Assembly (NCBI GenBank): GCA_000002445.1
Contig: CP000069.1
Span: 1,504,001 to 1,568,000 of the forward strand
Source: Trypanosoma brucei
Taxonomy: Eukaryota
Length of the DNA stretch: 64,000 bases
Reading direction: 5' to 3'
In this document: piece after piece, positions 1 to 64,000 of the stretch
Layout of the letters: every line of letters starts with the position of its first letter
How positions within the stretch are numbered: the first letter of the stretch is position 1
The notes under the pieces: model-generated
What the model was told of the DNA's origin: nothing
What the model saw: the letters and a program-made list of their open reading frames with translations, nothing else
Databases searched by the model: none
Translations under genes and position numbers: made by a program

Positions 1-417
1 GCCTGTAACACCTGCAGTTGGTAGGCCCTTTTGCGGATTGCTTCTGCTGCGTTTCTCAGCTGCTGCCCCTTCGTTTGCAGCGCAGTGGCAGCCGTTAGCG
101 TCCGGCCTGTCGCCAGTGCCGTTAATGCAGCATACGCTGCGTATTTGGGCCCTGGCCAGATTGCCGCTGTCGCCAGCGAATGCATCTATTTTTCGTCAGT
201 TAGTTTTTTTTAGGTTTTCTTCTGCTGCTGTTACCCTATTTTCTAACGCCGCCACAATGTTAAGAATGTATTGGACCTCTGAGCAAATGTCGGTGACAGC
301 TTTTGCCGCGCTGTGTGCTGGACTAGTTCCTTGTACTGCAGCCGGCACCGCAAATAATATCATGAGGACCGGTAAGAATCTTACCACGTTGCGGTGTTGT
401 TCGTTTACTGCTGCCAT
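1..417 (-). pseudogene. VSG: VSG gene, 5' part only (start codon at 417, runs off the left window edge)
   Basis: Minus-strand ORF 196..417 starts with a signal-peptide-like MAAVNEQHRNVVRFLPVLMILFAVPAAVQG followed by Ala/Thr-rich helix sequence typical of a VSG N-terminal domain. An in-frame stop at about 196 suggests a pseudogene. A 70-bp repeat lies about 0.7 kb upstream at 1130-1250. Confidence 0.55.
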
Positions 418-1129
418 GTTTGAGTAAAAGGGTCTACGGTTTCCAGCTTTAAACGAGGTGTGATGAGGGGAGGTTTGATTTTGTTGCTAATTTGCTCTAA
501 CTGTTGTCTTATTCTGTTTTTGTATTTCAGTTTCATATTTGTTTACAAATGCATACCTAAACGCACCCCCCATTTTTCAAATTGCCGTTACCCTTTTCTC
601 CATTTTACCGAAAATAACATGTTCGGGAGGCGAAAACCACGCCACAATCTTTCCGTTTAAAATTAAGTATTGCAACCAGATTAAAAACCACAGTTTCTAC
701 CATCTGCACTTAAGCGTCTATCCATATCTGTGCTACTTTTGTAGCTCAATCTCTTTCTTTATTTTTTTTGCTGTGCGCCTACCTTTTTTTCTGCATTACA
801 TGTGCTCTTTCCTTTTTTTCATCTTTTATCACCTCTTCTGTTGATGATTTTTGACTCTATTTGGCATCTATACTGCATTTTATCCTTCTTTTACTATCCT
901 CTCCATTATTATCTAAGTGTATGATGATGCCCATTTTCATGCTTGTTTTTGAAATTGCACATATTAAATCTCCTTCCATCTCTCCCTTTCTGTGTTTCCC
1001 TATAATAACAGCCCTTGTTCTCTTTCAATTTCTTTCATACTCACAGTCCCATCCCCTACTTCATTGTCATTGAACACTTCCCACTGTTTTCAGTGCTTTT
1101 ATTTTGGCAACACACTCACTATTCACTAC

Positions 1130-1250
1130 CACTCATATTATAATATTTGTATATACACACACTCACAATACTTTTATATCATTATCACTATCAATACTAT
1201 TATTATTACTATTATAACCCTAACCAATATCTGTAAAATAATTAGAAGAG
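1130..1250 (-). repeat. VSG-associated 70-bp repeat (about 1.5 copies, reverse complement shown on +)
   Basis: Contains ttataatatttgtatatacacacactcacaatac followed by (TAA/TAT)-rich tract ...tattattattactattataaccctaacc. Confidence 0.8.
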
Positions 1251-1365
1251 CGTAAATTAGAATGTCACTCATTTTTATGCCCTACTACCCTATCAAATGC
1301 AACCGAGGGCCACTATGACGAATATTTTTTTTAATTTTCCAACATTCTGCAAAGGTTTGGCAAAA

Positions 1366-1381
1366 GTGTTGTAATATATCA
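1366..1381 (-). promoter_or_regulatory. VSG 3'UTR conserved 16-mer (2 mismatches)
   Basis: gtgttgtaatatatca on + is the reverse complement of TGATATATTACAACAC, compared with consensus TGATATATTTTAACAC. It lies about 100 nt downstream of the VSG stop at about 1470. Confidence 0.6.
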
Positions 1382-1469
1382 AACTTATAAATTTCTTAAA
1401 ATTGAACAAAAATCTTTTACAAATAACTCTTAAATTGTTATTCTAGAAAAAAATTATAAAAAAGTAGCT

Positions 1470-2925
1470 CCTTGTTAGTGACAAAAGAATTGCTTCCTGT
1501 GGTGTTTGTAGTTTTTGCATCATTCTCTGCTTTCACACCCTCTTTAAATTTGCATTTACCTTCGCTGAAGTCGCAGTCTGAATCGTTTTTGCATTCACTT
1601 TCTTCTGTGTCTGGCTTGCATTTTTCTACTGATACGGTTGTTGTTGGTGCGGCTTGTTTCTTAAGCGAGTCGCGGTGACGTTGCTCATAACATGCCGCGA
1701 GGGCTGCGTGTCCATCTGCATCGCTTGCCGCTGCGGTTACGGTTTTCTTGGAAATTTCGTCGTTTACTTTGTAGTTTATGTGTTTTTCTTTTAAGGGGTT
1801 TATTAACCTTTCTCGTAAACTTCCTTTGTCAGTTCCAAATAACTGTTTAACTGCGTTTTTCTTATGGTCTTCACTTCCATCTTTTTTGATATTACCAGTT
1901 AACAGCAGTTCTGCTACTTTCTGGGCTTCCGAGTCAGTCAGAAGGTCGGCTATGTCCTTGTCTAAGTAGCTGTCGATCGTAGCTACTTCATTGTCGCGGA
2001 TTTCACAAATAGCTCAGCCGACCGACTTGTGTGTTAGGGCTAGTTTCTCCGTGCCATAAGCCTCCCCCGTATTTTCAACACACTTTTGGTTTGGTCCATC
2101 TGTCGCCCCAAGTTGGTGACGGTCCAATGTCGTTTCGAGCGGGACCGTTGTTACTGCTGTTATACCGAGCGCGTTGTTCGTAGCCCTGCTAGGTGCTGTG
2201 TCTGAAGCGCTGCAAAACCCGCCATTGAAGTTGTCATTGTTTGTTGCTAGGCTGCCGATGTGGAGCGCTTCTCCTTGGATTGTTATGCTGTCGCTCGCCT
2301 TCTCTGGGACCAGTTTTATTGCCTTGAGCGCTTTTAGGTTGTCCGCAGCTGCTTGCAGCTTAACGTTGTCGGCACCGATGCTGGAGCAGGTTTCGTGTGT
2401 TGCAGGTTGTGTGGTGATCTTGAATCCGCACAATTTTGGCGTCCCCGCACTTGCGCCTATGCTGGATGGATTTGTTCCTGTGTGCTGGCCTATTGTTGGT
2501 TGAGGAGGCGCCGTACCGCGGTGGAGCACAAGTCTCGTCTGTGCCTGAAGAGCTTGCAGTACGGCTAGTGCCGCTGTCAACTTGTCGGCTTCGACGCCTT
2601 CGGTTATTGCTAGCGTCAGTTGCCGGCTCGTTAGCGTTGCTAGTGCTTGGTACTGCGCCCGGGTGCCTGCTTCTATTTCACCGCACATCGCTGCCGCTAA
2701 CAGAGCTGCGTCGTTGGCTCTGTCGCGCATCTGGTCCTTTGCTTTCTTTGAGCTTTTCTTGGCGTTGTCAATGACTTTCTCTAGGAAAACTATCTCGTGG
2801 CAGGGCTTGGTAGCCGCTGCTTCGTAGGTTGTGGCTATATCGCCCTGCCCATGGCTTTCCGTAGCACCTATTAAAATTTGTATTAGTACGAGAGTCGCCT
2901 TGGTATACTGATTAGGTTTGGTCAT
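1470..2925 (-). pseudogene. VSG: VSG pseudogene (A-type N-domain; frameshifted C-terminal half)
   Basis: ORF 2014..3003(-) contains MTKPNQYTKATLVLIQILIGATESHG (signal peptide) followed by an Ala-rich helical N-domain with early Cys (TKPCHEIVF). The reading frame breaks at 2014. The C-terminal domain lies in other frames (CKFKEGVKAENDAKTTNTTGSNSFVTNKELLF...) and its GPI signal is degenerate. Confidence 0.75.
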
Positions 2926-4574
2926 TGTTGTAGTGCCTGACTTGCGTCGTGTCTGCTGTGGCGTGTGCGCTAGCTTTGGGTTTCTGGGGTTTGCTTGGCT
3001 CACGTATCGTCACTCTCCTTTTCTTGTAATGTGATGCCAGTATTGTTGCTTACTTGCCTTGCGTCTCCTTTGTGGCGGCGTCGCTGTTGCAGCTGTTAAA
3101 GCATATAAAAAATGAAATTTATTGCGAAACAGCGGTATCGTGTTGCTATTATTTTGCTTGTCTCTTTCTGTGATTGCTCCACTGTCCACTATTGTAGAGT
3201 GCACATTGCATCTGGACGCACTGTCTTTGTATTTTCATTTTTAATTAACTTATAAAATATATACCGCTGTTACCACTTCCAGTGATCTTCGAAAAAACCT
3301 TGCTCCTCCGTGAGGTAGCGTCACATGTCCATGTCATTATGAACAATGTTTTATATAACTCGTGTTACTAGTTTCATCTATGTTTGACTGAAGTATGATT
3401 CATGCTAGGCTTTTTTGTTGCTTTCATTTTGTTTTGTCTTTTTTCCACTTTTTTTTTCGTTTTGTATGGAGGTAAAGCTGGAGTCATTTATACCGCTAAT
3501 CTAGCAGCAAGTTTCATTTTATAAGCTGGAGTTGACATTATGACCTTCATTCCTTGGTTTCTTAGTATTCTCGTATTTGTCTTGGTCATACTATTTTCTG
3601 TGCTCTGGGCTATCCGCTCAAAATCAAAAATCGCTTTATTCCTTCTTATGCGCCAAGCATTTTGCGTTTTTCACTATTATTTCATTGCCTTTAAAGTTAA
3701 CGACACAGAAAGCTGTGGGGGTAAAAAAGATTATTCAGGAACGGTTATTTTGCTGAGCTCCGTTGAGTGTAATGGTCTTAATTGAACTCTTTCATGTACA
3801 GTCGTCTTTATTCATATAAATGTGCCTTTAAGGTTCAATTTTTACATGCTAGGTTGGCGTAGTTGCAGAAAAAACTAAAAACGTCACTTCCAACTAACAA
3901 CATTATCATTTTTGCCGATTATGAGAGGCACTGAGACTCACTGTCTCTAAACTATCTTGTAAATAAATAAATCTTTTATTTGCAACTTTTCGTAGGTTTT
4001 TTGACGTATTCTTTGTTGTGGTTCTGGTAGGACTAAAATTGCTGCTGGTTTTGGCACTTTGTGCAACGTTGTTCTTGGTCGCCCATTGCTTATTGAGGCG
4101 TCGCTTCAACGATTTGGTTAGATCGTGTAAGAGACGATGTTTTATACACTTGTATGGTTACTATTAGCAAGTGTCTCCCTTTTTAACTACTTTGTATCCA
4201 TAATATTTTTATGAGTGGAAATGACGCATTCTTGAAGAATTATTGATAGTATATTGGTAGTAACCTTTTTTTGTTTCTTCCGCTTCCGCCTCTTTAGGTG
4301 TATTGTTGAGACTCAGTTTGGCTTGTACACAATGGACTAAGTTTATACCTCATTCCTCCAAAACATAATCTTCTCATGTATGGTGATTTCCACCACCATA
4401 ATAGTGTTTCCAAATGCACATTTTCCATTCACATATATTTCTTTCTCTGTATTTCAGCATTTTCTTCAAAAATATTTATAATCTCTGTCCTTCCCTCTAA
4501 CTTACTCTCATTGTCCACATGCCTTTGTTTTAAGTGCTTCTATTTTGACCCTTTTCTGCGGTGATCACTCTGCT

Positions 4575-4790
4575 CTTATCATAATATTAGTATATAAACA
4601 TACTCATAACACAGTCACAACACCCACTTCCATCACTATTACTATAACTATCATTATTATTATTATTACTATTACTATTATTATTATTACTGTTTTTATT
4701 ATAATATTCGTATGTACACTCTCACAACACACTCCTTTCATTATTTTTATTATAAATACTATAACACTAATTAATATCCACAAAATAAAC
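4575..4790 (-). repeat. 70-bp repeat block (about 2-3 copies)
   Basis: Two cores (cttatcataatattagtatataaacatactcataacac and tattataatattcgtatgtacactctcacaacac) separated by an (ATT/ACT)n tract. Confidence 0.85.
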
Positions 4791-5043
4791 TAAATAAACA
4801 AAATTATAATATTACTTTCTTTTCATACCCTATCGCCACACTACTTTCCACTAAGGGGAAAATTTCATACTTGGCTTTCATATTTTTCTTATTTATTAAG
4901 GTTTTACTAATTTAAACAATTCTCATTTAAAAAATCTTAAAAGTATAAAAATTTCGCAAATTATAGAAATTTATCTCAACGTAGGAAATTTCGTAGATTT
5001 CACAAATTGAGAAAAAATATTTAACCAATAATTCTTAAAAGTT

Positions 5044-6516
5044 TTATAGAGCTAAAAATTCCAGCAAAATAGGGGCCTTGTTAATGACAAAAGAATTGCT
5101 TTCGGTGGTGTTTGTGATTTTACCATTAGTCCCTGTTGTCTCTGTAACTTTAGCTTCGCATTTTCCATCTTTGAATTCACAGCCAACCTTTTCGTTGCAT
5201 TTGCCCTCGTCAGTTTCTCCCTTGCATTCTTTGTTATTTTCCGGTGCTGCTGCTGTGACTGATTCAACTTTCTTCTGCGCTTTCTCTTTTCTGTATTGGT
5301 CTCCTAAACAAAAGCCTATCGCTCTTGCATAGTCCTCGGTACCACTTATCGACACTATACCTTTGTTAACGTGTTTGTCGCCGATTTTGAAATCTAGTTT
5401 GTTTGCTTCCATGTCCTTTAAGAATTTGTCATGTACTGTTGTTTTTCCTTCACCTACAAGTGCTACTACTGCTTCCTTTTGTTTGTCGGTGTCTGGGAGT
5501 TCCGCCGTTGGTCCAGCTGTTATGAGCATTGCGGCTTCTTGCACATCTTTTTGTTCCTTTAGGGCGTCCATAGTTAACTGGCTCAGTGTCTCTGGTTCCG
5601 TGACGGTCTGCCTGCGGCCATTGCATATGGCATACCCTGCTGCTTTGGCTGTTACAAAAGCTTTCTTGTCGGAGTCCTGGTCGTCTTCACAGTCTGTACC
5701 GTCTCCTTTGCTTTTTATCGTGTTTTTAGTTGGCGTATTCCAGTCGGCTTTGCGGGCGAAGTTTGTTAGGATTATGCCTTTAGCAACGCTTCCAAGTTTG
5801 TTGCTTCTGTCGCCAGTGTCGACGCATGCTATCTTCTTGTTGTGGGTCGCCGGCGTGGCCGAACCGTAGTCGCCTTTGTTGCCTATGTCGGCTGCTATGT
5901 CTGTTAATTGAAAAGCCTTGTCGTGGATCGCCTGATACGAATCAAGGTTTTGAACGTTGTTTACGTCGTCGTTGATGGCAGGGTCATTGACGAGTGATGA
6001 TTGGCAGCCGTGCTCGTTCTTAGGTGGCTGTGTGATCGTTACACTACATGATTTAGCGCCGGCCCCGCCTATTAGATCGGATTTCTGCGCTGAAGCATCG
6101 TGGCTTATTGTCAAGTCGCCTTTGGTGTTGAATGCGATTGCTGCCATGAGCTGAGCGTTTCTCCGTTTTAGAGTTTCGATACTAGCTTTTAGCTGCTTTA
6201 CAGCGTCGGCATTTGCTTCAGTGGCAGCCGCTCTAGAACTCCCTATTGACGCTAGCATCCGGGTCGCTTTTTTGGTCTTATGGTCTGTTGCTAGACATGC
6301 AGCTGCGTCCAGTGCTTCCGCTTCCTTGAGTAATTGACTTTTCTTGGCTGCCAGTCCATCTATTTTCTGCTTGAACGCTGCTGCCAATTTGTCGTTGAAA
6401 GCCACCTCGTGACAGGCTGCTTTGACCGTTGTTGAGTCTTTGTTGGTTGCTATTGGCTGCGTTGCCACCATCAGCAATATTTCGACGTACGGAAGCTGAA
6501 GTTGAAAGTGGTGCAT
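5044..6516 (-). CDS. VSG: Variant surface glycoprotein, apparently intact (A-type N-domain, about 490 aa; ORF extends upstream to 6621)
   Basis: Uninterrupted 525-aa minus-strand ORF. The probable start is MHHFQLQLPYVEILLMVATQPIA at about 6516. Ala/Lys-rich helices and conserved Cys are present. The C-terminus is ...CEFKDGKCEAKVTETTGTNGKITNTTESNSFVINKAPILLEFLAL, a classic VSG GPI-anchor signal (S + 17 residues). A 3'UTR follows. Confidence 0.85.
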   Translation of the reverse strand: MHHFQLQLPYVEILLMVATQPIATNKDSTTVKAACHEVAFNDKLAAAFKQKIDGLAAKKSQLLKEAEALDAAACLATDHKTKKATRMLASIGSSRAAATEANADAVKQLKASIETLKRRNAQLMAAIAFNTKGDLTISHDASAQKSDLIGGAGAKSCSVTITQPPKNEHGCQSSLVNDPAINDDVNNVQNLDSYQAIHDKAFQLTDIAADIGNKGDYGSATPATHNKKIACVDTGDRSNKLGSVAKGIILTNFARKADWNTPTKNTIKSKGDGTDCEDDQDSDKKAFVTAKAAGYAICNGRRQTVTEPETLSQLTMDALKEQKDVQEAAMLITAGPTAELPDTDKQKEAVVALVGEGKTTVHDKFLKDMEANKLDFKIGDKHVNKGIVSISGTEDYARAIGFCLGDQYRKEKAQKKVESVTAAAPENNKECKGETDEGKCNEKVGCEFKDGKCEAKVTETTGTNGKITNTTESNSFVINKAPILLEFLAL

Positions 6517-7904
6517 CGCAGTTGGCTCCTGTTGTTCAGCGGTAGGGCTTATGCCTTTCTTTTGTACTTGTAGATCCTTTAAAGTTTGGAGAAAATACGG
6601 TTGGGGAACTAGTTCTGTCAATTTCTGCGTGTGCTTATGGTCCTATTTGTTGCCAGTAGCCTTTCCTAGCCGACATAGCTTGTAAAGATGAAATTTCTGT
6701 TAAAGGTTTTGTTCACACGCAGGCTGGAGGCGGTGCCCCATGTCGCGCTACTCGTTGTTTCAGTCTTTCTGGTTACGGGCTGGCGAACAGGCAAAGCGAC
6801 CCTTCTCTAATTATTTTTCCACACTTCCTACGCGAGACGGGTTTCTGGCCTTTGCTTTTTGTTCCTTCTCCGACTAATTTGGTTTTATTGAGTCGAGTTT
6901 TTAGATGAGGAACTGAGTCGATTGTAGAGAACGTCTCGATTAAAAGTTGTTTTAAACGTCTGTATGGCTTTGACTAACTGGTTCTTGAAGGGTGTTTGAT
7001 TTATTAAGTTGGTTGTTCTGCCTTCTTAAAATACGGGGGCGTTGATATGTATACTTGTTTTCACCTCTCTGAATCATATTTGCTTCAACTCTTCCTTGAC
7101 TCTTTTAAACTCCGTCCCCCTGCCTTCCATTTTTTTGGTTGCCTTCAGCCACAAACTTTTCGCTGCGCTACTGACCTCGTTGTTTAAGTTTTTAATCGTG
7201 TACAAAGAGATTCAGAATAGCATAACACTTACTACTTATAATTTCAAGTTATGATTTTCTATATTTATGGCATTTATTGTTGCGTAAATCCAATTCTTTT
7301 ACCATTGAAAATACCACACACATTTCTGCACTTTAAAATTCAAATCTTGTGGTTTGTTATTGATTCTAGTTTATGGAAATTCTCATAAGTATGCTGGTTA
7401 TCATAAGCAGGTGCTGTTTCTTCTTGTAGAATGAAGACCCTTTTGTTCACACTTGTGATTATCTGTTATCTTTTTAGTTGGATACCACTTGGGAATGTGT
7501 AATATCGGCGCTAACAGCGCTTTTATCCCTGCACTCTCTTCGCTTTTGCGTGCTTTTAACAGTGGCCTCATGATTACCCTCAAATGTATTACTTTCTCTT
7601 TAAAAGGCTTTACTGTTTGGCCTTTGAATCAGTACAGTAGTGGGGGTGTATCATTTCTTACTTGATGCTCTTCGTAAACATCTTCTGGTGTTTTGTGGTG
7701 ATGTGTTTTTATTCTTTACGGCTATTTTTGTCTTTATCTTTTCTCATTAACTGTTTCTGCACATATCTTGTTTATCTTTAATAGGAAAATAATATCATCT
7801 ACAGTGCATGATGGTGTCTTTAACTTTAATTTCCTTTTTCTTTTTATATAATGACACATGAAGCCTTTATTGCGTTCCAAATTGCACATATATCATCTCT
7901 TTCA

Positions 7905-9171
7905 CTTTCACACACTTACTCCTTTGGCATTTTTTCCGTGGTGTTTATTGCAGTCCGCCTTTTTTTCTGCAGTATCTGCTTTGATTTCTGCTGCTCCCAC
8001 CGCCAGGGTTACTTTGACGGTAAGTTTGACCTGTGCCGCTAGGCGCTTTGCGTTTGCCTGGGCCGCCTGTAATACAGCAGTTACGGATGCTGTCTGTTTG
8101 GTGTATCGGTTCCTTGCTGATAACTGCCGCTCCAATCGCATTACATCTTGGATCCATTTCACTTTTCTCAACGTTGCTTCTGGTTCGCTGGAGTAATTTT
8201 TTAATTGTACGCAGATCCAGCCGCTGCTGTCGCCGTTGCAACCTGTTGCGTGGTATTCCCCTAGGTAGCCGTGGGCTTTATCTGTTTTGATTAGACTTTT
8301 CAGCTGCTTTATAGCTGATGACAAGTTGGCCAACACGAATTTGGTTGCTTTCACTGAAGCACAGATTTTGGCTATAGCTTGCATTCCACCCCCCGTTGGT
8401 CCCGACGATTAAGGGTTCCACGCAGCAGCCCCATCTGCTTGTTTTGTACACACCGCAGCTACCGCAGACCCGCCATTGTCCTTCTCGCAGATGCACGCTA
8501 ATGCCGCAATCGCGGTTTTGACTTTTTTGTTTGCCTCCTCAGCTTTGCAGACTTCTTGTCTGTTTGTGGCTTGTGCGGCCTGGCCGAATGCATTTATGTC
8601 AGTTACGCTGTTTTCGTTGGCTGATCCCGCCCCATACACAATCTCTTTCAGTTTTGTTTGGATCGCGGTCTCGGATAATGCACCCGCTTCCGCAGTTGGC
8701 TTGGTGAGTGCTTGTATCGCTGCGGCCGACCCTGCAGCGATTGCGGCTAGATGCAGTGCTGCTGCTTCTTCTTGCTGCCCAGTAAGTTAAAGGATACCGG
8801 TTTCTCTTATTTTTTCATCTAACGGTTCCCTGTGAAGTTTTTTGAGCGCAGCGATCCAGGTGTCCCAGTTTTTGTAACCTTTGTCGCTTTGTTTCGCTTC
8901 GGTAGGGTTTTTGTAATAGGCTCTGGGCTCCTCTGTTTTGATGAATATTTTTTTCAAGTTTCCGGTGTTACCGACATATTGAGCGCTTGGATGAATCTAT
9001 ATGGCGTGTTGAAGTCAGCTGGTGCGTCTGGTAGCTTTCTTCCTACTTCTTCCGTCGCTGCAAACCTGCACAGCGCCGCGTGTTCCACCCTGTGCTGGCC
9101 ACTTACTATGTTTGGCCTGCTGTTGGGTAGGCTACCCACGTGCATAGTATCGCTACGCATAGCAAGCGCAT
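7905..9171 (-). pseudogene. VSG: VSG N-terminal-domain fragment (B-type), no C-terminal domain, internal frameshifts
   Basis: Minus-strand pieces include MRLLCVAILCTWVAYPTAGQ (signal peptide), ...YKNWDTWIAALKK..., ORF 8409..8639 with ALACICEKDNGGSAVAAVC, and ORF 7908..8384 with AHGYLGEYHATGCNGDSSGWICVQL. These are B-type VSG N-domain motifs. It ends at 7908 with no C-terminal domain, GPI signal or 3'UTR 16-mer. Confidence 0.75.
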
Positions 9172-9857
9172 GTCCTTAAGCTATGCTCGAGTGATGTGTG
9201 TGTGTGTTTGTGATATTTTAGTGAGTGCCGCAGCGCTTGTTTATTTTGTGGACTAGATGTTCAACGGCTTCGAGGGCAAAATAAAAATTGCGTATTGCGA
9301 TCGTAGAGACTATAAATGTAGAGGGGCCGATTCTCTTTTTTTTCAGAGCAGATCAGATCGGTGGTTTCATATGTGCTAGCAACACCAGAGGAATGGCTGC
9401 CTTTTGCCTCACAGTTGCAGTCAATTGTATGAACTAGTAGGTATCATGAGGGTACTCGTCAAATTTTGATACTGATGCTTGTTGTAATGGCAAATTTACA
9501 GATTGACGTACCAGATCACGGTTAGGCCGATACCGTTAGATAGGTCTATTTTTTTTGTGGTTTCCCCCTTATGTTTTTGTATAAAAACCGTGTATACTAT
9601 ATTATACTTCGATTAGGTATAACTTATTCCTCTTATGTCTGTGTCTTTCATATACACAAGCTGCAAAAAGGTCTTTTTAAACACGGAAACACGTGGAAAT
9701 TATAAAAATATTTCAGCATAAATTTTAATTTTCAATAAATGTCCATTTTTAAATATAATATCATAGTGTTTTAATATATTGCATTAATTTCTGACTCACT
9801 CTGTCTCCCTGTACCTCCAACATACAGTACATACTCCGATAAGTGAAACTTCAGACC

Positions 9858-10265
9858 TTACATTTTGTTATTTCTTCTGCTTGGCGGCAATTCTGCGCCG
9901 CATGGTATTTCAATAAACAAGTAACGTTGTTTCTCATCACGATCACCATTTAAGCTTTTAAATTTTTTGTGATAATATGACTTTGGTTTGGTCCGATGCA
10001 TTTTCAGACAGGGTAATTTTGGTAACGAAACTTCCTTCCTTCTTGCTTTTGTTTTATTAATACGGTACGTTAGTTTTGCATCAGGGAAAGCTTTTATGTG
10101 GATTACTCGCTTTTTCAAAGGCCTTAATGTACGGCAGGTATTCCATTGCCGAATTGGATGGTCATTGACAGTACCTTTTTCAACTTTATAGAGATCCTCC
10201 ATTGGTCCATGTGCAGTAATTCTTATCCTATTCACGCTAATTTCCTCACACACTTTAGTCAGCAA
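9858..10265 (-). CDS. Hypothetical ORF (135 aa, Lys/Arg-rich), unknown; possibly non-coding
   Basis: Minus-strand ORF between a VSG fragment and the 70-bp repeat. I recognise no motifs and see no other copy in the window. Confidence 0.2.
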   Translation of the reverse strand: MLTKVCEEISVNRIRITAHGPMEDLYKVEKGTVNDHPIRQWNTCRTLRPLKKRVIHIKAFPDAKLTYRINKTKARRKEVSLPKLPCLKMHRTKPKSYYHKKFKSLNGDRDEKQRYLFIEIPCGAELPPSRRNNKM

Positions 10266-10549
10266 AATTCGCTTATGGCATCACCGCGCAAAGGGTAAAA
10301 CCATCATTTCCTCGTTCCATTTTGCTGTGACTATTCATCATCTTTATCTCCATATTCTTTTTTATTATGATTCCTTAGTCATTTTGTGTCTGACATTGTG
10401 TATATTTCATCAGTTTATCTTGTTATATCATAATATTCCTTATCACTTCCTCTATTCTTTTTTCACTACCTTATCTACTACCATTTCACCCTCGCAACTT
10501 TTTGAACTACCTCTATTTTGTATTTGAACGTATTCTTAACAGCTACTGC

Positions 10550-10660
10550 TCTTATTATAATATTATTATATACACATTCACTACACTCTCATTTTATTAT
10601 CCCTATTATTTTAACTATTAATATTATTATGACCGTAACTAATATCCATAAAATAATTGA
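10550..10660 (-). repeat. 70-bp repeat (about 1 copy)
   Basis: cttattataatattattatatacacattcactacactc plus TTATTA tract. Confidence 0.75.
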
Positions 10661-10789
10661 AGTGACAAAATTTGAATGGCACTCATTTTCCTTACCATAT
10701 CATCATATTAATACAAACTTATAGCCTTCTATCACACAGATTTTACTAAGTTTTCATAATATCGAGAAATTTTTTATGTTTGACAAAAC

Positions 10790-10805
10790 GTGTTAAAGTA
10801 TATCA
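10790..10805 (-). promoter_or_regulatory. VSG 3'UTR 16-mer (1 mismatch)
   Basis: gtgttaaagtatatca on +. Confidence 0.65.
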
Positions 10806-10919
10806 AATTATAAAAAATTTAAACAAACTCTTTTCCCGAAAATGAAAATTAATAACTTTCATGAAGTCCTTAAAAAACTGCTAATTTCACAAAAGCAGCA
10901 TCCATCAGAGTAAATTTCT

Positions 10920-12435
10920 TATTTAGGAGAAAACTACCACTTCTTCACTTTTCTGTACCCTTATCATCTTCGCTATCTTTTCCCTTTCTCCATGCACAAA
11001 CAGGTTTTTCTTTTCTTTTATTGACTTCTTCACATTTGTCTTTTGAGCCATATTCGGAGCATTTAAGCTTTTATTTGTCTTTCCAGCTTCTTGGTCCGGT
11101 TTAGAAACTGGACTTTTTGGATCTTCTTCGCATTTAGTCGTTGCTTCATTATACTTGCAACCCACATCGGGTTTGCACTCCGATTTTTCCAGTTTTGTGC
11201 AATCTTTTTTGTTCCATGTTTTTGTGCCTGCTCGCTGGTTCCAGATTTTTGCTGGCTCGTCGTGGTGTCATCTACTGATAGGATGGAGTACAGTTGGTGT
11301 GCTTGCTTTTGTAATGTTTTTGGCCGCTGTCTGTAGGCTTTGTCGTCGTTACACGCCTTTTGCCATGTCGCCGCCGCCTCTGTAAGCTGGTCGTACCAAG
11401 CTATCGCTGCTGCGCCTGTTGCCGGCTTTAGAGCGCTACCATAGTCGACGCAACGTGCTGCATTCGCTGCTCCGCAGTTGCCGCCATTGTGCTGGCCTAG
11501 GTAGGCTGTTGCTTGCGTCGCCTCGTCCAGTGCCGGGTTCCCTTTTAATTTGCTCAGGAATTTGCCTTGTATACCGCGCAACGTGTCGGCTGAAAGCTTT
11601 GGCTTGGGCCTGTGTTTGCATGCTGTTTTTATTTCTGACCACGTTGCTGTTTTGTAGCTTGAACCGAGTGCTGCCCAGTCGCCGCCTGCAGCTGTTGGAG
11701 TATCAAAACCGCAGGGTTTTGCCAACGATTGTGTGTACTGTCCACAGCGCACAAGCAAAAAAGGTCTCCCAATATGGATTTTCCGGCAGAAGGCGTTTTG
11801 CAGTCGGTGTTTCGCGTCCCTAATAGACCCATAGTTTTGCCGTCACTGCCGTCACTTTTTCCTGCCCCTTTGCCATACAATGCCGCTTTGATTGCTGCTG
11901 TTATTGCATTGTTTTCTTTGACAAGCTTCGGTCGGACATTTGAGTTGTATTCGCGCAGCGCCGCTTCCGCTTCGGCTGCTAGCAGCTGCAGGTTTGCGAT
12001 ATACCTAGATGCTCCTGCCTGGTGTTTTTTCAGGTTGCCCGTGTTTAGATGCGGTTCCGCTGTGACCCTCTTCAGCAAATTGGCTTTGGCTGTCGCCCAC
12101 TTCATCCAGTTACCTATGCAAGCGCTTTCGTCGCTGCTGCCGCTGCACCCTGTTGTCTTTGCTGTTGGCTCCTCGGCGGGGGTCTCCTTTGGAAATTTGG
12201 AGTACCGGCTGTCTGGTGCGGCGGACACATTAAGCTGTATGATATCATTAACTTCTACGTCGGTCACGGCCGCTGCGCAGATTTCAACTGTTGGGTCTGC
12301 GTCCTCCAGTAGAACAGCTTCGCACAGGATGCTGAATTCCGCTATGTTTACGCCGTCGCCGGCTGTCGCCTCTCCTGGCCACCGCCACAGGTTTAGCGCG
12401 AACGTCAGGACGACTTCAATCGCGACACAGTTCAT
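10920..12435 (-). pseudogene. VSG: VSG pseudogene (B-type), at least 2 frameshifts
   Basis: ORF 11629..12435(-) starts with MNCVAIEVVLTFALNLWRWPGEATAG... (signal peptide). ORF 11063..11758(-) has GGNCGAANAARCVDYG. ORF 10923..11165(-) has the C-terminal domain cysteines GCKYNEATTKCEEDPK. The three pieces are in different frames. Confidence 0.8.
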
Positions 12436-13874
12436 ACTCTACTCTGCTTGAGTATTGTTTCTAGGTCGGTTTCGTGTTGCTAGTCTTCAAACATTGTGAT
12501 AAAGTGTGCTGGTGGTTACAACAATGTAGCGGCTTAGTTGTCTTTTGCAGCAGGGGCGGTCGCTTACCTTATGGTTGCCTGCCTGCTCCTCTTGACCGGT
12601 TTGTCTCTCAAATGTATCTTTCACACATTATTTGCCGCGACTCCGACGGGTTTGTTCGATATTCTTTAGTTTTGACCTAGTGGCGATCGGTCAGTTTGCT
12701 ACGGTTTCTTGTTTTCTGTTCTTGACTCATTCCACCGCAGTATTTTTCCTTTTTCAGTTTTCCTTAGTGGTGCCGTTGGCGCTCCTTTTCCTGTCTGTAT
12801 AGGGACTCTAACGACAGGTTGTGCATGCCTTTGATAACGGTACCTTCTTATTTTTCTTTACTTCTGCATTTCCTTTTCCTCTACAAGTTTTTTGTCACTT
12901 GCGTCGCCTCATTTTGATCGGTTTTTCAGTGACTCCACTAAATAGGCTTTTTCCTCCGCCTGCTGTATATAGGTCTGTGCTTTGCATGACACTTTGTGCG
13001 TTTTCAAAAAAGCACCCACCGAGTTAGGAACGATTCTTAGGTTTAGCCGCAAAATCTTTTTGTAAACTCTTGTTATTGCTCATCCACTGTCGTTGTTTCG
13101 TCTTACTGTTTTTGATTTAGGGTCATTTGCTTGTTCGCCTATGTTATTAGGTTAGAAAAGCTGCATACGTCTTTAAATTTGTTTTAACTTTCTTCTGCTT
13201 CTCAGAAAAAGGTGGCTGCGTTTGGTATGATGAGTAATGTGCCTAATAAAATCTTTCGTGCTACTACTCTCATAGCTGTTTTGCGGTCGGTAAATAAAGA
13301 AAATTCGTAAAATTCGAAGTATAAAAACATTTACACCACTTATGAGAAAAATAAATATTAGTGCGGTTTGCAGGTATAACTTAACGCTGACACGTAAAAA
13401 ACGTGCTTTGGTTGAGTAATTGTAGCTTTAAATTCCAATCCATGCCGCTATATATCTATATCAACATCTAAAACATCTATCATTTATGACCGCTATGTGC
13501 TTTTAATGTGCCTCAAATCCTGCCGCCATGATACATCTTCAACGTAGATATAACACTGACACTTCGTCTGTATACATGGTTTTGAGCATTTCGTATTCTT
13601 ATCTTGTATGAGTACCGGTCTCTCCTGTTTCTTTATCAGCAATAGTAGTCTTAAATGCACTCTACTTTCTTGAAATATCTTAACACATACCATCAATTTA
13701 GTGTCACTGTCTATTATAATGAATTATCCGTGTCTTAAATAGGTTTAACTTCTTACCATTGAATCATTATGGGAGAGAACGGTATCATTTTAAACTTTCT
13801 GTACTTCATAAAGCACTTCTGCGGCCCTCCACCTGCCGTTTCTCATCATTAAGTTGTTCCTTCTGATTTTAACA

Positions 13875-16013
13875 CTAGATAGCGGAATATCCTGTTGGTA
13901 TTGTTGGCCCTATCGCTGCATGTTGCGGGTTGCACCATCGGCACTGTGGAGGCACACTCGGGTTGATCTTTCGCAACATCCATCCATAGTGTCTTGAAGA
14001 CACAACCCGAAAGCGTGCCCGTGCCGTTTCTTCTTCCCTCGTCAGTTCTTCTTTATGTTTTGTTGGAAAGTGGTTGCCCGTGATACCAAACCTATGAGTG
14101 TTCTCATGGACTTCTTCCGACCTAAGCACTCGCTTCGCATAAGCAATGATGTCGGGGATCCATGTGTCTCGCAACTGTGGTAAATCTGCGGCCTTTTTGG
14201 CCATTTCATCGCAAACCTCATTCCGTTTCATGCCACAATGGCCAAACACAAATTGCAGTCGGATACACACCTTTCTTCTCTGAACTTGAAGCAGAAGCCT
14301 CCATAGTCGTCTTAGAATTGGGTCCGTTACGGCTAGGGGGCCTGTCTGCAGTGCTGTTAACATTGACAGCGAGTCAGAGAAGATGGACAACCTGCTCGGT
14401 GTGCTTCTGTATGCCGGAAGCCATTTCAGCAGCCTTTGCAGTCCTATCTCTAATGCTACGCATTCCGCTCTGTAACTGCATGAGAGTTCCCCTGCTCCAG
14501 TTTTGGGTGCACAAATCAGCGTGTTGCTTCTGTAGAGCAGGGCAGCTGCTCCGGACTTCTCACCGAGGGACATGGGTCCATCAGTCCACAATTCGTAGTG
14601 CTCTCGCCGCGGTGGCTCCTTCCCCCTCCGTGCAAAATGCCGTTCAATCCACTTTTCGGAAGCCTCCCTTTTGACATCGTCAGGGTCATCAGCGCACACA
14701 GGCTTTATCTGCGTGTGAAATATCGGTCGGCAGCTGTGGCGGAGCGTCGATGTCTCTAGTGGGTGCTCGCGTGGCTCAATGTGGAGGTGGGGATAGGACC
14801 GCATGATGCGGGAATGTAGGACTCTGACTGGATGTTTGCTGTGGTATACTTCTTCAGCACTGCGCCGTAAACATCCGCCTCGTGACTCACACATCAGCAT
14901 GAATTTCATGCTGCGCACAAGAGTGGTCGTCTTGAGTGGCAGGAGGTTTGCTTCCAGCAGAGAGTTCTCTTTGAGCTTCCCATGTTGTATGCCGGCTATG
15001 ATGCGACTGGCTTTGTGTTGTGCTGCTGCAAGGAGGTCGCGACTTCGTTCCGAAGCGTCCCAGTACCATACCTCAATGCCATACATGGTGTGTGCCTGTA
15101 CGAGTGCTAGATAAAAAGCTCTCAGTACTTGTCTTCTTGGCTCCCATGTAGAAGCTGAGATGGCTGCTATCTGCAGTAGTCTAAAATCCATCTTGCGTCT
15201 CGTTTCTGCAGCATGTGTTGCCATCCCCTGCAGACACTGGAATGTTACTCCTAGAAGCTTCGGTGTCCTGCCAGCTCCTATTCTTTTGCCGTCCAGTTGT
15301 AATGTAAGGGGGTGGCGCTCTATACACCCGAAGAGTGTGCACATTGTTTTCGCTACATTGACAGACATGAAGTACTCTTTTGACCACTGTAACACCACGG
15401 TTAGGCCGCATTGTAGTGTGTGGTTGATGGCATCCCTCTCTGTGTGCCTCGCAAGTAGCGTCAGGTTGTCTGCAAAGAATCCGTGCTGCAGTAACGGCAC
15501 TTCTGCAAGGCATTGGCTCAACGAGTTCATGACAATAATGAACATGATTGGACCAAGGACAGTTCCTTGTGGCACTCCTCGCTCAAATGTTCTGCTTCTG
15601 GAGAGCTTCTCCTTGAATCTCACTCTGCCAGTTCGGTTACTCAGAAATGATACGCACCACTTCACAATGTGGGGTGATACCTTCATTCTGTGCATTTCCC
15701 TCGCAATTTTGTCGTGGTCTACTGTATCAAATGCCTTCTCGTAGTCGACGAATACAGCACCCGTACGATATTGGTGCGTGGGGCGGCAGAGGGCAGCGCG
15801 GACGTGCAGGAGTTGTTCGAGCGTTGAGCATCCGGGGCGAAAGCCTGATTGCTGCGGCGTCAGCTGGGACTCAACAGTGTCTCTAAGCCTCGCGGCAATT
15901 ATGCGTTCCATGACTTTGCAGAGACAGCTCGTGAGCGTCACAGGCCTGTAAGAATCGAGGTCCTCCGCCTTTTTCCGGCCTTCAGGATGGGGATGATAAC
16001 ACCAGTCTTCCAT
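13875..16013 (-). CDS. ingi reverse transcriptase - RNase H ORF segment (712 aa, uninterrupted up to the truncation point)
   Basis: RT motifs are present (e.g. FVDYEKAFDTVDHDKIAREM..., FADNLTLLARH as the YXDD-like region). RNase H follows (ELWTDGPMSLGEKSGAAALLYRSNTL...). The ORF ends a few codons past the point where ingi homology stops. Confidence 0.85.
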   Translation of the reverse strand: MEDWCYHPHPEGRKKAEDLDSYRPVTLTSCLCKVMERIIAARLRDTVESQLTPQQSGFRPGCSTLEQLLHVRAALCRPTHQYRTGAVFVDYEKAFDTVDHDKIAREMHRMKVSPHIVKWCVSFLSNRTGRVRFKEKLSRSRTFERGVPQGTVLGPIMFIIVMNSLSQCLAEVPLLQHGFFADNLTLLARHTERDAINHTLQCGLTVVLQWSKEYFMSVNVAKTMCTLFGCIERHPLTLQLDGKRIGAGRTPKLLGVTFQCLQGMATHAAETRRKMDFRLLQIAAISASTWEPRRQVLRAFYLALVQAHTMYGIEVWYWDASERSRDLLAAAQHKASRIIAGIQHGKLKENSLLEANLLPLKTTTLVRSMKFMLMCESRGGCLRRSAEEVYHSKHPVRVLHSRIMRSYPHLHIEPREHPLETSTLRHSCRPIFHTQIKPVCADDPDDVKREASEKWIERHFARRGKEPPRREHYELWTDGPMSLGEKSGAAALLYRSNTLICAPKTGAGELSCSYRAECVALEIGLQRLLKWLPAYRSTPSRLSIFSDSLSMLTALQTGPLAVTDPILRRLWRLLLQVQRRKVCIRLQFVFGHCGMKRNEVCDEMAKKAADLPQLRDTWIPDIIAYAKRVLRSEEVHENTHRFGITGNHFPTKHKEELTREEETARARFRVVSSRHYGWMLRKINPSVPPQCRWCNPQHAAIGPTIPTGYSAI

Positions 16014-17661
16014 GCAGGCGGCACGACTCCCGTTCGTAGGCTCTCATTGAATAGCCTCACAACAACATTCAGCGCTGTTCTGCCGAGATGTTGCAGTGCC
16101 TCGTTGTATAAGCAATCAGGTCCGGCTGCGGATCCACTAGGTAGCAGTTTGATCGATCTCCGTAGTTCAGCCATCGTGATGGGACTGAACTCACTCGCTA
16201 TCGTCTTTATTGGTGCCGGTGGGTGTGAGTCGGGGTGCCTTCTTGCGCGGGAAGAGTACAGTTTACTGAACCTCTCAGCTTGACGGTAGTCCGTGATGGC
16301 CGCGTTATCAACAAGTACAGCCGGTGTGGTTAGTGGTCGTGGCGCATATACCTTCTTGACAATGTGCCAACTGCAGCGGTCTGACACCGCAAGTCTGGAG
16401 CATAGCGTGCTCCATCTCTTCTTTGTGGTACGGTCCAGGATCTGCTTACGCGTGGCTACCAACTTTTCCCTTCGGTGGGAGGGTCCGCATCCAGCGATCT
16501 CTTCATCGAGTTTCGCGAGCTCAGGTGTCCAATGTGGTGGCGTTGCTCTGCAGCCACGGGGGACGGAGACCTTCGTCGCAATGCGGATGGCGGAGCTCAA
16601 TTTCTGTTCCAGGGTGTTGACATTCTTCTCTCTACCAATTTTCCTGCAGAGCTCGTCAACCTTGAGACGGAAATTCCTCCAGTCAGCTTTTAGCCATGCG
16701 TACATGGGCTTTCGAAGCCGCGGGCAGCTCAGTGCATCTGTGTCGTCTCCAAAGATAACGTCGAAAAATATGTGATGGTGATCGCTATCGGGAGAATACA
16801 GCGATGTCCACGTGTACACTGTGCAATTCCTTGACAGTGTCACATCAGGGGTGGACTCCCCGTGGTGGCGCGCGTACCTGGTGCACTCACCAGTGTTGCA
16901 GACCAGAAACTGGTTGTCAATGCACCACTGTGTGAGGGTTTCACCCTTGGTATTTGGTGGGCTCGCGCGATCCCATGCCAACGCGTGTGCGTTAGCGTCT
17001 GCACCGATGAGCTGGGCACCGTCAGTCGTCAGAAGCGTATCTAGGTCAGTTGCCGTGAAGGTGTGTTTTGGTGGGATGTATGCCGACGTGACAGTCAGCG
17101 CCGTTCCACGTGCAAGGTGAATTGTTGCATGCACTTGTTCAATGCGACCAACAACGGCCATACCGGTCTCGACTGGTATGTCCTCTCACTAGTATTGATA
17201 CACCACCTCCTTTGCAGTTACGAGCTATTCCGTGATGTTGGTAGCCAGCAACGCTAAAGCAAGCCGCCTCTCCAGGCGTCATCCTTGTCTCGCTCAACAG
17301 ACAAAAGGCGATCCGCTCATCAACAAGGGTTTTGTGGAGTGCTAATCTCTTTCCTTGAGATAGTCCGGCGCAGTTCCACTGCATCCCGTGAAACGACAGG
17401 CAGGGATTCTCTTCCACATCACCGGACAGCAGCATCTTAGTGCGGATGATATACTGCTGATGGCACGCTGGCACGTGCTCAGGGACCGACAAATGAAAAA
17501 CGGTGTCCCAGCAAGACGCTGCTGATCCCTGTGCTGTATGATGCCGTAGCCGGAGCACAGCAGTGTTCCCTATGAAAGGAACGCTGCTGGCTCTTGGCTT
17601 CCCCCGATGATACGGGGTACTGGACCCTGGCACCACGTTGAGGTGGCCGGCATCGCCAGGG
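13892..17661 (-). mobile_element. ingi: ingi non-LTR retrotransposon, copy 1; 5' end intact, 3'-truncated (about 3.77 kb of about 5.25 kb)
   Basis: The 5' end (reverse complement at 17600-17661) reads GATGCCGGCCACCTCAACGTGGTGCCAGGGTCCAGTACCCCGTATCATCGGGGGAAGCCAAGAGCCAGCAG. Collinear and about 97-98% identical to the copy at 41740-46988. Homology stops abruptly at about 13892, after ...QHAAIGPTI in the protein. The zinc-finger region and 3' RIME half are absent. Confidence 0.9.
15938..17161 (-). CDS. ingi ORF segment (N-terminal region, 407 aa; follows the APE-like endonuclease segment present in the overlapping ORF 17139..17750)
   Basis: 407-aa ORF that is near-identical to the ORF at 42239..43462. 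The overlapping ORF 17139..17750(-) carries FHGMQWNCAGLSQGKRLALHKTLVDERIAFCLLSETRM, which is endonuclease-like. Confidence 0.8.
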   Translation of the reverse strand: MAVVGRIEQVHATIHLARGTALTVTSAYIPPKHTFTATDLDTLLTTDGAQLIGADANAHALAWDRASPPNTKGETLTQWCIDNQFLVCNTGECTRYARHHGESTPDVTLSRNCTVYTWTSLYSPDSDHHHIFFDVIFGDDTDALSCPRLRKPMYAWLKADWRNFRLKVDELCRKIGREKNVNTLEQKLSSAIRIATKVSVPRGCRATPPHWTPELAKLDEEIAGCGPSHRREKLVATRKQILDRTTKKRWSTLCSRLAVSDRCSWHIVKKVYAPRPLTTPAVLVDNAAITDYRQAERFSKLYSSRARRHPDSHPPAPIKTIASEFSPITMAELRRSIKLLPSGSAAGPDCLYNEALQHLGRTALNVVVRLFNESLRTGVVPPAWKTGVIIPILKAGKRRRTSILTGL

Positions 17662-18159
17662 TACTCACTTGATCTCAACCCTCCGCATTTAAGTCGGCCA
17701 CCATATTTCAAACTATATGTTACACCATTTCTTACGCAGCATCTATTCACTTATATTTGACATAGGAAGCACAAACCACCCCGTATTATTTCTTTCTGTG
17801 CCGCTTTGAGCTTTTGCGTGTCCATTTGTTTCTTTCTGTATCTTCTTCCCTATTTTTGTCAACTGCATCACTCGCTTTGAGTAACACAGAGACTCTATTT
17901 GACATGTAACAACTAATTCTGTCTCTAACCACTATATTTCTTCACCTTCTCAATGTGCATCATGGTACTCATCACCATGTTTATGTACGAAAATGTTCGT
18001 ATTCCCTATTCTTTTTCTTTTGTATCTCTTATTTTCCTTCAATAACATCAAACGTGCTCACAGTCTGTCTTATTACTTCTTCTACTCACTCATTTACTCA
18101 AATTATGCCATTGCAATTATTTTAAACTCCTTATTTTGGGGGTTATTTCAGCTGGCAGC

Positions 18160-18290
18160 CCTCTTATTTTAATATTCGTATACACACTCACAACACTATC
18201 CTAGTATTATCATTATTGGCATTTCTATATTATTATTAACACTACTTCTACTATAGCCCTAACTGATAGCGACAGAATAACGAAATAATC
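18160..18290 (-). repeat. 70-bp repeat (about 1-1.5 copies)
   Basis: cctcttattttaatattcgtatacacactcacaacactatcc ... tattattattaacactac. Confidence 0.8.
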
Positions 18291-18589
18291 AAAATTATTG
18301 TACTAATCATTTTTGACGCCCTTTCATCCTACTACGTTATGTCCACATGCCACTATTATACACATTTTAGTATAAGTTTAACTATTTTTCTCACTTTTAA
18401 AAGGTTTTTAAAAACTGTTAAAATATAGAAATTTTTGTCAATTTCTATCAAATTCTTTCAAAATATCAGCGTGTCATTGTATTTTATAAAATTCATGACG
18501 TTCGATAAAATTGAGCATATATCCTTATAGTTCTACAAAAACCCACAAAAAAGCAGTAATCAGGGCAATTTTTTTTTTTATCTAGAAGA

Positions 18590-19914
18590 AAACTAGTAGA
18601 GCGGTACTTGCCTTCCATCCATCCAAAAACAGCTTCTTTCTGGCGGAATGTCACCTTTTACTGGTCCTTTGGCTTCCTTACTTAATGTGCACTTTTCTTC
18701 TCATTATTTGATTCGGCGTTCCACTTGCATGGCGGTTTACAATCTGTTTCCTTGTCTAACTTATTGCACTCTGCTTCTTTGGAGTCGATTGTTTCTTGGG
18801 TTTGGCGCTTGGGATGTTTGATAGTTTCTGCTCCATGTGCTACGGTTATGGTGGCTATGTCCAGAGTGTCGCATAACTGCCACGCTTGAACCTCTGCTGC
18901 TTTCAGTTGGGCATGCATTTTGGCTAGCTCGGTTCTTATGGTATATGCCTTTTTGAGTTCTTTCGTTGCTTGGAGCATGTTTTCGACCCATTTTACTTTG
19001 TGGAATGTTCCTGTTCCCACTGCAGCCATGTAATCAACACAAGTGGCTGAGATGGTGCCACCTAGGCCGTGCCGCCCGCTGTTGTCGTTGTCTGTGAAGG
19101 CTTTGTTGACGAGTGAGGATTCTACTTGGGTTACCGCCGCCATGAGTAGCTCTAGCGTGACAGTTTTTGCGTCGGTGGTGGGCTTAAATTTTGTTACAAT
19201 GGCCTTATACGCGCTGACTCCAGCGGCCGCGTCGCTTCCTGTTCCATAGTTGGCTCTGTTCTCGCCTTCTACGCAGATTCCGTTGCTTGTGCTTGCCGTG
19301 CCGCAAACACATGCAAGCGCTTTGGCTAGATTTTGCGCCGCCGGTTTTACCCTGCCGCCGCTGTTGCATGCGTTGTCTCCGGTGTCGAAAGTCTGTTCGG
19401 CTGCTGTGTTAGCCGCCGCGTCGCCGAAAACCGCTGCTTTTCATAATTTTTTGGCATTTTATTTTAAGTTTTGAAACTCCTTTTGTTGGCCGGCTGCTTG
19501 CTCTGCTGTAACCGCCGTTGAGTTGTACAGCCTTTCTAAAGCAGTGTGTGCTGCCCGCTTCCCTGGGCTTTCCGGAGGCCTTTTGTAAATTTCCGATTTG
19601 TCACTGTTCGTTTCGGTTTTTATTGTATCTTTGATTGCTGTAAATTCTGTGTCGGTTGTGAAGATGCCAAAAGTTTTATTATTGTAGTGTTCGTCTGGTA
19701 TTGTTGCCGCGTACAGTGCCCTCACAGCTGTCGGTACCTCGCCATTCGCATCCTGGGTATTGAATTCCGCCGCGTCGATGCTGCCTGTTGCTGCCTGATA
19801 TGCTGCACAAAGAGCTTCGTACTGTTACGCATTTTCTCGCTTCGAGTGTGACACTGAAGTCAAAGCTGCTAGTGCGGTTAGTAGACTTGCTATTAGTGGC
19901 CGCATTGCCTATAA
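18590..19914 (-). pseudogene. VSG: VSG pseudogene (B-type, in-frame stops, degenerate GPI signal)
   Basis: Reverse-complement translation starts MRPLIASLLTALAALTSVSHS (signal peptide) at about 19914. It contains LACVCGTASTSNGICVEG. ORFs 19459..19725(-) and 18682..19143(-) are separated by stops. The C-terminal domain reads ...CNKLDKETDCKPPCKWNAESNNEKKSAH*. The tail is a shifted degenerate ...KKLFLDGWKASTALLVFF. Confidence 0.8.
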
Positions 19915-20469
19915 GTTAGTAAATTTATGGTTTTGTTTATGTTGAAATGCGTAACGTTTTGTGCAATTATAGTGGCTTGTGAGTAAGTTTGAATGTCACA
20001 GAAACCTTATCGGTTTGTGGGGTACTTTAAGACTTTAAGGCTAAAACATTAATTTTAATTAGAAATTACCGTGGAAGGTGAAGTTTCGTGATCAAACATC
20101 TTTGAAGTACCTTCGGAATCACATTTTATAAGTCTTAAACAAATACCCTTCTTTAAAAGCGTAAATACAAATTTTGTCATACGTGAAATTAAATTTTTTT
20201 CAACCTCTCGTATAAGCTCAAATTTTTCTTAACTCTATCGTACTAAATTTCCTCCTTTTAAAACACGCGTAAAAACTAAGATTTTTTACAATTAACTTCG
20301 TTTTCTCCTCTCATGCAATAGTGTACCATTGAAAAAATAAATGGCGCCTTTCAAATTTCATCACTATGCTGAATAGAAAAGAGTCTCTCCTCATAATCTA
20401 ATCCAATCATTCCTCACTTCAAAACAAATCTTTGTCAAACAGCTTCTTTTTGAGTTGCACTACAAATAA

Positions 20470-21060
20470 GAAATGGCTTGTAAATACTCTTATCTGACTG
20501 CCATTCCTCACTTCCCTTTAGTAACTCTCCAAAAGCATATTCAAATTTTCTTAAACTCCCATACTCTGGCTATTAAACCGCCAACACTAAGATACGGTTT
20601 TCCACTAGGAGGTGATTTTAGTAAATGGGGTAATTTTTTATCCTCTTCTTTTCTGTAGCCCACATTGAAAAACCAGTAACATCTCTGCATATGCTCCTTG
20701 TGATCTGAGTTCATAATCAGATTCAACTGAGGAGCATAACACTCTGATGTTGTCATGAACATAATAGGGGAAATATGCTTCTCTTTTACTATATCTTCTT
20801 CACCAAATCTATCTTCATTATCAGCGCTATTTTGTACAAAATATTCCACAGCATTTTTATACTTATTTCCATCACTAACAATAACAGCAGATCCATTTAC
20901 AGTTATTACAATATCCTCATCACCTGCATTATGCATTTCCAAAAATTCCATAACTCATCTAGGCCTCTTAACATGACTATACAAACCTTCCATAGCAATT
21001 GTAATAATTTTAACATGGCTTATTTAGTACTTAATATTAGCCTGCACCATCCTTTAGTTG
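20470..21060 (-). repeat. Conserved VSG-upstream module, copy 1, carrying small ORF 20541..20951(-) (136 aa, acidic, ends ...GGLIARVWEFKKI)
   Basis: DNA and protein similarity to 24240-25040 and 47590-48130. Shared protein motifs are VITVNGS/VIV.DG.KY, MNSDH.EHM.RC and IARVWEF(K/R)KF. Confidence 0.6.
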
Positions 21061-22029
21061 CATGAGTTTGAACCACAAAAACAAACACTCTGGAATTCTT
21101 AGGCTTTTCATCTGTAATATTTACTTCTTTATAATGTTTAATATATGTTGAGCTTAAACACGCAAAATGTAATAGTAGTGATAATAATAAAATCGAAAGT
21201 TACTACATTTTATTCCCTAACCTATATTTAAAATTTTGAAAGAGATATAATAAAAAATTTAAAAAAGAGTAAGTTTCATCACTAAGCTTTTTGGTTAATG
21301 AAAACGTGTTTACGTGTATGAGTAAGTAATGCCTTGATATTGTGATTATATAGCTTCTGAAATGTGCCTATTTAGTGCATTAATTTAATCTTTTGGCGTG
21401 CATTAAAGATTCCTGTTTTTAGTAGTTAGCCGCGGCAACATACAGTGCAGTTCTTCCATGCACAGTCCTTCTCTATGAATTTATCTGGTAATTACAAGTA
21501 GCAGGCTGAACTGATAGGGACAGAAATAATAATAATTTTACAACCCTTCTGCGCAACTCCTCTCAACCATCTAATTTAGGCATTATCCTCTAACCAACAT
21601 GGATTTATGAGCCACCGATACTCGATTCTACAATTTTCTTCGTTGTGGCACATATTCATTTTTGTGCCAAATGTGCAGCACAATCACATCTTCTGCCGTT
21701 TACTTTGTGCCAAACTCGTGAGCATTTCGTTGCAAAACTCTCTCTTTTATTTACTTTTTTACGTTCTGTTGCTACTCCTGCGAATTACGTTGATAATTCA
21801 TTTTGCCTGCTCACGGAACTCTGATTATCGCCTACTTTTGGCTTCATCACGTTCCTTTGTATAATCATGAACATAAACATATTTCTGTTTGAAACTGTAT
21901 ATTCCACAACCCTTTCTTCCTTTTTTATTTTTCTCTTACAAACTTTCTCACTTAATAAGTTACTTCCATTGCACCTTTGCAATTATTTAGGTGCTTCCAT
22001 TCTTCCTCTTCATATATTATTCACCAGCA

Positions 22030-22125
22030 ATCTTATTATAATACTCGTATATGCACACTCACAACACTCCTCCATCATTATTATTATCATTATCATTATA
22101 AACGTAACTAATATGTATAAAATAA
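22030..22125 (-). repeat. 70-bp repeat (about 1 copy)
   Basis: cttattataatactcgtatatgcacactcacaacactcc plus (ATT/ATC)n. Confidence 0.8.
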
Positions 22126-22268
22126 AGAATATAGTCTGAATTATAATATCTCTCATTTTTCATATCCTAAAACTCTACTACTTTACTCTCATAAGCCACT
22201 CTTACACAATTTTTTTATATTTTTTATTTTTTCAAAAATTTCAAAAATATTTATACTTTTATTAAAAA

Positions 22269-22284
22269 GTGTTAAAATATCTCA
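22269..22284 (-). promoter_or_regulatory. VSG 3'UTR 16-mer (1 mismatch)
   Basis: gtgttaaaatatctca. Confidence 0.65.
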
Positions 22285-22315
22285 AATGTTTAAAGGATTA
22301 GCGAATTCTCTCAAA

Positions 22316-23878
22316 TTATCTTAAAATAGCAAAGTTTGATAAATTTATTAAATTTCTTAAAAGTGAGAAAAAATCTTTAAAATCTTTAGAGTAGTAAAAT
22401 ACAACCAAACCCCTAAAAGAAGCAGCTATTAGATCCAATTCTTTATTGATAAGAAAGCTGGAATCCTTGCAAGTTTCACCTTCCCACTTGCATCCATCTT
22501 TGCAGTCCTCCTGCTTTTTCTTTTCGGAGTACTTTTTACCTTCTGTATTTGTTCCTACAGCTGCTCCTGTTCCTGCTGTGTTTGTCCGTGCTTCTCCCGC
22601 CTTAGCTTCGCACTTTCCATTGCTTTCCTCTCCTGTCCATTTGCACACTGCTTTGTCACTGTGTGGGCTTGGAAGCTGCCCGCCTGTCTTACTGCTGACG
22701 TTGCCCAGTGGTTCTTCCTCCGTTAGTTGCGTATAAATCGCTTCTGCTTTGGCATCTATTTCTGCCAGTCATTGGACCGCCTGTGTGCGCAGTTTCATGG
22801 CGTCCTCAGCTTGTTCGAGGATTGTTGCTGCTTCCTCGATTTCACTTATCTATGTGTTGGCGGTTATCTTACTCGGTGCTTTGGAAGCCAATAAGTCGGT
22901 GGAATCAAGACAGCCAGCTCCATCGCTTGTTGCACAGTTAGCGCCGTTGCTATTGGGTTCCCCCAGTACGGCAGCGACGCTCGTGCTCCCGGTGTGGGTG
23001 TGTGTTTTGATCCGTGAAAGTACAGTTGTTAAGGCCTGTCGTAAGTTTACTGCTGTTAGGCTTCGTGACTTTGCTTGGAGGCACTTTTGGTGTATGCTTT
23101 CATAGGCTGTTGCCATAATGACTGCGTTCCAGTCCGCTATCGTGCCCGTCGTAGCATTCTCACATGTGTCTTTGGTTTGTGCGCCTTCCTTGGCGCACAG
23201 GAAGACGGCCGCACTGCACACCGTGGAAGGTTGCGCCGTGATTTTGCAAGTCGCCTCCCGGCTTGTAGCCGCGGCCCCTTTACAAGCGTCTGCTGCGTTT
23301 GTGTGCTTTGTTTGTTTTCCGAACAAGGCTCCATTGGGCTTGGTAGCCAGTTCTGACCACGGTTTTTGCAGGTTCTTGTGCGGTCCTGTGTTGTAGTCTG
23401 AGACTACTTTTGTTGCTTCGGCTATTAGGGCTGTTATTTGCATTCGTGCTGCCTTGCCTACCGGACCGTCGCTGATTCCCGCTGGTAAGAGCTTGTTCCC
23501 TGGCATCTCGTCTGCTTTCGAAGCTGCAATAGCTGCGCTTTCCCATTTGGTCCATTGCTGCTTGCAATTTGGCTCCCAATCAAGGGCTTTGCAGAACTCT
23601 GGATCGTTGTTTCGTTTGCTTGCGTCTGTTATGAATTTGTTCCGCCAGCTGGTGAGGCTCAGTGACATGTTGATCTTGTCAAAGTTTCCTGGCATCGTCA
23701 GTTCTGAAGATGCTGGATCGACGCCGGTTGTGCTCTCCAATCCTGTTGATATGAGCTGGCAGATCGCATCGAGGTCTGCGAGGTTGATGACGTGGTCTTC
23801 AGTCGCACTTACCTTTTGCATTAGCGCCACATTGAGCAGTGCTGCATATAGTAGTAGAGCTTTTGTTTCAGGCTTCAT
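22316..23878 (-). pseudogene. VSG: VSG pseudogene (N-domain ORF 342 aa plus frameshifted C-terminal domain)
   Basis: ORF 22850..23878(-) starts MKPETKALLLYAALLNVALMQKVSATEDH (signal peptide). ORF 22316..22648(-) carries the C-terminal domain cysteines ...CKDGCKWEGETCKDSSFLINKELDLIAASF... with a degenerate hydrophobic tail. The two ORFs are in different frames. Confidence 0.8.
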
Positions 23879-24239
23879 GTAGCCTATTTGCTGACTATCT
23901 GAAAGAATAAAGAAACTTCTTTTTTTCCAGAGCTTTTGAAACTGTATCGCTTTTAATTAGTTATACCGCTTGTGCGTCATCTCTTTCTTCTTTTTGGCCG
24001 TTATTCAGCTGATCCATAGGAAATGCTTTTCGGTCGTTCACAGTGTTTGGTGGTGCATGGTGTTATCCCAACTCCTTGCGTTATGCACCTTCCAGTCTAC
24101 AACGTTTTAAATTTAAACAAATCATCCTTTTTAAACGGATTCCCACAAATATACTCATACTTAACAGGTAATTTCTCCACGGATACTGCATAAGTTTGCA
24201 GATTCCCAAGAGTGTGATTCGTATTAAATTTCTTTCCTA

Positions 24240-25040
24240 CCCACTATTTATACCAAGTGAGATTTAATAGGATCTTTCTAGTCTTTTCCTTCCAGGATAA
24301 CGCACGTCCTTGAAAGTGAAGGAACGCAGCTTTTCTGAAGGAAGTTTCGTAATGGACTGAGAAAAACTGATCGTCGTAATCTAATCCAATCAACTCTCTT
24401 GGTAAAACTAATCTACCGCTTACTTTTGCTTCCCGTTTCACACTCCACAATAGCAACGGAATATAAATACTCTGTTCTGACCACCATTTCTTCCCGTCTT
24501 CTAATAACTCTCCAAATACATATTCAAATTTTCTTAATTCCCACACTCTTGCTATCAAACCATCACCACTAAGATAAGTTTTTCCACTAGGAGGTGATTT
24601 TACTAAATGAGGAAAGTTTTTATCCTCTTCTTTTCTGTGCCCAACATTAAAAACATAATATCATCTCTCCATATGCTTCTTGTGATGTGAGTTCATAATC
24701 AGATTCAACTAAAGTGCATAACATTGTGGAGTTGACACGAATAGAATTAAATAAATTTTTTGTCCCTTTACAATATTCTCTTCATTTTCTGCATAATTTT
24801 GTATAAAATATTCCACGGTATTTTAATATTTTTTCCATCAGAAATAATAACATCAGATCCAAAAAAAGCTATTATAATATCCTCATCACTTGCATTTTGT
24901 ATTTCTAAAATTCCATAACCCATCTAGGACTTTTAACATGACTATACAAACCTCCTATTGTAATTGTTATAATTTAAACATTGCTTAGTTTGTTACCTAA
25001 TAATATTCTACACCATCCTTTAGTTGCATGAGTTTGAACT
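24240..25040 (-). repeat. Conserved VSG-upstream module, copy 2 (ORF 24244..24558(-) begins MIARVWELRKFEYVFGELLEDGKKWW...)
   Basis: Nucleotide similarity to 20470-21060 (e.g. ...taactctccaaa.acatattcaaattttcttaa..tcccacactct.gctat.aaacc... and ...ccataac.catctagg.c.tttaacatgactatacaaacc...). The ORF is frameshifted relative to copy 1. Confidence 0.6.
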
Positions 25041-26039
25041 ACAACTACAAACATTCTTGCCTCCTTAGGATTATTATATGTTGTGTTTTTTGTTGTTTAT
25101 ATTATTACCCTGAAGAGATACAGCTCTTCAAAACACTAAATGTAATATAAAATGTAGCAGTAAAGTTGTTAATTTACCGATTTTTTCCACTTAACTGTAG
25201 AAATTTGAACGAGAGAAAAGCAAGAATTTTAGAAACCTTAAGAAAATAATTTAGTTACATCACTACCTTAATTATAAAAAAGGGTTTACGCATATAGTAA
25301 GTAATCACTTGATATTTTTGTAATACAGCTGCCAAAGGGTGCACACTTAATGTCTGCAGCTTATCTTTTAGCATGCATTTACCCTTTTTGTTCTAGAAAT
25401 TAGATTATAATACACCTGTGACTGTACACCGCGTGGACATTGTCTGTAAGTTTATCCACATTTCTTCGCCATCCATTTCTATATAAATGTTTCAACTGAA
25501 TATACCGATAGGTTCAGATATACTAAGAGTTTTGCTAGTTTTCTTTGCCAACTAACTAAGCCCGAAGGTTTCGTCATGAGAAGAACATCAGCGTTTCTTC
25601 ATGAACTTTTGCTACCATTTTCGTTACTAATATCTTTGATATAGCATCTACACATTTTTGTATCAAATACGGAGCGTCAAATACTTCAGATGTATCACTT
25701 TCTTCAGTACGTTTCTGCAGCTATTGCCTTTGTTTCTTTCTGCTCTCCATTCCGTCCCTTTCGTTCTCTACCATTTTTTCATGGCAATGTAGCGACTCCT
25801 TTAGTCATGTATATTAGACTCTGTCTCTTCTTAATAATCTTCTCATCATTTTCTTCTGTGAAATGATTACCGTATTCACGTCTCGTCATGAGACTATACA
25901 TATTTTATCTCTCTTTCTTTGATTTTCTGCATCCCTTCTATAATTATCATCTTACAAACTCTTCAACTCCCTCTTTACTACGGTTTCTTTTCCACTATTT
26001 TAAGGTCTCCTACTACTCTTGTGCATTTAGTCTTCAATA

Positions 26040-26135
26040 CAATTTACATTACAATATTATTATACACACACAGCACCATCATAAAAAACATCTCTATTAT
26101 ACCCCTAACTAATATACATAAAATAAACAAAATGA
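26040..26135 (-). repeat. 70-bp repeat, degenerate (about 1 copy)
   Basis: acaatattattatacacacacagcaccatc ... acccctaactaatatacataaaataaac. Confidence 0.6.
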
Positions 26136-26399
26136 AACAAATTAGAAGCATTTTATAATAGTTGTTTTTTCACAACCCACCACCCTACTACTTTACTCCC
26201 ATGTTACACTTTCTTACCAATATTTATTATTCACAAAATTTGCATATTTTTATTAAAAAGTTTTTAGAATATGTCAAACTTTATAAAATTCTTAGAAAAT
26301 TATCAAATATCATAAATTTCATGAAAGTGAGCAAAAATCCTAAAAGTTTTATAGAAGAAAAACCGCAGGTAAAAAAGGGGATTTATGAATTACAAAAGA

Positions 26400-27900
26400 A
26401 TTGCTTCCTGTGGTGTTTGTATTTCCACTTTTTTTATCCTCTACATTTTTCTCTTTTACTGCTGATTTTTCGCCTTTCTCACTCAGTATACATTTTGGCC
26501 CTTCTTATGTTGTTTTTATCATATTTGCATTTTTTTGTTAGCATTACAAGTTGTTGCATCTTTTTTACATCGCAAATTTGTGTTGTTTTTTTTGGTTTAT
26601 CCGCATTTATCTGAGCTGTAAGTTTATCTAATTGTGAGGTAGCTGCTGCTAGGTCAATTCTCTCTTTTTCAGCGTAATGATCCAAAATTTCCATTAATTC
26701 ACCACTATCTGTTATGGCCTCTAAGTTCTGTGCATCGGAACTTTTGTCTTTGTTTCCATAAACCTTTGTGTTTTTGAACTTACCTAGAAGAATCTTGAGG
26801 TGCTCACCACTTTCACCGATGTATTTGGTTTTGGTTTCAGCTACTGCACTCGTTAGTTTGTTGTCAGTCAAGCTGCTGTTGATCTGCCGCAGCCGCCGCC
26901 TTAGCTTACTGTCGAGTTTCGGATCCTTGGCAGCCTGCGCGACCAATGTGTCGTCTGCCGCCTGGGTGGCATCCTGATTGAGTGAATGTATTGCGTACAA
27001 CGCTTCGTATGCTCTAGCTGCGGCACTGTCTCTGACCACGCGCCCATTCCTGCCCATAGAGGCAGGGTTTGTCATCGTCATGGTTCGGCTAGCGGCATTG
27101 TATTCTAGTAATCCGCCGAAGAAACGTCGTCTGCCGCTGCTCTGGAACAAAGTTGTACCGGCGCTGCTCTGGGCGTGGAAGGCTATACATGTGGTGGTGC
27201 GTTCCACGCTTTGCATAGTAGCTGTTACTTGCTGGCGTAGCCCTGTTTAGCTTATTTATGGCGCCGCTAGTTTTGTTTGCAACGGCTGCGCTGAAGGCAG
27301 TTCAGCTGTGCAGCCAGCTGTTGCAAACTCATTATATTCGTTAGCTCTGTCTGTTGTTGCCGCAAGGCAATATCCTGTTGAACTAGCTGTTGTGGCAGAT
27401 CTCAGGAAATTGAGGACGCCGTTTATTTCTGCCACTACCGCCGCTGGTAGAGCCACGCCTTTGATTATTGTTTCGGCGTCTGTCTGAAGTTGCGCTGTCG
27501 TCTTTTGTGCTGCCGCTGCTAAAACATCCGCCACTGCGTTGTCCGCTGCTCGTTCGGTAGCTTCTGTAGTCTGCGCTGCATAGGCTTTAAACTGCAGAGA
27601 CATTCAGGTCTTTTCCGCTACAATAGCAGTCGCTGCCTGCAGGGCTGAAGTTGCCCTTCCTGGTCCTTTGTTTGGGGTTTGTGCCGCCGCAAAGGGCCCA
27701 CCCCAGCCTGTTTTGTTCATTGCCGGCCCGCTGGCGTTTGCGGCTGTGATTGCTACAAGCACTGCCGTTGATTTTAAGGCCAGCTGCTTGGCGAATTTTG
27801 TCGCCACCGCAGCCTTGTATTCCGCGGTGGTCGGCACTTGCATCTGCAGTTCTCTTATTTTTCCACTGGTTGTTGCCACCTGTTCTGTTTCTTGGGCCAT
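26400..27900 (-). pseudogene. VSG: VSG pseudogene with atypical N-terminus (in-frame stop, frameshifts)
   Basis: ORFs 27604..27900, 27256..27603 and 26479..27216 (all -) are Ala/Thr/Lys-rich. The tail in another frame reads ...KSGNTNTTGSNSFVIHKSPFLPAVFLL*, a VSG GPI signal. The N-terminus MAQETEQVATTSGKIRELQ... has no immediate signal peptide. The hydrophobic stretch LALKSTAVLVAITAANASG lies about 40 aa in. Confidence 0.65.
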
Positions 27901-28124
27901 GTTCGTGATAATTTTCTAACGTATAGAAGTTTTAAATAGCGTTTCATGCTCTTTCTGAATGGCTGCCGTGGCTGTTTATGATCTTTTTTTAAATGTGCCG
28001 CTTGCGTTAAAATTAATTATGACTCGACAACACCAGATATTAATGCGTTCCGCTGTCTTTGTTTGGCAAGTTAGCTATAAATTTACGTCTTATTTGTGAT
28101 TTCAAAGAAGGTGTGTCTAGACTT

Positions 28125-28127
<3 letters not shown>

Positions 28128-28160
<33 letters not shown>
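28128..28160. repeat. (CA)16 microsatellite
   Basis: cacacacacacacacacacacacacacacacac read directly. Confidence 0.95.
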
Positions 28161-28165
<5 letters not shown>

Positions 28166-28679
28166 TCTTTCAAATTTTCTGTAAATTTTCTCAAGAATGC
28201 TTTTAATAAGAGCAAACATTATACAAAACTATACACTTAGCCGTTTTCTCTCTATATTGTGTTACCGACGCCTTGACAAAATAACCATGAGCATTGTGTA
28301 AATTTCTACACCCTTGGCATCACTGTGGGCACTTTGATTTACTATAAAACTAAAAACCACACTCCCGACCATTTCTGTAGTAGAATCTATCCACTCTTTA
28401 GTTAGAGTTAGTGCAAAACCTCCTCCTGCATTCTTTTCTGTTTTTCCACACCTTCAGCGGATACCCTAGCAACCCCATTTGGCTCGTGCAGTAGAAAATA
28501 TCTCTTCATGTTTGTCCTTCTATCATCTAGTTGTGTGTAATGACGCCAAACGTCATGCTTATGTTTGAAATTTCGCATATTCCATTTCCTCCTCCCACAC
28601 TCTCCCGTACTCACTTACTCCTAATTCACTTTAGCCTTTGTTTCAAATGCCGCACTTTCTCCACATTTAGTTTTAATCA

Positions 28680-28770
28680 CTAATATTATTATAATATTTG
28701 TATATACACACTCACAACACTATCCTATTATTATTACTTTTAATATTACTATTCCAACAACAATTTATCT
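28680..28770 (-). repeat. 70-bp repeat (about 1 copy)
   Basis: taatattattataatatttgtatatacacactcacaacactatcc plus TATTATTA tract. Confidence 0.8.
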
Positions 28771-29099
28771 CCTTGAAATAATATGGGATATGAAACTTTC
28801 ATAATAGCACTCGTATTTTATTTATAAATCATACTTTACAATGATAGGGAACTTTCATGCGGTGATTTTATATTTTTGAGTTTGTGAGAATTTATCGTAT
28901 ATTCATTAATTTGAATATGTTCATCAAAAAGTATTAAAATATATAATATTTTGGGAATTTAAGTAACTTTTATCATGATAGCAAATTTCATAATTTTCAT
29001 TAATTTAATAAAAATGAGCAAAAATCCTTAGATTTTGATAATTCTTAAATACTAAAAAACTCAAAAATGTAGCAGCTGTCAGAGTCAATTTTTTAATTA

Positions 29100-30640
29100 C
29101 TATGATACTGGAATCTTTGTGCTTCTATTTCTCATTAGTAGCTAGCGTTCATTTCGCAAGCACTTTTGTCTGTTCCCTGCTTTGCACATTTCTCCTCAGG
29201 CTTCCCATTATTCCCTGTTTCTTGGTTTGCTTCCGCTTTCTCTGCAGATTCTCTAGCTTCCTTTGTTAAGGTGCACTCTTTTCCTTGTTTGGTTTTGTTA
29301 TGATGATAGCCGGGAGTGTTGTCACACTTTTCTTGCTCTTCTATTTTGTTGCATTCCATTTCGCTTTGTTCGGATTGCTTGGCGCAGCCGGTATTGGTTG
29401 GTGCCGTGCCGCTGGATGCCTGAGCTTCTTGTTCTTGTAATAGGCTTGTCGTTTGAGGTATTGTTTTCGTTTTCTCTGCCAGGGTTTTTGTAGTTAGTGT
29501 CAGCTGCCTAATGATATCTGCTGCCCTGCGTCGTCGGGCGAGCGCCATACTTGCCTGTTTGATTTTAACTGCCCACGGTACTCCTGCAAGCCCCTTTTCT
29601 CCGCCTGTCGTATAGTCTGTGAGCTTGATGCACACGCCTCCGCTGCTTTTTCCGTTGCATTCTGTTGTCGCTTCAGTAGATCCGAGGTATGCTGAGCCTT
29701 TGTGTATTTTGATGTGCTGGACGAGGCTTGTAAGAGCCGCATTTAATGACTCTTCTGTTGTTTTTGTGTTGCTGTTGATGTGGAAGTGGGCTGTTAGTTT
29801 GTCGAATTGGTCCTTCACGTCTCCGAAGCTTTGGAGCGGTTGAGTCTTGTCTGTTGGGTTAGCCCCCGTGGCGTCTACACATATGCTTTGTGCGCCCTGC
29901 GGTGCTGTACTGGTGTTTGGCGTACACGCGCATATCATGATATCTGCAATCGCTTGTTCAGCCGACATTTTCGCGCCGCTGTTGCAAAAAGGTGTCAGTG
30001 TTGCGTGTGGTCGATGTTCGACAGGCTTCTGTAAAGTCGGCTCTGTCATTTGACGGACAGCATATTGCTTCTTCCAGGTCTTTTTTTAGTGTTTCCGGGC
30101 TGCCGGCGTGAACCTCCTGCGCCGCTGTTGCGATCTCCGCTATTATTGTCGGTGCTTGTTTCAGTGCCGTGCTTACCTCGGTTTTTGCTATTTTAAGCTG
30201 GTCTCCTGTTAGTTTAAAGGGTGCTACATTGTCTAGAAAAGACTCGCCTGCTGCTTCTTGTGTTATCCGCGCCGCGCTTTTTGACCATGCTTCCCAGTTA
30301 AATTTCCAGTAGGTATGTGATTTCGCGCTCTCTTCCGTAACTGTCCATGGTTTGGCCGTGCTTTGTTTTTCTGTGAATTTATTTATCCATTTTCTGCCGC
30401 CGAGGCTCATGTTCACGTCGAGGATGTCGTGGTCGCTGCTTTCCTGTCGGAGGTTATAGATATATCGTCAATAGCCCCCTTTTCTTGTTGTAAAACAGCA
30501 CAAAGAACGCCGAATAGTAGCGGATTGGCACCTGCAGCCGTATCGGCTTGTGCCCTCATATTGAACAGCGAGACTAGTGCTATTGCAGCAGCCATCAGTA
30601 CATTTGCCATTCCTGTTGACGCTGCCTCTACTTGCATATC
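29100..30640 (-). pseudogene. VSG: VSG pseudogene (B-type; 3 frame segments)
   Basis: ORF 30413..30637(-) has MANVLMAAAIALVSLFNMRAQA (signal peptide). ORF 29958..30416(-) continues. ORF 29135..30049(-) has ICACTPNTSTAPQGAQSICV and GSAYLGSTEATTECNGKSSGGVCIKLTDY. The C-terminal domain ends ...CEMNASY*, then a shifted HKDSSIIVIKKLTLTAATFLSFLVF, which is a GPI-signal remnant. Confidence 0.8.
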
Positions 30641-31324
30641 CGCGAAAAATAACTGATTGCTTTGTCTACCGGTGGTTCAGTGTCTACCTGTTGTGGTGAA
30701 AGTAGCTTACTTGCTCAGAAGGCGTGTGATATTTTTATAGCAGTTTCTTATGCAATTCCATTTCACCTCTACTTCCCTATATTCCCGCCAACACAAAGCG
30801 CAAAATGCAGCATATGCATTACCGCGCCCTTCTTTTAAATGTCGAGCATTAGAAGTCGCCATCAGATTTAAAAATCTAAAGTCACCTCACCATAAACTAG
30901 AATATATCCATTGATTTCATTGAAATACAGAGCATTATCTACCGCTTGTTATCCTGAGGTATCATATGCCTCTGTTATTTAATTTGGCATATTCTGTTCT
31001 TTAATTCCGTATTTTCTTTTCTTTTTCTTTTTCCACTGCTTTTATCGCTGCGGATAACATAGATACTTTATTTTCCTGTACAATGGACACACATTCTCTC
31101 TCATTGTCCTCTCCATTATCTCGTTATGTGCATCATTGTGACCGTCATCGTGCTTGTGTTTGAAACTGCATATATTTTTTCTCCCTCCATCAGTCCCTAC
31201 TTTTCAGTCATTCTGCGTTTCCGTTCATAGTATTCATTATTCTATCTCCTTAACTTACTCCCATTGCACTCTGTCCATTGTTTATGTACCTCTGTTTCAC
31301 CGTGCACTTGGTCTTTAAAACCAC

Positions 31325-31435
31325 TCTTATTATAATATTCGTATATACACTCTCACAACACTCTCATATCATTATTATTAATATCATTATTACAATACTA
31401 ATTATTATTCATATAATAAACCAAATTAGAGTAAC
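31325..31435 (-). repeat. 70-bp repeat (about 1 copy)
   Basis: cttattataatattcgtatatacactctcacaacactc plus ATTATTATTAATATCATTATTA. Confidence 0.85.
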
Positions 31436-31619
31436 ATTCATTTTGCATAACAAATTAGCCTACGTATTTACACCGATAGGTAGCAATAATGTACATATTA
31501 CCAAATTCTATTTTTCATATTTTCAGCTTTTCATAAATTTAGAAAAAATTTCAAAAAATTTAAAATATCAAATCTACAAAAAAAAGAAATTAGAGGAATA
31601 TTCTTGTTTTCTAGAAAAC

Positions 31620-33140
31620 TACTATTTTGACACTTTTCTATATCCTTGTCATCTTCATTATATTTTCCCTTCCTCCATGCACAATTTTTCTTGTCACCTG
31701 TTTTATCCTTTTCACAGTCAGGCTTATTTTTGTGACTTGCACACCCAGCTAAAACTGCTCCCTCTTTTTGTGTCTCTTCTTCTTGTGTTTCCTGTTCGTC
31801 TCCCTCTTTAGGTTTGCATGTTCCATCTGCTTCACTTCCTTTCCATTCGCAGGGGTCATTACATTCATCTTTCTTTGCTTTTTCTGAGCATAGAGTTTTT
31901 TTTCTAGTTTCTGTAGGTTGATTGGCGCAGGTGGGGTGACATGGCTATGATACTTGCCGTAGAGTGCAGCGGCGACTTGTGCCGCTTGCCCATTTTTAGC
32001 GAGAGTGCCTAGGGTGTCAGAAGTTTGGCTTCCTGAAATTTTGTATGTTACTGTTTCCGTGGCTTCCTTCTTGAGAAATACTTCTTCGACAGTTTTTTCC
32101 TCACTGCCAACCATGTCCCTTACTGCTCTCACCTTATCTACTGTTCCTTTTTGATTCTGATACTTTATTAGGTCGAGGGCTAGCACGATCAGTTGCATGT
32201 CAGGGTCTGCGCTTAGTTCACTGACTTTTGTCTGGCTTACTAGTTTTTCCGTTGTTTCTTTGGTTTTGTCCGCTTGGCAGAGGTCTGCTGCTAACACGCT
32301 TGCCTTTACTATTAGTTCCGACTTCGGCCCTTGGTGTTTGCACAGGTTTTGTCTGTTTCTGTTGGCGTAAATCTGACGTTTCTGGCCATTTTTGCGCTTG
32401 TGATCGTGGGCTTAACCGTTCTCACGCCCACAGCGTTACTCCAGCCTCCATGTGTTGTGGTGTCTCCGCACGCATTGCAATTTGTTGTCCCTGATGGGTT
32501 GGCGCTGACAGTTCCTTTGCATAAAGCCTGTATTTTGAGGCCTTGAGGCGCAAACATGTTGTCGTGCAGTAGATTTAGGGGTTTGAAGTCGTCTAGGTGC
32601 TTTGCTGCAGAATCAAGTTCTTGTGCGTCGCCTGCTATCTCCGTCTCGCAGCTGCTGTCTCCTGGAGTACTAGCTTTAAACGTTGCTTTACATGATCCGC
32701 CTGCTGCACCTGTAATCGTTGTTTCAGCTGCGCTGGTTGCTTTTCCTGTCGCTGTGTGTGCGCCGAGAACGTTTGTTGCTGTGAGCAGTGCCAGTTGGCC
32801 CTGCCTTGTCCTGATCGAGGTTAGTGCTGTTTGCCACTCCTTTATTTGGCCTTATTGCCCCCTCTGACCTCGTTGTAGCCTTTCCATTGCGAGCAATTTT
32901 AGTGCTGTTAGCTTTTGTTGTTCAGCTTGAGTTTGTTGGCGGGTTTCCACGAGTTGTATGATAAGCATGTCGCTTATTAGATTTGATGTGCCTTGTACGG
33001 TCGAAGTTATGCGCTTGTTGAGTTGGTTTGCCAGATCATCTAGAAATCTTGACTCCGAACAAGGCGATTTTATTTTGGCGAGGACAGATTGCGCGTCTGC
33101 TCGTGCTTGCCTTATCTAATCTGCACCTGAAAAAACTAGG
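31620..33140 (-). pseudogene. VSG: VSG pseudogene (B-type; in-frame stop and frameshifts)
   Basis: Reverse-complement translation starts at about 33140 with MATMSWKVTMLLVFSGADLIRQARA... It contains ORF 32312..32557(-) with ...CKGTVSANPSGTTNCNACGDTTTHGGW. ORF 31749..32297(-) covers the middle region. The C-terminal domain in another frame reads ...CEWKGSEADGTCKPKEGDEQ... The tail, ...CQNSSFLENKNIPLISFFL, is poorly hydrophobic. Confidence 0.75.
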
Positions 33141-34721
33141 AGCATAGTGACTTTCCATGACATGTTGGCCATTGAAGGTAGTATCGTGGGGTAATGTAGC
33201 ATTGTGTGGGTGATCGCTGCTTTTCTTCGTGTTTGGAGAAGGTGGATGTTAAGCAGCTGGTTTTCTGTGCGATGCATTTGCTCCCGCAGCACCTTGGTCA
33301 GCTCCGAGTTGGGCTTGTGTAGACGTTTGCAAAGTAAGGGCGAGTGATTGACCTAACCAGGTCCTGTCATGTTCTCGTGGGAGGTTAGACGTCCAAGAAA
33401 AGGAAATAAAACACTGAGGAAAATAAAGATACAAACAATTTTATGCAGCTGTGATCCCTTACCGCGGGTGCACACTTACTACCGTGGAATTTCAGCGGTT
33501 TTATGGATAACAAAGGGGCATAATATGTCGCTCCACACAGAGAATCTGACAGCAGTAGTGAAAACGTGTGCTTATGTCTTTGTTTTTGGGTCAAAAACCC
33601 TGATGAGACCGCTGTTACTAGTATTCTAAACCCCATCCAGCAGTAGTTCTGCCGTCCCCTCCATCTATGTTATGGCTTGTTCTCGCTCCTACGCTTTTCG
33701 CAACGACCAAACATCTTTCTCTCTCTCTAAAACATCTTACATTTATGGTTCTCAATGACTTCCAATATTTTTAGTTTGAAACCTGCAGTTTGGTTCATAA
33801 TAACCAGATACCGCTTCTACTTCTGTTACCTGGATGACCTTAAGCATTTACTACTGTTGTCATGACTTATCATTGCTCTGTTTTGCTGCTTTTTTGGCAC
33901 TTTAATCGTGATTGCACTCTTTTCTTTTGTATTTTCTTCCTTTTCTCCATATATCCCGTTTCAGTCTGTATTCTTATGTGAACTATACTTTCTTTAAGTA
34001 GTTTAGAGTTTGCCCAGTATACCAATATAAAATTAAAGGAATATTTCCACTGATTCTTTTCACTTTATAATGTTCCCCAATAAGTTAATACATACGGTAT
34101 TTTAGCAAATGTTTGTGTTTTTATATTCCTATTGCTGTCCACGTTGATTAAGAAGTAATCATAGTATTTAGAATATTCTACAACATAATATTATACTGTT
34201 AGGAACAAACATTGGCATTTATTACTATGTTTAATATAAAAATTCTTTGATATTAACTCGGATGTGACCAATATTTTCTTCCTTATTATTCTTCTTCATA
34301 GGTGGATATTAGTATATCACATCACATTAAAAATCGAAGTCATTACCATCTCTGCAGTTTTATATATTCATATTTAAGTGAAATACGGGCTTAATATCAC
34401 CTTGTATCATTTGCATTTGTGATGCAATACAGGTCATTCAGTTTTTTACCACGTATTTTCTTTCTTTCTCTTTCGTTTACCATTTATACCTCTTCAAAAC
34501 ACGAGGAGTTTCTATTTCGCCTGCACACTGGATTGTGTCGCACCGTCATTTTCTTCTCCATCATCTACTTTCGGATAATGATTCCCTGCGTTATTTTTCG
34601 TATGAAAATGAAGAAATTCTATTTTCCTCGTGTATAACTCACCAACTCTCATTGCAGCCTACCAATTTCTTTAGGTGCTTATACTTCGGTCGAATTTTTA
34701 GTCATAACTACAACCCCTACT

Positions 34722-34825
34722 GCTATATTAGTATATACACACTCACAATACACTTCTATCTTCGTCATTATTATTAGTATCATTGTTATTATGGTATCAG
34801 TAAAACAATATAAAATAAACGATGA
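34722..34825 (-). repeat. 70-bp repeat (about 1 copy)
   Basis: ctgctatattagtatatacacactcacaatacac plus TCATTATTATTAGTATCATTGTTATTA. Confidence 0.8.
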
Positions 34826-35036
34826 TTGCAAACTCAAATATCACACATTTTTATAACTTATCACCATACTACTTTAAAACCATCGGCCGCTTTCATACTA
34901 AAATTTTTATATTTTTAATAATTTTTAATATTGAAAATGATTGACAGAAAGTGTTTAATTATACCAAATGTAAAAAAATCTTTAAAGCAGACAAGTTTCA
35001 TAACTTTCATTAATTTTAGAAAACATCCATGGATTT

Positions 35037-36536
35037 CTAAAGTATTACCGTATTCATAAAGCGACAGCTATACTCATAAGCAAATTTCTTATTGGGGAGA
35101 AAACTAGAGTCTCTGCATTTGTCCTCAATCCAGCTGCAAACTGCTTTCTCACCTGCTTTGGCATTCTTGTTTTCTGCCTCGCATTCTTCTTTTTTAGTGT
35201 GTTTTGTACACCTATCTGAGGGTGTCGTTGTTCCACCAGATTGAGTTTGTGTTACAGGGACACCATTTGCTGTTGCTTTTGTTTCGTTAAATTTGCACTT
35301 CTTATTGTTGTCAGTTTCTGTTTTATTAAAACTACATGCTGCGGTTGCATTGCAATCTTCTTCGATTTTAATTTCGTTGCAGCCGTCTGCGTTTACTGGG
35401 GTATCGCACGTTTGTTTTTCTGAGGTTACTGCTTGTTTTCTCAGCTCAACAATCTTTTCTGCTGTTAGTCTGATAGTGTCATCTAGTGCCATGTCTAGAA
35501 GGGCCGTGGGTTTTGTGCTGCTTTCTGTCTTTATCTTGAAGTCTTCCTTCTCTAGCTGCTTTATAATTCCTCGCTTTCCATCGCTATCTTTTTTTCCGAA
35601 GTACTTGTCGATGGCATTGTCTATCTCCGTTGGAGTCAGGTCAGCTGTTTTCCCTTCGGCTTGTTTGAGTAGGTCCTTCAGATCCTCTTTTGCTTTGCCG
35701 TCGAGAAACGCTTGTACGGCCTCCGGGCTGTCTAGGCTCGGCGAAAGGTCTGATTGTAGGTGCGGCTTAAGTTTTTCTAATGCTTGAAGCACGCTGTTTA
35801 CGTGGCTTACCGCTGTTTTGGATGTTTTGACGTTGCTGTCCGTTAGGGGCGTGCTTTTCGCTAGCACTATAATCCCTCCTCCGAATGACATCTTGTCTGT
35901 GTTGCTCGGGTCCGCGCCTAGGTATGTTTGCAAGTTGGCCTGGAAAAGTTTGCAGTTTTTTGTTGTTTGAAAGTGTCCGCCGCCGGTTGGGAACGGAGCA
36001 CTGCCGTAGTCTGTTAAATAGTTGCTTGTCGACGTTGAGTCAGAAAAGGCGTATGGTGCGCAGCCATTTAGGCTGCTTTGTTCTAAGTTGTTGCCGTTCT
36101 TGGGGTTTGTGCAGGTGTTGTCGCCCCTGTTGGCGGCGACTGGCTGTTTCAGGAGGCTTATGAATTCTTCTGTAATGCCTGCGCCGTAGCCAAGTGCTGC
36201 GGCTGCTAACGGCGCATCTTTTCTGAGTGCCTTCAGCTTTGCTTGCGTCTCCTGCTTCTTTTGTGCAATGAAGGAGCCTAGCACCGCGGCTCCTTCAGCG
36301 TAGCTGGAGCTGTGAAGTTGGAGCAACGTCACCTGTGCTCCTGCTTTGGTGTAGCGCTGTAGGCTGCCTTCTAGTGCTTGTAGTTTTGCTGCAAGTGACC
36401 GCGCCTGAGTCTTACCATGGAGCGAGTACTGACAGATCTTTTCCGCCGTAGCCTCTTTCAGGGCATGTTCGTCGCATTGACTGTACTCTGCAACGAAGAG
36501 GATAAACAGGAGTGCTGCGTAATGGTTGGTGAACAT
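35037..36536 (-). CDS. VSG: Variant surface glycoprotein, near-intact ORF (A-type; about 500 aa) with defective GPI signal
   Basis: 525-aa ORF 35037..36614(-). The probable start is MFTNHYAALLFILFVAEYSQC at about 36536. The N-domain and two-cysteine-cluster C-terminal domain are complete (...CSWIEDKCRDSSFLPNKKFAYEYSCRFMNTVIL*). The expected hydrophobic tail, ...NLLMSIAVAL*, is in the +1 frame, so there is a 1-nt indel inside the GPI signal. Confidence 0.8.
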   Translation of the reverse strand: MFTNHYAALLFILFVAEYSQCDEHALKEATAEKICQYSLHGKTQARSLAAKLQALEGSLQRYTKAGAQVTLLQLHSSSYAEGAAVLGSFIAQKKQETQAKLKALRKDAPLAAAALGYGAGITEEFISLLKQPVAANRGDNTCTNPKNGNNLEQSSLNGCAPYAFSDSTSTSNYLTDYGSAPFPTGGGHFQTTKNCKLFQANLQTYLGADPSNTDKMSFGGGIIVLAKSTPLTDSNVKTSKTAVSHVNSVLQALEKLKPHLQSDLSPSLDSPEAVQAFLDGKAKEDLKDLLKQAEGKTADLTPTEIDNAIDKYFGKKDSDGKRGIIKQLEKEDFKIKTESSTKPTALLDMALDDTIRLTAEKIVELRKQAVTSEKQTCDTPVNADGCNEIKIEEDCNATAACSFNKTETDNNKKCKFNETKATANGVPVTQTQSGGTTTPSDRCTKHTKKEECEAENKNAKAGEKAVCSWIEDKCRDSSFLPNKKFAYEYSCRFMNTVIL

Positions 36537-37121
36537 TATTCTTATTCTTGTGGCGCTTTGTTTTCGGCAAAGAATGTTTTGGCTTCTTAAGGTTGCGTTT
36601 TTTTGGTAGAGCAAGCGAACAAGAATAAAGTAGGTTCTGATATTCGTAATAGATTTGGCTCCCCATTGTTGCCTTAGCTTCTGTTGGTTCTGTGCGCAGT
36701 TTATGCAAAAATCACATTGTAAATTAGCAGATTCAGTTTTATCCCGCTACTGCATCTATCAATTATTGAATGAAATATGTAGCGTCGTATGTTTGGCCTG
36801 CTTTTTTATTTGCCTTTGTTCTGTGGTGCACACTGTCGCTTCATTCCGTATCTTAGTCCCTTATTTTTCTGTTTTGTCACTTCATATGACGATAACTTAG
36901 TGAATTCACTTCGTTTGTACACTAGACTCTGTCTCTCCCTCATTGTACGCTCATTCATCCCCTTGTGTACGGTGATGCCAGTAGTCATATTTGTGCTTCA
37001 AACTGCCCATAATGTGCCTCAATTCCTCTTGTTCCCTGGAATTATCCCTTACTCTTTTTGAACCTTTACCAATGTTATATGCACGTCTACTTTGTCTCTG
37101 CATTTATTTTTTACCACCACG

Positions 37122-37300
37122 TTTAGTATATTATTCGTATACACACACTCACAACGCTCTCCTATAATTATCGTTTTCATAATAATAATAATTATTATTA
37201 TTTTTTTTATTCTCACACTCATTATTGCTATTACAGTCACTGTTGTAACCGAAGTTTATGTTCATAAAATTAACAAAATAAGCATAATAAACAAAAAGTA
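37122..37300 (-). repeat. 70-bp repeat block (about 2 copies)
   Basis: gtttagtatattattcgtatacacacactcacaacgctc plus ataataataataattattattatttttttt. Confidence 0.8.
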
Positions 37301-37420
37301 ACATTTTCATACCCTATTATCACACTATACACGTGCGAACTACCACCATTTACCTTTTATAACAATTTCATATCTTTAAAATTTTAAAATATTCGACAAT
37401 GTGAAAGAATTTGACAAAAA

Positions 37421-37436
37421 GTGTTAAAATATACCA
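37421..37436 (-). promoter_or_regulatory. VSG 3'UTR 16-mer (1 mismatch)
   Basis: gtgttaaaatatacca. Confidence 0.65.
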
Positions 37437-37526
37437 TATTTCAGACGTTTCATAAAATTATCTCACAAAATCAAATTTTCACAAGAATAATAAAGTTAAG
37501 GAAAAATCCTTTGAAACATTAAAGTG

Positions 37527-38995
37527 TTATGCTAGAACCAAAAATTCAAGCAAAAGATGTGCTTTGATTACAGCAGAATCGGCACCTGTGGTGTTTGTAG
37601 TTTTACCATCATTTTCGTTTTTTTCAATTGTTTTTGCCTTATCGTCTGGAAAGCATTTTGGTGTTTTGCTACTATAAAATTTGCATCCAGCGTTCTTGCA
37701 GATGTTTTTCTCTGTGTGCTCCTTGCACTCTTCTTTGGAAGGAGTTTTTTTGGTGGTTTCTGGTTTAGATGAGCAAGATGTGGAGGACGCCACCGTCTTT
37801 TCTTCTTTTGCTGCGGCTTTCCCTTGCAAATAGACAAGAACCTTTGGTGCAGCTCCGTCTTCTACTATTTTGAGGAGAGATTTTCGACTTCTGTTGTTCC
37901 GTCTTGATATTTTACGTTGTTCTCTGTTAGCGGCTCCACGCAGCTAGTCTTGTGGCCACCTTCGTTCATTCCTAATAATTTTTTGAATGCTGTTTTTATG
38001 TCTTCTTCCTTTTGTATTGCGCCTTCTTTTGTGTACTTTCCTGTTGCAATTAAGTAATTGGTGTACGGAGTTGACAACGCCGTTTTCTATGATAGAGTTT
38101 CCGGATTCCAATTATCTGGGTCAGTCGGTGTTGGTGGCGCTGCCACTAGAAATTCACAGATGGCGTATGCTACTTTGTCGTTATCGCTTGCTGTTTTGGT
38201 CTCCGGTTGTTCCACTGTAGCACAGCCTTGTGTCCTGTCGTCTTTGGCGTACATGCTTGTCTGTTCTGCCGTTAGTCCTGAGTCAGCTGCCACAGATCCC
38301 AGGGTGACTTTCAAAGCATTGCTGCCTTCGCTGCCGCTGGTGTCGCATCGAGTTCCACCTGTAGCTGTGTCTACACTGCCCTCTGCTCCTTTTCCTTGGG
38401 CAGCCACTTGTTGCAGCCTCGGCGGTGTTGTCGACAGCTTTAGTAGCTTTATTTTTGTTGCGGCCTCCCAGTTGAACGCTGTTGATTCTACGCCTGTGTC
38501 TGTGGCCTTTCTCAGGTCGCAGGTGTCGCGTGTTGATCCTGATTGTGTTAGCGTGAATGTGCATTTCGCATTGTATGTCGCCTAGCCGGAGGCGTACGCT
38601 GCACCTCCTGCTGTTAGCGATGGGCTACGGTACAAAGCTTCTATATAGCCTATCCTTTCTGAAAGTATCCGCTGTGCCCTTTGGGAAGCTTCCTGTCGCC
38701 GCTTGAGCTCTTCCGCGTGCTTTTTATGTTGTATCATAGCGTAAGCGCTGAGTGTGCCGTAGCCCGGTTTCAGTTGCTTGTCGGTCGTCTGAACCGCCGC
38801 CAGTTGCCATGCTGTTGCATAGGTTTGTGGCTTGTGTATTAGGTTCCTCCCTGTTTCCGCCTGCTTTGCTATGTATTTTGAAATAGCCGCTAAGTATATA
38901 ATCTCAGAACACCGGTTGTTGATGTTGTTTCTTGCTGCTTCGTCTTTGCCACTGAAATTAGTAACAGCTGCCGCGAAAAACAAGCAAGTAAGCAC
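37527..38995 (-). pseudogene. VSG: VSG pseudogene (multiple frameshifts)
   Basis: ORF 38582..38995(-) starts MLTCLFFAAAVTNFSG (signal peptide). ORFs 38087..38407(-) and 37865..38077(-) are mid segments. ORF 37527..37829(-) is the C-terminal domain, with ...CKNAGCKFYSSKTPKCFPDDKAKTIEKNENDGKTTNTTGADSAVIKAHLLLEFLVLA*, a GPI signal. Confidence 0.8.
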
Positions 38996-40939
38996 ATTTT
39001 TTTTTATATCTCCATTTTCACCGCTTCTACACGGTATTGAAGCAGCTTATAGTTACGGAGTTAGTTTTTTTCCCTGCTTTTCTTTGAGGCGTCGGCCGCC
39101 AACTAGGTTGATTTTGTCCAAGGCAAAAAAATAGAAGAACGGAAAAACTATTGCCTCAGTGCAGCAGCCGCTTTACTTCGTTGAGTTGGTTCGGAGGCTT
39201 TCTTTTTTGGTCCTTTTGCAAGCTCTGTGATCGATTTATTCCGGCACAATTAACTGTTTTACATGTCCCCTCCTTGTCCTCGTTCACTTCAATGCCTCTA
39301 CATATCTCTAGGGTAAATATCTCGGTTTTTTTGTCAGGAGACCATCACCGTCACAACTTGCGAGTTTTATATTTTTATTACCATGTCTGTACGCACAAGT
39401 ACCGTTACTAAATGCACGGGAATTGTTTACTGCTGTTGCGTATTGTTAGGTTTTTTCGCTGGAATTGGCAACGGCTCACACAGTCTGCTTTGCAACTTCC
39501 TTTACATAGCTGCCATCAGACCTCTCGCTAAATTAGCGTGTTGTTTTCTTATTGGCATTATTGGAACCTTACCCATGTATGACAGTCTTCGCGAAGTTGT
39601 GACAGCTCCCGTGAATGTAACTCTTTTAATACGACGATTTTTAACAAGTGCAATCTAGCGCCCGCTGTTAGTTCTATTCCTCTCCGCTACTTATTTCCTT
39701 TTTTCTTACTTAACGATAAAGAAAGCTGTAGGGTTCCAAATTACATACGGGAAACGGATTCCCTTTTCTGTTTTCTTACTGCTGAATTCGATCCACTTGT
39801 ACTTTTCTAACTCAACTCGTTTCCGACATGCCAAATCTGCCATTCAGAGTTGCGTTTAACATTTTACATGCTAAAACAGAAAATAACTAAATTTGTGTGG
39901 CCATACAATAACTTTACCAATTTGGTTGCGTCTCAAAACAACTATGCCGCACTATTTATATAGTATCTCATGATACGATAAAGCTTTTTCTACCTTTTAT
40001 TTATTTTTTGACGCATTCTCCTGCTTTCTGCTAATCCTTCTAAACTTTTAGGCGGTCTCAACACTTTCCGCAATATTGGGGCAATCATCAGTTAGTTGAT
40101 TTGCTTATTCTTACTCATGCTTTTGGCTATGCAGTACAGAGAACTCTTGTATCAATTACACGTTTTTTCGATGAACTTTTTTTGTCGTACCAGTAAAAAA
40201 AATAGTGGAGCCTTGCCATTAATTGTCTCTGCTTAATAATGTCCTGTTACTGTTTATTTCTGTGATATTTTAAGTAATATTTGCTTTATTCGTTTTTCAA
40301 GCACGGTAATTCATCGGTAGTCATAGTTTTAAAATCATAGAACAAATAAAATTATATTGTTTACCATAAGTATTAGATATTATTACTATATCTTAGGATA
40401 AAAAATTTTACGTTACTTTACAGTCACACAGTCCCTTCCCCATGCTTTTTCATCTACTACTGCTGTTTCTTCGCAACGAAAATAAGAATTCGCTATCAGA
40501 ATAATAACCAGAAATGTCACCGCTATTGCAGATGTAGCACCTATCCATTTTTTAGTAAAATACTGAGCATCATATCTTCCTTCTGTTGTCTTTATTCCTT
40601 ACGCTGTAATGCATATACTTCTGTTTCATTACATGCATTGTTTCCTTCTTGTCCACTTTCTGTCAGAACTTCTTCCAGTACAGTAGAAACTCGGTTTAGA
40701 TTTCAAACTATGCTGTTTCTCTTCTTATTGTCATCCATCATCTCCTCGCGTATGATTGCCATCTTCATTTTTGTGTTTCAAGCTGCACATATTCCATCTA
40801 TGTCTATCTTTTTATTTCTAAGTTACTCTTAATAAAATCATTGGTGTGCTCTCTGCCTTACTCTCTGTCACTTACTTTAATTTCACCATTTAAAATATTT
40901 TTAGTGCTTCCGTTTTTTTAATGCATTTGGTGACCACTA

Positions 40940-41040
40940 TTTTCATTATATTATTAGTACATACACATTCACAATACTTTCCTACTACAACTTTTTCTGT
41001 TATAACTCAAACTTATATTCACATAATTAGAAAAAAATTA
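40940..41040 (-). repeat. 70-bp repeat (about 1 copy, diverged)
   Basis: cattatattattagtacatacacattcacaatacttt. Confidence 0.7.
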
Positions 41041-41279
41041 TAATGACACTCATCTTTAATACTCTATCACCTTCCTGATTTGCACCCCTACGCACTTTTC
41101 ATACACATTTTACTATATCTATATTTTCAAAATAAATATTCATTATTTTTCAAATGCTTGACAAAAATTATTAAAATATATCACCTTTTAGTATATTTTT
41201 TAAAAACAGGAAATTTTATAAATTTAAACCAAAATATTTTAGAGTACTTTAAATATAATAGCAAAAATGCGAGCCAAAG

Positions 41280-41745
41280 AAAATCTTTGTTAATGACAAC
41301 AAAATTTCTTCCTGTGGTTTTTTTTCATCCTTTCTTCCTGTTGCTTCGTTCGTTACTTCTGCTCCTGCTTGTTGGTCCACCCAACTCATTGTGCACTTTT
41401 TCTTGGTTTTCTTTGCTTCTGAGTTCCATTCGCAGGGTTCTTGGTAATATCGTTATTTATCTTTGGCGTCGCAGTCTTTTTCCGTTTGTTCTCGCTTTTC
41501 TTTGCTAGAGGTAGGTACTTGGTCGCCAAGTGACTGCATTTTCTGCACTGGTAATTCTTCCTCCAGGCTAAAAATCAATACCTCCCTTTTTTCTGCTCCA
41601 ATTTATTGCCTTGTTTGTTGTCCTATGACCGCTGCTTTTAATTTGGTTGCCTCTGCCTGCTCCAGTGCTTTTCCTCTTCCCATTGACTTTTTTACGCAGT
41701 CTACGTCTTCGAATGCCGTCTGTTCTTTCTATCTGATACCCTGGA
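41280..41745 (-). pseudogene. VSG: VSG 3' fragment (C-terminal about 150 aa plus GPI signal), 5' part displaced by ingi insertion
   Basis: Reverse-complement translation gives ...SLEEELPVQKMQSLGDQVPTSSKEKREQTEKDCDAKDK... then ...CEWNSEAKKTKKKC... and a tail TTGRNFVVINKDFLWLAFLLL. A 3'UTR follows with 16-mer-like ttattaaaatatatca at 41168-41183. The coding sequence abuts the ingi 5' end at about 41745. Confidence 0.7.
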
Positions 41746-42238
41746 GATGCCGGCCACCTCAATGTGGTGCCAGGGTCCAGTACCCCGTATCATCGGGGGA
41801 AGCCAAGAGCCAGCAGCGTTCCTTTCATAGGGAACACTGCTGTGCTCCGGCTACGGCATCATACAGCACAGGGATCAGCAGCGTCTTGCTGGGACATCGT
41901 TTTTCATTTGTCGGTCCCTGAGCACGTGCCAGCGTGCCATCAGCAGTATATCATCCGCACTAAGATGCTGCTGTCCGGTGATGTGGAAGAGAATCCCTGC
42001 CTGTCGTTTCACGGGATGCAGTGGAACTGCGCCGGGCTATCTCAAGGAAAGAGATTAGCACTCCACAAAACCCTTGTTGATGAGCGGATCGCCTTTTGTC
42101 TGTTGAGCGAGACAAGGATGACGCCTGGAGAGGCGGCTTGCTTTAGCGTTGCTGGCTACCAACATCACGGAATAGCTCGTAACTGCAAAGGATGAGGTGT
42201 ATCAATACTAGTGAGAGGACATACCAGTCGAGACCGGT

Positions 42239-43462
42239 ATGGCCGTTGTTGGTCGCATTGAAAAAGTGCATGCAACAATTCACCTTGCACGTGGAACGGC
42301 GCTGACTGTCACGTCGGCATACATCCCACCAAAACACACCTTCACGGCAACTGACCTAGATACGCTTCTGACGACTGACGGTGCCCAGCTCATCGGTGCA
42401 GACGCTAACGCACACGCGTTGGCATGGGATCGCGCGAGCCCACCAAATACCAAGGGTGAAACCCTCACACAGTGGTGCATTGACAACCAGTTTCTGGTCT
42501 GCAACACTGGTGAGTGCACCAGGTACGAGCGCCACCACGGGGAGTCCACCCCTGATGTGACACTGTCAAGGAATTGCACAGTGTACACGTGGACATCGCT
42601 GTATTCTCCCGATAGCGATCACCATCACATATTTTTCGACGTTATCTTTGGAGACGACACAGATGCACTGAGCTGCCCGCGGCTTCGAAAGCCCATGTAC
42701 GCATGGCTAAAAGCTGACTGGAGGAATTTCCGTCTCAAGGTTGACGACCTCTGCAGGAAAATTGGTAGAGAGAAGAATGTCAACACCCTGGAACAGATAT
42801 TGAGCTCCGACATCTGCATTGCGACGAAGGTCTCCGTCCCCCGTGGCTGCAGAGCAACGCCACCACATTGGACACCTGAGCTCGCGAAACTCGATGAAGA
42901 GATCGCTGGATGCGGACCCTCCCACCGAAGGGAAAAGTTGGTAGCCACGCGTAAGCAGATCCTGGACCGTACCACAAAGAAGAGATGGAGCACGCTATGC
43001 TCCAGACTTGCGGTGTCAGACCGCTGCAGTTGGCACATTGTCAAGAAGGTATATGCGCCACGACCACTAACCACACCGGCTGTACTTGTTGATAACGCGG
43101 CCATCACGGACTACCGTCAAGCTGAGAGGTTCAGTAAACTGTACTCTTCCCGCGCAAGAAGGCACCCCGACTCACACCCACCGGCACCAATAAAGACGAT
43201 AGCGAGTGAGTTCAGTCCCATCACGATGGCTGAACTACGGAGATCGATCAAACTGCTACCGAGTGGATCCGCAGCCGGACCTGATTGCTTATACAACGAG
43301 GCACTGCAACATCTCGGCAGAACAGCGCTGAATGTTGTTGTGAGGCTATTCAATGAGAGCCTACGAACGGGAGTCGTGCCGCCTGCATGGAAGACTGGTG
43401 TTATCATCCCCATCCTGAAGGCCGGAAAAAGGCGGAGGACCTCGATTCTTACAGGCCTGTGA
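42239..43462 (+). CDS. ingi ORF segment (407 aa; about 98% identical to 15938..17161(-))
   Basis: MAVVGRIEKVHATIHLARGTALTVTSAYIPPKHTF... is near-identical to copy 1. Confidence 0.8.
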   Translation: MAVVGRIEKVHATIHLARGTALTVTSAYIPPKHTFTATDLDTLLTTDGAQLIGADANAHALAWDRASPPNTKGETLTQWCIDNQFLVCNTGECTRYERHHGESTPDVTLSRNCTVYTWTSLYSPDSDHHHIFFDVIFGDDTDALSCPRLRKPMYAWLKADWRNFRLKVDDLCRKIGREKNVNTLEQILSSDICIATKVSVPRGCRATPPHWTPELAKLDEEIAGCGPSHRREKLVATRKQILDRTTKKRWSTLCSRLAVSDRCSWHIVKKVYAPRPLTTPAVLVDNAAITDYRQAERFSKLYSSRARRHPDSHPPAPIKTIASEFSPITMAELRRSIKLLPSGSAAGPDCLYNEALQHLGRTALNVVVRLFNESLRTGVVPPAWKTGVIIPILKAGKRRRTSILTGL

Positions 43463-44496
43463 CGCTCACGAGCTGTCTCTGCAAAGTCATGGAGCGCATA
43501 TTTGCCACGAGGCTTAGAGACACTGTTGAGTCCCAGCTGACGCCGCAGCAATCAGGCTTTCGCCCCGGATGCTCAACGCTCGAACAACTCCTGCACGTCC
43601 GCGCTGCCCTCTGCCGCCCCACGCACCAATATCGTACGGGTGCTGTATTCGTCGACTACGAGAAGGCATTTGATACAGTAGACCACGACAAAATTGCGAG
43701 GGAAATGCACAGAATGAAGGTATCACCCCACATTGTGAAGTGGTGCGTATCATTTCTGAGTAACCGAACTGGCAGAGTGAGATTCAAGGAGAAGCTTTCC
43801 AGAAGCAGAACATTTGAGCGAGGAGTGCCACAGGGAACTGTCCTTGGCCCAATCATGTTCATTATTGTCATGAACTCGTTGAACCAGCGCCTTGCAGAAG
43901 TGCCGTTACTGCAGCACGGATTCTTTGCAGACAACCTGACGCTACTTGCGAGGCACACAGAGAGGGATGCCATCAACCACACACTACAATGCGGCCTAAC
44001 CGTGGTGTTACAGTGGCCAAAAGAGTACTTCATGTCTGTCAACGTAGCGAAAACGAAGTGCACACTCTTCGGGTTTATAGAGCGCCACCCCCTTACATTA
44101 CAACTGGACGGCAAAAGAATAGGAGCTGGCAGGACACCGAAGCTTCTAGGAGTAACATTCCAGTGTCTGCAGGGGATGGCAACACATGCTGCAGAAACGA
44201 GACGCAAGATGGATTTTAGACTACTGCAGATAGCAGCCATCTCAGCTTCTACATGGGAGCCAAGAAGACAAGTACTGAGAGCTTTTTATCTAGCACTCGT
44301 ACAGGCACACACCATGTATGGCATTGAGGTATGGTACTGGGACGCTTCGGAACGAAGTCGCGACCTCCTTGCAGCAGCACAACACAAAGCCAGTCGCATC
44401 ATAGCTGGCATACCGCATGGGACGCGCAAAGAGGACTCTCTGCTGGAAGCAAACCTCCTGCCACTCAAGACGACCGCTCTTGTGCGCAGCACGTAA
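43387..44496 (+). CDS. ingi reverse transcriptase segment (369 aa, terminated by stop, unlike copy 1)
   Basis: MEDWCYHPHPEGRKKAEDLDSYRPVTLTSCLCKVMERIFATRLRDT... with RT motifs. Confidence 0.85.
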   Translation: MEDWCYHPHPEGRKKAEDLDSYRPVTLTSCLCKVMERIFATRLRDTVESQLTPQQSGFRPGCSTLEQLLHVRAALCRPTHQYRTGAVFVDYEKAFDTVDHDKIAREMHRMKVSPHIVKWCVSFLSNRTGRVRFKEKLSRSRTFERGVPQGTVLGPIMFIIVMNSLNQRLAEVPLLQHGFFADNLTLLARHTERDAINHTLQCGLTVVLQWPKEYFMSVNVAKTKCTLFGFIERHPLTLQLDGKRIGAGRTPKLLGVTFQCLQGMATHAAETRRKMDFRLLQIAAISASTWEPRRQVLRAFYLALVQAHTMYGIEVWYWDASERSRDLLAAAQHKASRIIAGIPHGTRKEDSLLEANLLPLKTTALVRST

Positions 44497-44499
44497 TTC

Positions 44500-44904
44500 A
44501 TGCTGATGTGTGAGTCACGAGGCGGATGTTTGCGCCACAGTGCTGAGAAAGTATACCACAGCAAACACCCAGTCAGAGTCTTACATTCCCGCATCATGCG
44601 GTCCTATCCCCACCTCCACATTGAGCCACGCGAGCACCCACTAGAGACATCGACGCTCCGCCACAGTTGCCGACCGCTATTTCACACGCAGATAAAGCCC
44701 GTATGCGCTGATGACCCTGACGATGTCAAAAGGGAGGCTTCCGAAAAATGGATTGCACGGCATTTTGCACGGAGGGGGAAGGAGCCACCGCGGCGAGAGC
44801 ACTACGAATTGTGGACTGATGGATCCGTGTCCCTCGGTGAGAAGTCCGGAGCAGCTGCCCTACTCTATAGAAACAACACGCTGATTTGTGCACCCAAGAC
44901 CTGA
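44500..44904 (+). CDS. ingi RNase H-like segment
   Basis: ...HYELWTDGSVSLGEKSGAAALLYRNNTLICAPKT. Confidence 0.7.
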   Translation: MLMCESRGGCLRHSAEKVYHSKHPVRVLHSRIMRSYPHLHIEPREHPLETSTLRHSCRPLFHTQIKPVCADDPDDVKREASEKWIARHFARRGKEPPRREHYELWTDGSVSLGEKSGAAALLYRNNTLICAPKT

Positions 44905-45009
44905 GCAGAGGAACTCTCATGCAGTTACAGAGCGGAATGCGTAGCATTAGAGATAGGACTGCAACGGCTGCTAAAATGGCTTCCGGTATACAGAAGCACA
45001 CCGAGCAGG

Positions 45010-46182
45010 TTGTCCATCTTCTCTGACTCGCTGTCAATGTTAACAGCACTGCAGACAGGCCCCCTAGCCGTAACGGACCCAATTCTAAGACGACTATGGA
45101 GGCTTCTGCTTCAAGTTCAGAGAAGGAAGATACGTATCCGACTGCAATTTGTGTTTGCCCATTGTGGCGTGAAACGGAATGAGGTTTGCGATGAAATGGC
45201 CAAAAAGGCCGCTGACTTACCACAGTTGCGAGACACATGGATCCCCGACATCATTGCTTATGCGAAGCGAGTGCTTAGATCGGAAGAAGTCCATGAGAAC
45301 ACTCATAGGTTTGGTATCACGGGCAACCACTTTCCAACAAAACATAAAGAAGAACTGACGAGGGAAGAAGAAACGGCACGGGCACGCTTTCGGGTTGGGT
45401 CTTCAAGACACTATGGATGGATGTTGCGAAAGATCAACCCGAGTGTGCCTCCACAGTGCCGATGGTGCAACCCGCAACATGCAGCGATAGGACCAACAAT
45501 ACAAACAGCCCCACCTGTTGCGACACGCACTCTTCAGAGAACCTCCGAATCAAACAAATGTACGGAATGTGATGCCACATACCAATGCCGCTCGAGTGCT
45601 GTAACGCACATGGTAAACAAACACGGCTTTGTGCGAGCTGATGCCCTCCGGAGGATCAAATACGGCGATGCAACACCCGCAGTGGATATCCCCCCGGAGC
45701 CCCCTCCAGTGGTGGCGATCGTTCCTCTACCATCGAGCACACGAGTCCCGATGAGACCGCAGGTGCTTCATTGTACCCTCTGTGCCTCCAAATTCGCAGT
45801 GCCAGGCCGACTATTACACCACCTTAGAACAATACATGGCATAGGCAGCGGTAGTTGCCGCGTGAAAAGGGGGCGAGAGAACGAAGACTCAGTGCAAGGA
45901 GATGGTAGCGTCCCAGCAGCGCCAGCCTCTCAGGATACACGGAAGCTGCCGTTTCAATGTGACTTGTGCGAGGCGAGCTTCGGTACACACTCTTCCCTGT
46001 CACTACACAAGAAATTCAAACATAAGAGCATAGTGACGGAGGACGGTACCGTGGTGTTGGTGCAATTCCCTCGTAAGCGTGCCCGTGAGGGAAACGTTGA
46101 CGTCCCGGGGAAGGGCGAGGTGCAGTGTGGTGTGTGCCAAAAAAGTGCTCAGTTGCGGGGCCTCCCTCATCCGACACTGTAA
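45010..46182 (+). CDS. ingi C-terminal segment with C2H2 zinc fingers
   Basis: CTECDATYQCRSSAVTHMVNKHGF, HCTLCASKFAVPGRLLHHLRTIHG and FQCDLCEASFGTHSSLSLHKKFKHKS. Confidence 0.8.
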   Translation: MSIFSDSLSMLTALQTGPLAVTDPILRRLWRLLLQVQRRKIRIRLQFVFAHCGVKRNEVCDEMAKKAADLPQLRDTWIPDIIAYAKRVLRSEEVHENTHRFGITGNHFPTKHKEELTREEETARARFRVGSSRHYGWMLRKINPSVPPQCRWCNPQHAAIGPTIQTAPPVATRTLQRTSESNKCTECDATYQCRSSAVTHMVNKHGFVRADALRRIKYGDATPAVDIPPEPPPVVAIVPLPSSTRVPMRPQVLHCTLCASKFAVPGRLLHHLRTIHGIGSGSCRVKRGRENEDSVQGDGSVPAAPASQDTRKLPFQCDLCEASFGTHSSLSLHKKFKHKSIVTEDGTVVLVQFPRKRAREGNVDVPGKGEVQCGVCQKSAQLRGLPHPTL

Positions 46183-47089
46183 GGCTTTCCACAAAGGTGA
46201 GGGAGTCGAGCTTAAATGCAGCAAAATCACAAAATTGGGTGCCACTGATTCCCCGCATACAAACACATCCATGTTGGTGTGCCAGACAGGCGGAAGGCAG
46301 TGTGCTAGCAAAACTGGCCTCACCCTACATCAAAAGAAGATGCACGGTATGAGAGCAGAGCGCACTGTTACGAGCCAACGCGGCGACTGCAAAGAAACGT
46401 CGCTGCACCTGATGAGCTGTCCAGGTTTGAAGGAGTTACGTGTCAGGTTTGCGGTAGAGGGTGTGTGTGTACAAGATGTATGTTTCTCTAAAAGGCTGGC
46501 GCAATTTCTCATTGCGGTTGAACGGAGCCGGCCGCAGGTGAAGTCCTCACCTAAGGTAAAAGTCATACAACCCACTCTCCCTTCTGCAACTTCCCCCTTA
46601 TTTCTGAGAGTGGAGCTAGCAGGAAAAGCACCGGACGCATGAATAGTCCAGACACCCTCAGAGACAGAGGGGGTATGCAATCAACAAGCAACAGAAACAG
46701 AAAGAGGGAGAGAGAATAATAAACGAATAACAAAAATCAAAACAAAAGGATTGCTAATTGACATCTTCGGGAGAGTCTGGGGAGGGGTTCTTTTCGCCCC
46801 ATCTGCTGTAATGTGTTCAACTGCGGAGCTACAACAAAAATTATAGAGGGTGTGTTAGGATGAATAAAAAAGGGAGACTCTGCCACAGTCGCCAGACCGA
46901 TAGCATCTCAGGGCTCTACGGTGATGGCTGATGGCCGCGCCAGTGGGGGGAAACTCTCACGAAGACACGAAGAAAATTCAAAAAAAAACGAACACACTCT
47001 TCTTCGCACCCTTGTTTGGTGGTTAAGTAGAGTGCTTGTCGAACATTGTACAAGGGTAGATCCCAGGGGGCGGAGAGTATCTAGCTTAC

Positions 47090-47135
47090 ACTAAGAATGA
47101 ATCTGCCTCAATGTGGCGCCAGGGTCACGTACCAG
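47090..47135 (+). mobile_element. Short sequence resembling the ingi/RIME/DIRE 5' signature (possible degenerate element remnant)
   Basis: gcctcaatgtggcgccagggtcacgtacc compared with the ingi 5' gccggccacctcaatgtggtgccagggtccagtacc. It lies about 100 bp after the ingi poly(A). Confidence 0.35.
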
Positions 47136-47589
47136 AAGAGAAATCGACTGGAAAGCCAAATGTTCCATCCAAAAGTCGGTTGCAATACTGAATATGCTGT
47201 GGCTGCTCCATGAAGAAAGAACCATTACTTAGTGTTGCACCACGGTTCAGTACCCTGCTCAGGTGGGGGAACCAAAATCCCTGACCCAACTTCCGGCCGG
47301 GGAGGCAGATGGATATGGTAAACATGGTTCAGATGCAATGTGGGAGGGATCGAATGGGCGTCAAGTGGAGACCACCCCCCTAGACACGCACACATGCGGT
47401 CTCTCACCCGTGGGTATCAATTCTCCAAAAAACAGGGAATTTCAGTGGGTAGGCACGCTGGTCTCCAGCGCTGAGTCCCACACTACCATATCGTCGTGGC
47501 GTGGTGTGCGTAAATGCATTTCCTCCTTACCATCGGGTGGACAGACTGCATGGTCCTGAAGGTTGCGCGAGGGGAAAAAGTAACGGTTG

Positions 47590-48130
47590 ATTCTATCTTT
47601 AATCAGTTATTTTAAGCATTTCATTAACCGCCTTTTCAAACTTTTTGAATTCCCAAACTCTAGCTATTATGTCACCTTTATTGAAGTGTGCTTTATAGTT
47701 TGCAGGCCACTTTAACATATGAGTTAGTTTCTTTTGTTCCTCTTCTTGGCATGTTGCTTCAAAAAAAAACATGCGCACCTCTCCATATGCTCCCTGTGAT
47801 CTGAGTTCAAAGTCAAGTACAGCCGAAGCGCATAACACTTGGTAGTCGTTACAAATATAATGGGATAAACTTGTTTCTCTTTTACTACATCCTCCTCGCT
47901 AAACTTCCCTTCATTTTCCGCAGTGTTTTGTATAAAATACCCCACAGCGGTTTCATATTTTTCTCCGTCAGTAACAATAACATCAGATCCGTCAACAGTT
48001 ATCACAATATCCTCATCAATTTTATCCTGTTTTTTAAAAATTTACATAACCCATCTAGCTCTTTTGACATTGCTATGCAAGTTTCCCATAGCAATTGTAA
48101 TAATTTTAACATGGCTTAGTTTCGCACTCA
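47590..48130 (-). repeat. Conserved VSG-upstream module, copy 3 (ORFs 47724..48005(-) and 47599..47838(-), frameshifted)
   Basis: MITVDGSDVIVTDGEKYETAVGYFIQNTAENEG...LNSDHREHMERC... and ...GDIIARVWEFKKFEKAVNEMLKITD. It is homologous to the modules at 20470-21060 and 24240-25040. Confidence 0.6.
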
Positions 48131-49089
48131 GTATGTTTCCCGTCGTGTACACTTAGAGAAATAACGTGCTTAAACACACTAAATGTAATAACAATGATAA
48201 TAGCAAAGTTTTCAAGATACAAAACTATATTCCTAATCTACATTTAAAGTTTAAAAGTGCTATAAGAAAAATATTGAAACTTTAATAGAAGATGCCATTT
48301 GCGCCAATAAGATGTTTACATATATGAGTAATTCCTTAACATAGTTATGATATATGTGCCGATGTGTGTATTATCAGTGTATGAAACTTATTTTTGAAGG
48401 CGTACCTATAATTTTTTAAAAAAACTTTACTTTCAGTAACACATAGTGCCGCACACTATGTGTATTGCGTTGCTTTGCTGCATTGACAATTAGTGCCTAT
48501 GCATTTTTATTGGAATGAAGGTATCTAGTTGCAGTGATTAATTCTAACATGCTATAAAATTTGCCACCCTCGCTTGATGACTACCTCGACCATTCGCTAT
48601 CGTCAAGTGCCTCCAATCAAAATGGTTTCCGAACTATTTATATTGTTGTTTCAATCACATCCGTAGAAGAATCTATTTATTTGTGAGTGTATTTTAGAAC
48701 ACAACCTTCTCCTATATATTATTTTCTTTTATGCTTGTTGCAGTGCATGTTTCACTCCACATTTTTTCTCATATTTATTTCCTTCCGTCGCTGCTTATGC
48801 ATATTACGCAGTGACTTCATTTAGCCTTCAAACTGTTCTTTGTCCCTGCCTCTTCCCCATCTATTTGTGTATGATGAAAGCTATCGCCACTTTTCAACTT
48901 CAAACTGCGCATATTTTATCTATATCTCCTTCTTTCTTTTCTTAAATAGCATTATTTGTGTCTTCTCCCTGTCTTAATAACTGCACCACTCATTCACTTA
49001 CTCTCATCATACCATGGTAATTTTTTTCAACGGTTTAATTTTGTCTCTCCATTCGATCACTTAAAAAAACTTTCCTCATAATGTTAATA

Positions 49090-49160
49090 AATGCGCTTAA
49101 AACACTCTTTTATTATTACTATTAAAATAACAGATTAGAATATCACTCATTTTTAATATT
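49090..49160 (-). repeat. 70-bp repeat remnant (core deleted)
   Basis: cttaaaacactcttttattattactattaaaataacagattagaatatcactcatttttaatattc. It matches the flanks of the repeat at 52690-52830 but lacks the GTATATACACACTCACAAC core. Confidence 0.45.
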
Positions 49161-49233
49161 CTATCACTGTACACGTTACACCCATAGGCCACTCTCATAT
49201 ACATTTTACTATTTGGAACATTTTAATCAAAAA

Positions 49234-49249
49234 GTGTTAAATTATATCA
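49234..49249 (-). promoter_or_regulatory. VSG 3'UTR 16-mer (1 mismatch)
   Basis: gtgttaaattatatca. Confidence 0.65.
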
Positions 49250-49301
49250 AAATTAATTTTTTTTCGTATATTCTCTAAATATTCAAATAAATCAAATTTT
49301 A

Positions 49302-50901
49302 TTAAAATGTGCAAAAATCCTTAAACCCTTGAAATGCTACTAAATTTATAAAGACAGCAGCCATACTCAGGGCCATTTTCTTGTTGAGGAGAAAACTACC
49401 GTTTCGGCACTTTTCTGTATCCTTTTCATCTTCATTATCTTTACCCTTCCTCCATGCGCAATTTTGCTTATTGCCTGTTTTGTCATTTTCACACGGTTCC
49501 TTGGTTTGGTGTTTTGCACACCCAGTTGTGGTTGCTGTTCCCTCTTTTGCTGTCTTTCCTGTTGCTGTTAATGTGCTTTCTGTTCCTGGTTTAGATTTGC
49601 AGTGGTCTCCTTTATCCTCTGTAGTGCTAGTCCATTTGCAGTCATTGTCCGCTGTGCATGTTGAGTTTGTTTTGAGGTTGGTGCATTGGTTGTTTTGTTG
49701 AGATCCGTCTCTTTTTCTTGGGCTCGTTGCCGCCGCCGGTACAAGGACTTCGCTGATATGTTGGGGTTTTTCTAGTGCTTTCGCTCGCAGGGAGAGTGTC
49801 TTTATCGTTTCCTGAGCCAGCAGTATCTTCTCGTTGTTTTGCTTCCTAATGCTTATAGCTTGAGCCAGCTCGTACACCTTGAAAAGCCATGGCGTCTCCG
49901 TGGCCGTTACTATTTCGTGTGGCTTCTTGTTTTCCCATTTGATGCACCTGCCGTTCTCCTGCTGACCATTGCAGCTGGTTTCGTAGGCGCCGAGATAGGT
50001 GTGAGTGCCGTCGGTTGTGGTCTGATCTAGTATGCTTTCGATCGCTGCCATTAGGTCAGTGCTTATGACGGAAGTATGGTCGTCAGTTAGACACTTTTTG
50101 CCTAGACCCTTTATTGTTGCTTCGGTCGGGTTGCCGCTGTTGCCCCACGGTGTCCCGCCTTGGTTTTTGTAGCATATGTCCTTTTGATTGGCCTGAGTTT
50201 TCGTTGTCGCAGACGCAAGCTATTGCTGCCAGCAGCGTTTTTGTTGCGCCCGCGCCGGCTGTTGCAGTGCAGGCTGTGCCCCTGTTGGATCCTCCTGGCG
50301 TCGACGTGCCAAAGATCTGTGCTAGCGTTGCAGATCCGATCGTTGTTGCTCCGTTGCCTATAAAAAGTGCTTTAAGTTCCGCTTTGATGTTTGGGCTATC
50401 GATTAGGGTGTTGGCCGGTTCCGGCGGCAGCGGCGTTTTGACGATTTCCCTTGCTGTTTCTGCAAGTATCCTTACTTCTGCTTCTACTGCTTTGCGCTGA
50501 GCTGGAGTAAGTCCAGAGAAATATTTGATTGTGTTTTTCGTTTTTCCTGGTGTATCCTGTATTTCTTGAATGCTCTTCTTCCAGTCTTCCCACATTTCGG
50601 TCCAGTCCTCTGTTGCAGCTCCTGTTTTTGGCGCTTCGGTCGCCCACTCCATCGGCTTTGCTGGGTTTGCGAAAAGTGCCTGCCATTTCGAGTGTGAGAG
50701 CGTCATATTCCTTTGAAGGATCTCATAGTACTCCGGCGTTTTGAGTTGTTGCTTAGGCGGGATCTCTGGAGGTTCCATGAGTGCTCTTGCTAGCTTGCAC
50801 ATAGCCGCGAAAGCTCCTGAGTTTTGACCTGCGTGCACGTTTTCTGCTTCTGCAGCAGATATTGCCATGAATGTTGCAGCAACTAGTGATTTATACGTCA
50901 T
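49302..50901 (-). pseudogene. VSG: VSG pseudogene (B-type; one frameshift; stop-loss extension of GPI tail)
   Basis: ORF 50083..50901(-) starts MTYKSLVAATFMAISAAEAENVHAG (signal peptide) and contains LLAAIACVCDNENSGQSKGH. ORF 49302..50051(-) has TYLGAYETSCNGQQENGRCIKWE and the C-terminal domain ...CAWRKGKDNEDEKDTEKCRNGSFLLNKKMALSMAAVFINLVAFQGFKDFCTF*. The two ORFs are in different frames. Confidence 0.8.
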
Positions 50902-52689
50902 GTGACGTAGCTTCGACTTAATCCTTGATTATTAGAGCCTTGGTTTCATGTGGGTGTGCTTTTAGTGCAGGTGCCGCAGTGAACGCTAGTCATTTCCAGT
51001 ACATTTTGGTACCAGCCGCAGTGAGTTTGTTGCTTGGTGCGTATAGTCATCTCACTTTTAGTGAATTAAGCAATAGTTTCACTAGCATTTTTGCTGTGGA
51101 AAGGCTAGCTTCCTCTGTATCTTTGAATTTGAGCTGATTTTGAGTGTCTAGCATTCGCTGAAACCGACTCTGTTCACTTCACTTGTTAGGCACCTGGGCC
51201 GTTCACATTTGCACTCAAGATAGTGTTTTTTTTCATCAGAGGACACTTGATTGCACATCTGTTCTTTGTCATCTCTAGTGGTTTAAATATTTTCCATGGA
51301 AAACTGAGGTGTCGCTTTAAAGCTCAAACAATTTATGATATTTATACATTAGCCTTTATAGTCCACAGAAATGAGTCAATACCTTTCAGCTTAATTTCTC
51401 TCATGAAAAACAAGAAATTGGCGGATTATGATGTCATGTTGTTTTGCTTGTTTCATTGTCAAACATTAGAGTTCTATCACCAGCTCTCTTTGTTCGCTTG
51501 AATTGAGTAGACAGATTTCTTTTTCTTCTAGGTTTGGGTAGGTTTTATTTCCATTTTTGTATATACAGAGTGGATCTCTGCCGTCCTTTTTGCGATCGAC
51601 GCCGCTATTCCCCTCCCGCATCTTGGTGCCAAGTTAGCCTTAAATATTCTTGAATGGTTTTTGTAAATTAGCTCAAGAAGTTAATCCTTGTGTGTTACAC
51701 TGCTGAACCTCTACCTGCAACTATTGTAATACGTCTACTCTCCGTCTGCGGTCTAATTGCTGCTGTAAGCTCCATTTCTTTTTAATCCTTTTTGATTTGC
51801 TTTAAACTTAAAGATATGAAAAGTTTCAGTAAGTGGATGAAATTTTTTCTACAATGTTACTTCTAGTTGAATTTCTGCGTGCTAAGTTGGATAAGATAGT
51901 GCTCTCTTAGGTCATCTTATCTCTAATATACCAAATATTTCATTAAACTCACTTCCCGGAAATTTTATGTGCCTGAATATAGACAGCGACAAAGTGCTTG
52001 GTTCTCTCTCTCATAACTTTGCCGCACTGGCCGTAAGTAGGTGTCACTAAAACTTAATATCTGTAAGCTGCATTGTGATAGAACAATAGCTTTGTTACTA
52101 TTTGTTTTCGGCTTTCATACATTTTACCCCTTCCTGTCATGTTTTCTAAACGTGTTGCTTCTTTGTGACCTTTGTGCAAGTTGGGGTTCAATTATCAGCT
52201 AGTCTGTTCTTGGTTTCTCCAGTGATTTTTGTAATAACAGTCAAAGATGACTTTTAGACGATTTATGTGTCTTCATTAGCTAAATTGTATGCTTTAAACT
52301 TTTCCGTTCCCATGAAAGTATTTTAAATAGAAACAACGCATTCTTAAAAGAAGTTTTGAGAGAATATTGGTGATTCTGTCTTTAGGTTGCTTATTACTTT
52401 CACTGGTTTTGTGTTGATTCCAGCGACTTCATGTGGCATATACACTAGGCTGTTTTCCATAATTTTTTATCCATCATCTCTCCGTGTATGATGATACTTA
52501 TTGTCATGTTTGTATTTAAAGTTCCGCATATTTTATCCCCTCCTCTGTCTTTCTTTGTCTCCTTAATAAATAATATTCCTCTTTCTAAAGAATCCTTTCA
52601 CTCACTTATTCTTATTTCGCCCTTACAGTTGATTTCACTTCTTCTATTTTGACATTCAATTTAGACTTTAAAAACACTCTTATTGTAAT

Positions 52690-52830
52690 ATTACTATATA
52701 CACACTCACAACACTCTCCTATCATTATCATTTTTATTATCATCATTACTTTTCCTATAAAATCCTTATTATTATAGTCCTAACTAATATTCATCAACTA
52801 AAACAAATAAATCTAAATTAGAACATCACT
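52690..52830 (-). repeat. 70-bp repeat (about 1.5 copies)
   Basis: cttattgtaatattactatatacacactcacaacactctcc plus ATCATTATCATTTTTATTATCATCATTAC. Confidence 0.85.
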
Positions 52831-52945
52831 AATTTTCCATATCCTTCCATTCTACTATTTTATATCCATAAATGGATACCTTACAAAAATATCAATTTTT
52901 CAAAGATTTCAAAAGTTCCATTAATTTGCACATTTTCATGGAAAA

Positions 52946-52961
52946 GTGTTAAAATATATAA
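52946..52961 (-). promoter_or_regulatory. VSG 3'UTR 16-mer (1 mismatch)
   Basis: gtgttaaaatatataa. Confidence 0.65.
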
Positions 52962-53009
52962 AATATCTGAAAATACCATGTTTTATAAAATCTCATGAAT
53001 TTTAAAACA

Positions 53010-54562
53010 ACAAACTCAAAAAAAAAAGCATTCATCAGAGTCAGTTTCTTATTTAAAATAATACTGGAATCCTTGCAAGTTTCACCTTCTCATTTGCCAT
53101 TTGTGTGACCTTCACATTTTGCCTTATAAGTTCCGTGTCTTGCACAACCAGTTGTCGTTCTTCCTGCACCAGCCCGTGCTTGTGTTGCTATTTGCTCTGC
53201 TGCTCTTGTATTCAATTTGCAGTGGGGACCATCGTCGTCATTTTCGCTTTTCCATTCGCAAGCCGGCTTGTTTTCTCTGCACTCACCTACTTTGGTTATT
53301 GCTTCGCATTCTTTGTTGGTTTCTTCTAATGTTTTCGTGGACTTCACAGTTTCAGTGCCGCGAGATTGTTTTATTTCCTTTGAAAGTTTTACTTGCGTGT
53401 TATGCAAGTGTAGTAAATTCGTTAGGGTTTTGTTTAAGCTGTTTATTCTCTCCATCAGTGACGCTTTGTGCCGTGCTGCGCCAGCTTCTGTGTCTAAGGC
53501 CGCCGCTGCTTGCTGAAGCGGTTCCAGCCAGGCTGGTCTGTTGCTGCTCGTCGCCGTTTTGCCATAGTTGACACATGCACCTTTGCCGGAGTTGTCATTG
53601 TTTCCGTCGCAGTTCCCGGCTGTTGCTGAGCCGTGTGTGTCTCCTAGGTATCCAATTTTTTGGTCAGTGCCGTGCGGAGCGTTTATGAGTTGCGCTACCT
53701 GCCTGATGGTCTGCCTGATGTCGCTCGCTGAAATTTGGGAGTTTGTTGGATCGAATTGCTTGCAGCCTGCTTTGAGCTTTTTCCAGGCCGCTGCGTGGTT
53801 GAAGTCGGCGCCGTTGTAAGTTACCGTTGCCGCCCCGTTTGCTAAGCAAGCCTTGTTGTCCGTCGCGCTGTTTGAACCGCAAATACAAATTAAATCTTCC
53901 GCTATCGATTTACCCGCCGCTTTCCCGGCCGTTTCTACTTTTCCGCAGGTGGTCTCTCGATCCGATGCTGCGTCAGTTAGGTGCACTGCATCGTCTGTTT
54001 CTGCGTTGCCCAGTGCCGCTGTCTTCAAGAGCTCTTTGCTCGACTTCCCTGCTGAAGTTTGAGGTTGATGTTTGTATCGCTCTATTGCGTTTTTTAACAG
54101 TTCCACTGTTCTGTTGATTTCTGGAAGCATGGTGCTCGGGGTTTCAGTGTTTCTTATTAGGTGGTCGCCAAGCGTATCCCCTCTGCTTTTCAAGTATTTT
54201 GCCGCGTCAACACAGTCGGTTGCTTTGTCCTTGCCGCAAAGTTCTTCCAGTTTTTCTTTTGGGTTCTTCAGCTCTGCTGCCTGGTCTGCCGCTGCCGCTA
54301 GCGAGTTTAGACTGTCTGTGTCGCGAAGGTAGAGCTGCAGGAGCTTGGCTGTTTTCGTCGTGTCTTCATCGATTACTCCTGTACTCGTTGCTTGTGGCGT
54401 GTTTTCTAGGGCGTTGACCACGACGCAGAGTGTGCCGTATAGGGCCGTATTTTCTCCTTTGCTCAGCTCTGTTGCTGCCACCGGCGACCACAGATTTGCT
54501 GACACGATTATTGCCGTTAACGCCATGATATCGAATGCTACCTTCAAAGTTTGTGGCTTCAT
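53010..54562 (-). pseudogene. VSG: VSG with intact 490-aa ORF through the N-domain but premature stop before the last C-terminal-domain Cys/GPI signal
   Basis: ORF 53090..54562(-) starts MKPQTLKVAFDIMALTAIIVSANLWSPVAA (signal peptide). It has B-type motifs (DLICICGSNSATDNKACLANG and GYLGDTHGSATAGNCDGNNDNSGKGACVNYG). It ends ...CEGHTNGK* (TGA), followed in frame by EGETCKDSSIILNKKLTLMNAFFF..., a degenerate GPI signal with no proper stop. Confidence 0.8.
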
Positions 54563-56215
54563 TTTCTTTCTCTTGTTTCTCTGTAATGCTTAGGGGCTGT
54601 TACTATAGTAAAATGTGAACAGTGTTGTTTGCAGATTGAGCACTTCTTTTTCTCCGTCTGCTGTACCGCAAATGAGTTGCTAGTTCCGTGGCCGGTCCTG
54701 CCTCGGCCAGGTGGAACGATGCTGCCGTTTAGCGGAAGCTGCTAGGAACTAACGTTTATTTTTTTACCAAACCCGTTTGCTGCACTGATAAGATTAAAGA
54801 AGAGCCAATTTAACCATATATTACGTTATCCACTAAAAACGTTTAGGGTATTTCCCCCAAATTTAGGTTTTTAATCCTTTTCGATATCAATTTAAAAAAC
54901 GTATTTTTTGTTTCCACAAATTTCCAAATGATGTTGTTTCTGTTGGATTTCATATAAATGGAGATAAATACCTGACACATTAGAATCTGTAAATTATGAC
55001 TTTAAATAGCTGTATTTTTCATATGTTCAACTTATGAAAAAGTTGATTAACTGTGGAAAACCATGATCACTATAACCTAAGGGTTTAACCAGAATTTTCG
55101 AAAATATTGCACTTTTACTTCTTACTCTATATTGGTCTATATATACAGAATTTATTCGCCTTATTCACACTTTCAGTACTTTAGTCCTTGAAAATAACGA
55201 GCATATTTCTAGACCTGAAAATTTTAAGCTTATGTTTTTGAGTGCTTTTATTTTGTGATAATTCTCTAATATGTGCTGGCGAAATAACCAGTTAGCACCA
55301 CTTTTCATCGTGGTGGCGGTTATGCTCCGATCTATTGTATTTAATCTGGCTGTTTGGGTTTTAGCTTCCTTGTACGCTGCTATTTTTAAATTACCCACAT
55401 TAAATAAGGTTTACTCTGGGTCTTAATACTTAGCGCTGAATCACTAAACTTCGTTAATTTCTCATCTGCATACCATTGTTAAACTGATGCATTTGTGCTG
55501 TTAATTGTTGACTTCTTAAAGATGCTCCACATCTTTATCTGTGTGTTATTTCATGATGGCTACACATTATTTTTTTGCTTTTCACAGTAATCCATTAGTG
55601 GACGTAGATTTAAAATAATTCTCACAATAATATGATATTGTTTCCCACAAATACTGTCCACTATCACTATTTCTCCTGAAAATGGCTTCGACATTACTTT
55701 ACACTTACCCAATCTATTCTTACTGTTGTTCTTTTGTTTGCTCTCGTTCACAGCTGAATATTTGGTTCCGCCATAAGATAAAATAGCACACTACTCATTA
55801 TCTCTGCAATTTCTTCTATCTACTTTTAATTGAAATACTGTGCAGCATTTCTTTCTGTATCGTTTATTTATGTAATGACATTTACCTGTCGTTGTAACCT
55901 ACATTTTTTCACTTTCGTTTTCTATCACTGCTTCCGTGTATCGTAGAAATTGTATTTTACCTGTGCATTGTAGTTTGTTTTTGACTAATTTCCAGCGAAA
56001 TATTCTTCTTGTTCTTCTCTTTTAAGGTGGTTCCTGCAATAGTTTTCTTTTAAACAGTGCATATTGCATCTCCCGTTCTGTTTCTTTGCATTCTCTCACT
56101 ATTACTTATGTATCTTTTTCATATTCGCTTCGCCAGTCATTCCCATACACTCACTGCCCCCTGAAGCTCTTTTCAGTCCCTTCGTCTGCCTTGTCCATTT
56201 GGTTATCGGTGTCGT

Positions 56216-56380
56216 TCTTATTATAACATTCGTATACACACACTCACAACCCTCTCCTATCATTATTATTATTATCATTATTATTTTACTGCTTTTATTA
56301 TAATATTAGTATATACGCATTTATAACAATCTCCTTTCATTATCATAGCTTTTATTATGGCAACGTTTCATAATATCTCT
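56216..56380 (-). repeat. 70-bp repeat block (about 2 copies)
   Basis: cttattataacattcgtatacacacactcacaaccctc ... ttattataatattagtatatacgcatttataacaatc. Confidence 0.85.
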
Positions 56381-56569
56381 GATTTTTCGTACCCTATCTT
56401 AATGCTATGTTGCACTCGTATACTAATGTCATACAAAATTTAACAAAGTTTACATATTTTCAAATTTTCATCTGAAAGTATTAAAATATATTAATCTTTA
56501 GAAAATTTCCATAATTTGATAAAATTGAGTACCAATTCTTAGAATTCTATAATCGTAAAATGCTAATAG

Positions 56570-58105
56570 CCTCAAAAAAGCTGCAGCCATCAGAGTGAAC
56601 TTCTTATTGACAAGAAAACTGTAATCTTTGCAAGTTTCACCCTCCTATTTTCAGCCATCTCCACATTCTTTCTCCGCTTTACCTTTGCATTTCTCTTCTT
56701 TCTTTTCTTCCGCCTTAGCTCCCTCTTTAACTTTGCACTTTCCATCTTTGTATTCGCATCCATCCTCATCTTTGCACTCCCCCTGTGGTTTGCCCTTGCA
56801 TTTTCCTTCTGCTATTTTGGTGGGACATGAGGAGCCTGCTTGCTTTTTCTCCTTTTCTTCCTGTTCCTCAACAAAGTGCCGAAAAGTGTAATAGGTTGCA
56901 GCATATGCGATTTTTTGTGGTGATGTTATTGTTTTTAGCTGTCTGTCGCCATTTCCTCCGACAGCGGCTTTAGGTTGTGTCAGGTTGTCAAGCGACTTTC
57001 CTACAGTGTTTGTAATTTCGTCTCCATTTTCACCGATGACTTCCTTTAGTAAGTTATCTACTTTGGCTTTAGTCTCTTGGTTGCTGTACTTGGCCGTTTC
57101 ACCTTCTATCGCTGTCGCTATTTTTTCCTTGAGAGTGCTACTTGTTATTACCGTTTTTAAGTCCAGGTTTATTTTTAGCTGGCTAAGCTCAGAGATTACC
57201 TTTTCTAGGGGTGGTATGTTTTTTAGCTCTGCCGCAATGGTTTTGGCGCTCGGTATGGCCGTGCTCCCTGTGGATGCTGTATACTCTTCCTGGCTCCCGT
57301 ATGTTTTGCGCGTTAGTGCAAGTGTTTCTTCAACGAATAGTTTGCCGCTCACTACCGCTAGTTTGGTGGTTTGGCCACTCGTGCAGGCGTTGCTGGCTGT
57401 GTGTTTGCCTGTGGCCGCCGCATGTGCGCACACCGTGAGTACTGAGTCAACTCCAGCGTTGGTTACAGTTGCCGTTTTTAAGCCGATTAATACGATTGAG
57501 TTCGTTCTTGTGCTGTCTGCCGTCGGTGGTGTTGCATCAATGTCTCTGGCGGTCGCATCCCGCGTGCAAGCCGCGTTTTCGTTGATTTTCGTCGTCGGCT
57601 GGATCTTCTGGTAGTTTCCGCCGGTGAAGTCGGTCGCTGCAGTTACATAGTCTGGTAACTCAATGGCGGCAGTCACGAGCTCCGCCACAGCTTCCATTTG
57701 CCCGCTAAGTTTGTAAGCTGCTCTCGACGCAGCGTAGATCGTCTGACGGTGCTTATTTACTTTATTTTGTAATTCAGCGACTGAGGTTATTAACCTCTTG
57801 GACAGAAGATCGGCGACAAGCTTTGTGGCGCCTTGTGTTGCTTGAGTTACTATCTGTAGCTTAGCCGCTGTATCAGCTGCTGCAGCGCTCTGCTGTGCTT
57901 CTGTTGTTAATATGGCCAGAGTGTTGTCTGCCAATTCCTTTAGATAATCTGCCGTATGTCAGGGTTTTTTTGCTGCCGCCTTCAGTGGGTGCAGAGTAAG
58001 GGAGCAGACTGCATTTGTTGCTGCGAATAGAGCTAATAGAAGGTATACTCTTCCATGCGATAGCGGTAAAGGTACATGTGCCAACTTTACTGTTAAAGTC
58101 CGTCG
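56570..58105 (-). pseudogene. VSG: VSG pseudogene (A-type; stop/frameshift just after the signal peptide and premature stop in the C-terminal domain)
   Basis: ORF 56651..57934(-) is 427 aa (AAKLQIVTQATQGATKLVADLLSKRL..., A-type helices) and ends ...CKGKAEKECGDG*, followed in frame by EGETCKDYSFLVNKKFTLMAAAFLRLL. Upstream, ORF 57959..58180(-) has GRVYLLLALFAATNAVCSL (signal peptide), separated from the main ORF by TGA and a frame change. Confidence 0.8.
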
Positions 58106-59359
58106 GAAGTTCTGGCCGTTTCGGGTTTGCTGGTGCATCGCTACCTTCTTTTGTTTTTTGAGAGATTTATTGCTCTTCAAGGTGCGAAAAGTGGGAAATT
58201 GTACGCCATATGATTAAAAGTTGTTTTAAAGAAAAATAGGACTCAGTCAAGCCAAAATTGTCCACTTTAAAAAAACTTTTATAATTGTCCGTATATATAT
58301 CAAACAGTTAAGATTTGTTTTTTTTGCTTCTAATGTACCACAATTCCTTTGTTCTGATGCACATTAAATGAAGATATAACGCCGGTGTTTTCGGCTCACA
58401 CGTTGATCTTTTCATTTTTCACAATAACATTGGCTTACTGTAGACCTCTTTTGTTTTTTCCTTGGAAATTAATATACTGGTTTCAAAGTTTTTCCTGAAG
58501 TTTCTTAATGCATTCCGTCACTGCCGCGTCAGTGCGTATTCTTCTGGGAATTAACTGTTTCCTGAAATCCCTTAATGTGTGGACCGTTTAGCAATACGAA
58601 ATGGGAAGAGTATCATTACAATTTTTTGTAGTTTATAGAATCCCTCTATCGCATCATATACGTTGAATTTCAAGCAGTTTCCACCTTTTGTTTTTTCGTT
58701 CGCTGTTAAAAGTAGTATATTATTGTTCCCGGTTTTAAATTCCTATCTACATAACATTATATTGTTGCCGAAAAATGTTACTCAATATTAATGTATTTGT
58801 TAAGAAGAGGCCTTTGACATTATATAAAATTACCCAGTATATCACCATCTTTTGCTCTTTACATCTAGACATTAGGATCGGTAATCAGAGTAAAAACAAT
58901 AGTCACTACAATCTCTCGTGTAGTATTTATATTTTTTTAAATAAAAACAGTGCATCGTCGACAACTCCTCTTCCTTCTAAAATATTGTTTTCCCAAGTGT
59001 TGTAATGTCGCGTATCGTCTTGTTTTTTTTCATATTTTCTTCTTTTTCAATTAGTTTTCTATCGATGCTTCTGCATTTAACGTAGCAACAGTATTTTTTT
59101 TATGAGAGACTCTTTGCCTCCGCAATTGTCCACTTAATCATATCCTTGTATGATAATATCCTTCATCCTATCTGTGTTTAAAAATGCATATATTCCATCC
59201 CTCTCTCTCTCTCTTTCTCCCTCTTCATCTCTCTCTTTTTTTAATAAAAATTTCCTATGCTCGTCGATTACCACTCCAATTTACTCACTTATTAGAATTG
59301 CACCCTTGTTATTAATTAAGTATCTCTCTTCAGTGATTTCAGCGAGCTCACTACGCATC

Positions 59360-59530
59360 TATTATAATATTAGTATATGCACACTCACAACATTCTCCTA
59401 TCGATATGATGATCATCATTATTATTTTTATTATTATTATTATCACTATTATTACTGCTATTATTATAATATTAGTATTTAAACATTCATAACGCTCACC
59501 TATTATTATTATTATCACTTTCACAACAAA
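59360..59530 (-). repeat. 70-bp repeat block (about 2 copies)
   Basis: ctattataatattagtatatgcacactcacaacattctcc ... (ATT)n ... ctattattataatattagtatttaaacattcataacgctc. Confidence 0.85.
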
Positions 59531-59722
59531 ACAAATATACACAAGATAAACATAGTAAACAAAATAGATGATTTTCGTACCCTTTTACTACACTGCATTG
59601 CACCAGTAGGCAACTGTCAAACCTATATGTCATATTTTAAAAAATTTCAGATTGCGCAACGGCTTTACAAAAGTGTTGAAATATGTGATATTTCAGAAAA
59701 TTGAAAAATTATCCTTATAATA

Positions 59723-61211
59723 TTAAAATGCTCCCAAACTCATAGGAGCAGCATCCATACTCAGAGCAAATTTTTTATTGACGAGAAAACTAGAGTATTT
59801 GCAAGTTTCGCCCTCCCATTTGCAACCATCTTTGCACTCCTCTTGATTTTTCTTTTCGGAGCATTTTTTGTCTTCGGTTTTTTGCTTGTCCTGCTTCCTT
59901 TGTCTCTGTAGTCCCTGATTTAGGTTTGCATTTTGTTTTCGTTTTGATCGTAAGTGCATGTGTCTCTGGGGCAGGTTCCGTTGTTGTCGTTATGTACACT
60001 ACATAGTGCTTGTGTTTCTTCTGCTATTTTTTGTTATCGCCACTTGAAGTCACAGGTATTGCAGTTTCCTGTACGTGCTTCAATAATATTTCTCGTTTCG
60101 TGAGTGCTTTTACTTGCCTTTCGATGGTTTGTATCTCGCTCTTTTGCTTTGCTAGCGCCATTTTGTACTTTTGTCTCTGCTCTAGTTTTGTTGCTATCGC
60201 GGCAAGGTCCTGCAACCATTTCACTTTGGCTTGCGGGTCCCCGCCGTTCTGTGCAGTGTTGGTAAGCTTTAGACATGCTGTATTGCTGTTGCCGTCGCAG
60301 TTGGTGTTCATGTGGCCGATGTAGGCATCGTTACCGATTGTTACGATCGCAGTTGCTGCTTCTGCCACAGCGGATCGTATTCTGGCCGCTGTCAAAGGCT
60401 GTGGGGTTACTTTTGGGAATGCAGCACGTATTGTAGTCCACTGTGACGCTTGGGGCAGTCCGCCCACTTCCCATTGTACGTTGCCGGTTCCGGAGTGAAT
60501 ACACGGTTCCTCGTTGCTCAGCGCCTGTGCGGTTCCGCACACACAAGCTACTGCGTGTGCTAGAGTTTTGCTTTCTTTCACTCTGCCGACGTTACCGCAG
60601 CTTGTTGCATAGTTGGCGGGCTGCTTGCCGGTCAGTGCCGTGTGCTCCAGATTCTTGCTAGCATCTTTACCTGCTCCGTAGATTGCTGAGTTTATGGCTG
60701 CAGTCAGCGCAGTGTGGTATGCTTCAGTCCGGTTTGCCCTATGAGACATGCAGTGCCTCCACCGCTGCATCTGCGTATGCTGCGACTTGTTGGCGTATTA
60801 ATTCCTTTTGCACAGCTGTCGCTGTCTCTAGGTTGTACGCTTTTAGGATGGCTGTCTCCCCGTTTGGTTTGTTCATCTCGGCTTCGAGGCGGTCCAGCGT
60901 GGCCACATGTTTTTCCAGTCCTCAGGTGTGCCTGGCGGTGGTGCTGCTATGGGTTCGATTTTGTTTTGTCCTGAACGAGTAACAAATTTGTCTCTCCACT
61001 CTTTCGGCGCGAGCGACATATTTAGTTTCAGCACCGTTGGCTCTCCATCGAAGCTGGTTTCTTCTTGTGGCTCGAATGTTATCGGGCTGTCGCCGAGCCT
61101 TAGTGCGTCGCACAACTTAGTCATGACTTCGACATTGCCTCCTTTGGGCGCTGCTGCCGCCTGTTTGAAGAGTATTGCTACAACAGTCACGTAAAAAAGC
61201 TGTTTTGGCAT
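59723..61211 (-). pseudogene. VSG: VSG pseudogene (B-type; 3 frame segments; defective GPI tail)
   Basis: ORF 60873..61211(-) starts MPKQLFYVTVVAILFKQAAAA (signal peptide). ORF 60024..60770(-) has AHAVACVCGTAQALSNEEPCIHSG and NTNCDGNSNTACLKLT. ORF 59723..59959(-) is the C-terminal domain, with ...CKDGCKWEGETCKYSSFLVNKKFALSMDAAPMSLGAF*. Confidence 0.8.
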
Positions 61212-61982
61212 TCTTCGGAGTACTAGTACAGCTCCTTTCTCTTCATGGAGAAAAAAAAGGTAGTTGTGCAGAGAAAAGTGTAGCTATATTTTAGTAGAAA
61301 GCTCCTCTTTTGCTTTCAGATGCGGAAATGGCTAAGGAATAATTTATTTTGTTACAGTCGCTGTCGTAAGCCCCCATTTCAATGTCCATTTCTTATCGAA
61401 ATTACAACCAAAGTAGCTCCTACTACATAGTTTCCTTCTGTGATTTCTATTTGCCTTTTCGTTACATAATCCGTATTCATTGCATTAACATTTTTCTATA
61501 GAATTTAGCGCTGCATATCATGATCCACCATCAGATTTAAAACCATATATTTCAGTATCTCAGCTGTTGCATCTTTTCTTCTCTTCGTGAAAAATGCTTG
61601 CTATTTCAGACTTTGTGTCGGATGCAAGCGTCTATGCAATTTCCCCTGTGACCGCCTTACACGTTCACTGCGTCCTTTTTTTAGTTGTAACGACTACACA
61701 TGGCGACCACACCGCCCCTCCTCTATACCTCATTCTACCCTCTATCACCACCTCTTGTGCGATGATGCTCATTTTAATACTTATGTTTGAACATACGCAT
61801 ATTCTGTTGTCCTCCTTGTCCCACTCTCTTTCTCCTTTACTTTTCTCGCAAAAATATTTCTCTCGCTCATTACTCCTCTCAGTCACTTACTCACTTCATA
61901 TCACTTTCTCCCTTGCTCCCATTTCACCATTTTCACTGTTTTCAGTGTTTCTTTTTTTCATCCATTTAGTTTGCACCACCAA

Positions 61983-62060
61983 CCTTATTATAATATTAGT
62001 ATAGACACTCAAAACGCTGTTCTATTATTATCATTATCATTATAAAAGTAACTAATACAC
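61983..62060 (-). repeat. 70-bp repeat (about 1 copy)
   Basis: ccttattataatattagtatagacactcaaaacgctg plus TATTATTATCATTATCATTATAA. Confidence 0.8.
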
Positions 62061-62213
62061 ATGAAATAAAAAATAAATTAGAATAGCACTCATTTTTCAT
62101 ACTCTATCACTCTGTTACTGAACACCTATATGCCAGTATCATGTACATTTTATAATTTTTTCAAATTTTTATGACTTTGGAATATTCAATAAATTGAAAA
62201 ATTTTATCAAAAA

Positions 62214-62229
62214 GTGTTAAAATATATCA
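62214..62229 (-). promoter_or_regulatory. VSG 3'UTR 16-mer, exact match to TGATATATTTTAACAC
   Basis: gtgttaaaatatatca on +. It lies about 145 nt downstream of the VSG stop at 62374. Confidence 0.8.
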
Positions 62230-62339
62230 AGTTTCAAGATATTCTTTCGAAATATTATATGCTCATCAAGTTTTATAATTTTCATAAATTTTATCAATAA
62301 TTCGTAGATTTTATGATACTAAAGTGCTACCAAACTCAT

Positions 62340-63732
62340 AAAAGCAGTAGCAGCCGTAAGAGCCAGTTTTTATTTAAAAGAAAACTGGAATCCTTGCAAG
62401 CATTATTCTCAAATTTGCAGTTATTGTCCTTTTCGCAAGCTTGCTTGTTAGTGCCGTGTTTTGCACACTTCCCTTCGGTTTTCTCATCATTTCCTCTTGC
62501 TTTTTCTCCTTTTTTGCTGCTTCTTTTTTGGCTTTCTCAGTGAGCTTGCAAGTGCTGTCTTTCCATTCGCAACCGTTTGTGTTCCTGCAGTCTTCTTGTT
62601 CCTTTCCTTCACATTTTTGTGGCTCTGTTTTAGTTACTTCACAATCTTGTTTTGCACTTATCTTTGCCCCGAGATCACAAGCCGTTTTGTTCACCTTCAT
62701 CTGCTCTTTGAAAAAATATGCTCGAGTCCCTTCAATACCTTTGGCTTCGTGCACAGTGCGATATTTTTTAAGGTCTGCTTTTATCCTGTTTAAAGTTGGC
62801 ACGTCTATAGTCTGCTGTGTTGCCGGGTCCTTGGCTCCGAATGTTGCCACTTCAATTTTCAGTTTTTCAGGGTCAGCCTCTTCTAGGTCTGCTAGGTTTA
62901 GCATGACTTTTATTTCCTGTTGGAGAGATGTTAGTTGCGTATCAAATTTGCTAGCGGTGTGCACCGCGCCGAACGATTTTGCAGCTGCTGCCCACTTGTC
63001 TGCGCCACCGTTCCAAGTTGGTGCGCCGCCTACCGCTGCGCCCGTTGTGATCAGGCCGGCCAGATATGTTAGGGCTTGCGTGCCTCCTGTTGTCGCGCCG
63101 CTATGGTGGAGCATCACGCACGTTGTTGCTCCGCTGCTAACCGTGCTGGCGCCACTGCTTATGGCTTTGAATTTTTGTTCCACGTTTATTTCTGCCTTTT
63201 CTGCTGTTGTTTCTAAAGTTGCAGCCACGCTGCTGGGTACGTCGCAGCCGGGGTAAGTTGTTGCTTTCTTTTCTGCTGCATATGTTGTCCTTGTTGAGAC
63301 ACAGTCCAGATCGGTGCCGTCACCTGCTGTTAAAAATGATCGGGTACCTTCCGTTATCTGTCCTGCAAGGTATGCAGCGCTTGCTGATGCTTTGAGGGCG
63401 TTAATTGCTGCTTCTTGGAACGCTGTTGTCGCTGCTTCTGCTTTCTGTCGTGCCAGTCTTGCTATTAGCGTCGCTTCTTTTGCTGCCGTTGTTTTCTCAT
63501 TCACGACCATCGCTACAAGGTCCTGCTGTAAGTTTGTCAGCTTCTGCGTTGTGCCTTGGTGTGTTTCGAGTACATGGACAGCGTTTTTTGTTACAGCTTT
63601 TAGCTCAGCACTTAGGGCGCAAGGTTTAGTTAGTTCTGTGTTCAAAAGAGCTACGTGAGTAGCGGAAGCACTTATGGTTAAAGCTAGTAAAGCTAGAGCT
63701 TTTGTGGCTGGCAGTCCGCAGTTTGAGCACAT
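62340..63732 (-). pseudogene. VSG: VSG (A-type) with long intact ORF but frameshifted C-terminal domain/GPI signal
   Basis: ORF 62374..63798(-) is 474 aa. The probable start is MCSNCGLPATKALALLALTISASATHVALL at about 63732. N-domain motifs are present. The C-terminus reads ...CEWKDSTCKLTEKAKKEAAKKEKKQEEMMRKPKG...RIMLARIPVFF*, which has no GPI signal. The true second cysteine cluster, KQACEKDNNCKFENNACKDSSFL*, is in another frame. Confidence 0.7.
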
Positions 63733-64000
63733 TGCATTTGAGTTTGCTAAGGATCTGCGAGTGTTGTGCGTCGTTATGCCGCCAAGTTTCGTACTCATTG
63801 ACTTTCTTGGTTGTTGTTCGCTTTGTAGAGTCTGTGGCTCTCGAGTGCTGTGTGAATTTGGTAAATGTTGTGAAGCTTCCTTTCTGAAGGCGTGTAGGGA
63901 TGTATTACCATTGCAGCCACCGCGTTGCTACGGAATTATCTTAAATTTTGACTTTAAATTCTAATTAATATCAAGTTACAATATTCTGTTCTAAGTTCAG

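What the first reader, a model, noticed from the sequence alone, without database searches (positions are those of the whole stretch)
5044..10660. The only fully intact VSG (5044-6516) has no adjacent 70-bp repeat; a truncated VSG N-domain (7905-9171) sits between it and the repeat
Every other VSG here has its own 70-bp block 0.5-2 kb upstream. For the intact gene the nearest block is 3.9 kb away at 10550-10660. A B-type VSG N-terminal-domain-only pseudogene lies in between, with a signal peptide and no C-terminal domain, GPI signal or 16-mer. This tandem arrangement of a partial and a complete VSG behind one 70-bp repeat could be a remnant of a segmental duplication or conversion event. It places an N-domain donor immediately upstream of a functional gene.
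Basis: seen in the sequence. Interest (0 to 1): 0.5.

Follow-up and report, generated by a model that had tools for sequence, protein, structure and literature searches.

The report
Two VSG cassettes fused by deletion
In this silent trypanosome surface-antigen gene array, a deletion of roughly 0.5-0.9 kb appears to have joined two neighbouring gene cassettes, leaving a broken gene stump upstream of a complete but atypical gene that lost its own recombination repeat; this is ordinary decay of such arrays.

Summary
The window is a Trypanosoma brucei VSG array with genes on the minus strand. The 5044-6516 protein is 100% identical to a TREU927 entry.

Between the 70-bp repeat at 10544-10618 and the pair at 4570-4765 lie two VSG-like pieces and no other repeat. 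Sensitive profile scans found no cryptic 70-bp repeat and no VSG 3' flank in 6517-10543.

The upstream piece (7905-9171) is a B-type, VSG3-like pseudogene. It has two frameshifts and several stops, and it ends about 11 residues after the first C-terminal-domain cysteine.

The downstream gene is the only ORF here with both a leader and a GPI-signal-like tail, but it is not clearly functional:
- The TREU927 entry names it "VSG, atypical".
- It is VSGsur-like.
- It carries a glutamate in both the leader and the GPI tail.
- Its 16-mer has 5 of 16 mismatches.

The two VSG pieces are unrelated. Their upstream spacers are paralogous (56% identity over 540 nt). The compound unit (5974 bp) is about two average cassettes minus 0.5-0.9 kb.

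Best explanation: an interstitial deletion fused two canonical cassettes. This is a known kind of feature and of low interest.

The parts
10544..10618 (-). Single 70-bp repeat heading the compound unit. Conserved repeat-flanking sequence continues to about 10701.
   Evidence: nhmmer with a profile built from the other 14 copies gives E=4.6e-10. Core match AGTGTAGTGAATGTGT. Sequence read.
9172..10543 (-). Spacer of the upstream cassette (1372 bp). Its core, 9773-10325, is paralogous to the spacer of the downstream gene.
   Evidence: nhmmer pairs 10325-9773 with 7814-7262 at E=5.3e-9. Identity is 56% over 540 columns, z=9.6 against shuffles. The 135-aa ORF at 9858-10265 has no Pfam family.
7905..9171 (-). 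B-type (VSG3-like) VSG pseudogene with a signal-peptide-like start, two frameshifts and several in-frame stops. It is truncated about 11 residues after the first CTD cysteine. It has no GPI signal, 3'UTR or 16-mer.
   Evidence: Three-frame translation. Pfam VSG_B E=1.2e-39. PDB VSG3 6elc E=8.3e-21. Alignment to full-length B-type VSGs shows it ending at CNKHHGKNAKG, against CDKHHGNKDNC in P0018. No 3'-flank profile hit and no 16-mer.
7895..7915 (.). Inferred deletion junction, where VSG homology ends and spacer sequence begins.
   Evidence: Protein homology to B-type VSGs ends here. There is no CTD-like translation downstream in any frame. Resemblance to the 70-bp core is not above background. 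The exact breakpoint is inferred, not shown.
6517..7904 (-). Spacer of the downstream gene (1388 bp). It lacks a 70-bp repeat and appears shortened at its 5' end by about 130 nt relative to its paralogue.
   Evidence: No 70-bp hit at E<=100. The homologous core starts 91 nt from the junction here, against 219 nt from the repeat in the upstream cassette. Its length falls within the 578-2167 bp repeat-to-ATG range of other cassettes. A 49%-identical T. equiperdum relative has its repeat 1436 bp upstream of the ATG.
5044..6516 (-). Complete 490-aa VSG ORF, VSGsur-like A-type, named 'VSG, atypical' in the identical TREU927 protein entry. It carries a glutamate in the leader (YVEILLMV) and in the GPI tail (ILLEFLAL).
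   Evidence: 100% identical to XP_845636.1. PDB VSGsur 6z79 E=5.9e-29 over residues 25-488, with the tail aligned to LLLAFLLF. No Pfam family at E<=0.01. Relatives have A where this leader has E.
4766..5043 (-). 3' flank of the complete gene. The 16-mer equivalent is degenerate: TGCGAAATTTTTATAC at 4943-4958, 5 of 16 mismatches, the worst among the 14 cassettes aligned.
   Evidence: The 3'-flank profile, built without this copy, hits 5135-4758 at E=2.4e-33. No 16-mer within 3 mismatches. Aligned 16-mer columns.
4570..4765 (-). Two 70-bp repeats that head the next cassette downstream (the VSG at about 1400-2925) and close the compound unit.
   Evidence: nhmmer E=9.2e-15 and 4e-10. Sequence.

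Best explanation
The stretch 4766-10618 is two ordinary VSG array cassettes joined by an interstitial deletion. A cassette consists of a 70-bp repeat, a spacer, the VSG, and a conserved 3' flank.

The deletion is estimated at about 0.5-0.9 kb. It removed four things:
- most of the C-terminal domain, the GPI signal and the 3'UTR of the upstream B-type gene;
- the short intergenic piece;
- the 70-bp repeat of the downstream cassette;
- roughly the first 130 nt of the downstream spacer.

The upstream gene was, or later became, a frameshifted pseudogene.

The downstream VSGsur-like gene kept a full ORF but lost its proximal upstream homology block. The consequences for that gene are inferred, not shown. 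Whole-gene duplicative conversion into an expression site would need a tract starting about 4.0 kb upstream, carrying the stump along. Otherwise the gene would be used through coding-sequence homology with family members, by segmental (mosaic) conversion or 3' donation. There is no functional pairing between the two VSG pieces.
For: **Shown**
- There is no 70-bp repeat and no VSG 3' flank between 6517 and 10543, under profiles that detect every other cassette.
- The fragment stops abruptly about 11 residues into the CTD, with no CTD-like reading downstream.
- Each VSG piece is preceded by its own spacer of about 1.4 kb. The two spacers are collinear paralogues (nhmmer E=5.3e-9, 56% identity, z=9.6). 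The unit therefore holds two cassette bodies, not one long spacer with an insert.
- The shared core begins 219 nt after the repeat in the upstream cassette but only 91 nt after the junction.
- The distance from the downstream ATG to the junction is 1389 bp. This lies within the 578-2167 bp repeat-to-ATG range of other cassettes. It is close to the 1436 bp of a T. equiperdum relative.
- Repeat-to-repeat periods are 2405-4021 bp (mean 3260, n=12), computed. The compound unit is 5974 bp, about two periods minus 0.55 kb.
- Spacer composition next to the junction is like repeat-proximal spacer.

**Background**
- Almost all array VSGs carry upstream 70-bp repeats (PMC7897489).
- Array pseudogenes are used by segmental conversion through coding-sequence homology (PMC12137147).
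Against: - No ancestral or allelic copy of the locus could be obtained, so the deletion is inferred from architecture, not observed.
- The breakpoint has no diagnostic microhomology that could be tested.
- The upstream spacer also lacks the repeat-proximal homology that most other spacers share. The absence of that block from the downstream spacer is therefore not evidence of truncation. The 130-nt offset could be an indel.
- The spacer similarity is weak at 56%.
- The size estimate rests on averages across variable cassettes.
Confidence: 0.7

Rival explanations
1. The fragment arrived by insertion or partial gene conversion. A piece running from a VSG start, or from its 70-bp repeat, to the start of the CTD was copied into the long spacer, or over the 70-bp repeat, of a pre-existing single cassette of the complete gene.
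For: - VSG gene fragments are a recognised class in T. brucei arrays (Berriman et al. 2005, Marcello and Barry 2007; own knowledge, papers not held).
- The N-domain/CTD boundary is a plausible conversion end-point.
- Without the fragment the unit would be 4707 bp, not far above the largest regular period of 4021 bp (computed).
Against: - Two collinear paralogous spacer cores sit one in front of each VSG piece. A single cassette would be expected to have one.
- No donor-like relative of the fragment exists in the window (at most 27% identity).
- The spacer upstream of the fragment has a normal length (1373 bp) and starts at a genuine 70-bp repeat.
- A conversion that overwrote the downstream repeat cannot be told apart structurally from the deletion model.
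Confidence: 0.15
2. The arrangement is a remnant of a segmental duplication or conversion involving the VSGs themselves. It matters functionally because it places an N-domain donor next to a functional gene.
For: - The two spacers are each other's best match in the window, which is compatible with an old tandem duplication of cassette backbone.
- Neighbouring cassettes elsewhere in the window also share diverged spacer sequence (20388-21404 against 24371-25379, 72% identity).
Against: - The two VSG pieces belong to different structural classes and have no detectable similarity.
- Mosaic formation relies on coding-sequence homology (PMC12137147), so the stump cannot donate to its neighbour.
- The neighbour is named 'atypical' and has a degenerate 16-mer.
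- Proximity within a silent array is not known to affect donor choice (own knowledge).
Confidence: 0.05
3. The junction is an assembly artefact. The reference assembly collapsed or mis-joined two reads or clones in a repetitive array.
For: VSG arrays are repetitive and hard to assemble, as noted in PMC4858185.
Against: - The junction joins unique CTD-start sequence to unique spacer sequence, not repeat to repeat.
- Nothing else in the window is similar to the flanks at blastn sensitivity.
- This could not be tested directly here.
Confidence: 0.03

Closest known systems
Canonical silent VSG array cassette of T. brucei (70-bp repeat(s), spacer, VSG, conserved 3' flank with 16-mer)
   Same: - Both halves carry recognisable cassette parts: a 70-bp repeat with spacer and N-domain upstream, and a spacer with a full VSG and 3' flank downstream.
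- Orientation, spacing and composition match the other 14 or so cassettes in the window.
   Different: - The upstream half lacks a CTD, GPI signal and 3' flank.
- The downstream half lacks its 70-bp repeat.
- The unit is 5974 bp, against 2405-4021 bp for regular cassettes.
VSG gene fragments and array VSGs without 70-bp repeats in the TREU927 archive (Berriman et al. 2005; Marcello and Barry 2007)
   Same: - The archive contains many pseudogenes with stops, frameshifts and deletions (PMC3467770).
- 'Almost all', but not all, array VSGs carry upstream 70-bp repeats (PMC7897489).
- From memory, roughly a fifth of archive VSGs are fragments and under a tenth lack a repeat. These figures were not checked, because the papers were not held.
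   Different: Nothing essential. This locus shows both defects side by side, which suggests a single event caused both.
VSGsur / VSG13 structural subgroup of A-type VSGs
   Same: - The complete gene aligns end to end with VSGsur (E=5.9e-29, residues 25-488), including the CTD cysteines and the NTT-SNSFVI-K-AP-LL tail.
- VSGsur and VSG13 define a structurally divergent subgroup (bioRxiv 10.1101/2020.06.04.134106).
   Different: - The match is distant (104.6 bits over 464 aligned residues; identity not computed).
- The leader and the GPI tail each carry a glutamate.
- No structure was predicted here, and nothing is implied about suramin binding.
VSG pseudogenes upstream of the active VSG in bloodstream expression sites
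   Same: A VSG remnant lies between a short block of 70-bp repeats and the main VSG, as in BES1. There, two repeat regions (70.I with 3 repeats, 70.II with 39) precede VSG-2 (PMC4858185). That a pseudogene lies between them is from my own knowledge.
   Different: - This is a silent array locus.
- There is no second repeat block between the stump and the gene.
- There are no ESAGs and no telomere.

Membership tests
VSG array cassette (downstream unit, gene 5044-6516) | One or more 70-bp repeats within about 0.5-2.2 kb upstream of the start codon | tested here: not met
   There is no profile hit at E<=100 between 4765 and 10544. The nearest repeat is 4028 bp from the ATG. The junction patch is not above background.
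VSG array cassette (downstream unit, gene 5044-6516) | Conserved 3' flank with the 16-mer TGATATATTTTAACAC | tested here: inconclusive
   The flank as a whole is recognised at E=2.4e-33. The 16-mer equivalent has 5 of 16 mismatches, against 0-3 in the others.
Functional (fully typical) VSG | Signal peptide, N-terminal domain, cysteine-containing CTD and hydrophobic GPI signal, all uninterrupted | tested here: inconclusive
   The ORF is complete and aligns over its whole length with VSGsur. However, a glutamate interrupts both the leader (YVEILLMV, where relatives have YVAILLMV) and the GPI tail (ILLEFLAL, against LLLAFLLF). The identical TREU927 entry is named 'VSG, atypical'. Function cannot be tested with these tools.
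B-type VSG (fragment 7905-9171) | VSG_B N-terminal domain with the GYLG...C.G...G.CV motif | tested here: met
   Pfam PF13206 E=1.2e-39, covering profile positions 80-349 of 352. The motif HGYLGEYHATGCNGDSSGWICV is present. PDB VSG3 6elc E=8.3e-21.
B-type VSG (fragment 7905-9171) | Complete gene: uninterrupted ORF with CTD, GPI signal and 3'UTR | tested here: not met
   Two frameshifts and several stops. It ends after the first CTD cysteine. No 3'-flank hit. No 16-mer.
Segmental duplicate of the neighbouring VSG | Detectable sequence similarity between the fragment and the N-domain of 5044-6516 | tested here: not met
   BLASTP best E=2.4 over 8 residues. tblastn of each piece against the window does not hit the other.

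The most novel reading that the evidence does not exclude
The fused unit behaves as one long duplicative cassette. Activation of the VSGsur-like gene from the repeat at 10544-10618 would carry the B-type stump and both spacers into an expression site. That would seed an upstream VSG pseudogene like those seen in bloodstream expression sites.

Alternatively, loss of the proximal repeat restricts this gene to use by mosaic formation or 3' donation. A GenBank VSG (ARB50651.1) is identical to it over residues 1-379 and then follows another family member. Its provenance is unknown.
Probability: 0.12. Interest if true: 0.3.

Novelty: already known. Interest (0 to 1): 0.12.

Why it matters
It matters little beyond bookkeeping. 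The locus is a clean local example of how VSG arrays decay. One deletion can create both a VSG fragment and a repeat-less neighbour. This bears on how activation probability is assigned to individual archive genes.

For anyone modelling donor choice in TREU927, this atypical VSGsur-like gene should be scored differently from its neighbours:
- it has no proximal 70-bp repeat;
- it has a degenerate 16-mer;
- it is therefore expected to appear late, or as a mosaic or 3'-donated product, rather than as an early whole-gene switch.

No new kind of element or mechanism is implied.

Tried and rejected
**Searches that found nothing at the locus**
- Cryptic 70-bp repeat in 6517-10543: a profile built without the local copy, run with nhmmer --max at E<=100, found nothing.
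- Remnant of a VSG 3' flank, CTD or 16-mer after the fragment: the profile and the pattern search found nothing.
- GT-rich patch at the junction (AGGAGTAAGTGTGTGA) as a remnant of the repeat core: its Smith-Waterman score of 16 is reached by 9.5% of background windows, so this was rejected.
- Relatedness of the fragment to the neighbouring gene: none.
- Rfam across the window: no family at gathering score.
- Pfam on spacer ORFs 9858-10265, 7401-7571 and 20541-20951: nothing.

**Relatives and synteny**
- Close relatives of the fragment: the word-indexed protein search returned nothing at E<=1e-10, probably because the alanine-rich query drew poor candidates, so that search was wasted. The exhaustive search with the last 158 residues gave at best 33% identity over the full query, or 42% over a shorter 97-residue stretch.
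- Synteny in other strains: exact-protein look-ups failed for the window protein, its TREU927 twin, VSG-762 and ARB50651.1. Only a 49%-identical T. equiperdum relative had a contig. That contig gave a cassette-spacing comparison but no orthology.

**Literature**
- The Marcello and Barry 2007 statistics could not be read.
- The provenance of ARB50651.1 was not found in the long-read paper.


Full report
**What the window is**

All large VSG-like ORFs lie on the minus strand. They are punctuated by 70-bp repeats and by the 3'UTR 16-mer. There are 17 matches to the repeat core against 0.7 expected by chance, and 14 matches to the 16-mer against 1.1 expected.

The protein of 5044-6516 is 100% identical to XP_845636.1/AAZ12077.1. 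That entry is named 'variant surface glycoprotein (VSG, atypical), putative' from Trypanosoma brucei brucei TREU927, on a 1,618,915-bp record. The window is therefore a silent subtelomeric VSG array, most probably from that genome. The chromosome number was not verified.

**Check of the observation**

I built a profile from 14 repeat copies, leaving out the copy at 10544-10618, and ran nhmmer without filters.

- It recovers repeats at 1127-1205, 4570-4765 (two copies), 10544-10618, 18155-18229, 22024-22100, 28679-28753, 31320-31393, 34709-34785, 37114-37191, 40934-41008, 52673-52748, 56213-56354 (two), 59354-59519 (two) and 61976-62050.
- It also finds weak partial copies at 26045-26071 and 49076-49124.
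- It finds nothing between 4765 and 10544, even at E<=100.

A second profile covers the GPI-signal region, the 3'UTR and the run-up to the next repeat. It detects all 15 cassettes at E<=2.5e-33, including the left-out copy behind 5044-6516 (E=2.4e-33). It gives no minus-strand hit in 6600-10625.

A GT-rich patch at the end of the fragment looks a little like the repeat core. Its local alignment score is matched by 9.5% of background windows.

**The upstream piece, 7905-9171**

- It opens with a signal-peptide-like MRLLCVAILCTWVAYPTAGQT, followed by two stop codons. It continues in a second and then a third reading frame, with further stops.
- The conceptual protein hits Pfam VSG_B at E=1.2e-39 and the solved VSG3 structures at E=8.3e-21.
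- Aligned with full-length B-type VSGs, it ends at '...ADCNKHHGKNAKG', against 'ECDKHHGNKDNC...' in P0018. That is about 11 residues after the first cysteine of the C-terminal domain. About 80-100 residues are missing.
- No frame downstream reads like a CTD.
- It has no close relative. The best in-window match is 27% identical. In the exhaustive protein library, searched with its last 158 residues, the best match is 33% identical over the full query and 42% over a shorter 97-residue stretch.

**The downstream gene, 5044-6516**

This is the only minus-strand ORF in the window that runs from a leader to a GPI-signal-like tail.

- The other long ORFs end inside the CTD (53090-54562), end in a frameshifted tail (62374-63798), or end in a tail containing charged residues (35037-36536).
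- It has no Pfam family at E<=0.01.
- It aligns over residues 25-488 with VSGsur (6z79, E=5.9e-29). The alignment includes the CTD cysteines and the tail 'NTTESNSFVINKAPILLEFL', against 'NTTGSNSFVIKKAPLLLAFL' in VSGsur.
- VSGsur and VSG13 define a divergent structural subgroup (bioRxiv 10.1101/2020.06.04.134106).

Three features fit the 'atypical' label:

- The leader has a glutamate where relatives have alanine (YVEILLMV against YVAILLMV).
- The hydrophobic GPI tail also has a glutamate.
- The 16-mer equivalent (TGCGAAATTTTTATAC, 4943-4958) has 5 of 16 mismatches, where the other cassettes have 0-3.

'Only fully intact' is therefore correct for the ORF, but it overstates likely function.

**How the arrangement arose**

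Several measurements point to two canonical cassettes fused by a deletion.

1. *Each VSG piece has its own spacer.* The spacers are 1372 and 1388 bp long. They are collinear paralogues: 7814-7262 pairs with 10325-9773 at nhmmer E=5.3e-9, with 56% identity over 540 columns and z=9.6 against shuffles. Each is the other's best match among 15 spacers. A single cassette with an inserted fragment would be expected to contain one such core.
2. *The shared core is offset.* It begins 219 nt after the repeat in the upstream cassette but only 91 nt after the junction. The same shift appears against two other spacers. This suggests the downstream spacer lost about 130 nt or more at its 5' end.
3. *The junction sits where a repeat is expected.* The distance from the downstream ATG to the junction is 1389 bp. 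This is inside the 578-2167 bp repeat-to-ATG range of the other cassettes. A 49%-identical relative in T. equiperdum has its repeat 1436 bp upstream of the ATG.
4. *The unit length fits two cassettes minus a piece.* Regular repeat-to-repeat periods are 2405-4021 bp (mean 3260, n=12), from the coordinates. The compound unit is 5974 bp, about two periods minus 0.55 kb. Adding up what is missing gives about 0.66-0.93 kb: the rest of the CTD at 210-270 nt, the 3' flank at 250-340 nt, a repeat at 75-190 nt, and about 130 nt of spacer.
5. *Composition fits.* Sequence next to the junction resembles repeat-proximal spacer.

The deletion itself is inferred. No allelic or ancestral copy could be retrieved.

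**Consequences (inferred)**

- 70-bp repeats supply upstream homology and promote access to archival VSGs (PMC4858185). Almost all array VSGs have them (PMC7897489).
- Without a proximal repeat, whole-gene conversion of 5044-6516 would need a tract starting about 4.0 kb upstream, which would copy the stump as well.
- Alternatively the gene can contribute through coding-sequence homology, as array genes and pseudogenes do in segmental conversion (PMC12137147).
- A GenBank VSG (ARB50651.1) is identical to this gene over residues 1-379. It then switches to residues shared with Lister 427 VSG-762 and has a frameshifted tail. That pattern is what 3' donation or mosaic formation would produce. Its origin could not be established, so it is only suggestive.

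- The two VSG pieces are of different structural classes and share no detectable similarity. The stump is therefore neither a duplicate of its neighbour nor a plausible donor for it.
- Only the spacers hint at an old duplication of cassette backbone.
- The arrangement is best seen as ordinary array decay.

**Comparison with what is known**

- VSG pseudogenes carrying stops, frameshifts and deletions make up most of the archive (PMC3467770).
- Gene fragments and a minority of repeat-less array genes were described with the TREU927 genome. This is from my own knowledge of Berriman et al. 2005 and Marcello and Barry 2007, which could not be read here.
- This locus belongs to those known categories. 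Its only particular point is that one event plausibly produced both defects.

**Verdict**

- Novelty: already known.
- Interest: low.

Noticed in passing
window 13892-17667 (- strand) and 41734-45508 (+ strand): Two non-LTR retroelement copies (ingi-like) lie in inverted orientation, 98% identical over 3776 bp and about 24 kb apart. The minus-strand copy was scanned and encodes reverse transcriptase, RNase H and endonuclease domains; its inverted partner has ORFs of matching length. Each sits inside a VSG cassette, between the 70-bp repeat and the VSG.
   Followed up: partly
window 20388-21404 and 24371-25379: The spacers of two neighbouring cassettes share about 1 kb at 72% identity (nhmmer E about 1e-139 over about 1.85 kb). 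This points to an older tandem duplication of cassette backbone in this array.
   Followed up: partly
protein P0001 (GenBank ARB50651.1), compared with window 5044-6516: A database VSG is identical to the window gene over residues 1-379. It then carries substitutions shared with Lister 427 VSG-762 and has a frameshifted GPI tail. It looks like a mosaic or 3'-donated derivative, or else a paralogue. Its provenance was not found.
   Followed up: partly
window 4943-4958: The only full-length VSG ORF in the window has the most degenerate 16-mer of the 14 cassettes aligned (5 of 16 mismatches). Several frameshifted pseudogenes keep perfect or near-perfect copies, for example 62214-62229.
   Followed up: yes
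window spacers downstream of most 70-bp repeats (for example 52672-51787 with 4569-3676, and 59353-58666 with 56212-55547): Most spacers share a weakly conserved block that starts about 20-150 nt after the repeat, at matching offsets. The two spacers of the compound unit lack this block and form their own pair.
   Followed up: partly
window 26045-26071 and 49076-49124: These two cassettes have only degenerate partial 70-bp repeats (profile E=0.3 and 0.63). Repeat erosion is therefore not unique to the locus under study.
   Followed up: no
window 1447-2877 and 5047-6516: The complete VSGsur-like gene and its downstream neighbour, a pseudogene, are distant relatives (23% identity over the full length, tblastn E=4.5e-19). 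Neither has a Pfam A-type hit.
   Followed up: no

What the first reader, a model, noticed from the sequence alone, without database searches (positions are those of the whole stretch)
13850..13950. ingi copy 1 is truncated at its 3' end (not the usual 5' truncation); RT-RNase H ORF stays open to the breakpoint
Non-LTR elements normally suffer 5' truncation from incomplete reverse transcription. Here the 5' end and endonuclease are present. Homology to copy 2 stops abruptly at about 13892, just after codons for ...QHAAIGPTI and before the zinc-finger domain. It then continues into ordinary VSG-upstream sequence with no poly(A). This points to a post-insertion deletion or a recombination junction. 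The 712-aa RT-RNase H reading frame in this copy is uninterrupted, whereas the full-length copy 2 has stops there, so the truncated copy preserves the cleaner RT sequence.
Basis: seen in the sequence. Interest (0 to 1): 0.5.

Follow-up and report, generated by a model that had tools for sequence, protein, structure and literature searches.

The report
Ingi retroelement cut by microhomology junction
A trypanosome jumping gene (ingi) sitting upstream of a silent surface-antigen pseudogene has lost its last 1.5 kb. The scar lies on a 15-base near-match between the element and the neighbouring DNA, which is the known signature of error-prone break repair in this parasite, so this is a tidy but ordinary genomic scar.

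Summary
Ingi copy 1 (window 17661..13892, minus strand) matches the full-length copy 2 (41739..46988) at 98.1% with no indels, and the match stops dead at 13892. It lacks the last ~1.48 kb: the zinc-finger C-terminus, the 3' RIME half and the poly(A). That part is nowhere else in the window. The 712-aa RT/RNase H frame is open to the junction, while copy 2 has two stops in it. Both copies still share three frameshifts and a TAG, so both are pseudogenes.

New here is an ingi-free paralogous VSG cassette in T. b. equiperdum (L001, 85-91% identical). Its homology overlaps the ingi homology by 15 nt (13906..13892): ingi CAACAATACAAACAG, copy 1 CAACAATACCAACAG, flank CAACGATACCAACAG. Only 9 of 8.6 million ingi x flank 15-mer pairs match this well.

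Copy 1's 5' flank fits the Tbingi insertion signature (7/10, in register). It therefore inserted normally and lost its 3' end afterwards, at a microhomology (MMEJ-type) junction. I favour a one-sided gene conversion primed from the 70-bp repeat; a simple deletion is the close rival.

This is a known kind of event, so interest is low.

The parts
18161..18298 (-). 70-bp repeat that opens this VSG cassette (about 1-2 units, ...GTTGTGAGTGTGTATACGAATATTAAAATAAGAG)
   Evidence: It matches the 70-bp-type repeats upstream of at least 10 other VSGs in the window. Sequence read.
17662..18160 (-). 5' flank of ingi copy 1 (499 nt). It includes the Tbingi (ingi4) insertion signature at 17695..17662 and the predicted 12-nt TSD ATCAAGTGAGTA at 17673..17662.
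   Evidence: 7 of 10 signature positions match in register; background P(>=7) = 0.006. The signature comes from PMC3820030. There is no homology to L001 or to the rest of the window. No second TSD copy exists in the window.
13892..17661 (-). ingi copy 1: the 5' 3.77 kb of a 5.25-kb Tbingi. It has the 79-nt 5' signature and the AP-endonuclease, RT and RNase H regions. It is a pseudogene, with 3 frameshifts and a TAG shared with copy 2.
13875..16013 (-). 712-aa open frame (RVT_1 + RNase_H) that reads through the junction for 5 codons (..GPTI|PTGYSAI*)
15938..17161 (-). 407-aa frame with the endonuclease/RT N-terminal part (Exo_endo_phos_2). It is out of frame with the 712-aa ORF.
13892..13906 (-). 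The junction: a 15-nt imperfect microhomology, CAACAATACCAACAG, shared by ingi (13/15 against the flank paralogue) and the VSG-upstream flank. A at 13902 is ingi-type and C at 13897 is flank-type.
   Evidence: Three-way alignment. Exhaustive 15-mer statistics. All other ingi have A (codon CAA, Gln) where copy 1 has C.
12436..13891 (-). Non-coding VSG-upstream region of the cassette, homologous to the ingi-free T. b. equiperdum cassette L001 8170..9629
11063..12435 (-). VSG pseudogene (b-type), split by a frameshift into 268-aa and 231-aa frames
   Evidence: Pfam VSG_B at 4e-31 and 1e-13. Closest proteins are EATRO1125 VSGs and T. b. equiperdum P0005.
10543..10700 (-). 70-bp repeat of the next cassette. 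This is the downstream end of the homology with L001.
41739..46988 (+). ingi copy 2: full length (5250 nt) with an A9 tail, used as the reference. It is also a pseudogene, and it has no TSD.

Best explanation
Copy 1 is the remnant of an ingi that inserted normally, by endonuclease-dependent target-primed reverse transcription, about 0.5 kb downstream of a 70-bp repeat. Its 3' 1.48 kb, poly(A) and 3' TSD were separated from it later by a DNA-level rearrangement. The joint formed by annealing of a 15-nt imperfect microhomology: ingi CAACAATACAAACAG and VSG-upstream flank CAAC(G/A)ATACCAACAG. This is microhomology-mediated end joining (MMEJ), the only end-joining pathway documented in T. brucei.

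The version I commit to is a one-sided gene conversion.
1. A break occurred at or near the 70-bp repeat of an ordinary cassette (70-bp repeat, ~180 bp, CAAC site, 1.45 kb, VSG).
2. The repeat-side end invaded the 70-bp repeat of another cassette that carried an ingi just downstream.
3. Synthesis copied the 0.5-kb flank and 3.77 kb of ingi.
4. The new strand was then captured on the other broken end at the microhomology about 180 bp from the break.

Shown: the truncation, the overlap, its rarity, the normal 5' insertion site, and the unrelated 5' flank. Inferred: that L001 represents the parental flank, the position of the break, and conversion rather than deletion.

The element has no function here. 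It is a scar that leaves 3.8 kb of dead retroelement inside the co-transposed region of a VSG pseudogene.
For: (1) The ingi homology ends at 13892 and the flank homology with ingi-free L001 begins at 13906, a 15-nt overlap. Similarity is random on the non-matching sides (2-5 matches per 15).

(2) Only 9 of 8,586,721 ingi x flank 15-mer pairs reach 13/15 and none reach 14. The chance that a random joint sits on such a pair is about 1e-6.

(3) Copy 1 is a hybrid inside the overlap. It has the ingi-type A at 13902 and the flank-type C at 13897. Three other ingi DNAs and all 9 ingi protein sequences have A (Gln) at the latter site.

(4) The 5' flank fits the Tbingi target signature 7/10 in register. 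A control intact ingi with a clear 12-nt TSD scores 8/10.

(5) The ingi 5' flank (17662-18160) has no homology to L001 upstream of its CAAC site. L001 has 70-bp repeats only ~180 bp upstream of that site. That fits the break-proximal preference of MMEJ.

(6) In T. brucei, MMEJ uses 5-20 bp with mismatches tolerated. One-sided HR+MMEJ gene conversion has been observed experimentally, and putative natural MMEJ deletions were found in VSG expression sites (PMC3045614).

(7) An ingi between the 70-bp repeats and the VSG is a known arrangement (BES2; PMC2567434).
Against: The parental flank is inferred from a paralogue that is only 85-91% identical and comes from another subspecies. No orthologous empty site and no donor locus could be retrieved.

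Conversion and simple deletion cannot be told apart with the data in hand. The base just after the overlap (G at 13891) differs from both ingi and L001, which both have C, so a later mutation or a lineage difference must be assumed.

Mis-assembly cannot be tested without reads.
Confidence: 0.45

Rival explanations
1. Simple intrachromosomal MMEJ deletion. The ingi was inserted upstream in the same array. A break in or beyond its 3' part was resected, and the two sides annealed at the same 15-nt microhomology. The deletion removed the ingi 3' end, its poly(A)/TSD and everything up to the CAAC site.
For: It explains the same junction evidence as the best explanation and the same normal 5' insertion site. 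It needs only one locus. MMEJ deletions are the commonest end-joining outcome in T. brucei.
Against: If the ancestral cassette looked like L001, the deleted stretch must have included the cassette's own 70-bp repeat and ~180 bp, plus whatever lay between it and the ingi. That probably included a whole VSG unit, so several kb. Experimental MMEJ deletions were 81-948 bp and favoured break-proximal microhomology. The 5' flank of the ingi is unrelated to L001's upstream region.
Confidence: 0.33
2. There is no microhomology. The 15-16 nt in L001 are a relic of the same truncated ingi. The L001 cassette would descend from a window-like cassette and later lose nearly all of the ingi, so the original joint was an illegitimate blunt junction.
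For: L001 shares copy 1's unusual C at the position of 13897. Its next base (C) also equals ingi. Homology between L001 and the window ends exactly there.
Against: It needs a second rearrangement that ended within 16 nt of the first joint, roughly 16 in 4000. L001's sequence upstream of the site is not homologous to the window's ingi 5' flank, so a simple internal deletion is excluded. That upstream sequence instead weakly resembles an ordinary post-70-bp-repeat region (64% over 146 nt, E = 2.5e-7). T. brucei has no reported blunt NHEJ.
Confidence: 0.08
3. A 3'-truncated insertion from the start. Reverse transcription was primed inside the ingi RNA by a broken or nicked DNA end that paired with the 15-nt stretch. 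This would be internal priming, or endonuclease-independent retrotransposition patching a break, as described for human L1 in NHEJ-deficient cells (from my own knowledge, not checked here).
For: It would give microhomology at the 3' joint, no poly(A), no TSD and a complete 5' end.
Against: The 5' flank fits the endonuclease target signature in register (P ~0.006-0.02). With endonuclease-dependent priming the 3' joint should abut ATCAAGTGAGTA, and it does not. The 5' and 3' flanks are not neighbours in the ingi-free paralogue.
Confidence: 0.03
4. Assembly chimera: two loci were wrongly joined within or beside a repeated ingi.
For: Ingi is a multi-copy 5-kb repeat in a repetitive VSG array. No reads are available, and no identical proteins from this genome are in the collections.
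Against: Mis-joins normally occur within long identical repeat sequence. Here the switch lies in a 15-nt imperfect match, and copy 1 has its own substitutions up to the joint. The joint has the hybrid structure expected of a biological heteroduplex.
Confidence: 0.04

Closest known systems
Tbingi (ingi4 subclade non-LTR retrotransposon of T. brucei; Kimmel 1987, Bringaud et al.)
   Same: It has the 79-nt 5' signature. It has the AP-endonuclease, RT and RNase H regions, 94-97% identical at protein level to T. b. equiperdum and gambiense ingi. The upstream target signature is present.
   Different: It lacks the C2H2 C-terminal region, the 3' RIME half, the poly(A) and the TSD. The reading frame is broken in three places.
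MMEJ-based deletions and one-sided MMEJ gene conversion in T. brucei (Glover, Jun & Horn 2011, PMC3045614)
   Same: The joint lies on a 5-20 nt microhomology with tolerated mismatches. The junction sequence is a hybrid, there are no filler bases, and the setting is subtelomeric VSG DNA.
   Different: This is a natural, undated event. One partner is a retroelement. The parental flank is known only through a paralogue. The tract copied or deleted is several kb, larger than the experimental events.
ingi element 3' of the 70-bp repeats in bloodstream expression site BES2 (Hertz-Fowler 2008, PMC2567434)
   Same: A retroelement lies between the 70-bp repeat and the VSG, inside the co-transposed region.
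   Different: Here it is in a silent array cassette with a VSG pseudogene, and the element is 3'-truncated.
RIME / 5'-truncated LINE copies
   Same: They are defective derivatives of an autonomous non-LTR element.
   Different: RIME keeps both ends and loses the middle. Dead-on-arrival LINE copies lose the 5' end and keep the poly(A). Copy 1 keeps the 5' end and loses the 3' end.

Membership tests
Tbingi non-LTR retrotransposon | Conserved 79-nt 5' signature starting CCCTGGCGATGCCGGCCACC | tested here: met
   It is present at 17661 downward. It is identical in type to copy 2 and to the intact T. b. equiperdum ingi.
Tbingi non-LTR retrotransposon | AP-endonuclease, reverse transcriptase and RNase H domains | tested here: met
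   Pfam hits: Exo_endo_phos_2 2.9e-13, RVT_1 7e-42, RNase_H 4.6e-08. Identity to the intact ingi ORF P0035 is 95-97%.
Tbingi non-LTR retrotransposon | C-terminal C2H2 zinc-finger region, 3' RIME half and poly(A) tail | tested here: not met
   All are absent from copy 1 and from the rest of the window apart from copy 2. They are present in copy 2.
Tbingi non-LTR retrotransposon | 12-bp target-site duplication | tested here: not met
   The predicted TSD ATCAAGTGAGTA occurs only at the 5' side, allowing up to 2 mismatches.
Tbingi non-LTR retrotransposon | Upstream target signature AxxxxxxxTxxxGTxGGxTxxx^xTxTxxTxxxxx | tested here: met
   7/10 in register; background P(>=7) = 0.006. The control element L002 scores 8/10.
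Tbingi non-LTR retrotransposon | Single uninterrupted ORF of about 1656 aa (potentially active copy) | tested here: not met
   There are three frame changes and a TAG relative to P0035, all shared with copy 2.
MMEJ junction (T. brucei) | 5-20 nt microhomology, mismatches tolerated, shared by both parental sequences exactly at the joint | tested here: met
   There is a 15-nt overlap, 13/15 between ingi and the flank paralogue, with P ~1e-6 for a random joint. This is conditional on L001 standing in for the parental flank.
MMEJ junction (T. brucei) | No filler nucleotides; the junction switches template inside the homology patch | tested here: met
   Copy 1 reads ingi-type at 13902 and flank-type at 13897, with nothing inserted.
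MMEJ junction (T. brucei) | Both true parental sequences identified | tested here: inconclusive
   The ingi parent is well defined. The flank parent is known only from an 85-91% paralogue. No orthologue was retrievable.
MMEJ junction (T. brucei) | Genetic requirements (RAD51 independence of deletions, initiation by a double-strand break) | not testable with these tools
   This needs experiments.
One-sided HR + MMEJ gene conversion | Homologous recombination at the other end of the tract (here the 70-bp repeat) and a surviving donor locus | not testable with these tools
   No trypanosome nucleotide collection can be searched by DNA. The 70-bp repeat is present at 18161-18298.
5'-truncated dead-on-arrival LINE copy | Missing 5' end with the 3' end and poly(A) retained | tested here: not met
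   The 5' end is complete and the 3' end is missing.
Endonuclease-independent / internally primed insertion | Atypical target site without the endonuclease signature; the two flanks adjacent in the empty site | tested here: not met
   The signature is present 7/10. The flanks are not adjacent in the ingi-free paralogue.

The most novel reading that the evidence does not exclude
The truncated copy was never full length. A broken DNA end near the 70-bp repeat would have primed reverse transcription inside an ingi RNA through the 15-nt match. The break would then have been patched by endonuclease-independent retrotransposition, in an organism that lacks classical NHEJ. That would be the first footprint of retroelement-mediated break repair in a trypanosome VSG archive.
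Probability: 0.03. Interest if true: 0.7.

Novelty: new member of a known kind. Interest (0 to 1): 0.25.

Why it matters
It is a clean natural example of how silent VSG arrays are remodelled. A retroelement and a VSG-upstream region were joined on a 15-nt imperfect microhomology, the footprint of the MMEJ pathway defined experimentally in T. brucei.

If the conversion version is right, two things follow. Retroelement fragments can spread at the DNA level as passengers of 70-bp-repeat-initiated recombination. They can also lengthen the co-transposed region of a VSG cassette.

It changes no current view. Both ingi copies are dead, and the neighbouring VSG is a pseudogene.

Tried and rejected
1. 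I looked for the missing 3' part elsewhere in the window, using BLASTN with word size 7 and TBLASTN with the intact ingi protein. Nothing was found.

2. I looked for a degenerate ingi relic in the flank that could have given ordinary homologous recombination. There is no similarity on either side of the 15 nt.

3. I considered a 30-kb segmental duplication, suggested by similar GC profiles and two 525-aa ORFs. It was rejected: there is no DNA match, and the proteins are unrelated.

4. I considered an inversion between the two head-to-head ingi copies. All VSGs stay on the minus strand and no flanks are swapped.

5. I searched for TSDs for both copies and found none.

6. I made exact-protein look-ups to find the source genome or the orthologous locus. 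The queries were the 712-aa, 490-aa, 474-aa, 407-aa and 44-aa junction ORFs and EATRO1125 VSG P0001. None is on record.

7. A third protein search with the VSG C-terminal half aimed to find more paralogous cassettes. It returned only P0005 and P0006 again.

8. An Rfam scan of the window at gathering thresholds gave no hits.
Full report
**Context.** The window is a Trypanosoma brucei-type silent VSG array.
- The larger minus-strand ORFs tested carry the Pfam VSG_B domain.
- A short 70-bp-type repeat recurs on the same strand upstream of more than ten cassettes.
- The closest VSG proteins are T. brucei EATRO1125 and T. b. equiperdum entries.
- Two ingi elements lie head to head 24 kb apart: copy 1 on the minus strand and copy 2 on the plus strand.

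- Self-BLAST gives one block, 13892..17663 (-) = 45508..41737 (+), at 98.07% identity, with 73 substitutions and no indels.
- Both copies start with the canonical ingi 5' end, CCCTGG at 17661 and at 41739.
- Copy 2 is 5250 nt long with an A9 tail ending at 46988. It aligns over its whole length (96.5%) with an intact T. b. equiperdum ingi that encodes a 1656-aa ORF (L002/P0035).
- Copy 1 therefore keeps about 3.77 kb and lacks the last ~1.48 kb, including the poly(A).
- The 712-aa ORF 13875..16013 (-) carries RVT_1 and RNase_H. It ends ...QHAAIGPTI-PTGYSAI*.
- Nine other ingi sequences continue GPTIQTAP... into the C2H2 zinc-finger region. The break is at about residue 1251 of 1656.
- The missing part is not elsewhere in the window, even in degenerate form.
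- In that frame copy 2 has stops at 44494 and 44902, plus one at 42193 in the endonuclease frame.

**Neither copy is functional.** Against the intact ORF, both copies change frame at the same three places (copy 1: window ~17450, ~17184, ~15971). Both also share a TAG near the start. The 712-aa ORF begins at an internal Met right after the third frameshift.

**What lies beyond the break.** A protein search with the adjacent VSG pseudogene (268-aa frame) found one genome-located relative, in T. b. equiperdum (P0005).
- Its locus L001 aligns with window 13906..10549 at 85.1% over 3.4 kb, and at 91% in the 400 nt next to the junction.
- L001 contains no ingi.
- In L001 the 70-bp repeats lie only ~180 nt upstream of the position that corresponds to the junction.

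**The junction.** Homology with L001 starts at 13906 and homology with ingi ends at 13892, so 15 nt are shared by both.
- ingi: CAACAATACAAACAG
- copy 1: CAACAATACCAACAG
- L001: CAACGATACCAACAG

On either side of this stretch the non-homologous partner matches at random level. In an exhaustive comparison of ingi with the L001 flank, only 9 of 8,586,721 15-mer pairs reach 13/15 and none reach 14. The chance that an arbitrary joint falls on such a pair is about 1e-6.

Inside the overlap copy 1 is a hybrid. The A at 13902 is ingi-type. The C at 13897 is flank-type. At that position copy 2, two further ingi DNAs and all nine ingi protein sequences have A (codon CAA, Gln), whereas copy 1 encodes Pro. 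The template switch therefore lies between 13902 and 13897.

**Was it a normal insertion first?** Tbingi elements are preceded by a conserved endonuclease target signature and a 12-nt target-site duplication (TSD) (PMC3820030).
- Copy 1's 5' flank matches 7 of the 10 conserved positions in register. The background frequency of >=7 in the window is 0.006.
- A control intact ingi with an obvious TSD scores 8/10.
- The predicted TSD, ATCAAGTGAGTA, has no second copy in the window.

This argues that a complete element was inserted by the usual mechanism and lost its 3' end afterwards. It argues against internal priming or endonuclease-independent insertion.

**Mechanism.** T. brucei repairs breaks by homologous recombination or by MMEJ. 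According to Glover et al. 2011 (PMC3045614):
- MMEJ uses 5-20 nt of microhomology with mismatches tolerated.
- It prefers break-proximal patches.
- It can yield hybrid junctions.
- It can close one side of a gene conversion whose other side is homologous.

The joint here fits that description.

Two versions remain. I favour one-sided conversion (about 0.45).
1. A break occurred at the 70-bp repeat of an L001-like cassette.
2. The broken end invaded the 70-bp repeat of a cassette that carried an ingi 0.5 kb downstream.
3. That flank and 3.77 kb of ingi were copied.
4. The new strand was captured at the microhomology ~180 nt from the break.

This explains why the ingi 5' flank is unrelated to L001 and why the microhomology used lies so near a 70-bp repeat. 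An ingi just 3' of 70-bp repeats is a known arrangement (BES2; PMC2567434).

The close rival (about 0.33) is a plain MMEJ deletion within the array. It is simpler, but it requires a deletion of several kb that also removed the cassette's own 70-bp repeat.

**Minor rivals.**
- The 15 nt in L001 could be an ingi relic (about 0.08). This needs a second event ending within 16 nt of the first, and L001's upstream sequence is not the window's ingi flank.
- The copy could be a 3'-truncated de novo insertion (about 0.03).
- The join could be an assembly error (about 0.04).

**Limits.**
- The parental flank is inferred from a paralogue in another subspecies.
- No orthologous locus could be fetched, because the source genome's proteins are not in the collections.
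- There is no DNA-searchable trypanosome collection among the tools.
- The G at 13891 differs from both candidate parents.

**Verdict.** It is an instance of known processes, namely ingi decay and an MMEJ-type joint in a VSG array. It is of modest interest as a clean natural footprint.

Noticed in passing
window 41727-41738 and 46989-47000: Full-length ingi copy 2 has no target-site duplication (5' TTCTATCTGATA, 3' CGAACACACTCT). Its 5' flank fits the Tbingi target signature poorly (3/10 in register). It may itself be a product of recombination between elements.
   Followed up: partly
window 47105-47160, 47227-47281, A9 at 47761: About 120 nt downstream of copy 2's poly(A) lie two tandem, degenerate copies of the 79-nt ingi-clade 5' signature, followed ~500 nt later by an A9 run. 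This looks like a SIDER2-type short degenerate retroposon in tandem with the ingi. The Rfam scan reported nothing at gathering thresholds.
   Followed up: partly
window 13892-17663 versus 41737-45508: Divergence between the two ingi copies is very uneven. It is about 0.8% in the first 2 kb and 3.5-6% between element positions 2000 and 3500. This suggests a mosaic history, such as gene conversion among ingi copies.
   Followed up: no
window 17570-17572 / 41828-41830 and the frame changes near 17450, 17184, 15971 (copy 2: about 41950, 42216, 43429): Both copies share one TAG and three frameshifts relative to the intact 1656-aa ingi ORF, yet they have independent 5' flanks. They seem to descend from the same already-defective lineage, presumably mobilised in trans.
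   Followed up: partly
window 41975-41995 and 17405-17425: The N-terminal 2A-like motif of ingi (DVEENPGP in intact T. b. equiperdum copies) reads DVEENPCL in both copies here. The NPGP core is destroyed.
   Followed up: no
window 20388-21404, 24371-25379, 47776-48134; L001 4895-5624, 12077-13166, 17744-18878: An AT-rich element of about 1 kb (GC ~0.33) recurs between VSG cassettes in the window, at 72-80% identity. It also recurs in the T. b. equiperdum array. Its identity was not determined.
   Followed up: no
L002 2993-8242 and 9902-10971: The intact T. b. equiperdum ingi has a near-perfect 12-nt TSD (TTCTCCTCACA(C) / TTCTCCTTCACA). About 1.7 kb downstream lies a second ingi 3' portion in inverted (tail-to-tail) orientation, running to the end of the fetched locus.
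   Followed up: no
window 10549-13906 versus L001 8155-11523: The unit shared by the two paralogous cassettes runs from the VSG-upstream region through the VSG to the next 70-bp repeat downstream. It does not stop at the VSG 3' end, which suggests the ancestral duplication unit was repeat-to-repeat.
   Followed up: no

What the first reader, a model, noticed from the sequence alone, without database searches (positions are those of the whole stretch)
13892..46988. Two about 97-98% identical ingi copies in inverted orientation bracket a 24-kb block of six VSG cassettes
ingi copy 1 (13892-17661, minus) and copy 2 (41740-46988, plus) are collinear over about 3.7 kb with only scattered substitutions. 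For example, the 407-aa ORFs differ at a handful of residues. Inverted repeats of this length and identity are substrates for homologous recombination that would invert the intervening segment (18-41.7 kb). All VSGs inside and outside the block are still on the minus strand, so no inversion is fixed in this haplotype. The pair could still mark a structurally polymorphic region or a recombination hot spot in the array.
Basis: seen in the sequence. Interest (0 to 1): 0.6.

Follow-up and report, generated by a model that had tools for sequence, protein, structure and literature searches.

The report
Two dead ingi retroposons, inverted
Two broken copies of the common trypanosome jumping gene ingi sit in opposite orientation around seven silent surface-antigen gene cassettes on Trypanosoma brucei TREU927 chromosome 6; this is an ordinary, already catalogued arrangement, and nothing shows that the block between them has ever flipped.

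Summary
Window 13892-17663 (minus) and 41737-45508 (plus) align without gaps over 3,772 nt, with 73 mismatches (98.06% identity). Both are Tbingi non-LTR retroposons.

The window is T. b. brucei TREU927 chromosome 6, at about 104-168 kb. Both copies are already listed in a published ingi catalogue.

The 98% identity is not special. Five ingi from T. b. equiperdum and the two window copies are 95.4-98.7% identical pairwise, and copy 1 is 97.9-98.0% identical to two unrelated equiperdum copies.

The pair does share four ORF-killing lesions and 25 substitutions that the comparators lack. It is also mosaic: 1.0% divergent over the 5' 2.65 kb but 5.7% divergent in a 600-nt patch. That points to one defective sub-lineage plus ectopic gene conversion.

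Copy 1 has an intact 5' end but is broken at element nt 3,770. Copy 2 is full length but has no target-site duplication and cuts a VSG. Both were therefore rearranged after insertion.

The block holds seven 70-bp-repeat-delimited cassettes plus a VSG 3' remnant, not six. Every VSG, 70-bp repeat and 3'-UTR 16-mer lies on the minus strand, so no inversion is fixed here.

The copies are adequate substrates for homologous recombination, but the hot-spot and polymorphism ideas remain untested. Interest is low.

The parts
13892..17661 (-). ingi copy 1. The 5' end is complete (79-nt signature, starts CCCTGG at 17661). The 3' end is truncated at element nt ~3,770, with no poly(A) and no TSD. The ORF is defective.
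   Evidence: Pfam finds Exo_endo_phos_2, RVT_1 and RNase_H. tblastn with the intact 1,656-aa ingi ORF P0087 covers aa 1-1254 across four frame changes. Lesions are listed.
41739..46988 (+). ingi copy 2. Full length at 5,250 nt with an A9 tail. The ORF is defective: it carries the four shared lesions plus private stops and frameshifts. No 12-bp TSD.
   Evidence: It is 95.3-96.7% identical over nt 1-5250 to full-length T. b. equiperdum ingi. Lesions are and the TSD search.
17662..41738 (-). The 24,077-nt block between the two 5' ends. It holds seven minus-strand VSG cassettes plus a VSG 3' remnant. VSG segments lie at 18574-19824, 22319-23878, 26482-27900, 29138-30586, 31534-33115, 35037-36536 (the only intact one, = XP_845637.1) and 37440-39050. 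The 70-bp repeats lie at 22020, 26095, 28660, 31310, 34725, 37101 and 40935.
   Evidence: tblastn, Pfam, 70-bp repeat map, 16-mer matches, exact protein match.
44389..44988 (+). Divergent patch within the repeat (the matching stretch in copy 1 is 14412-15011). It holds 34 of the 73 differences, which is 5.67% divergence.
   Evidence: Maximum chi-square scan with 0 of 300 permutations reaching the observed value. Binomial p = 2e-6 after correcting for family-wide rate variation. Nearest-neighbour switch shown.
41168..41738 (-). VSG 3' remnant (C-terminal coding fragment plus a 3'-UTR 16-mer with 2 mismatches), cut off by the 5' end of copy 2. No N-terminal half lies beyond copy 2's 3' end.
   Evidence: A 70-bp repeat follows at 40935-41070 at the usual spacing. 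Pfam did not confirm the fragment.
18156..18298 (-). 70-bp repeat of the cassette that copy 1 interrupts. Copy 1 lies 494 nt downstream of it and 1,456 nt upstream of VSG 10864-12435.
13880..13891 (-). Breakpoint flank of copy 1. Homology to ingi stops after ...CCAACAG and is followed by unrelated AT-rich cassette sequence.
   Evidence: comparing the two copies directly.

Best explanation
These are two separate insertions of the Tbingi non-LTR retroposon (ingi4 subclade) in a silent subtelomeric VSG array of T. b. brucei TREU927 chromosome 6.

Shown: both carry the ingi-clade 5' signature and the endonuclease, RT and RNase H coding content. Both are dead, and they share one nonsense codon and three frameshifts. 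Their flanks are unrelated right up to the first base of the element.

Inferred: both descend from one already defective ingi sub-lineage. They were copied either by retrotransposition using enzymes supplied in trans by intact ingi, or by conversion of one copy by the other over the 5' 2.65 kb.

After insertion, three things happened. A ~600-nt patch in one copy was overwritten by ectopic gene conversion from another ingi lineage. Copy 1 lost its last 1.48 kb through a deletion or recombination breakpoint inside a VSG cassette. Copy 2 lost the target-site duplication, together with the upstream part of the VSG it interrupts.

The pair is a possible substrate for RAD51-dependent inversion of the 24-kb block. 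In this haplotype the block has the same orientation as its surroundings, and nothing indicates that the site is more recombinogenic than any other ingi pair.
For: Identity and anatomy.

Origin: VSG 35037-36536 is identical to XP_845637.1 of TREU927, on a 1,618,915-bp record. The 100-nt 5' flanks of both copies equal those listed for NC_007279 at 145809(p) and 121731(m) in the PMC4660242 supplement.

Family-typical identity: 21 pairwise values range from 95.41 to 98.67%. The window pair is 98.06%, copy 1 vs L005 is 97.96% and copy 1 vs L001 is 97.88%. TbRIME has a median divergence of 4% from its consensus (PMC3820030).

Shared sub-lineage: there are no indel differences between the two copies. 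Two private frameshifting deletions and 25 private shared substitutions are absent from the comparators. Four ORF lesions are shared.

Mosaic structure.

Independent flanks: homology ends within 3-6 nt of CCCTGG.

Post-insertion damage: copy 2 has no TSD, while the control elements L005 and L001 show 12-13-nt TSDs. Copy 1's broken end has no poly(A).

Uniform orientation: and AT skew.

Literature: ingi/RIME recombine and cause rearrangements (PMC2854126), and ingi lie within VSG arrays (PMC3553974).
Against: All comparator ingi come from T. b. equiperdum or T. b. gambiense, not from TREU927. The 'private' shared lesions could therefore be common to many TREU927 ingi rather than marking a close relationship between these two copies.

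I cannot separate trans-mobilisation of a dead master from inter-copy gene conversion.

The upstream ingi4 target motif matches only 7 of 10 positions for copy 1 and 3 of 10 for copy 2 (6 of 10 at a -2 offset), so insertion by the ingi endonuclease at these exact sites is not demonstrated.

An even number of past inversions would leave the present orientation unchanged.
Confidence: 0.8

Rival explanations
1. One reading: the inverted pair drives recurrent inversion of the 24-kb VSG block, so the region is structurally polymorphic or a recombination hot spot.
For: The homology is sufficient: perfect blocks of 445, 330, 289, 264, 232 and 219 nt, against an HR plateau of ~200 bp. The mosaic tract shows that these elements do exchange sequence. 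Copy 2 lacks a TSD. ingi-mediated rearrangements are reported between subspecies.
Against: Every VSG, 70-bp repeat and 16-mer inside the block has the same orientation as those outside it, and the AT skew is the same. The TSD-swap signature expected after one inversion is absent: copy 2's 3' flank CGAACACACTCT does not match copy 1's 5' flank ATCAAGTGAGTA. Southern blots probed with ingi showed no rearrangements even in brca2-/- cells (PMC3553974). No second haplotype or strain could be examined.
Confidence: 0.1
2. The pair arose by a local DNA-level event (an inverted segmental duplication, or direct gene conversion of one copy by the other) rather than from two retrotranspositions out of a shared defective lineage.
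For: The pair is 1.02% divergent over the 5' 2.65 kb, the second lowest of 21 pairs. There are no indel differences, four ORF lesions are shared and 25 shared substitutions are private to the pair.
Against: The flanks are unrelated immediately outside the element, which excludes a duplication larger than the element itself. The L001/L005 pair from different T. b. equiperdum chromosomes is just as close, at 0.94%. Element-limited gene conversion is not excluded.
Confidence: 0.25
3. Assembly artefact: the abrupt end of copy 1 at 13892, or the pairing itself, results from a misjoin or repeat collapse in the Sanger-era TREU927 assembly.
For: A non-LTR element with an intact 5' end and a 3' break lacking poly(A) cannot arise from target-primed reverse transcription alone. 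ingi are classic assembly-breaking repeats, and rearrangements in repeats are hard to resolve.
Against: The two copies differ at 73 positions, so they are not one collapsed sequence. With copy 1 removed, the 70-bp repeat to VSG distance is 1,950 nt, which is within the 560-2,220 nt range of the other cassettes. The break therefore sits in a coherent cassette.
Confidence: 0.05

Closest known systems
Tbingi / TbRIME (ingi4 subclade of the trypanosomatid ingi clade of non-LTR retrotransposons)
   Same: The 79-nt 5' signature is present. Copy 2 is 5.25 kb long with a poly(A) tail. The domain order is APE endonuclease, RT, RNase H, then a zinc-finger region. Both copies are 95-98% identical at the nucleotide level to T. 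b. equiperdum ingi, including one with the intact 1,656-aa ORF. The location, inside a subtelomeric VSG array, is also typical.
   Different: Both copies are non-functional. Copy 1 lacks the last 1.48 kb, including the 3' RIME half and the poly(A). Copy 2 lacks the 12-bp TSD. The 2A-like motif reads NPCL instead of NPGP.
Large inverted repeats IR1-IR7 of TREU927 that produce siRNAs (Tschudi et al. 2012, PMC3447711)
   Same: They are kilobase-scale inverted repeats on a megabase chromosome of the same strain.
   Different: Those repeats are at least 99% identical, and the start/end spans listed for each locus are only about 3.6-12 kb. None is on chromosome 6. This pair is 98% identical with a 24-kb spacer and is made of a dispersed retroposon. 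siRNA output from this particular pair is unknown, although ingi as a class yields 52% of siRNAs.
Inversions mediated by inverted LINE or other dispersed repeats through non-allelic homologous recombination in other eukaryotes (general knowledge)
   Same: The geometry is the same: two highly similar elements in inverted orientation flank a unique segment.
   Different: No inverted allele has been observed here, so this is a potential substrate only.

Membership tests
Tbingi (ingi4 subclade) | Conserved 76-79-nt 5' signature shared by all ingi-clade retroposons | tested here: met
   Both copies start CCCTGG(A/C)GATGCCGGCCACCTCAA(T/C)GTGGTGCCAGGGTCCAGTACC.... This start is the same as in four of the five T. 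b. equiperdum ingi (L001, L002, L003, L005). PMC3820030 describes the signature.
Tbingi (ingi4 subclade) | Element of about 5.25 kb ending in a poly(A) stretch | tested here: met
   Copy 2 spans 41739-46988, which is 5,250 nt plus an A9 tail. Copy 1 does not meet this feature: it is 3,770 nt with no poly(A).
Tbingi (ingi4 subclade) | Coding capacity for AP-endonuclease, reverse transcriptase and RNase H in one long ORF (1,657 aa) | tested here: not met
   All three domains are present (Pfam), but the single ORF is broken in both copies. The shared lesions are TGG->TAG at aa 28, +2 at nt 208, -2 at nt 475 and -1 at nt 1688. Copy 2 has further private lesions. The copies are defective family members, not autonomous ones.
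Tbingi (ingi4 subclade) | High nucleotide identity to bona fide ingi | tested here: met
   The copies are 95.3-96.7% identical over the full length, and 95.7-98.0% over the shared 3.77 kb, to five T. b. equiperdum ingi. One of these, L001, encodes the intact 1,656-aa ORF.
Tbingi (ingi4 subclade) | 12-bp target-site duplication | tested here: not met
   For copy 2, the 5' 12-mer TTCTATCTGATA does not match the 3' flank CGAACACACTCT, and no match with 2 or fewer mismatches lies nearby. Copy 1's 3' end is missing, so the feature cannot be assessed there. The controls L005 and L001 show clear TSDs.
Tbingi (ingi4 subclade) | Upstream target motif AxxxxxxxTxxxGTxGGxTxxx^xTxTxxTxxxxx | tested here: inconclusive
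   Copy 1 matches 7 of 10 specified positions. Copy 2 matches 3 of 10, or 6 of 10 at a -2 offset. The motif is taken from PMC3820030.
Silent VSG cassette array | 70-bp repeat upstream, a VSG A- or B-type N-terminal domain plus C-terminal domain, and the conserved 3'-UTR 16-mer | tested here: met
   Pfam finds VSG_B, Trypan_glycop and Trypan_glycop_C. There are 16 clusters of 70-bp repeats, all on the minus strand. There are 10 minus-strand 16-mer matches where 0.11 are expected by chance.
siRNA-producing large inverted repeats (Tschudi 2012) | Near-identical arms (at least 99%) and small-RNA production | not testable with these tools
   Identity here is 98.06%. The pair is not among the seven IRs listed for TREU927. 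No small-RNA data were available.

The most novel reading that the evidence does not exclude
The two inverted ingi copies are in ongoing sequence exchange: gene conversion keeps the 5' 2.65 kb at 1% divergence. Occasionally they also cross over, so trypanosome populations would carry both orientations of a seven-cassette VSG block. That would make ingi pairs a general source of structural polymorphism in the silent antigen archive.
Probability: 0.08. Interest if true: 0.45.

Novelty: already known. Interest (0 to 1): 0.15.

Why it matters
The main value of this check is that it sets the finding aside. The window is part of the T. brucei TREU927 reference chromosome 6. ingi elements inside VSG arrays are textbook features, both copies are already in a published ingi catalogue, and their 98% identity is what any two ingi copies show.

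Two small additions are new. The pair is a mosaic, consistent with ectopic gene conversion among ingi. Both copies also carry marks of rearrangement after insertion: copy 1 is broken at its 3' end and copy 2 lacks a target-site duplication. If long-read population data ever showed the 24-kb block in both orientations, it would be a concrete example of retroposon-mediated reshuffling of the VSG archive. Nothing here indicates that.

Tried and rejected
1. Finding the source contig or other strains' versions by exact protein look-up. Four look-ups with TREU927 VSGs returned nothing, so no comparison of block orientation across assemblies was possible. The closest non-TREU927 relative of the intact VSG is an 84%-identical Lister 427 VSG with no DNA context.

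2. Exact look-up of the five ingi ORF fragments. None is in the collection, so I could not count how many other loci share the same frameshifts.

3. Rfam scan of the window. No family reached its gathering score, including HDV-like ribozymes at the ingi 5' ends.

4. TSD search and the TSD-swap test for a past inversion. Both were negative.

5. Search for the missing 3' part of copy 1, or any other ingi-related coding sequence, elsewhere in the window. Sensitive blastn and tblastn found nothing outside the two copies.

6. The plus-strand 16-mer-like match at 13671-13686 as a possible sign of an inverted VSG next to copy 1's break. Rejected, because no plus-strand VSG similarity exists and about 0.1 chance matches are expected.

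7. One literature query returned nothing relevant.

8. The PMC4660242 table contains duplicated rows with shifted coordinates. I used it only to match flanks, not to count ingi pairs.
Full report
**Observation.** The repeat finder reports a single long inverted pair in the window: 13892-17663 against 41737-45508, 3,772 nt, 98% complementary, with 24,073 nt between the arms. BLASTN gives 98.04% over 3,776 nt with E = 0. An ungapped alignment has 73 mismatches (98.065% identity), made up of 48 transitions and 25 transversions. The two 407-aa ORFs differ at six residues.

**What the elements are.** Pfam finds Exo_endo_phos_2, RVT_1 and RNase_H in the ORF fragments of both copies. Both begin with CCCTGG(A/C)GATGCCGGCCACCTCAA..., which is the 79-nt 5' signature of ingi-clade retroposons (PMC3820030). 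Copy 2 runs 5,250 nt to an A9 tail at 46988. A search with copy 1's 712-aa ORF found a 60-member cluster of T. brucei ingi proteins. This cluster includes an intact 1,656-aa ORF, P0087. I fetched the DNA of five full-length ingi from T. b. equiperdum and one partial copy from T. b. gambiense. Copy 2 is 95.3-96.7% identical to the five equiperdum elements along its whole length. Both window elements are therefore Tbingi.

**Where the window comes from.**
- The only intact VSG inside the block (35037-36536) is 100% identical to XP_845637.1 of T. b. brucei TREU927, which sits on a 1,618,915-bp record.
- The supplement of PMC4660242 lists ingi hits on NC_007279 (chromosome 6) at 145809 (plus) and 121731 (minus). 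Their 100-nt 5' flanks are identical to window 41640-41739 and to the reverse complement of 17662-17761.
- The listed spacing of 24,078 nt also matches.
- The window is therefore about chr6:104,070-168,070 of the reference genome, and both copies are already catalogued.

**Surroundings.**
- tblastn with the window's own VSGs finds 15 VSG-like segments, all on the minus strand. Pfam confirms A- and B-type N-terminal domains and C-terminal domains.
- Canonical 70-bp repeats occur at 16 places, all on the minus strand.
- The VSG 3'-UTR 16-mer occurs 10 times on the minus strand, where 0.11 matches are expected by chance.
- Between the two ingi 5' ends lie seven cassettes bounded by 70-bp repeats (at 22020, 26095, 28660, 31310, 34725, 37101 and 40935). 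There is also a VSG 3' remnant at 41168-41738 that is cut off by copy 2's first base.
- Copy 1 lies 494 nt downstream of the 70-bp repeat at 18156-18298 and 1,456 nt upstream of VSG 10864-12435. It therefore sits inside one cassette.
- AT skew has the same sign and size inside the block as outside it. No inversion is fixed in this sequence.

**Is 98% identity special?** No. Over the shared 3.77 kb, the 21 pairwise identities among the two window copies and the five T. b. equiperdum copies range from 95.41 to 98.67%. The window pair is second highest at 98.06%. Copy 1 is 97.96% identical to L005 and 97.88% to L001, which are unlinked elements from another subspecies, and L001 and L005 are 98.67% identical to each other. 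This fits the low divergence reported for active ingi-clade elements (PMC3820030).

**What is specific to the pair.**
- The two copies have no indel differences from each other, whereas each differs from the comparators at 6-11 gap columns. Two frameshifting deletions and 25 substitutions that the two copies share are absent from all five equiperdum copies.
- Measured against the intact ORF of L001, both copies carry the same four inactivating lesions: TGG->TAG at aa 28, +2 at nt 208, -2 at nt 475 and -1 at nt 1688. Copy 2 has further private stops and frameshifts.
- The ORF was therefore already dead before the two copies separated.
- Their flanks are unrelated within 3-6 nt of the element start. 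This excludes an inverted duplication larger than the element.
- Two routes remain, and I cannot tell them apart: retrotransposition of a defective master using enzymes supplied in trans, as RIME does, or gene conversion limited to the element.
- One caveat applies. All comparators come from other subspecies, so the 'private' states may be widespread among TREU927 ingi.

**Mosaic structure.** The 73 differences are not evenly spread (chi-square p = 4.5e-6).
- A maximum chi-square scan isolates 44389-44988, which corresponds to 14412-15011 in copy 1.
- This patch holds 34 differences in 600 nt, or 5.67% divergence. The 5' 2,650 nt are 1.02% divergent and the last 520 nt are 2.31% divergent.
- None of 300 permutations reaches the observed statistic.
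- After allowing for the family's own rate variation (21.7% of comparator differences fall in the patch), the binomial p is 2e-6.
- Outside the patch the two copies are each other's nearest relatives. Inside it, copy 1 is closer to L001 and L005 than to copy 2.
- This is the footprint of ectopic gene conversion among ingi copies, or of template switching. It agrees with the published statement that ingi and RIME recombine in trypanosome genomes (PMC2854126).

**Post-insertion damage.**
- Copy 1 has a perfect 5' end, but homology to ingi stops abruptly after element nt ~3,770 with no poly(A). Target-primed reverse transcription truncates elements at the 5' end, not the 3' end. The break must therefore be a later deletion or recombination junction.
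- Copy 2 has no target-site duplication. The 12 nt before it (TTCTATCTGATA) do not recur after the A tail, where the sequence is CGAACACACTCT. The control elements L005 and L001 show 12-13-nt duplications.
- Copy 2's 5' end abuts a VSG 3' remnant, and the rest of that VSG is missing beyond its 3' end. About 1 kb of target was therefore lost, at insertion or afterwards (inference).
- The TSD-swap pattern expected after a single inversion between the two copies is not seen.

**The recombination idea.** The substrate is adequate. Six perfectly matching blocks of 219-445 nt exist, and T. brucei homologous recombination rises linearly between 50 and 200 bp and then plateaus (PMC1904282). Adequacy is not evidence of use, however. 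Four points count against a special role for this pair:
- About 470 ingi/RIME 5' ends exist per genome (PMC12975129), and ingi are known to lie within VSG arrays (PMC3553974). Inverted neighbours tens of kb apart are therefore expected.
- One of the six loci I fetched (L001) also carries an inverted ingi fragment 1.66 kb from an intact element.
- Southern blots probed with ingi showed no rearrangements even in brca2-/- cells.
- A systematic survey of TREU927 for large inverted repeats listed seven, none of them on chromosome 6 (PMC3447711).

I could not examine any other assembly of this array, so structural polymorphism is neither shown nor excluded.

**Verdict.** This is an ordinary, already annotated feature of the reference genome. 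The only additions are the mosaic patch, the shared lesions and the signs of post-insertion rearrangement.

Noticed in passing
window 47105-47210 and 47227-47281 (+): Two tandem, degenerate copies of the 79-nt ingi-clade 5' signature lie about 100 nt after copy 2's poly(A). This looks like a SIDER/DIRE-type relic, so copy 2 sits next to an older retroposon remnant.
   Followed up: partly
window 20481-21091, 24464-25057, 47776-48122: A 350-600-nt segment is conserved at 77-80% identity in the regions upstream of three VSG cassettes. It has no Pfam hit and its nature is unknown.
   Followed up: no
window 41980-42012 (+) and 17388-17420 (-): Both ingi copies encode DVEENPCLSFHG where the intact ingi ORF (P0087) has the 2A-like DVEENPGPSLRG. 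Four shared substitutions destroy the NPGP motif.
   Followed up: partly
L001 9902-10971 (T. b. equiperdum CM010672.1): An intact ingi with a 1,656-aa ORF is followed 1.66 kb downstream by an inverted ingi 3' fragment at 94% identity. Inverted ingi neighbours therefore occur elsewhere too.
   Followed up: no
window 13671-13686 (+): This is the only plus-strand match to the VSG 3'-UTR 16-mer (2 mismatches), and it lies 205 nt from copy 1's broken end. There is no VSG-like coding sequence on the plus strand nearby, so I took it as a chance match.
   Followed up: partly
window 35037-36536 (-): This is the only intact VSG inside the block. It is annotated in TREU927 as 'VSG, atypical' (XP_845637.1), and its closest non-TREU927 relative is a Lister 427 VSG at 84% identity. 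The other six VSG segments inside the block look like pseudogenes or fragments.
   Followed up: partly
PMC4660242 supplementary file 1: The published ingi/RIME table lists many elements twice with shifted coordinates. For example, the same flank appears at NC_007279 89450 and at 121521. Counts taken from this table would be inflated.
   Followed up: no

What the first reader, a model, noticed from the sequence alone, without database searches (positions are those of the whole stretch)
20470..21060. Unrecognised conserved module in VSG upstream regions encoding a small acidic protein (three copies: 20470-21060, 24240-25040, 47590-48130)
Three cassettes carry, between the 70-bp repeat and the VSG, a homologous 0.5-0.8 kb segment with a minus-strand ORF (best copy 136 aa, 20541..20951). 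Shared protein motifs are DEDIVITV(N/D)GS.VIV.DG.KY, F.EED.VKEK, MNSDH.EHM.RC and GG(L/D)IARVWEF(K/R)KF. Copies are about 50-60% identical at protein level. Each is disrupted differently: a frameshift in copy 3, an altered N-terminus in copy 2 and an early stop in copy 1. This suggests a decaying gene family co-amplified with VSG cassettes. I do not recognise it as any ESAG, RHS or retroelement protein.
Basis: seen in the sequence. Interest (0 to 1): 0.6.

Follow-up and report, generated by a model that had tools for sequence, protein, structure and literature searches.

The report
Three decayed ESAG3 pseudogenes upstream of VSGs
The "unrecognised module" is three broken copies of ESAG3, a well-known trypanosome expression-site gene already known to litter VSG arrays, so the finding is real but ordinary.

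Summary
Three homologous minus-strand segments with the quoted motifs exist, and only three (tblastn E 1e-40 and 6e-37; DNA and protein profiles find no others).

A profile of the three repaired reading frames hits UniProt Q26748 (368 aa) at E 4e-111, 79% identity, 100% coverage. That protein's 90% cluster consists of the ESAG3 proteins of T. brucei bloodstream expression sites. The 136-aa "small acidic protein" is ESAG3 residues 93-226 (82% identity, E 2.6e-70).

Frameshift-aware alignment gives:
- Copy 1: all 368 codons at 21214..20122, with 3 frameshifts and 8 stops.
- Copy 2: all 368 codons at 25187..24100, with 3 frameshifts, 6 stops and a 15-nt deletion.
- Copy 3: roughly 48240..47580, lacking about 81 nt internally and cut at about codon 247 by an ingi retroelement.

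Residues that a 2026 preprint reports as catalytic are mutated in copies 1 and 2 and partly in copy 3. dN/dS of 0.14-0.32 in the ESAG3 frame shows descent from a once-constrained gene.

The literature already records ESAG3 pseudogenes in VSG arrays and 3' of the 70-bp repeat in expression sites BES7 and BES15. Verdict: already known, low interest.

The parts
20122..21214 (-). ESAG3 pseudogene copy 1. Full length, ESAG3 codons 1-368.
   Evidence: Frameshift-aware protein-to-DNA alignment to P0001 gives 66.6% identity over 362 codons. Frameshifts lie at codons 67, 225 and 296. Stops lie at codons 4, 90, 263, 270, 291, 305, 336 and 342. tblastn HSPs: aa 68-237 at 77-79%, aa 223-296 at 72%, aa 16-76 and aa 292-368 at 40-46%.
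20541..20951 (-).
   Evidence: phmmer E 2.6e-70, 82% identity, query 2-135 = P0001 93-226. Its ATG is internal. Two codons upstream, a TGG->TGA change at 20957 (ESAG3 W90) closes the frame. Its stop results from a +1 frameshift at 20549.
24100..25187 (-). ESAG3 pseudogene copy 2. Full length, ESAG3 codons 1-368.
   Evidence: 58.4% identity over 356 codons. Frameshifts at codons 32, 94 and 118. Stops at codons 20, 72, 123, 166, 182 and 321. A 15-nt in-frame deletion is also present. tblastn E 3.6e-99.
47580..48240 (-). ESAG3 pseudogene copy 3. It lacks about 81 nt internally and is 3'-truncated.
   Evidence: Secure match of aa 63-197 at 48134-47730 (61-64%) and aa 162-239 at 47832-47602. One stop precedes the DEDIV motif and one 2-nt frameshift lies at 47774. 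An 81-nt gap relative to copies 1 and 2 removes about aa 33-60. The nhmmer match runs 48451-47559. The 5' limit at 48240 is approximate.
41737..47579 (+). ingi retroelement that truncates copy 3 at about ESAG3 codon 247.
   Evidence: Canonical ingi 5' end TACCCTGG(A/C)GATGCCGGCCACC at 41737, 98% identical over 3772 nt to the inverted ingi at 17663-13892. RT, RNase H and endonuclease Pfam hits fall on the ingi ORFs. The 3' end reads ...GCGCGAGGGGAAAAA at 47579. No target-site duplication was found.
21215..21450 (-). Conserved 5' flank of ESAG3 pseudogene copy 1. Equivalents lie at 25188-25425 and 48241-48451.
   Evidence: Three-way DNA alignment at 55-66% identity. The nhmmer envelopes include these flanks.
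22025..22068 (-). 70-bp repeat heading cassette 1. Core GTTGTGAGTGTG at 22054-22065.
   Evidence: It lies about 810-840 nt upstream of ESAG3 codon 1.
26052..26110 (-). Single degenerate 70-bp repeat heading cassette 2.
   Evidence: Read directly in the sequence (gatggtgctgtgtgtgtataataatattg). It lies about 0.9 kb upstream of ESAG3 pseudogene copy 2. Identified by eye, not scored.
49095..49140 (-). Probable degenerate 70-bp repeat remnant heading cassette 3.
   Evidence: Read in the sequence (aatagtaataataaaagagtgttttaagc). Weak call.
18560..19905 (-). VSG pseudogene of cassette 1, about 215 nt downstream of ESAG3 pseudogene copy 1.
   Evidence: ATG at 19905 (MRPLIASLL...) with in-frame stops. 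The C-terminal ORF 18682-19143 hits Pfam VSG_B. The 3' end coordinate is approximate.
22850..23878 (-). VSG (B-type N-terminal domain ORF) of cassette 2, about 220 nt downstream of ESAG3 pseudogene copy 2.
   Evidence: Pfam VSG_B E 8e-31. tblastn detects no similarity to the cassette 1 VSG.
41250..41736 (-). VSG C-terminal remnant left on the far side of the ingi element (cassette 3).
   Evidence: Translation shows a cysteine-rich C-terminal domain and a GPI-signal-like tail (TTGRNFVVINKDFLWLAFLLL). The 3' flank 41201-40880 matches the VSG 3' flank at 62247-61921.

Best explanation
The three segments are pseudogenes of ESAG3 (expression site-associated gene 3) in a Trypanosoma brucei-type subtelomeric VSG array. 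Each sits in the stretch between the 70-bp repeat and the VSG, the "co-transposed region".

**Shown here**
- Full-length colinear homology to the 368-aa ESAG3.
- Multiple independent frameshifts and stops in each copy.
- Loss of residues reported as catalytic.
- Truncation of copy 3 by an ingi element.

**Inferred**
- They encode nothing functional today. The 136-aa ORF is simply the longest undamaged stretch.
- They descend from once-functional ESAG3 genes. The low dN/dS between copies reflects divergence accumulated under selection before inactivation.
- They now persist as passenger DNA that is copied along with its VSG.

**Speculative**
- They may add a homology tract usable in recombination with ESAG3 copies in expression sites.
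For: **Identity as ESAG3**
- The profile of the three repaired frames hits P0001 (Q26748/AAA63784, 368 aa) at E 4.2e-111, 79% identity, 100% coverage.
- P0001's 90% cluster holds 15 proteins, most named ESAG3, from Lister 427 expression sites, TREU927 and T. b. gambiense.
- An exhaustive phmmer of the 136-aa ORF against 1.84 billion representatives gives P0001 as top hit at E 2.6e-70. Most of the weaker full-length hits whose source names were looked up are ESAG3-like or ESAG-like proteins of various Trypanosoma species; the rest looked up are short "hypothetical" ORFs and many were not looked up.
- tblastn of ESAG3 covers aa 16-368 in copy 1, aa 9-368 in copy 2 and aa 63-239 in copy 3.
- The lesion map comes from frameshift-aware alignment.
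- Each copy is 57-85% identical to intact ESAG3 but only 19-28% identical to chromosome-internal ESAG3-like proteins.

**Loss of function**
- P0001 numbering matches the preprint's catalytic residues.
- Copy 1 has D110N, D113A, W242Q, E244D and Q245K, and H297 is lost.
- Copy 2 has D110F and G215D.
- Copy 3 has G216D and lacks everything after about aa 247.
- D110N is the catalytic mutant the preprint made to test the active site.
- Singleton changes on the window copies give pN/pS of about 0.8-1.0. Counts are small and this is weak evidence.

**Coding ancestry**
- dN/dS is 0.14-0.32 in the ESAG3 frame only.

**Literature**
- ESAG3 is "also in VSG arrays" (PMC3607257).
- An ESAG3 pseudogene lies 3' of the 70-bp repeat in BES7 and BES15, and the 5' ESAG3 copy in expression sites is conserved as a pseudogene (PMC2567434).
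- Pseudogenic ESAG copies are prevalent in VSG arrays (PMC4766357).
Against: - No intact ESAG3 DNA and no T. brucei genome assembly could be reached with these tools. I could not confirm how this exact locus is annotated, nor build a DNA phylogeny.
- The first single-sequence word-index search found nothing. That was a tool false negative, later overturned.
- The low pairwise dN/dS could also arise from repeated gene conversion by functional copies rather than from old constrained divergence.
- Transcription and translation of the 136-aa ORF were not tested.
Confidence: 0.97

Rival explanations
1. A novel, previously undescribed small acidic protein family specific to VSG upstream regions.
For: No Pfam hit. 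No hit in the first word-index protein search.
Against: Full-length, colinear 55-85% identity to ESAG3 at E down to 1e-111. The ORF is an internal fragment bounded by a nonsense mutation and a frameshift.
Confidence: 0.005
2. Functional ESAG3 or ESAG3-related (GRESAG3) genes whose apparent frameshifts and stops are sequencing or assembly errors.
For: A strong coding signature is present. The preprint states that about 50 intact ESAG3-related genes exist in subtelomeric and internal regions.
Against: Copies 1 and 2 each carry 9-11 independent lesions, including substitutions creating stops, a 15-nt deletion and an 81-nt deletion. Key catalytic residues are replaced, including D110N, D113A and D110F. 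Copy 3 is physically cut by an ingi element.
Confidence: 0.015
3. The ESAG3-derived tract has been exapted. It is kept in some array cassettes because it gives extra upstream homology to ESAG3 copies in expression sites, or a donor archive for segmental conversion of active ESAG3. On this view it is not merely neutral debris.
For: All three cassettes share the same layout: 70-bp repeat, about 0.85 kb, ESAG3 pseudogene, then (in cassettes 1 and 2, where the VSG start survives) about 0.2 kb and the VSG. Hertz-Fowler et al. note that recombination breakpoints in expression sites coincide with ESAG3 loci and that ESAG3 pseudogenes occur 3' of 70-bp repeats in BES7 and BES15.
Against: Only 3 of about 16 cassettes in the window carry it. 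The copies are 24-45% diverged at DNA level from each other, which is poor substrate for homologous recombination. Singleton substitutions look neutral. One copy tolerated an ingi insertion.
Confidence: 0.07

Closest known systems
ESAG3 of T. brucei bloodstream expression sites (e.g. Q26748/AAA63784, CAQ57304; 368 aa)
   Same: Colinear homology over the whole protein. The hydrophobic leader, the DEDIV...DGSD region, GGLIARVW, the WWSEQS region and the C-terminal ICG...LFK tail are all recognisable. Identity is 57-85% in the shared core.
   Different: The window copies have no intact ORF, carry 3-11 disabling lesions each, and have lost catalytic residues. They lie in a silent array, downstream of a 70-bp repeat. 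The canonical position is upstream of it, between ESAG5/4 and ESAG8/2.
ESAG3 pseudogenes 3' of the 70-bp repeat in BES7 and BES15, and ESAG3 pseudogenes in VSG arrays (Hertz-Fowler 2008, PMC2567434; Tiengwe 2012, PMC3607257)
   Same: Same gene family, same pseudogene status and same position relative to the 70-bp repeat and the VSG.
   Different: Those are in telomeric expression sites of Lister 427. These are in an internal array cassette. Sequence identity to those particular pseudogenes could not be checked because no DNA was available.
T. b. gambiense DAL972 CBH11491 "hypothetical protein, unlikely" (P0002) at FN554968
   Same: Another decayed ESAG3 copy. ESAG3 aa 1-354 is split by one frameshift at L001 9501-10552. 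It is 58-63% identical to the window copies and 70% identical to intact ESAG3.
   Different: Different subspecies and locus, with ISG65 and ESAG1 as neighbours. It is less decayed.
ESAG3-like / GRESAG3 proteins (e.g. Q38A25, Q38A26, Q38CS1) and ESAG-like proteins of T. vivax, T. grayi, T. rangeli, T. theileri
   Same: Same superfamily, sharing D104, D110-G111-x-D113, C162, C182 and G215...RVWA.
   Different: Only 19-33% identity to the window copies. They have longer N-terminal membrane-anchor regions.
Human LH3/PLOD3 glycosyltransferase (GT-A) domain
   Same: Weak but consistent sequence similarity across the Rossmann-like start and the DXXD motif: phmmer E 0.029, Pfam GT_PLOD E 0.005, family profile E 4.9e-4. 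The preprint reports a GT-A fold with RMSD 2.4 A to LH3.
   Different: This is a remote relationship of the parent family only and has no bearing on the dead copies here.

Membership tests
ESAG3 | Significant, colinear sequence similarity to expression-site ESAG3 proteins over the full length | tested here: met
   Profile search E 4e-111 with 100% coverage. tblastn E 1e-99, 2e-86 and 6e-51. Codons 1-368 aligned in copies 1 and 2.
ESAG3 | Closer to ESAG3 proper than to ESAG3-like / GRESAG3 paralogues | tested here: met
   57-85% identity to ESAG3 against 19-28% to P0018, P0022, P0030, P0027 and P0024.
ESAG3 | Intact ORF of about 368 codons with a start codon and signal peptide | tested here: not met
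   3 frameshifts plus 8 stops in copy 1. 3 frameshifts plus 6 stops in copy 2. Copy 3 is truncated. No ATG at codon 1. The hydrophobic leader survives only as a relic in copies 1 and 2. They are therefore filed as pseudogenes of the family, not functional members.
ESAG3 | GT-A catalytic residues: DXXD (D110/D113), G215/G216, W242, E244/Q245, H297 (preprint 10.64898/2026.01.27.701950) | tested here: not met
   Copy 1: D110N, D113A, W242Q, E244D, Q245K, H297 lost. Copy 2: D110F, G215D. Copy 3: DXXD kept, G216D, and the rest missing.
ESAG3 | Genomic association with VSG expression sites or subtelomeric VSG arrays | tested here: met
   The window is a VSG array with 70-bp repeats and ingi elements. 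The literature places ESAG3 copies in such arrays.
ESAG3 | UDP-glucose-dependent O-glucosyltransferase activity on VSG | not testable with these tools
   Requires biochemistry. The lesions make activity implausible.
VSG co-transposed region | Sequence lying between the 70-bp repeat and the VSG start | tested here: met
   Cassette 1: repeat at 22054, pseudogene 21214-20122, VSG ATG at 19905. Cassette 2: repeat at about 26052, pseudogene 25187-24100, VSG ATG at 23878.
VSG co-transposed region | Copied together with the VSG during duplicative transposition | not testable with these tools
   Needs switch-event data. BES7 and BES15 carrying an ESAG3 pseudogene 3' of the repeats is indirect support.
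ingi/RIME or other retroelement protein | Similarity to the retroelement's endonuclease, RT or RNase H ORFs | tested here: not met
   The ORF has no Pfam hit. The ingi ORFs are separate and merely abut copy 3.

The most novel reading that the evidence does not exclude
The ESAG3 pseudogene tracts are not pure debris. A subset of array VSG cassettes would retain them because they provide either an alternative upstream recombination anchor with the ESAG3 copies of expression sites, or a silent archive for segmental conversion. Such conversion would diversify the active ESAG3 O-glucosyltransferase, by analogy with mosaic VSG formation.
Probability: 0.06. Interest if true: 0.45.

Novelty: already known. 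Interest (0 to 1): 0.07.

Why it matters
It matters little beyond correct annotation. The segments should be labelled ESAG3 pseudogenes, not a new gene family.

Two practical points follow:
- Small ORFs in trypanosome subtelomeres can be internal fragments of known genes. A single-fragment search may miss the parent: one search found nothing, and the T. b. gambiense copy is annotated only as "hypothetical protein, unlikely".
- A 2026 preprint reports ESAG3 as the VSG O-glucosyltransferase. A catalogue of its decayed array copies could therefore help anyone studying ESAG3 evolution or RNAi and CRISPR off-targets.

Tried and rejected
- **Pfam scan of the 136-aa ORF:** no family.
- **Word-index search with the single ORF:** no hit. 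This was a false negative of that tool. The profile of repaired frames and the exhaustive phmmer both found ESAG3.
- **Exact look-up of the ORF and of a window VSG in public assemblies:** not on record, so the exact source locus could not be identified.
- **MAFFT alignment of stop-free fragments (A3):** it misaligned the C-terminal half onto the N-terminal half. I briefly considered an internal duplication and dropped it, since it is explained by fragment misalignment within one GT-A domain.
- **The 36-aa ORF (MLKLLQLLW...) conserved in copies 1 and 3:** considered as a upstream ORF or the true N-terminus. Rejected, because it is an out-of-frame reading of ESAG3 codons 70-105. The in-frame reading is the one with lower dN/dS and it matches ESAG3.
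- **"MTKFVFTLLKK" after copy 1:** initially read as a VSG signal peptide. It is in fact the ESAG3 C-terminal region out of frame. The VSG ATG is at 19905.
- **Target-site duplication around the ingi cutting copy 3:** none convincing. The element has replaced the pseudogene's 3' end and the VSG N-terminal part, so this is not a simple insertion.
- **Third protein search with full-length ESAG3:** returned only itself.
- **Marcello & Barry 2007:** not held in the library.

Full report
**1. Setting**

The window is a Trypanosoma brucei-type subtelomeric VSG array.
- About 16 VSG genes or pseudogenes lie on the minus strand. Pfam VSG_B, Trypan_glycop and Trypan_glycop_C hits support this. One ORF matches the solved VSGsur structure.
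- The cassettes are separated by minus-strand 70-bp repeat cores (GTTGTGAGTGTG): 26 matches against 5.3 expected.
- Two ingi retroelements lie in inverted orientation, 98% identical over 3772 nt.

**2.

- The 136-aa ORF at 20541..20951 (-) exists.
- tblastn of that ORF finds two other loci: 24831-24526 (63.6% over 107 aa, E 1.6e-40) and 48017-47730 (59.4% over 96 aa, E 6e-37). Each has a second HSP in another frame.
- DNA identity is about 76%.
- A DNA profile of the three copies and an ESAG3-family protein HMM find no further copy in the window.
- The quoted motifs are all present.
- Similarity is not merely non-coding. Mismatches follow codon position 2 < 1 < 3. dN/dS is 0.14-0.32 in the ORF frame against 0.44-2.9 in the other two frames. 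The same holds for the C-terminal continuation shared by copies 1 and 2.

**3. The units are larger than reported**

- DNA homology runs 20388-21404 against 24371-25379. In a three-way alignment it starts about 230 nt upstream of the coding similarity.
- The copy 1 stop at 20541 is caused by a 1-nt insertion. In the shifted frame the sequence continues (KFEYAFGELL...IGLDY...), homologous to the 104-aa ORF of copy 2.
- Upstream of the copy 1 ATG, the same frame reads MEGLYSHVKRPR*VMEF. The other copies have TGG where copy 1 has TGA.

**4. Identification**

- Pfam found nothing for the ORF, and a single-sequence word-index search also found nothing.
- I repaired the frames of the three copies by hand (alignment A2) and searched with that profile. 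It hit P0001 (UniProt Q26748 / AAA63784, 368 aa) at E 4.2e-111, 79% identity, 100% coverage. It also hit a T. b. gambiense "hypothetical protein, unlikely".
- P0001's 90%-identity cluster contains 15 sequences. Most are named "expression site-associated gene 3 (ESAG3) protein" and come from the Lister 427 expression-site sequencing, TREU927 and T. b. gambiense.
- An exhaustive phmmer of the unmodified 136-aa ORF against 1.84 billion representatives independently gave P0001 at E 2.6e-70, 82% identity, with ORF 2-135 equal to ESAG3 93-226. Most of the weaker full-length hits whose names were looked up are ESAG3-like or ESAG-like proteins of T. brucei, T. vivax, T. grayi, T. rangeli, T. conorhini and T. 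theileri; the others looked up are short "hypothetical" ORFs, and many hits were not looked up.

**5. Anatomy of the three copies**

A frameshift-aware protein-to-DNA alignment, consistent with tblastn, gives the following.

| Copy | ESAG3 codons | Window (minus strand) | Identity | Lesions |
|---|---|---|---|---|
| 1 | 1-368 | 21214..20122 | 66.6% | 3 frameshifts, 8 in-frame stops |
| 2 | 1-368 | 25187..24100 | 58.4% | 3 frameshifts, 6 stops, 15-nt deletion |
| 3 | about 56/63-241 (securely matched) | 48134..47599 | 55% | see below |

- Copy 1 is uneven: aa 68-296 is 72-79% identical, while both ends are 40-46%.
- Copy 3 keeps a recognisable 5' flank up to 48451. It lacks about 81 nt corresponding to about aa 33-60. 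It has a stop before the DEDIV motif and a 2-nt frameshift at 47774. It ends at the 3' end of an ingi element (...GCGCGAGGGGAAAAA at 47579).
- That ingi element (41737-47579, + strand) has no clear target-site duplication. On its far side only a VSG C-terminal remnant survives (41250-41736). The element has therefore replaced the pseudogene's 3' end and the VSG N-terminal part.

**6. Layout of the cassettes**

| Cassette | 70-bp repeat | ESAG3 pseudogene | VSG |
|---|---|---|---|
| 1 | 22054 | 21214-20122 | pseudogene, ATG at 19905 |
| 2 | degenerate, about 26052 | 25187-24100 | ATG at 23878 |
| 3 | probable remnant, about 49095 | truncated copy | replaced by ingi |

- Spacing is about 0.85 kb from the repeat to ESAG3 codon 1, and about 0.2 kb from the ESAG3 end to the VSG ATG. 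Weak colinear similarity also exists in the 0.85-kb stretch.
- The VSGs of cassettes 1 and 2 show no similarity to each other.

**7. Relationships**

- In the region common to all copies, each window copy is closer to intact expression-site ESAG3 (83-85%, 66-70%, 57-60%) than to the other window copies (70%, 55%, 48%).
- All three are far from ESAG3-like paralogues (19-28%).
- This star-like pattern fits independent decay from ESAG3 proper. It does not fit a separate family recently co-amplified with its VSGs.
- Lineage-specific singleton changes give pN/pS of about 0.8-1.0 in the window copies. Counts are small (6, 6 and 15 changes), so this is only weak support for neutral evolution now.

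**8. Function of the parent gene and state of the copies**

- A 2026 bioRxiv preprint (10.64898/2026.01.27.701950) reports ESAG3 as a Mn2+-dependent, UDP-glucose-specific GT-A O-glucosyltransferase. It is required for O-glucosylation of VSG3.
- The preprint names the key residues: a DXXD motif (D110/D113), G215/G216, W242, E244/Q245 and H297. P0001 carries exactly these residues at these numbers.
- Copy 1 has D110N, D113A, W242Q, E244D and Q245K, and has lost H297.
- Copy 2 has D110F and G215D.
- Copy 3 keeps DXXD but has G216D and lacks everything beyond about aa 247.
- My own sequence searches give weak but concordant support for the LH3/PLOD3 glycosyltransferase relationship: E 0.029, then 0.005 to Pfam GT_PLOD, then 4.9e-4 with a family profile.

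**9. What is already known**

- Hertz-Fowler et al. 2008 (PMC2567434) list "ESAG3 pseudogene 3' of 70-bp repeat" for BES7 and two ESAG3 pseudogenes for BES15. They note that the 5' ESAG3 copy in expression sites is conserved as a pseudogene. They also note that recombination breakpoints coincide with ESAG3 loci.
- Tiengwe et al. [quoted passage not shown]
- Sistrom et al. 2016 (PMC4766357) state that pseudogenic ESAG copies are prevalent in VSG arrays.
- Both the element and its position are therefore known.

**10. Mechanism and verdict**

- Shown: these are non-functional ESAG3 relics.
- Inferred: they are passenger DNA within the co-transposed region and are copied along with the adjacent VSG.
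- Speculative (about 6-7%): they are retained as homology tracts or as a conversion archive.
Its "decaying gene family" idea is right. Its claim of an unrecognised, non-ESAG small acidic protein is refuted by the very test it proposed.
- Novelty: already known. Interest: low.

Noticed in passing
window 13892-17663 (-) and 41737-45508 (+): Two ingi retroelements in inverted orientation, 98% identical over 3772 nt. They flank about 24 kb of VSG cassettes whose orientation is nevertheless unchanged. Beyond the shared 3.8 kb the two elements differ.
   Followed up: partly
window 41250-41736 and 47580-47600: The ingi element at 41737-47579 has no convincing target-site duplication. It joins ESAG3 pseudogene codon 247 or so to a VSG C-terminal remnant. 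This implies a deletion or an ingi-mediated rearrangement rather than a simple insertion.
   Followed up: partly
window 17664-18200: Another cassette has its 70-bp repeat (18183) followed after about 0.5 kb by the other ingi element. Its post-repeat sequence (18137-18027) resembles that of cassette 3 (49041-48931, 67% identity).
   Followed up: partly
L001 9501-10552 (T. b. gambiense DAL972, FN554968 1317249-1337812): An ESAG3 pseudogene with a single frameshift. The public record annotates only a 187-aa "hypothetical protein, unlikely". Its neighbours include ISG65, a VSG fragment and ESAG1.
   Followed up: partly
window 20906-21016 and 48002-48112 (-): A 36-aa ORF (MLKLLQLLW...MRIL) is open in both copies 1 and 3. 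It is an out-of-frame reading of ESAG3 codons 70-105 and is probably meaningless.
   Followed up: yes
window 20122-21214: Copy 1 is mosaic in its similarity to intact ESAG3. The core (aa 68-296) is 72-79% identical, while both ends are 40-46%. This could reflect a gene-conversion patch or uneven ancestral constraint.
   Followed up: no
window 5044-6621 (-): An intact 525-aa ORF has no significant Pfam VSG hit. It matches the solved structure of VSGsur (6z79) at E 5e-29 over residues 56-523, so it is a VSGsur-like VSG.
   Followed up: partly
window 28127-28165: An (AC)19.5 dinucleotide repeat lies in an inter-VSG region.
   Followed up: no
tool behaviour, vs 31 and 41: The word-index protein search missed an 82%-identical database protein when queried with the 136-aa ORF. 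It found that protein with a three-sequence profile. A "no hit" from that tool is therefore not reliable evidence of novelty.
   Followed up: yes

What the first reader, a model, noticed from the sequence alone, without database searches (positions are those of the whole stretch)
41280..47600. Full-length ingi inserted inside a VSG coding sequence; the VSG 5' half is missing on the far side
Minus-strand VSG C-terminal coding sequence (about 150 aa plus GPI signal plus 3'UTR) runs uninterrupted up to 41745, where the ingi 5' signature starts. Beyond the ingi poly(A) at 46988 there is no VSG N-terminal sequence. Instead there is an unrelated 0.6 kb (46990-47600) carrying a second, degenerate ingi/RIME-like 5' signature at 47090-47135, then the conserved upstream module. 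Simple insertion would leave the VSG N-domain immediately downstream of the poly(A). Its absence implies an additional deletion or an ingi-mediated ectopic recombination that removed about 1 kb of VSG plus upstream sequence.
Basis: partly seen in the sequence, partly recalled or inferred. Interest (0 to 1): 0.6.

Follow-up and report, generated by a model that had tools for sequence, protein, structure and literature searches.

The report
ingi plus TbSIDER2 in truncated VSG
A catalogued 5.25-kb ingi retrotransposon sits head-to-tail with a catalogued short retroposon (TbSIDER2) in a silent trypanosome surface-antigen gene array, next to a dead gene that has lost its front two thirds; this is ordinary transposon-linked erosion, not a new kind of element.

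Summary
The window is Trypanosoma brucei brucei TREU927 chromosome 6, about 1,504,001-1,568,000, a minus-strand silent VSG array. The ingi runs 41739-46988, not from 41745. It is 5,250 bp, full length but coding-dead, and is already listed as "Complete INGI" in a published table.

The 5' flank is the last ~160 codons plus 3'UTR of a VSG pseudogene. It has three in-frame stops and a frameshift, so it is not an uninterrupted reading frame. No VSG N-terminal sequence lies beyond the poly(A).

The "unrelated 0.6 kb" is not unrelated. Window 47009-47579 is a TbSIDER2 retroposon. With its flanks it is 100% identical to a copy printed in a 2014 paper, and its two tandem Pr77 hallmarks explain the "second signature".

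The ingi has no target-site duplication. Its 5' flank scores as a real ingi endonuclease target, but its 3' flank is not the partner. Compared with the closest sister cassette, about 1.45 kb is missing (roughly 0.9 kb VSG N-domain plus 0.5 kb spacer).

Best reading: an ingi-associated deletion, most likely recombination between two same-orientation ingi copies. A simple deletion and an assembly collapse are the main rivals. Low interest; already known kind.

The parts
41168..41183 (-). VSG 3'UTR 16-mer (TGATATATTTTAATAA) marking the 3' end of the truncated VSG cassette
   Evidence: 14 matches to TGATATATTTTAACAC at 3 or fewer mismatches against 1.06 expected by chance; 13 are on the minus strand, one per VSG cassette.
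41249..41738 (-). VSG pseudogene 3' fragment, about 160 codons: end of the N-domain/hinge, the Cys-containing C-terminal domain (EKDCDAKDK 41456-41482, CEWNSE 41417-41434) and a GPI-signal-like tail (41256-41306, in another frame). In-frame stops at 41729-31, 41603-05 and 41453-55.
   Evidence: It aligns in the same order with the C-terminal thirds of window VSGs (for example residues 395-460 of the 490-aa VSG at 53090-54562). It gives no Pfam hit and no hit in the protein database.
41706..41739 (+). ingi4-type endonuclease target signature plus the presumptive 5' TSD copy (TCTATCTGATAC 41728-41739, or TTCTATCTGATA 41727-41738)
   Evidence: A PWM built from 41 published ingi 5' flanks scores 8.9, the 99.94th percentile of the window, in the register ending at 41739. 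The median of known sites is 7.5. The score is 8.3 after removing RHS-like flanks. Against the local background p is about 0.025.
41739..46988 (+). Full-length ingi (5,250 bp), non-coding copy. Features: 79-bp 5' signature 41739-41817; endonuclease about 42305-42631; RT about 43429-44157; RNase H about 45079-45213; C2H2 region about 45550-46025; A9 tail 46980-46988.
   Evidence: Listed as NC_007279 1545739..1550988 'Complete INGI' with an identical 100-bp 5' flank.
46989..47008 (+). 20-nt spacer between the ingi tail and TbSIDER2: CGAACACA plus CTCTTCTTCGCA. The latter fits the ingi TSD pattern xTxTxxT.
   Evidence: The 12-mer right after the tail scores -6.0, below all 41 known TSDs. The 12-mer abutting SIDER2 scores +2.9, the 96.6th percentile.
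47009..47579 (+). TbSIDER2 retroposon (571 bp) with two tandem Pr77/79-bp hallmarks (CCCTTG at 47009 plus 47094-47175, and 47228-47293) and a short A-rich end
   Evidence: Window 46987-47601 is 615/615 identical to 'Tb927_06_v4:1,550,987..1,551,601' in Additional file 1 of PMC4035085. It is 80-89% identical to four other published copies.
47580..47602 (+). 11 nt (GTAACGGTTGA) followed by TTCTATCTTTAA, a 9/12 match (first 8 exact) to the 12-mer upstream of the ingi
   Evidence: TTCTATCT occurs only 5 times on the + strand of the window, and 9/12 matches occur 46 times. Status is unresolved and it is probably chance.
47603..48134 (-). Conserved VSG-upstream module, shared with the cassettes at 20508-21037 and 24523-24991. 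It contains a degenerate copy (47641-48017) of a 136-aa ORF that is intact at 20541-20951.
13892..17661 (-). Second ingi copy (positions 1-3772), inverted relative to the first and 3'-truncated. Included as context and comparison.
   Evidence: Listed as NC_007279 1517892..1521661.

Best explanation
This is one cassette of the right-hand subtelomeric silent VSG array of T. b. brucei TREU927 chromosome 6. An ancient TbSIDER2 sits at the VSG-proximal edge of the conserved upstream module. A young, full-length but coding-dead ingi lies head-to-tail 20 nt upstream of it. Both are antisense to the VSGs. The ingi's other end abuts codon ~330 of a degenerate VSG pseudogene.

The two ingi flanks belong to two different target sites. 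The 5' flank is a proper endonuclease target in the VSG. The 3' flank is the re-used target next to TbSIDER2.

The favoured mechanism is two independent ingi insertions in the same orientation, one in the VSG and one in tandem with TbSIDER2. Homologous recombination between them then left one chimeric full-length ingi and deleted about 1.45 kb (VSG N-domain plus 5' spacer).

Shown: the anatomy, the identities of the elements, the absence of a TSD and the size of the gap. Inferred: the order of events and the recombination itself.
For: Identity and anatomy:
- Exact match to the published TbSIDER2 copy and to published ingi coordinates and flank.
- Pfam domains and 98% identity to copy B.

No TSD:
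- The 5' 12-mer is TTCTATCTGATA and the 3' 12-mer is CGAACACACTCT.

The 5' junction is an endonuclease target:
- It scores at the 99.94th percentile on a PWM that reproduces Bringaud's ingi4 signature (signature as given in PMC3820030).

The TbSIDER2 5' side is a preferred ingi target:
- Four of five independent published TbSIDER2 flanks score at or above the 96.6th percentile on the same PWM.
- The 12-mer abutting this SIDER2 fits the TSD pattern.
- Tandem ingi-clade arrangements produced by target re-use are described in PMC3820030.

Gap size:
- Sister cassette U20 has 1,711 bp between the points that align to 41502 and 47603.
- Only about 280 bp of non-retroposon DNA remains between those points here.

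Recombination among retroposon copies operates at this locus:
- A 271-bp perfectly identical conversion tract lies inside this SIDER2.
- ingi A versus B divergence is mosaic.
- ingi B is 3'-truncated.
- PMC2854126 states that ingi/RIME recombine and cause rearrangements.
Against: - It needs two insertions plus one crossover, whereas a single insertion plus one deletion is more economical.
- Tandem elements are normally separated by the 12-nt TSD only. Here 8 extra nt (CGAACACA) are unexplained.
- The PWM support at the 5' junction needs a 1-nt register shift. It falls to p about 0.025 against the locally enriched background. Counting only the ten published consensus positions by hand, the same register matches 6 of 10, which is not significant.
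- No crossover point can be located, because only one partial comparison copy is available.
- No reciprocal partner flank exists in the published genome-wide ingi table.
Confidence: 0.45

Rival explanations
1. A single ingi insertion into the VSG, with one deletion. Either the insertion itself deleted the target, or a later microhomology-mediated deletion ran from the A-tail to 20 nt upstream of TbSIDER2. Either way the 3' TSD copy, the VSG N-domain and the spacer were removed.
For: It is the most economical account (one insertion, one deletion). The 5' junction is a good target. The deletion's left end falls in an A-run, a plausible microhomology. MMEJ dominates break repair without long homology in T. 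brucei (title and abstract of PMC2377438, listed).
Against: If the 20 nt were native SIDER2 flank, its recognition half (CGAACACA) fits the target signature poorly, unlike four other SIDER2 copies. A deletion ending exactly at the ingi tail is a coincidence. If reverse transcription had started at the SIDER2-side site, the good target motif at the 5' junction would also be a coincidence.
Confidence: 0.25
2. Assembly artefact. Two ingi copies about 98-99% identical and 5.2 kb long were collapsed in the reference assembly. This would create an apparent chimeric ingi and an apparent loss of the interval between them.
For: The result has exactly the signature of a collapse: a full-length repeat with mismatched flanks and a missing interval. 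Subtelomeric arrays are repeat-rich. PMC2854126 notes that such regions are hard to resolve.
Against: There is no internal anomaly in the ingi (it matches 1-5254 of the reference element). I recall that the reference was built clone by clone, but I did not check this here. It cannot be tested with these tools.
Confidence: 0.1
3. The VSG was already a 3' fragment before any ingi arrived. C-terminal fragments are common in the silent archive. On this view the ingi merely landed at or near the junction, and the missing TSD has a separate cause.
For: From my recollection of Marcello & Barry 2007 (not checked here), VSG gene fragments, mostly C-terminal, are a sizeable class of the archive. The fragment is old and degenerate, with 3 stops and a frameshift, while the ingi is young.
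Against: It still needs an extra event to remove the TSD. The fragment ends exactly at the ingi 5' end, and a target motif is in register there. The fragment's 5' part is not homologous to the spacer of sister cassettes (z = 0).
Confidence: 0.1
4. 3' transduction. A read-through ingi transcript carried 20 nt, the TbSIDER2 and 11 nt of downstream DNA, and the whole 5.85-kb composite was inserted at one site flanked by TTCTATCT.
For: TTCTATCTGATA (41727-41738) and TTCTATCTTTAA (47591-47602) share 9/12 positions with 8 contiguous. The 8-mer occurs only 5 times in 64 kb on this strand. The second copy sits within about 12 nt of the point where homology to sister cassettes begins.
Against: Three mismatches in 12 is too many for a TSD of a young insertion. 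There is no A-tail before the putative 3' TSD. The match was found post hoc. It requires the VSG fragment to have already abutted the module at exactly that point. No near-identical source SIDER2 is among the published copies; the best is 89%.
Confidence: 0.05

Closest known systems
Tbingi (ingi4 subclade) non-LTR retrotransposon of T. brucei
   Same: 5,250 bp, the 79-bp 5' signature, endonuclease-RT-RNase H-zinc finger order, an A-tail and a target-site signature upstream. This very copy is in a published genome-wide table.
   Different: There is no 12-bp TSD. The ORF is broken into at least 5 pieces, so it is not an autonomous copy.
TbSIDER2 (short interspersed degenerate retroposon 2; Bringaud 2007, Sanchez-Luque 2014)
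   Same: 571 bp, two tandem Pr77 hallmarks and an A-rich end. It is 100% identical to the published chr6 copy.
   Different: Its original upstream recognition sequence has been replaced by the ingi tail. No TSD is recognisable. It carries a 271-bp conversion tract from the other chr6 copy.
Tandem ingi-clade arrangements produced by re-use of one target site (ingi/RIME, Tvingi/TvSIDER1; PMC3820030)
   Same: Head-to-tail, same orientation, with the younger autonomous element upstream of an older short one. A 12-mer that fits the TSD pattern abuts the older element.
   Different: The spacer is 20 nt, not 12. The matching TSD copy upstream of the ingi is absent.
Retroelement recombination-mediated deletions and L1 target-site deletions in mammals (from my own knowledge)
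   Same: A full-length element with flanks from two different sites, and loss of the DNA between them.
   Different: A different element clade and host. Here neither the crossover nor the pre-deletion allele has been observed.
VSG gene fragments of the silent archive (from my own knowledge of Berriman 2005 and Marcello & Barry 2007)
   Same: A C-terminal-domain-only pseudogene with the 3'UTR 16-mer, in an array cassette.
   Different: Here the truncation point coincides exactly with a retrotransposon 5' end.

Membership tests
Tbingi | 79-bp 5' signature starting CCCTGG | tested here: met
   41739-41817. Exact 18-mer GTGCCAGGGTCCAGTACC. 98% identical to copy B.
Tbingi | About 5.25 kb encoding endonuclease, RT, RNase H and C2H2 in that order | tested here: met
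   5,250 bp. Pfam PF14529 (1.4e-13) and PF00078 (1.7e-42) clear their cut-offs. PF00075 (5e-5, 23.9 bits) is just under its 25.8-bit cut-off. The C2H2 hits are sub-threshold. The frame is broken.
Tbingi | 3' poly(A) | tested here: met
   A9 at 46980-46988.
Tbingi | 12-bp target-site duplication | tested here: not met
   TTCTATCTGATA versus CGAACACACTCT. No match of 10/12 or better anywhere on the + strand of the window.
Tbingi | ingi4 target signature upstream (AxxxxxxxTxxxGTxGGxTxxx^xTxTxxTxxxxx) | tested here: inconclusive
   The PWM score is at the 99.94th percentile only with a +1 register shift, and at the 90th percentile in register. Local p is about 0.025.
TbSIDER2 | 558-587 bp with sequence similarity to the family | tested here: met
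   571 bp. 100% identical to the published chr6 copy and 80-89% to four others.
TbSIDER2 | Two tandem Pr77 hallmarks at the 5' end | tested here: met
   47106-47133 and 47228-47280 match ingi 13-40 and 14-67. The feature is described in PMC4035085.
TbSIDER2 | A-rich 3' end | tested here: met
   GAGGGGAAAAA at 47569-47579, shorter than in other copies.
TbSIDER2 | Flanking TSD and upstream ingi4 signature | tested here: inconclusive
   The 5' 12-mer fits the TSD pattern, but no 3' partner is found. The recognition half is overwritten by the ingi tail.
VSG (T. brucei variant surface glycoprotein gene) | Conserved 3'UTR 16-mer | tested here: met
   41168-41183, 2 mismatches.
VSG (T. brucei variant surface glycoprotein gene) | C-terminal domain with a GPI signal | tested here: inconclusive
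   It aligns with window VSG C-terminal domains (E = 1e-4 to 0.02). Pfam PF10659 does not hit. The GPI-like tail is out of frame.
VSG (T. brucei variant surface glycoprotein gene) | N-terminal domain (Pfam VSG_B or Trypan_glycop) | tested here: not met
   Absent on both sides of the retroposons.

The most novel reading that the evidence does not exclude
The ingi, the 20-nt spacer, the TbSIDER2 and 11 nt of downstream DNA were inserted together as one read-through (3'-transduced) retrotransposition product. The product is bounded by the TTCTATCT direct repeat at 41727 and 47591. This would be the first evidence that ingi can mobilise flanking DNA and resurrect an extinct SIDER.
Probability: 0.05. 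Interest if true: 0.45.

Novelty: already known. Interest (0 to 1): 0.13.

Why it matters
It matters little beyond bookkeeping. Both retroposons are already catalogued in the reference genome. Retroposon insertion and retroposon-driven rearrangement in T. brucei subtelomeres are established.

The locus is a tidy worked example of how ingi-clade elements erode the silent VSG archive. One cassette is reduced to a C-terminal-domain donor, and a 5.8-kb antisense retroposon block sits between its upstream module and the remaining coding sequence.

It also shows that a dead SIDER marks a target site that a live ingi can re-use. If the two-ingi intermediate exists in other strains, the locus could serve as a dated example of retroposon-mediated contraction of a VSG array.

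Tried and rejected
1. Direct TSD at the ingi ends: none.
2. Homology of the ingi 5' flank (41520-41738) to the spacer of sister cassettes, which would have meant it was not VSG: rejected, z = 0 and -1.3 against a positive control of z = 15.
3. The second chr6 TbSIDER2 copy as an 'empty site' for the ingi 3' junction: its 22-nt flanks are not significantly similar to ours (p = 0.86 and 0.26), so it cannot be used.
4. Inversion between the two inverted ingi copies in the window: rejected, because all VSGs between them keep the array orientation and the flanking 12-mers do not cross-match.
5. Finding the full-length VSG paralogue or other SIDER2 loci in external data: the protein searches found nothing. 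Exact-protein look-ups failed. No T. brucei nucleotide collection is available.
6. Rfam on 41000-48500: only a chance sub-threshold miRNA hit, and no ribozyme family.
7. A reciprocal partner flank in the published ingi table: none.
8. Rows in that table at NC_007279 145809, 121521 and 89450 look like extra copies. They are the same elements offset by 1,399,930.
9. A 70-bp-repeat probe did not detect a repeat in this cassette's upstream region, so I make no claim about it.


Full report
**Where the window comes from**

Window 46987-47601 is identical over all 615 bases to a sequence printed in Additional file 1 of Sanchez-Luque et al. 2014 (PMC4035085). That sequence is labelled 'Tb927_06_v4:1,550,987..1,551,601' under 'Trypanosoma brucei SIDER2 sequences'.

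Independently, Supplementary File 1 of Khan et al. 2015 (PMC4660242) lists two ingi entries that match this window:
- NC_007279 1545739..1550988, plus strand, both ends complete, 'Complete INGI'. Its 100-bp upstream flank equals window 41640-41739.
- NC_007279 1517892..1521661, minus strand, ingi positions 1-3771, 3'-truncated.

Both map onto the window with the same offset of 1,504,000. The window is therefore T. b. brucei TREU927 chromosome 6, about 1,504,001-1,568,000.

It is a silent VSG array on the minus strand. Thirteen copies of the VSG 3'UTR 16-mer lie on that strand. ORFs between them hit Pfam VSG_B and Trypan_glycop_C.

**Checking the observation**

It ends in an A9 tract at 46980-46988.
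- Its first 3,772 bases are 98% identical to the inverted copy at 13892-17661.
- Its broken reading frame still gives endonuclease, reverse transcriptase and RNase H hits in the expected order, plus weak zinc-finger hits.

The 5' flank read on the minus strand is the 3' end of a VSG.
- The 16-mer is at 41168-41183.
- A Cys-containing C-terminal domain aligns with that of the VSG at 18.7 kb (E = 1e-4).
- The fragment as a whole aligns in the same order with the last third of several window VSGs.

It is a pseudogene rather than an open coding sequence. It has three in-frame stops and a frameshift before the GPI-signal-like tail. It gives no Pfam hit.

Beyond the poly(A) nothing resembles a VSG. 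A tblastn of 24 VSG pieces from the window against 46989-49250 gives nothing better than E = 0.1, while a control cassette gives hits.

**What the far-side 0.6 kb is**

It is a TbSIDER2, one of the roughly dozen copies of an extinct short retroposon of the ingi clade (PMC2323293).
- The element spans 47009-47579 (571 bp).
- It is 80-89% identical to four other published copies.
- It carries the two tandem Pr77/79-bp hallmarks that define the family.
- It lies in the same orientation as the ingi, 20 nt downstream of the ingi tail.
- Its 3' end abuts the conserved VSG-upstream module within about 25 nt. Homology of that module to the cassettes at 20.5 kb and 24.5 kb begins at 47603.

**How much is missing**

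In the closest sister cassette (18.4-22.3 kb), the points that align with 41502 and 47603 are 18797 and 20508, which is 1,711 bp apart.

Here the same interval contains 236 bp of VSG, the two retroposons and about 43 bp of other sequence. About 1.45 kb is therefore absent, roughly 0.9 kb of VSG N-domain and 0.5-0.6 kb of 5' spacer.

**The junctions**

There is no TSD. The 12-mer before the ingi is TTCTATCTGATA and the 12-mer after the tail is CGAACACACTCT.

I built a position weight matrix from 41 non-redundant ingi 5' flanks in the Khan table. It reproduces the published ingi4 target signature.
- Out of sample, the flank of this ingi scores 8.9 when the register is shifted by one base, so that the first C of CCCTGG is counted as target. 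That is the 99.94th percentile of all window positions and above the median (7.5) of known sites. In register it reaches only the 90th percentile.
- The result survives removal of RHS-type flanks. However, the antisense strand of the VSG fragment is locally rich in such sites, so a fair p-value is about 0.025.
- On the TSD half of the matrix, the 12-mer just after the tail scores below all 41 known sites. The 12-mer abutting the SIDER2 (CTCTTCTTCGCA) fits well.
- Four of five independent published TbSIDER2 flanks score high on the same matrix. This confirms that a SIDER2 marks an ingi-type target.

**Mechanism**

The two flanks of this ingi look like halves of two different target sites. I favour two same-orientation ingi insertions, one in the VSG and one re-using the SIDER2 target. 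Homologous recombination between them then left one chimeric element and deleted the interval.

Several things fit this:
- Tandem arrangements by target re-use are described for this clade.
- ingi/RIME recombination is a recognised cause of rearrangements (PMC2854126).
- This locus shows other traces of exchange between retroposon copies. A 271-bp perfectly identical tract lies inside this SIDER2, shared with the copy 45 kb away, while the rest differs by about 23%. Divergence between the two ingi copies is mosaic, 0.8% in positions 1-2000 against 3.5% in 2001-3500. The second ingi has a 3' truncation.

None of this proves the crossover. The following cannot be excluded from the window alone:
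- A single insertion plus one deletion is more economical.
- An assembly collapse across two ingi copies would look identical.
- The VSG may already have been a fragment.

One oddity remains. TTCTATCT recurs 11 nt after the SIDER2 (47591), matching the ingi 5' flank at 9 of 12 positions. I treat this as probably chance. It could instead mark a 3'-transduction event.

**Comparison and verdict**

Both elements are known and individually catalogued. Retroposon insertion in VSG regions and ingi-mediated rearrangement are known phenomena. External searches for paralogues failed, because no T. brucei nucleotide collection is reachable and the protein collections returned nothing.

The finding is ordinary.

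Noticed in passing
window 47082-47352: This TbSIDER2 shares a 271-bp perfectly identical block with the other chr6 copy (Tb927_06_v4:1,596,247..1,596,869). The rest of the two elements differs by about 23%. This is a clear gene-conversion tract between copies 45 kb apart.
   Followed up: partly
window 13892-17661 (minus strand): The second ingi is truncated at its 3' end (position 3772), which reverse transcription does not produce. It abuts VSG-upstream-type sequence. The published table lists another ingi at NC_007279 1484112..1489590 with the identical 100-bp 5' flank, which implies a segmental duplication about 32 kb away.
   Followed up: partly
window 20541-20951 (minus); degenerate copies at 24526-24908 and 47641-48017: The conserved VSG-upstream module contains a 136-aa ORF that is intact in one cassette and broken in two others. 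Amino-acid identity is 59-64%. It gives no Pfam hit and no homologue in the protein collection.
   Followed up: partly
window 41739-45510 versus 17661-13892: Divergence between the two ingi copies is mosaic: 16 differences in positions 1-2000 but 53 in positions 2001-3500. This suggests that one of them is a patchwork of ingi lineages.
   Followed up: partly
window 41200-41760, + strand: The antisense strand of the VSG C-terminal fragment is enriched in sequences that score as ingi endonuclease targets. There are 9 sites at or above the 99.5th percentile in 560 nt, about three times the expectation.
   Followed up: no
window 47603-49234: A 70-bp-repeat-like probe taken from 18150-18245 hits nine other cassettes in the window but nothing in the upstream region of this cassette.
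   Followed up: no
window 47591-47602: TTCTATCTTTAA, 11 nt after the TbSIDER2, matches the 12-mer upstream of the ingi (TTCTATCTGATA) at 9 of 12 positions, with 8 contiguous. The 8-mer occurs only 5 times on this strand of the window. This remains unexplained.
   Followed up: partly
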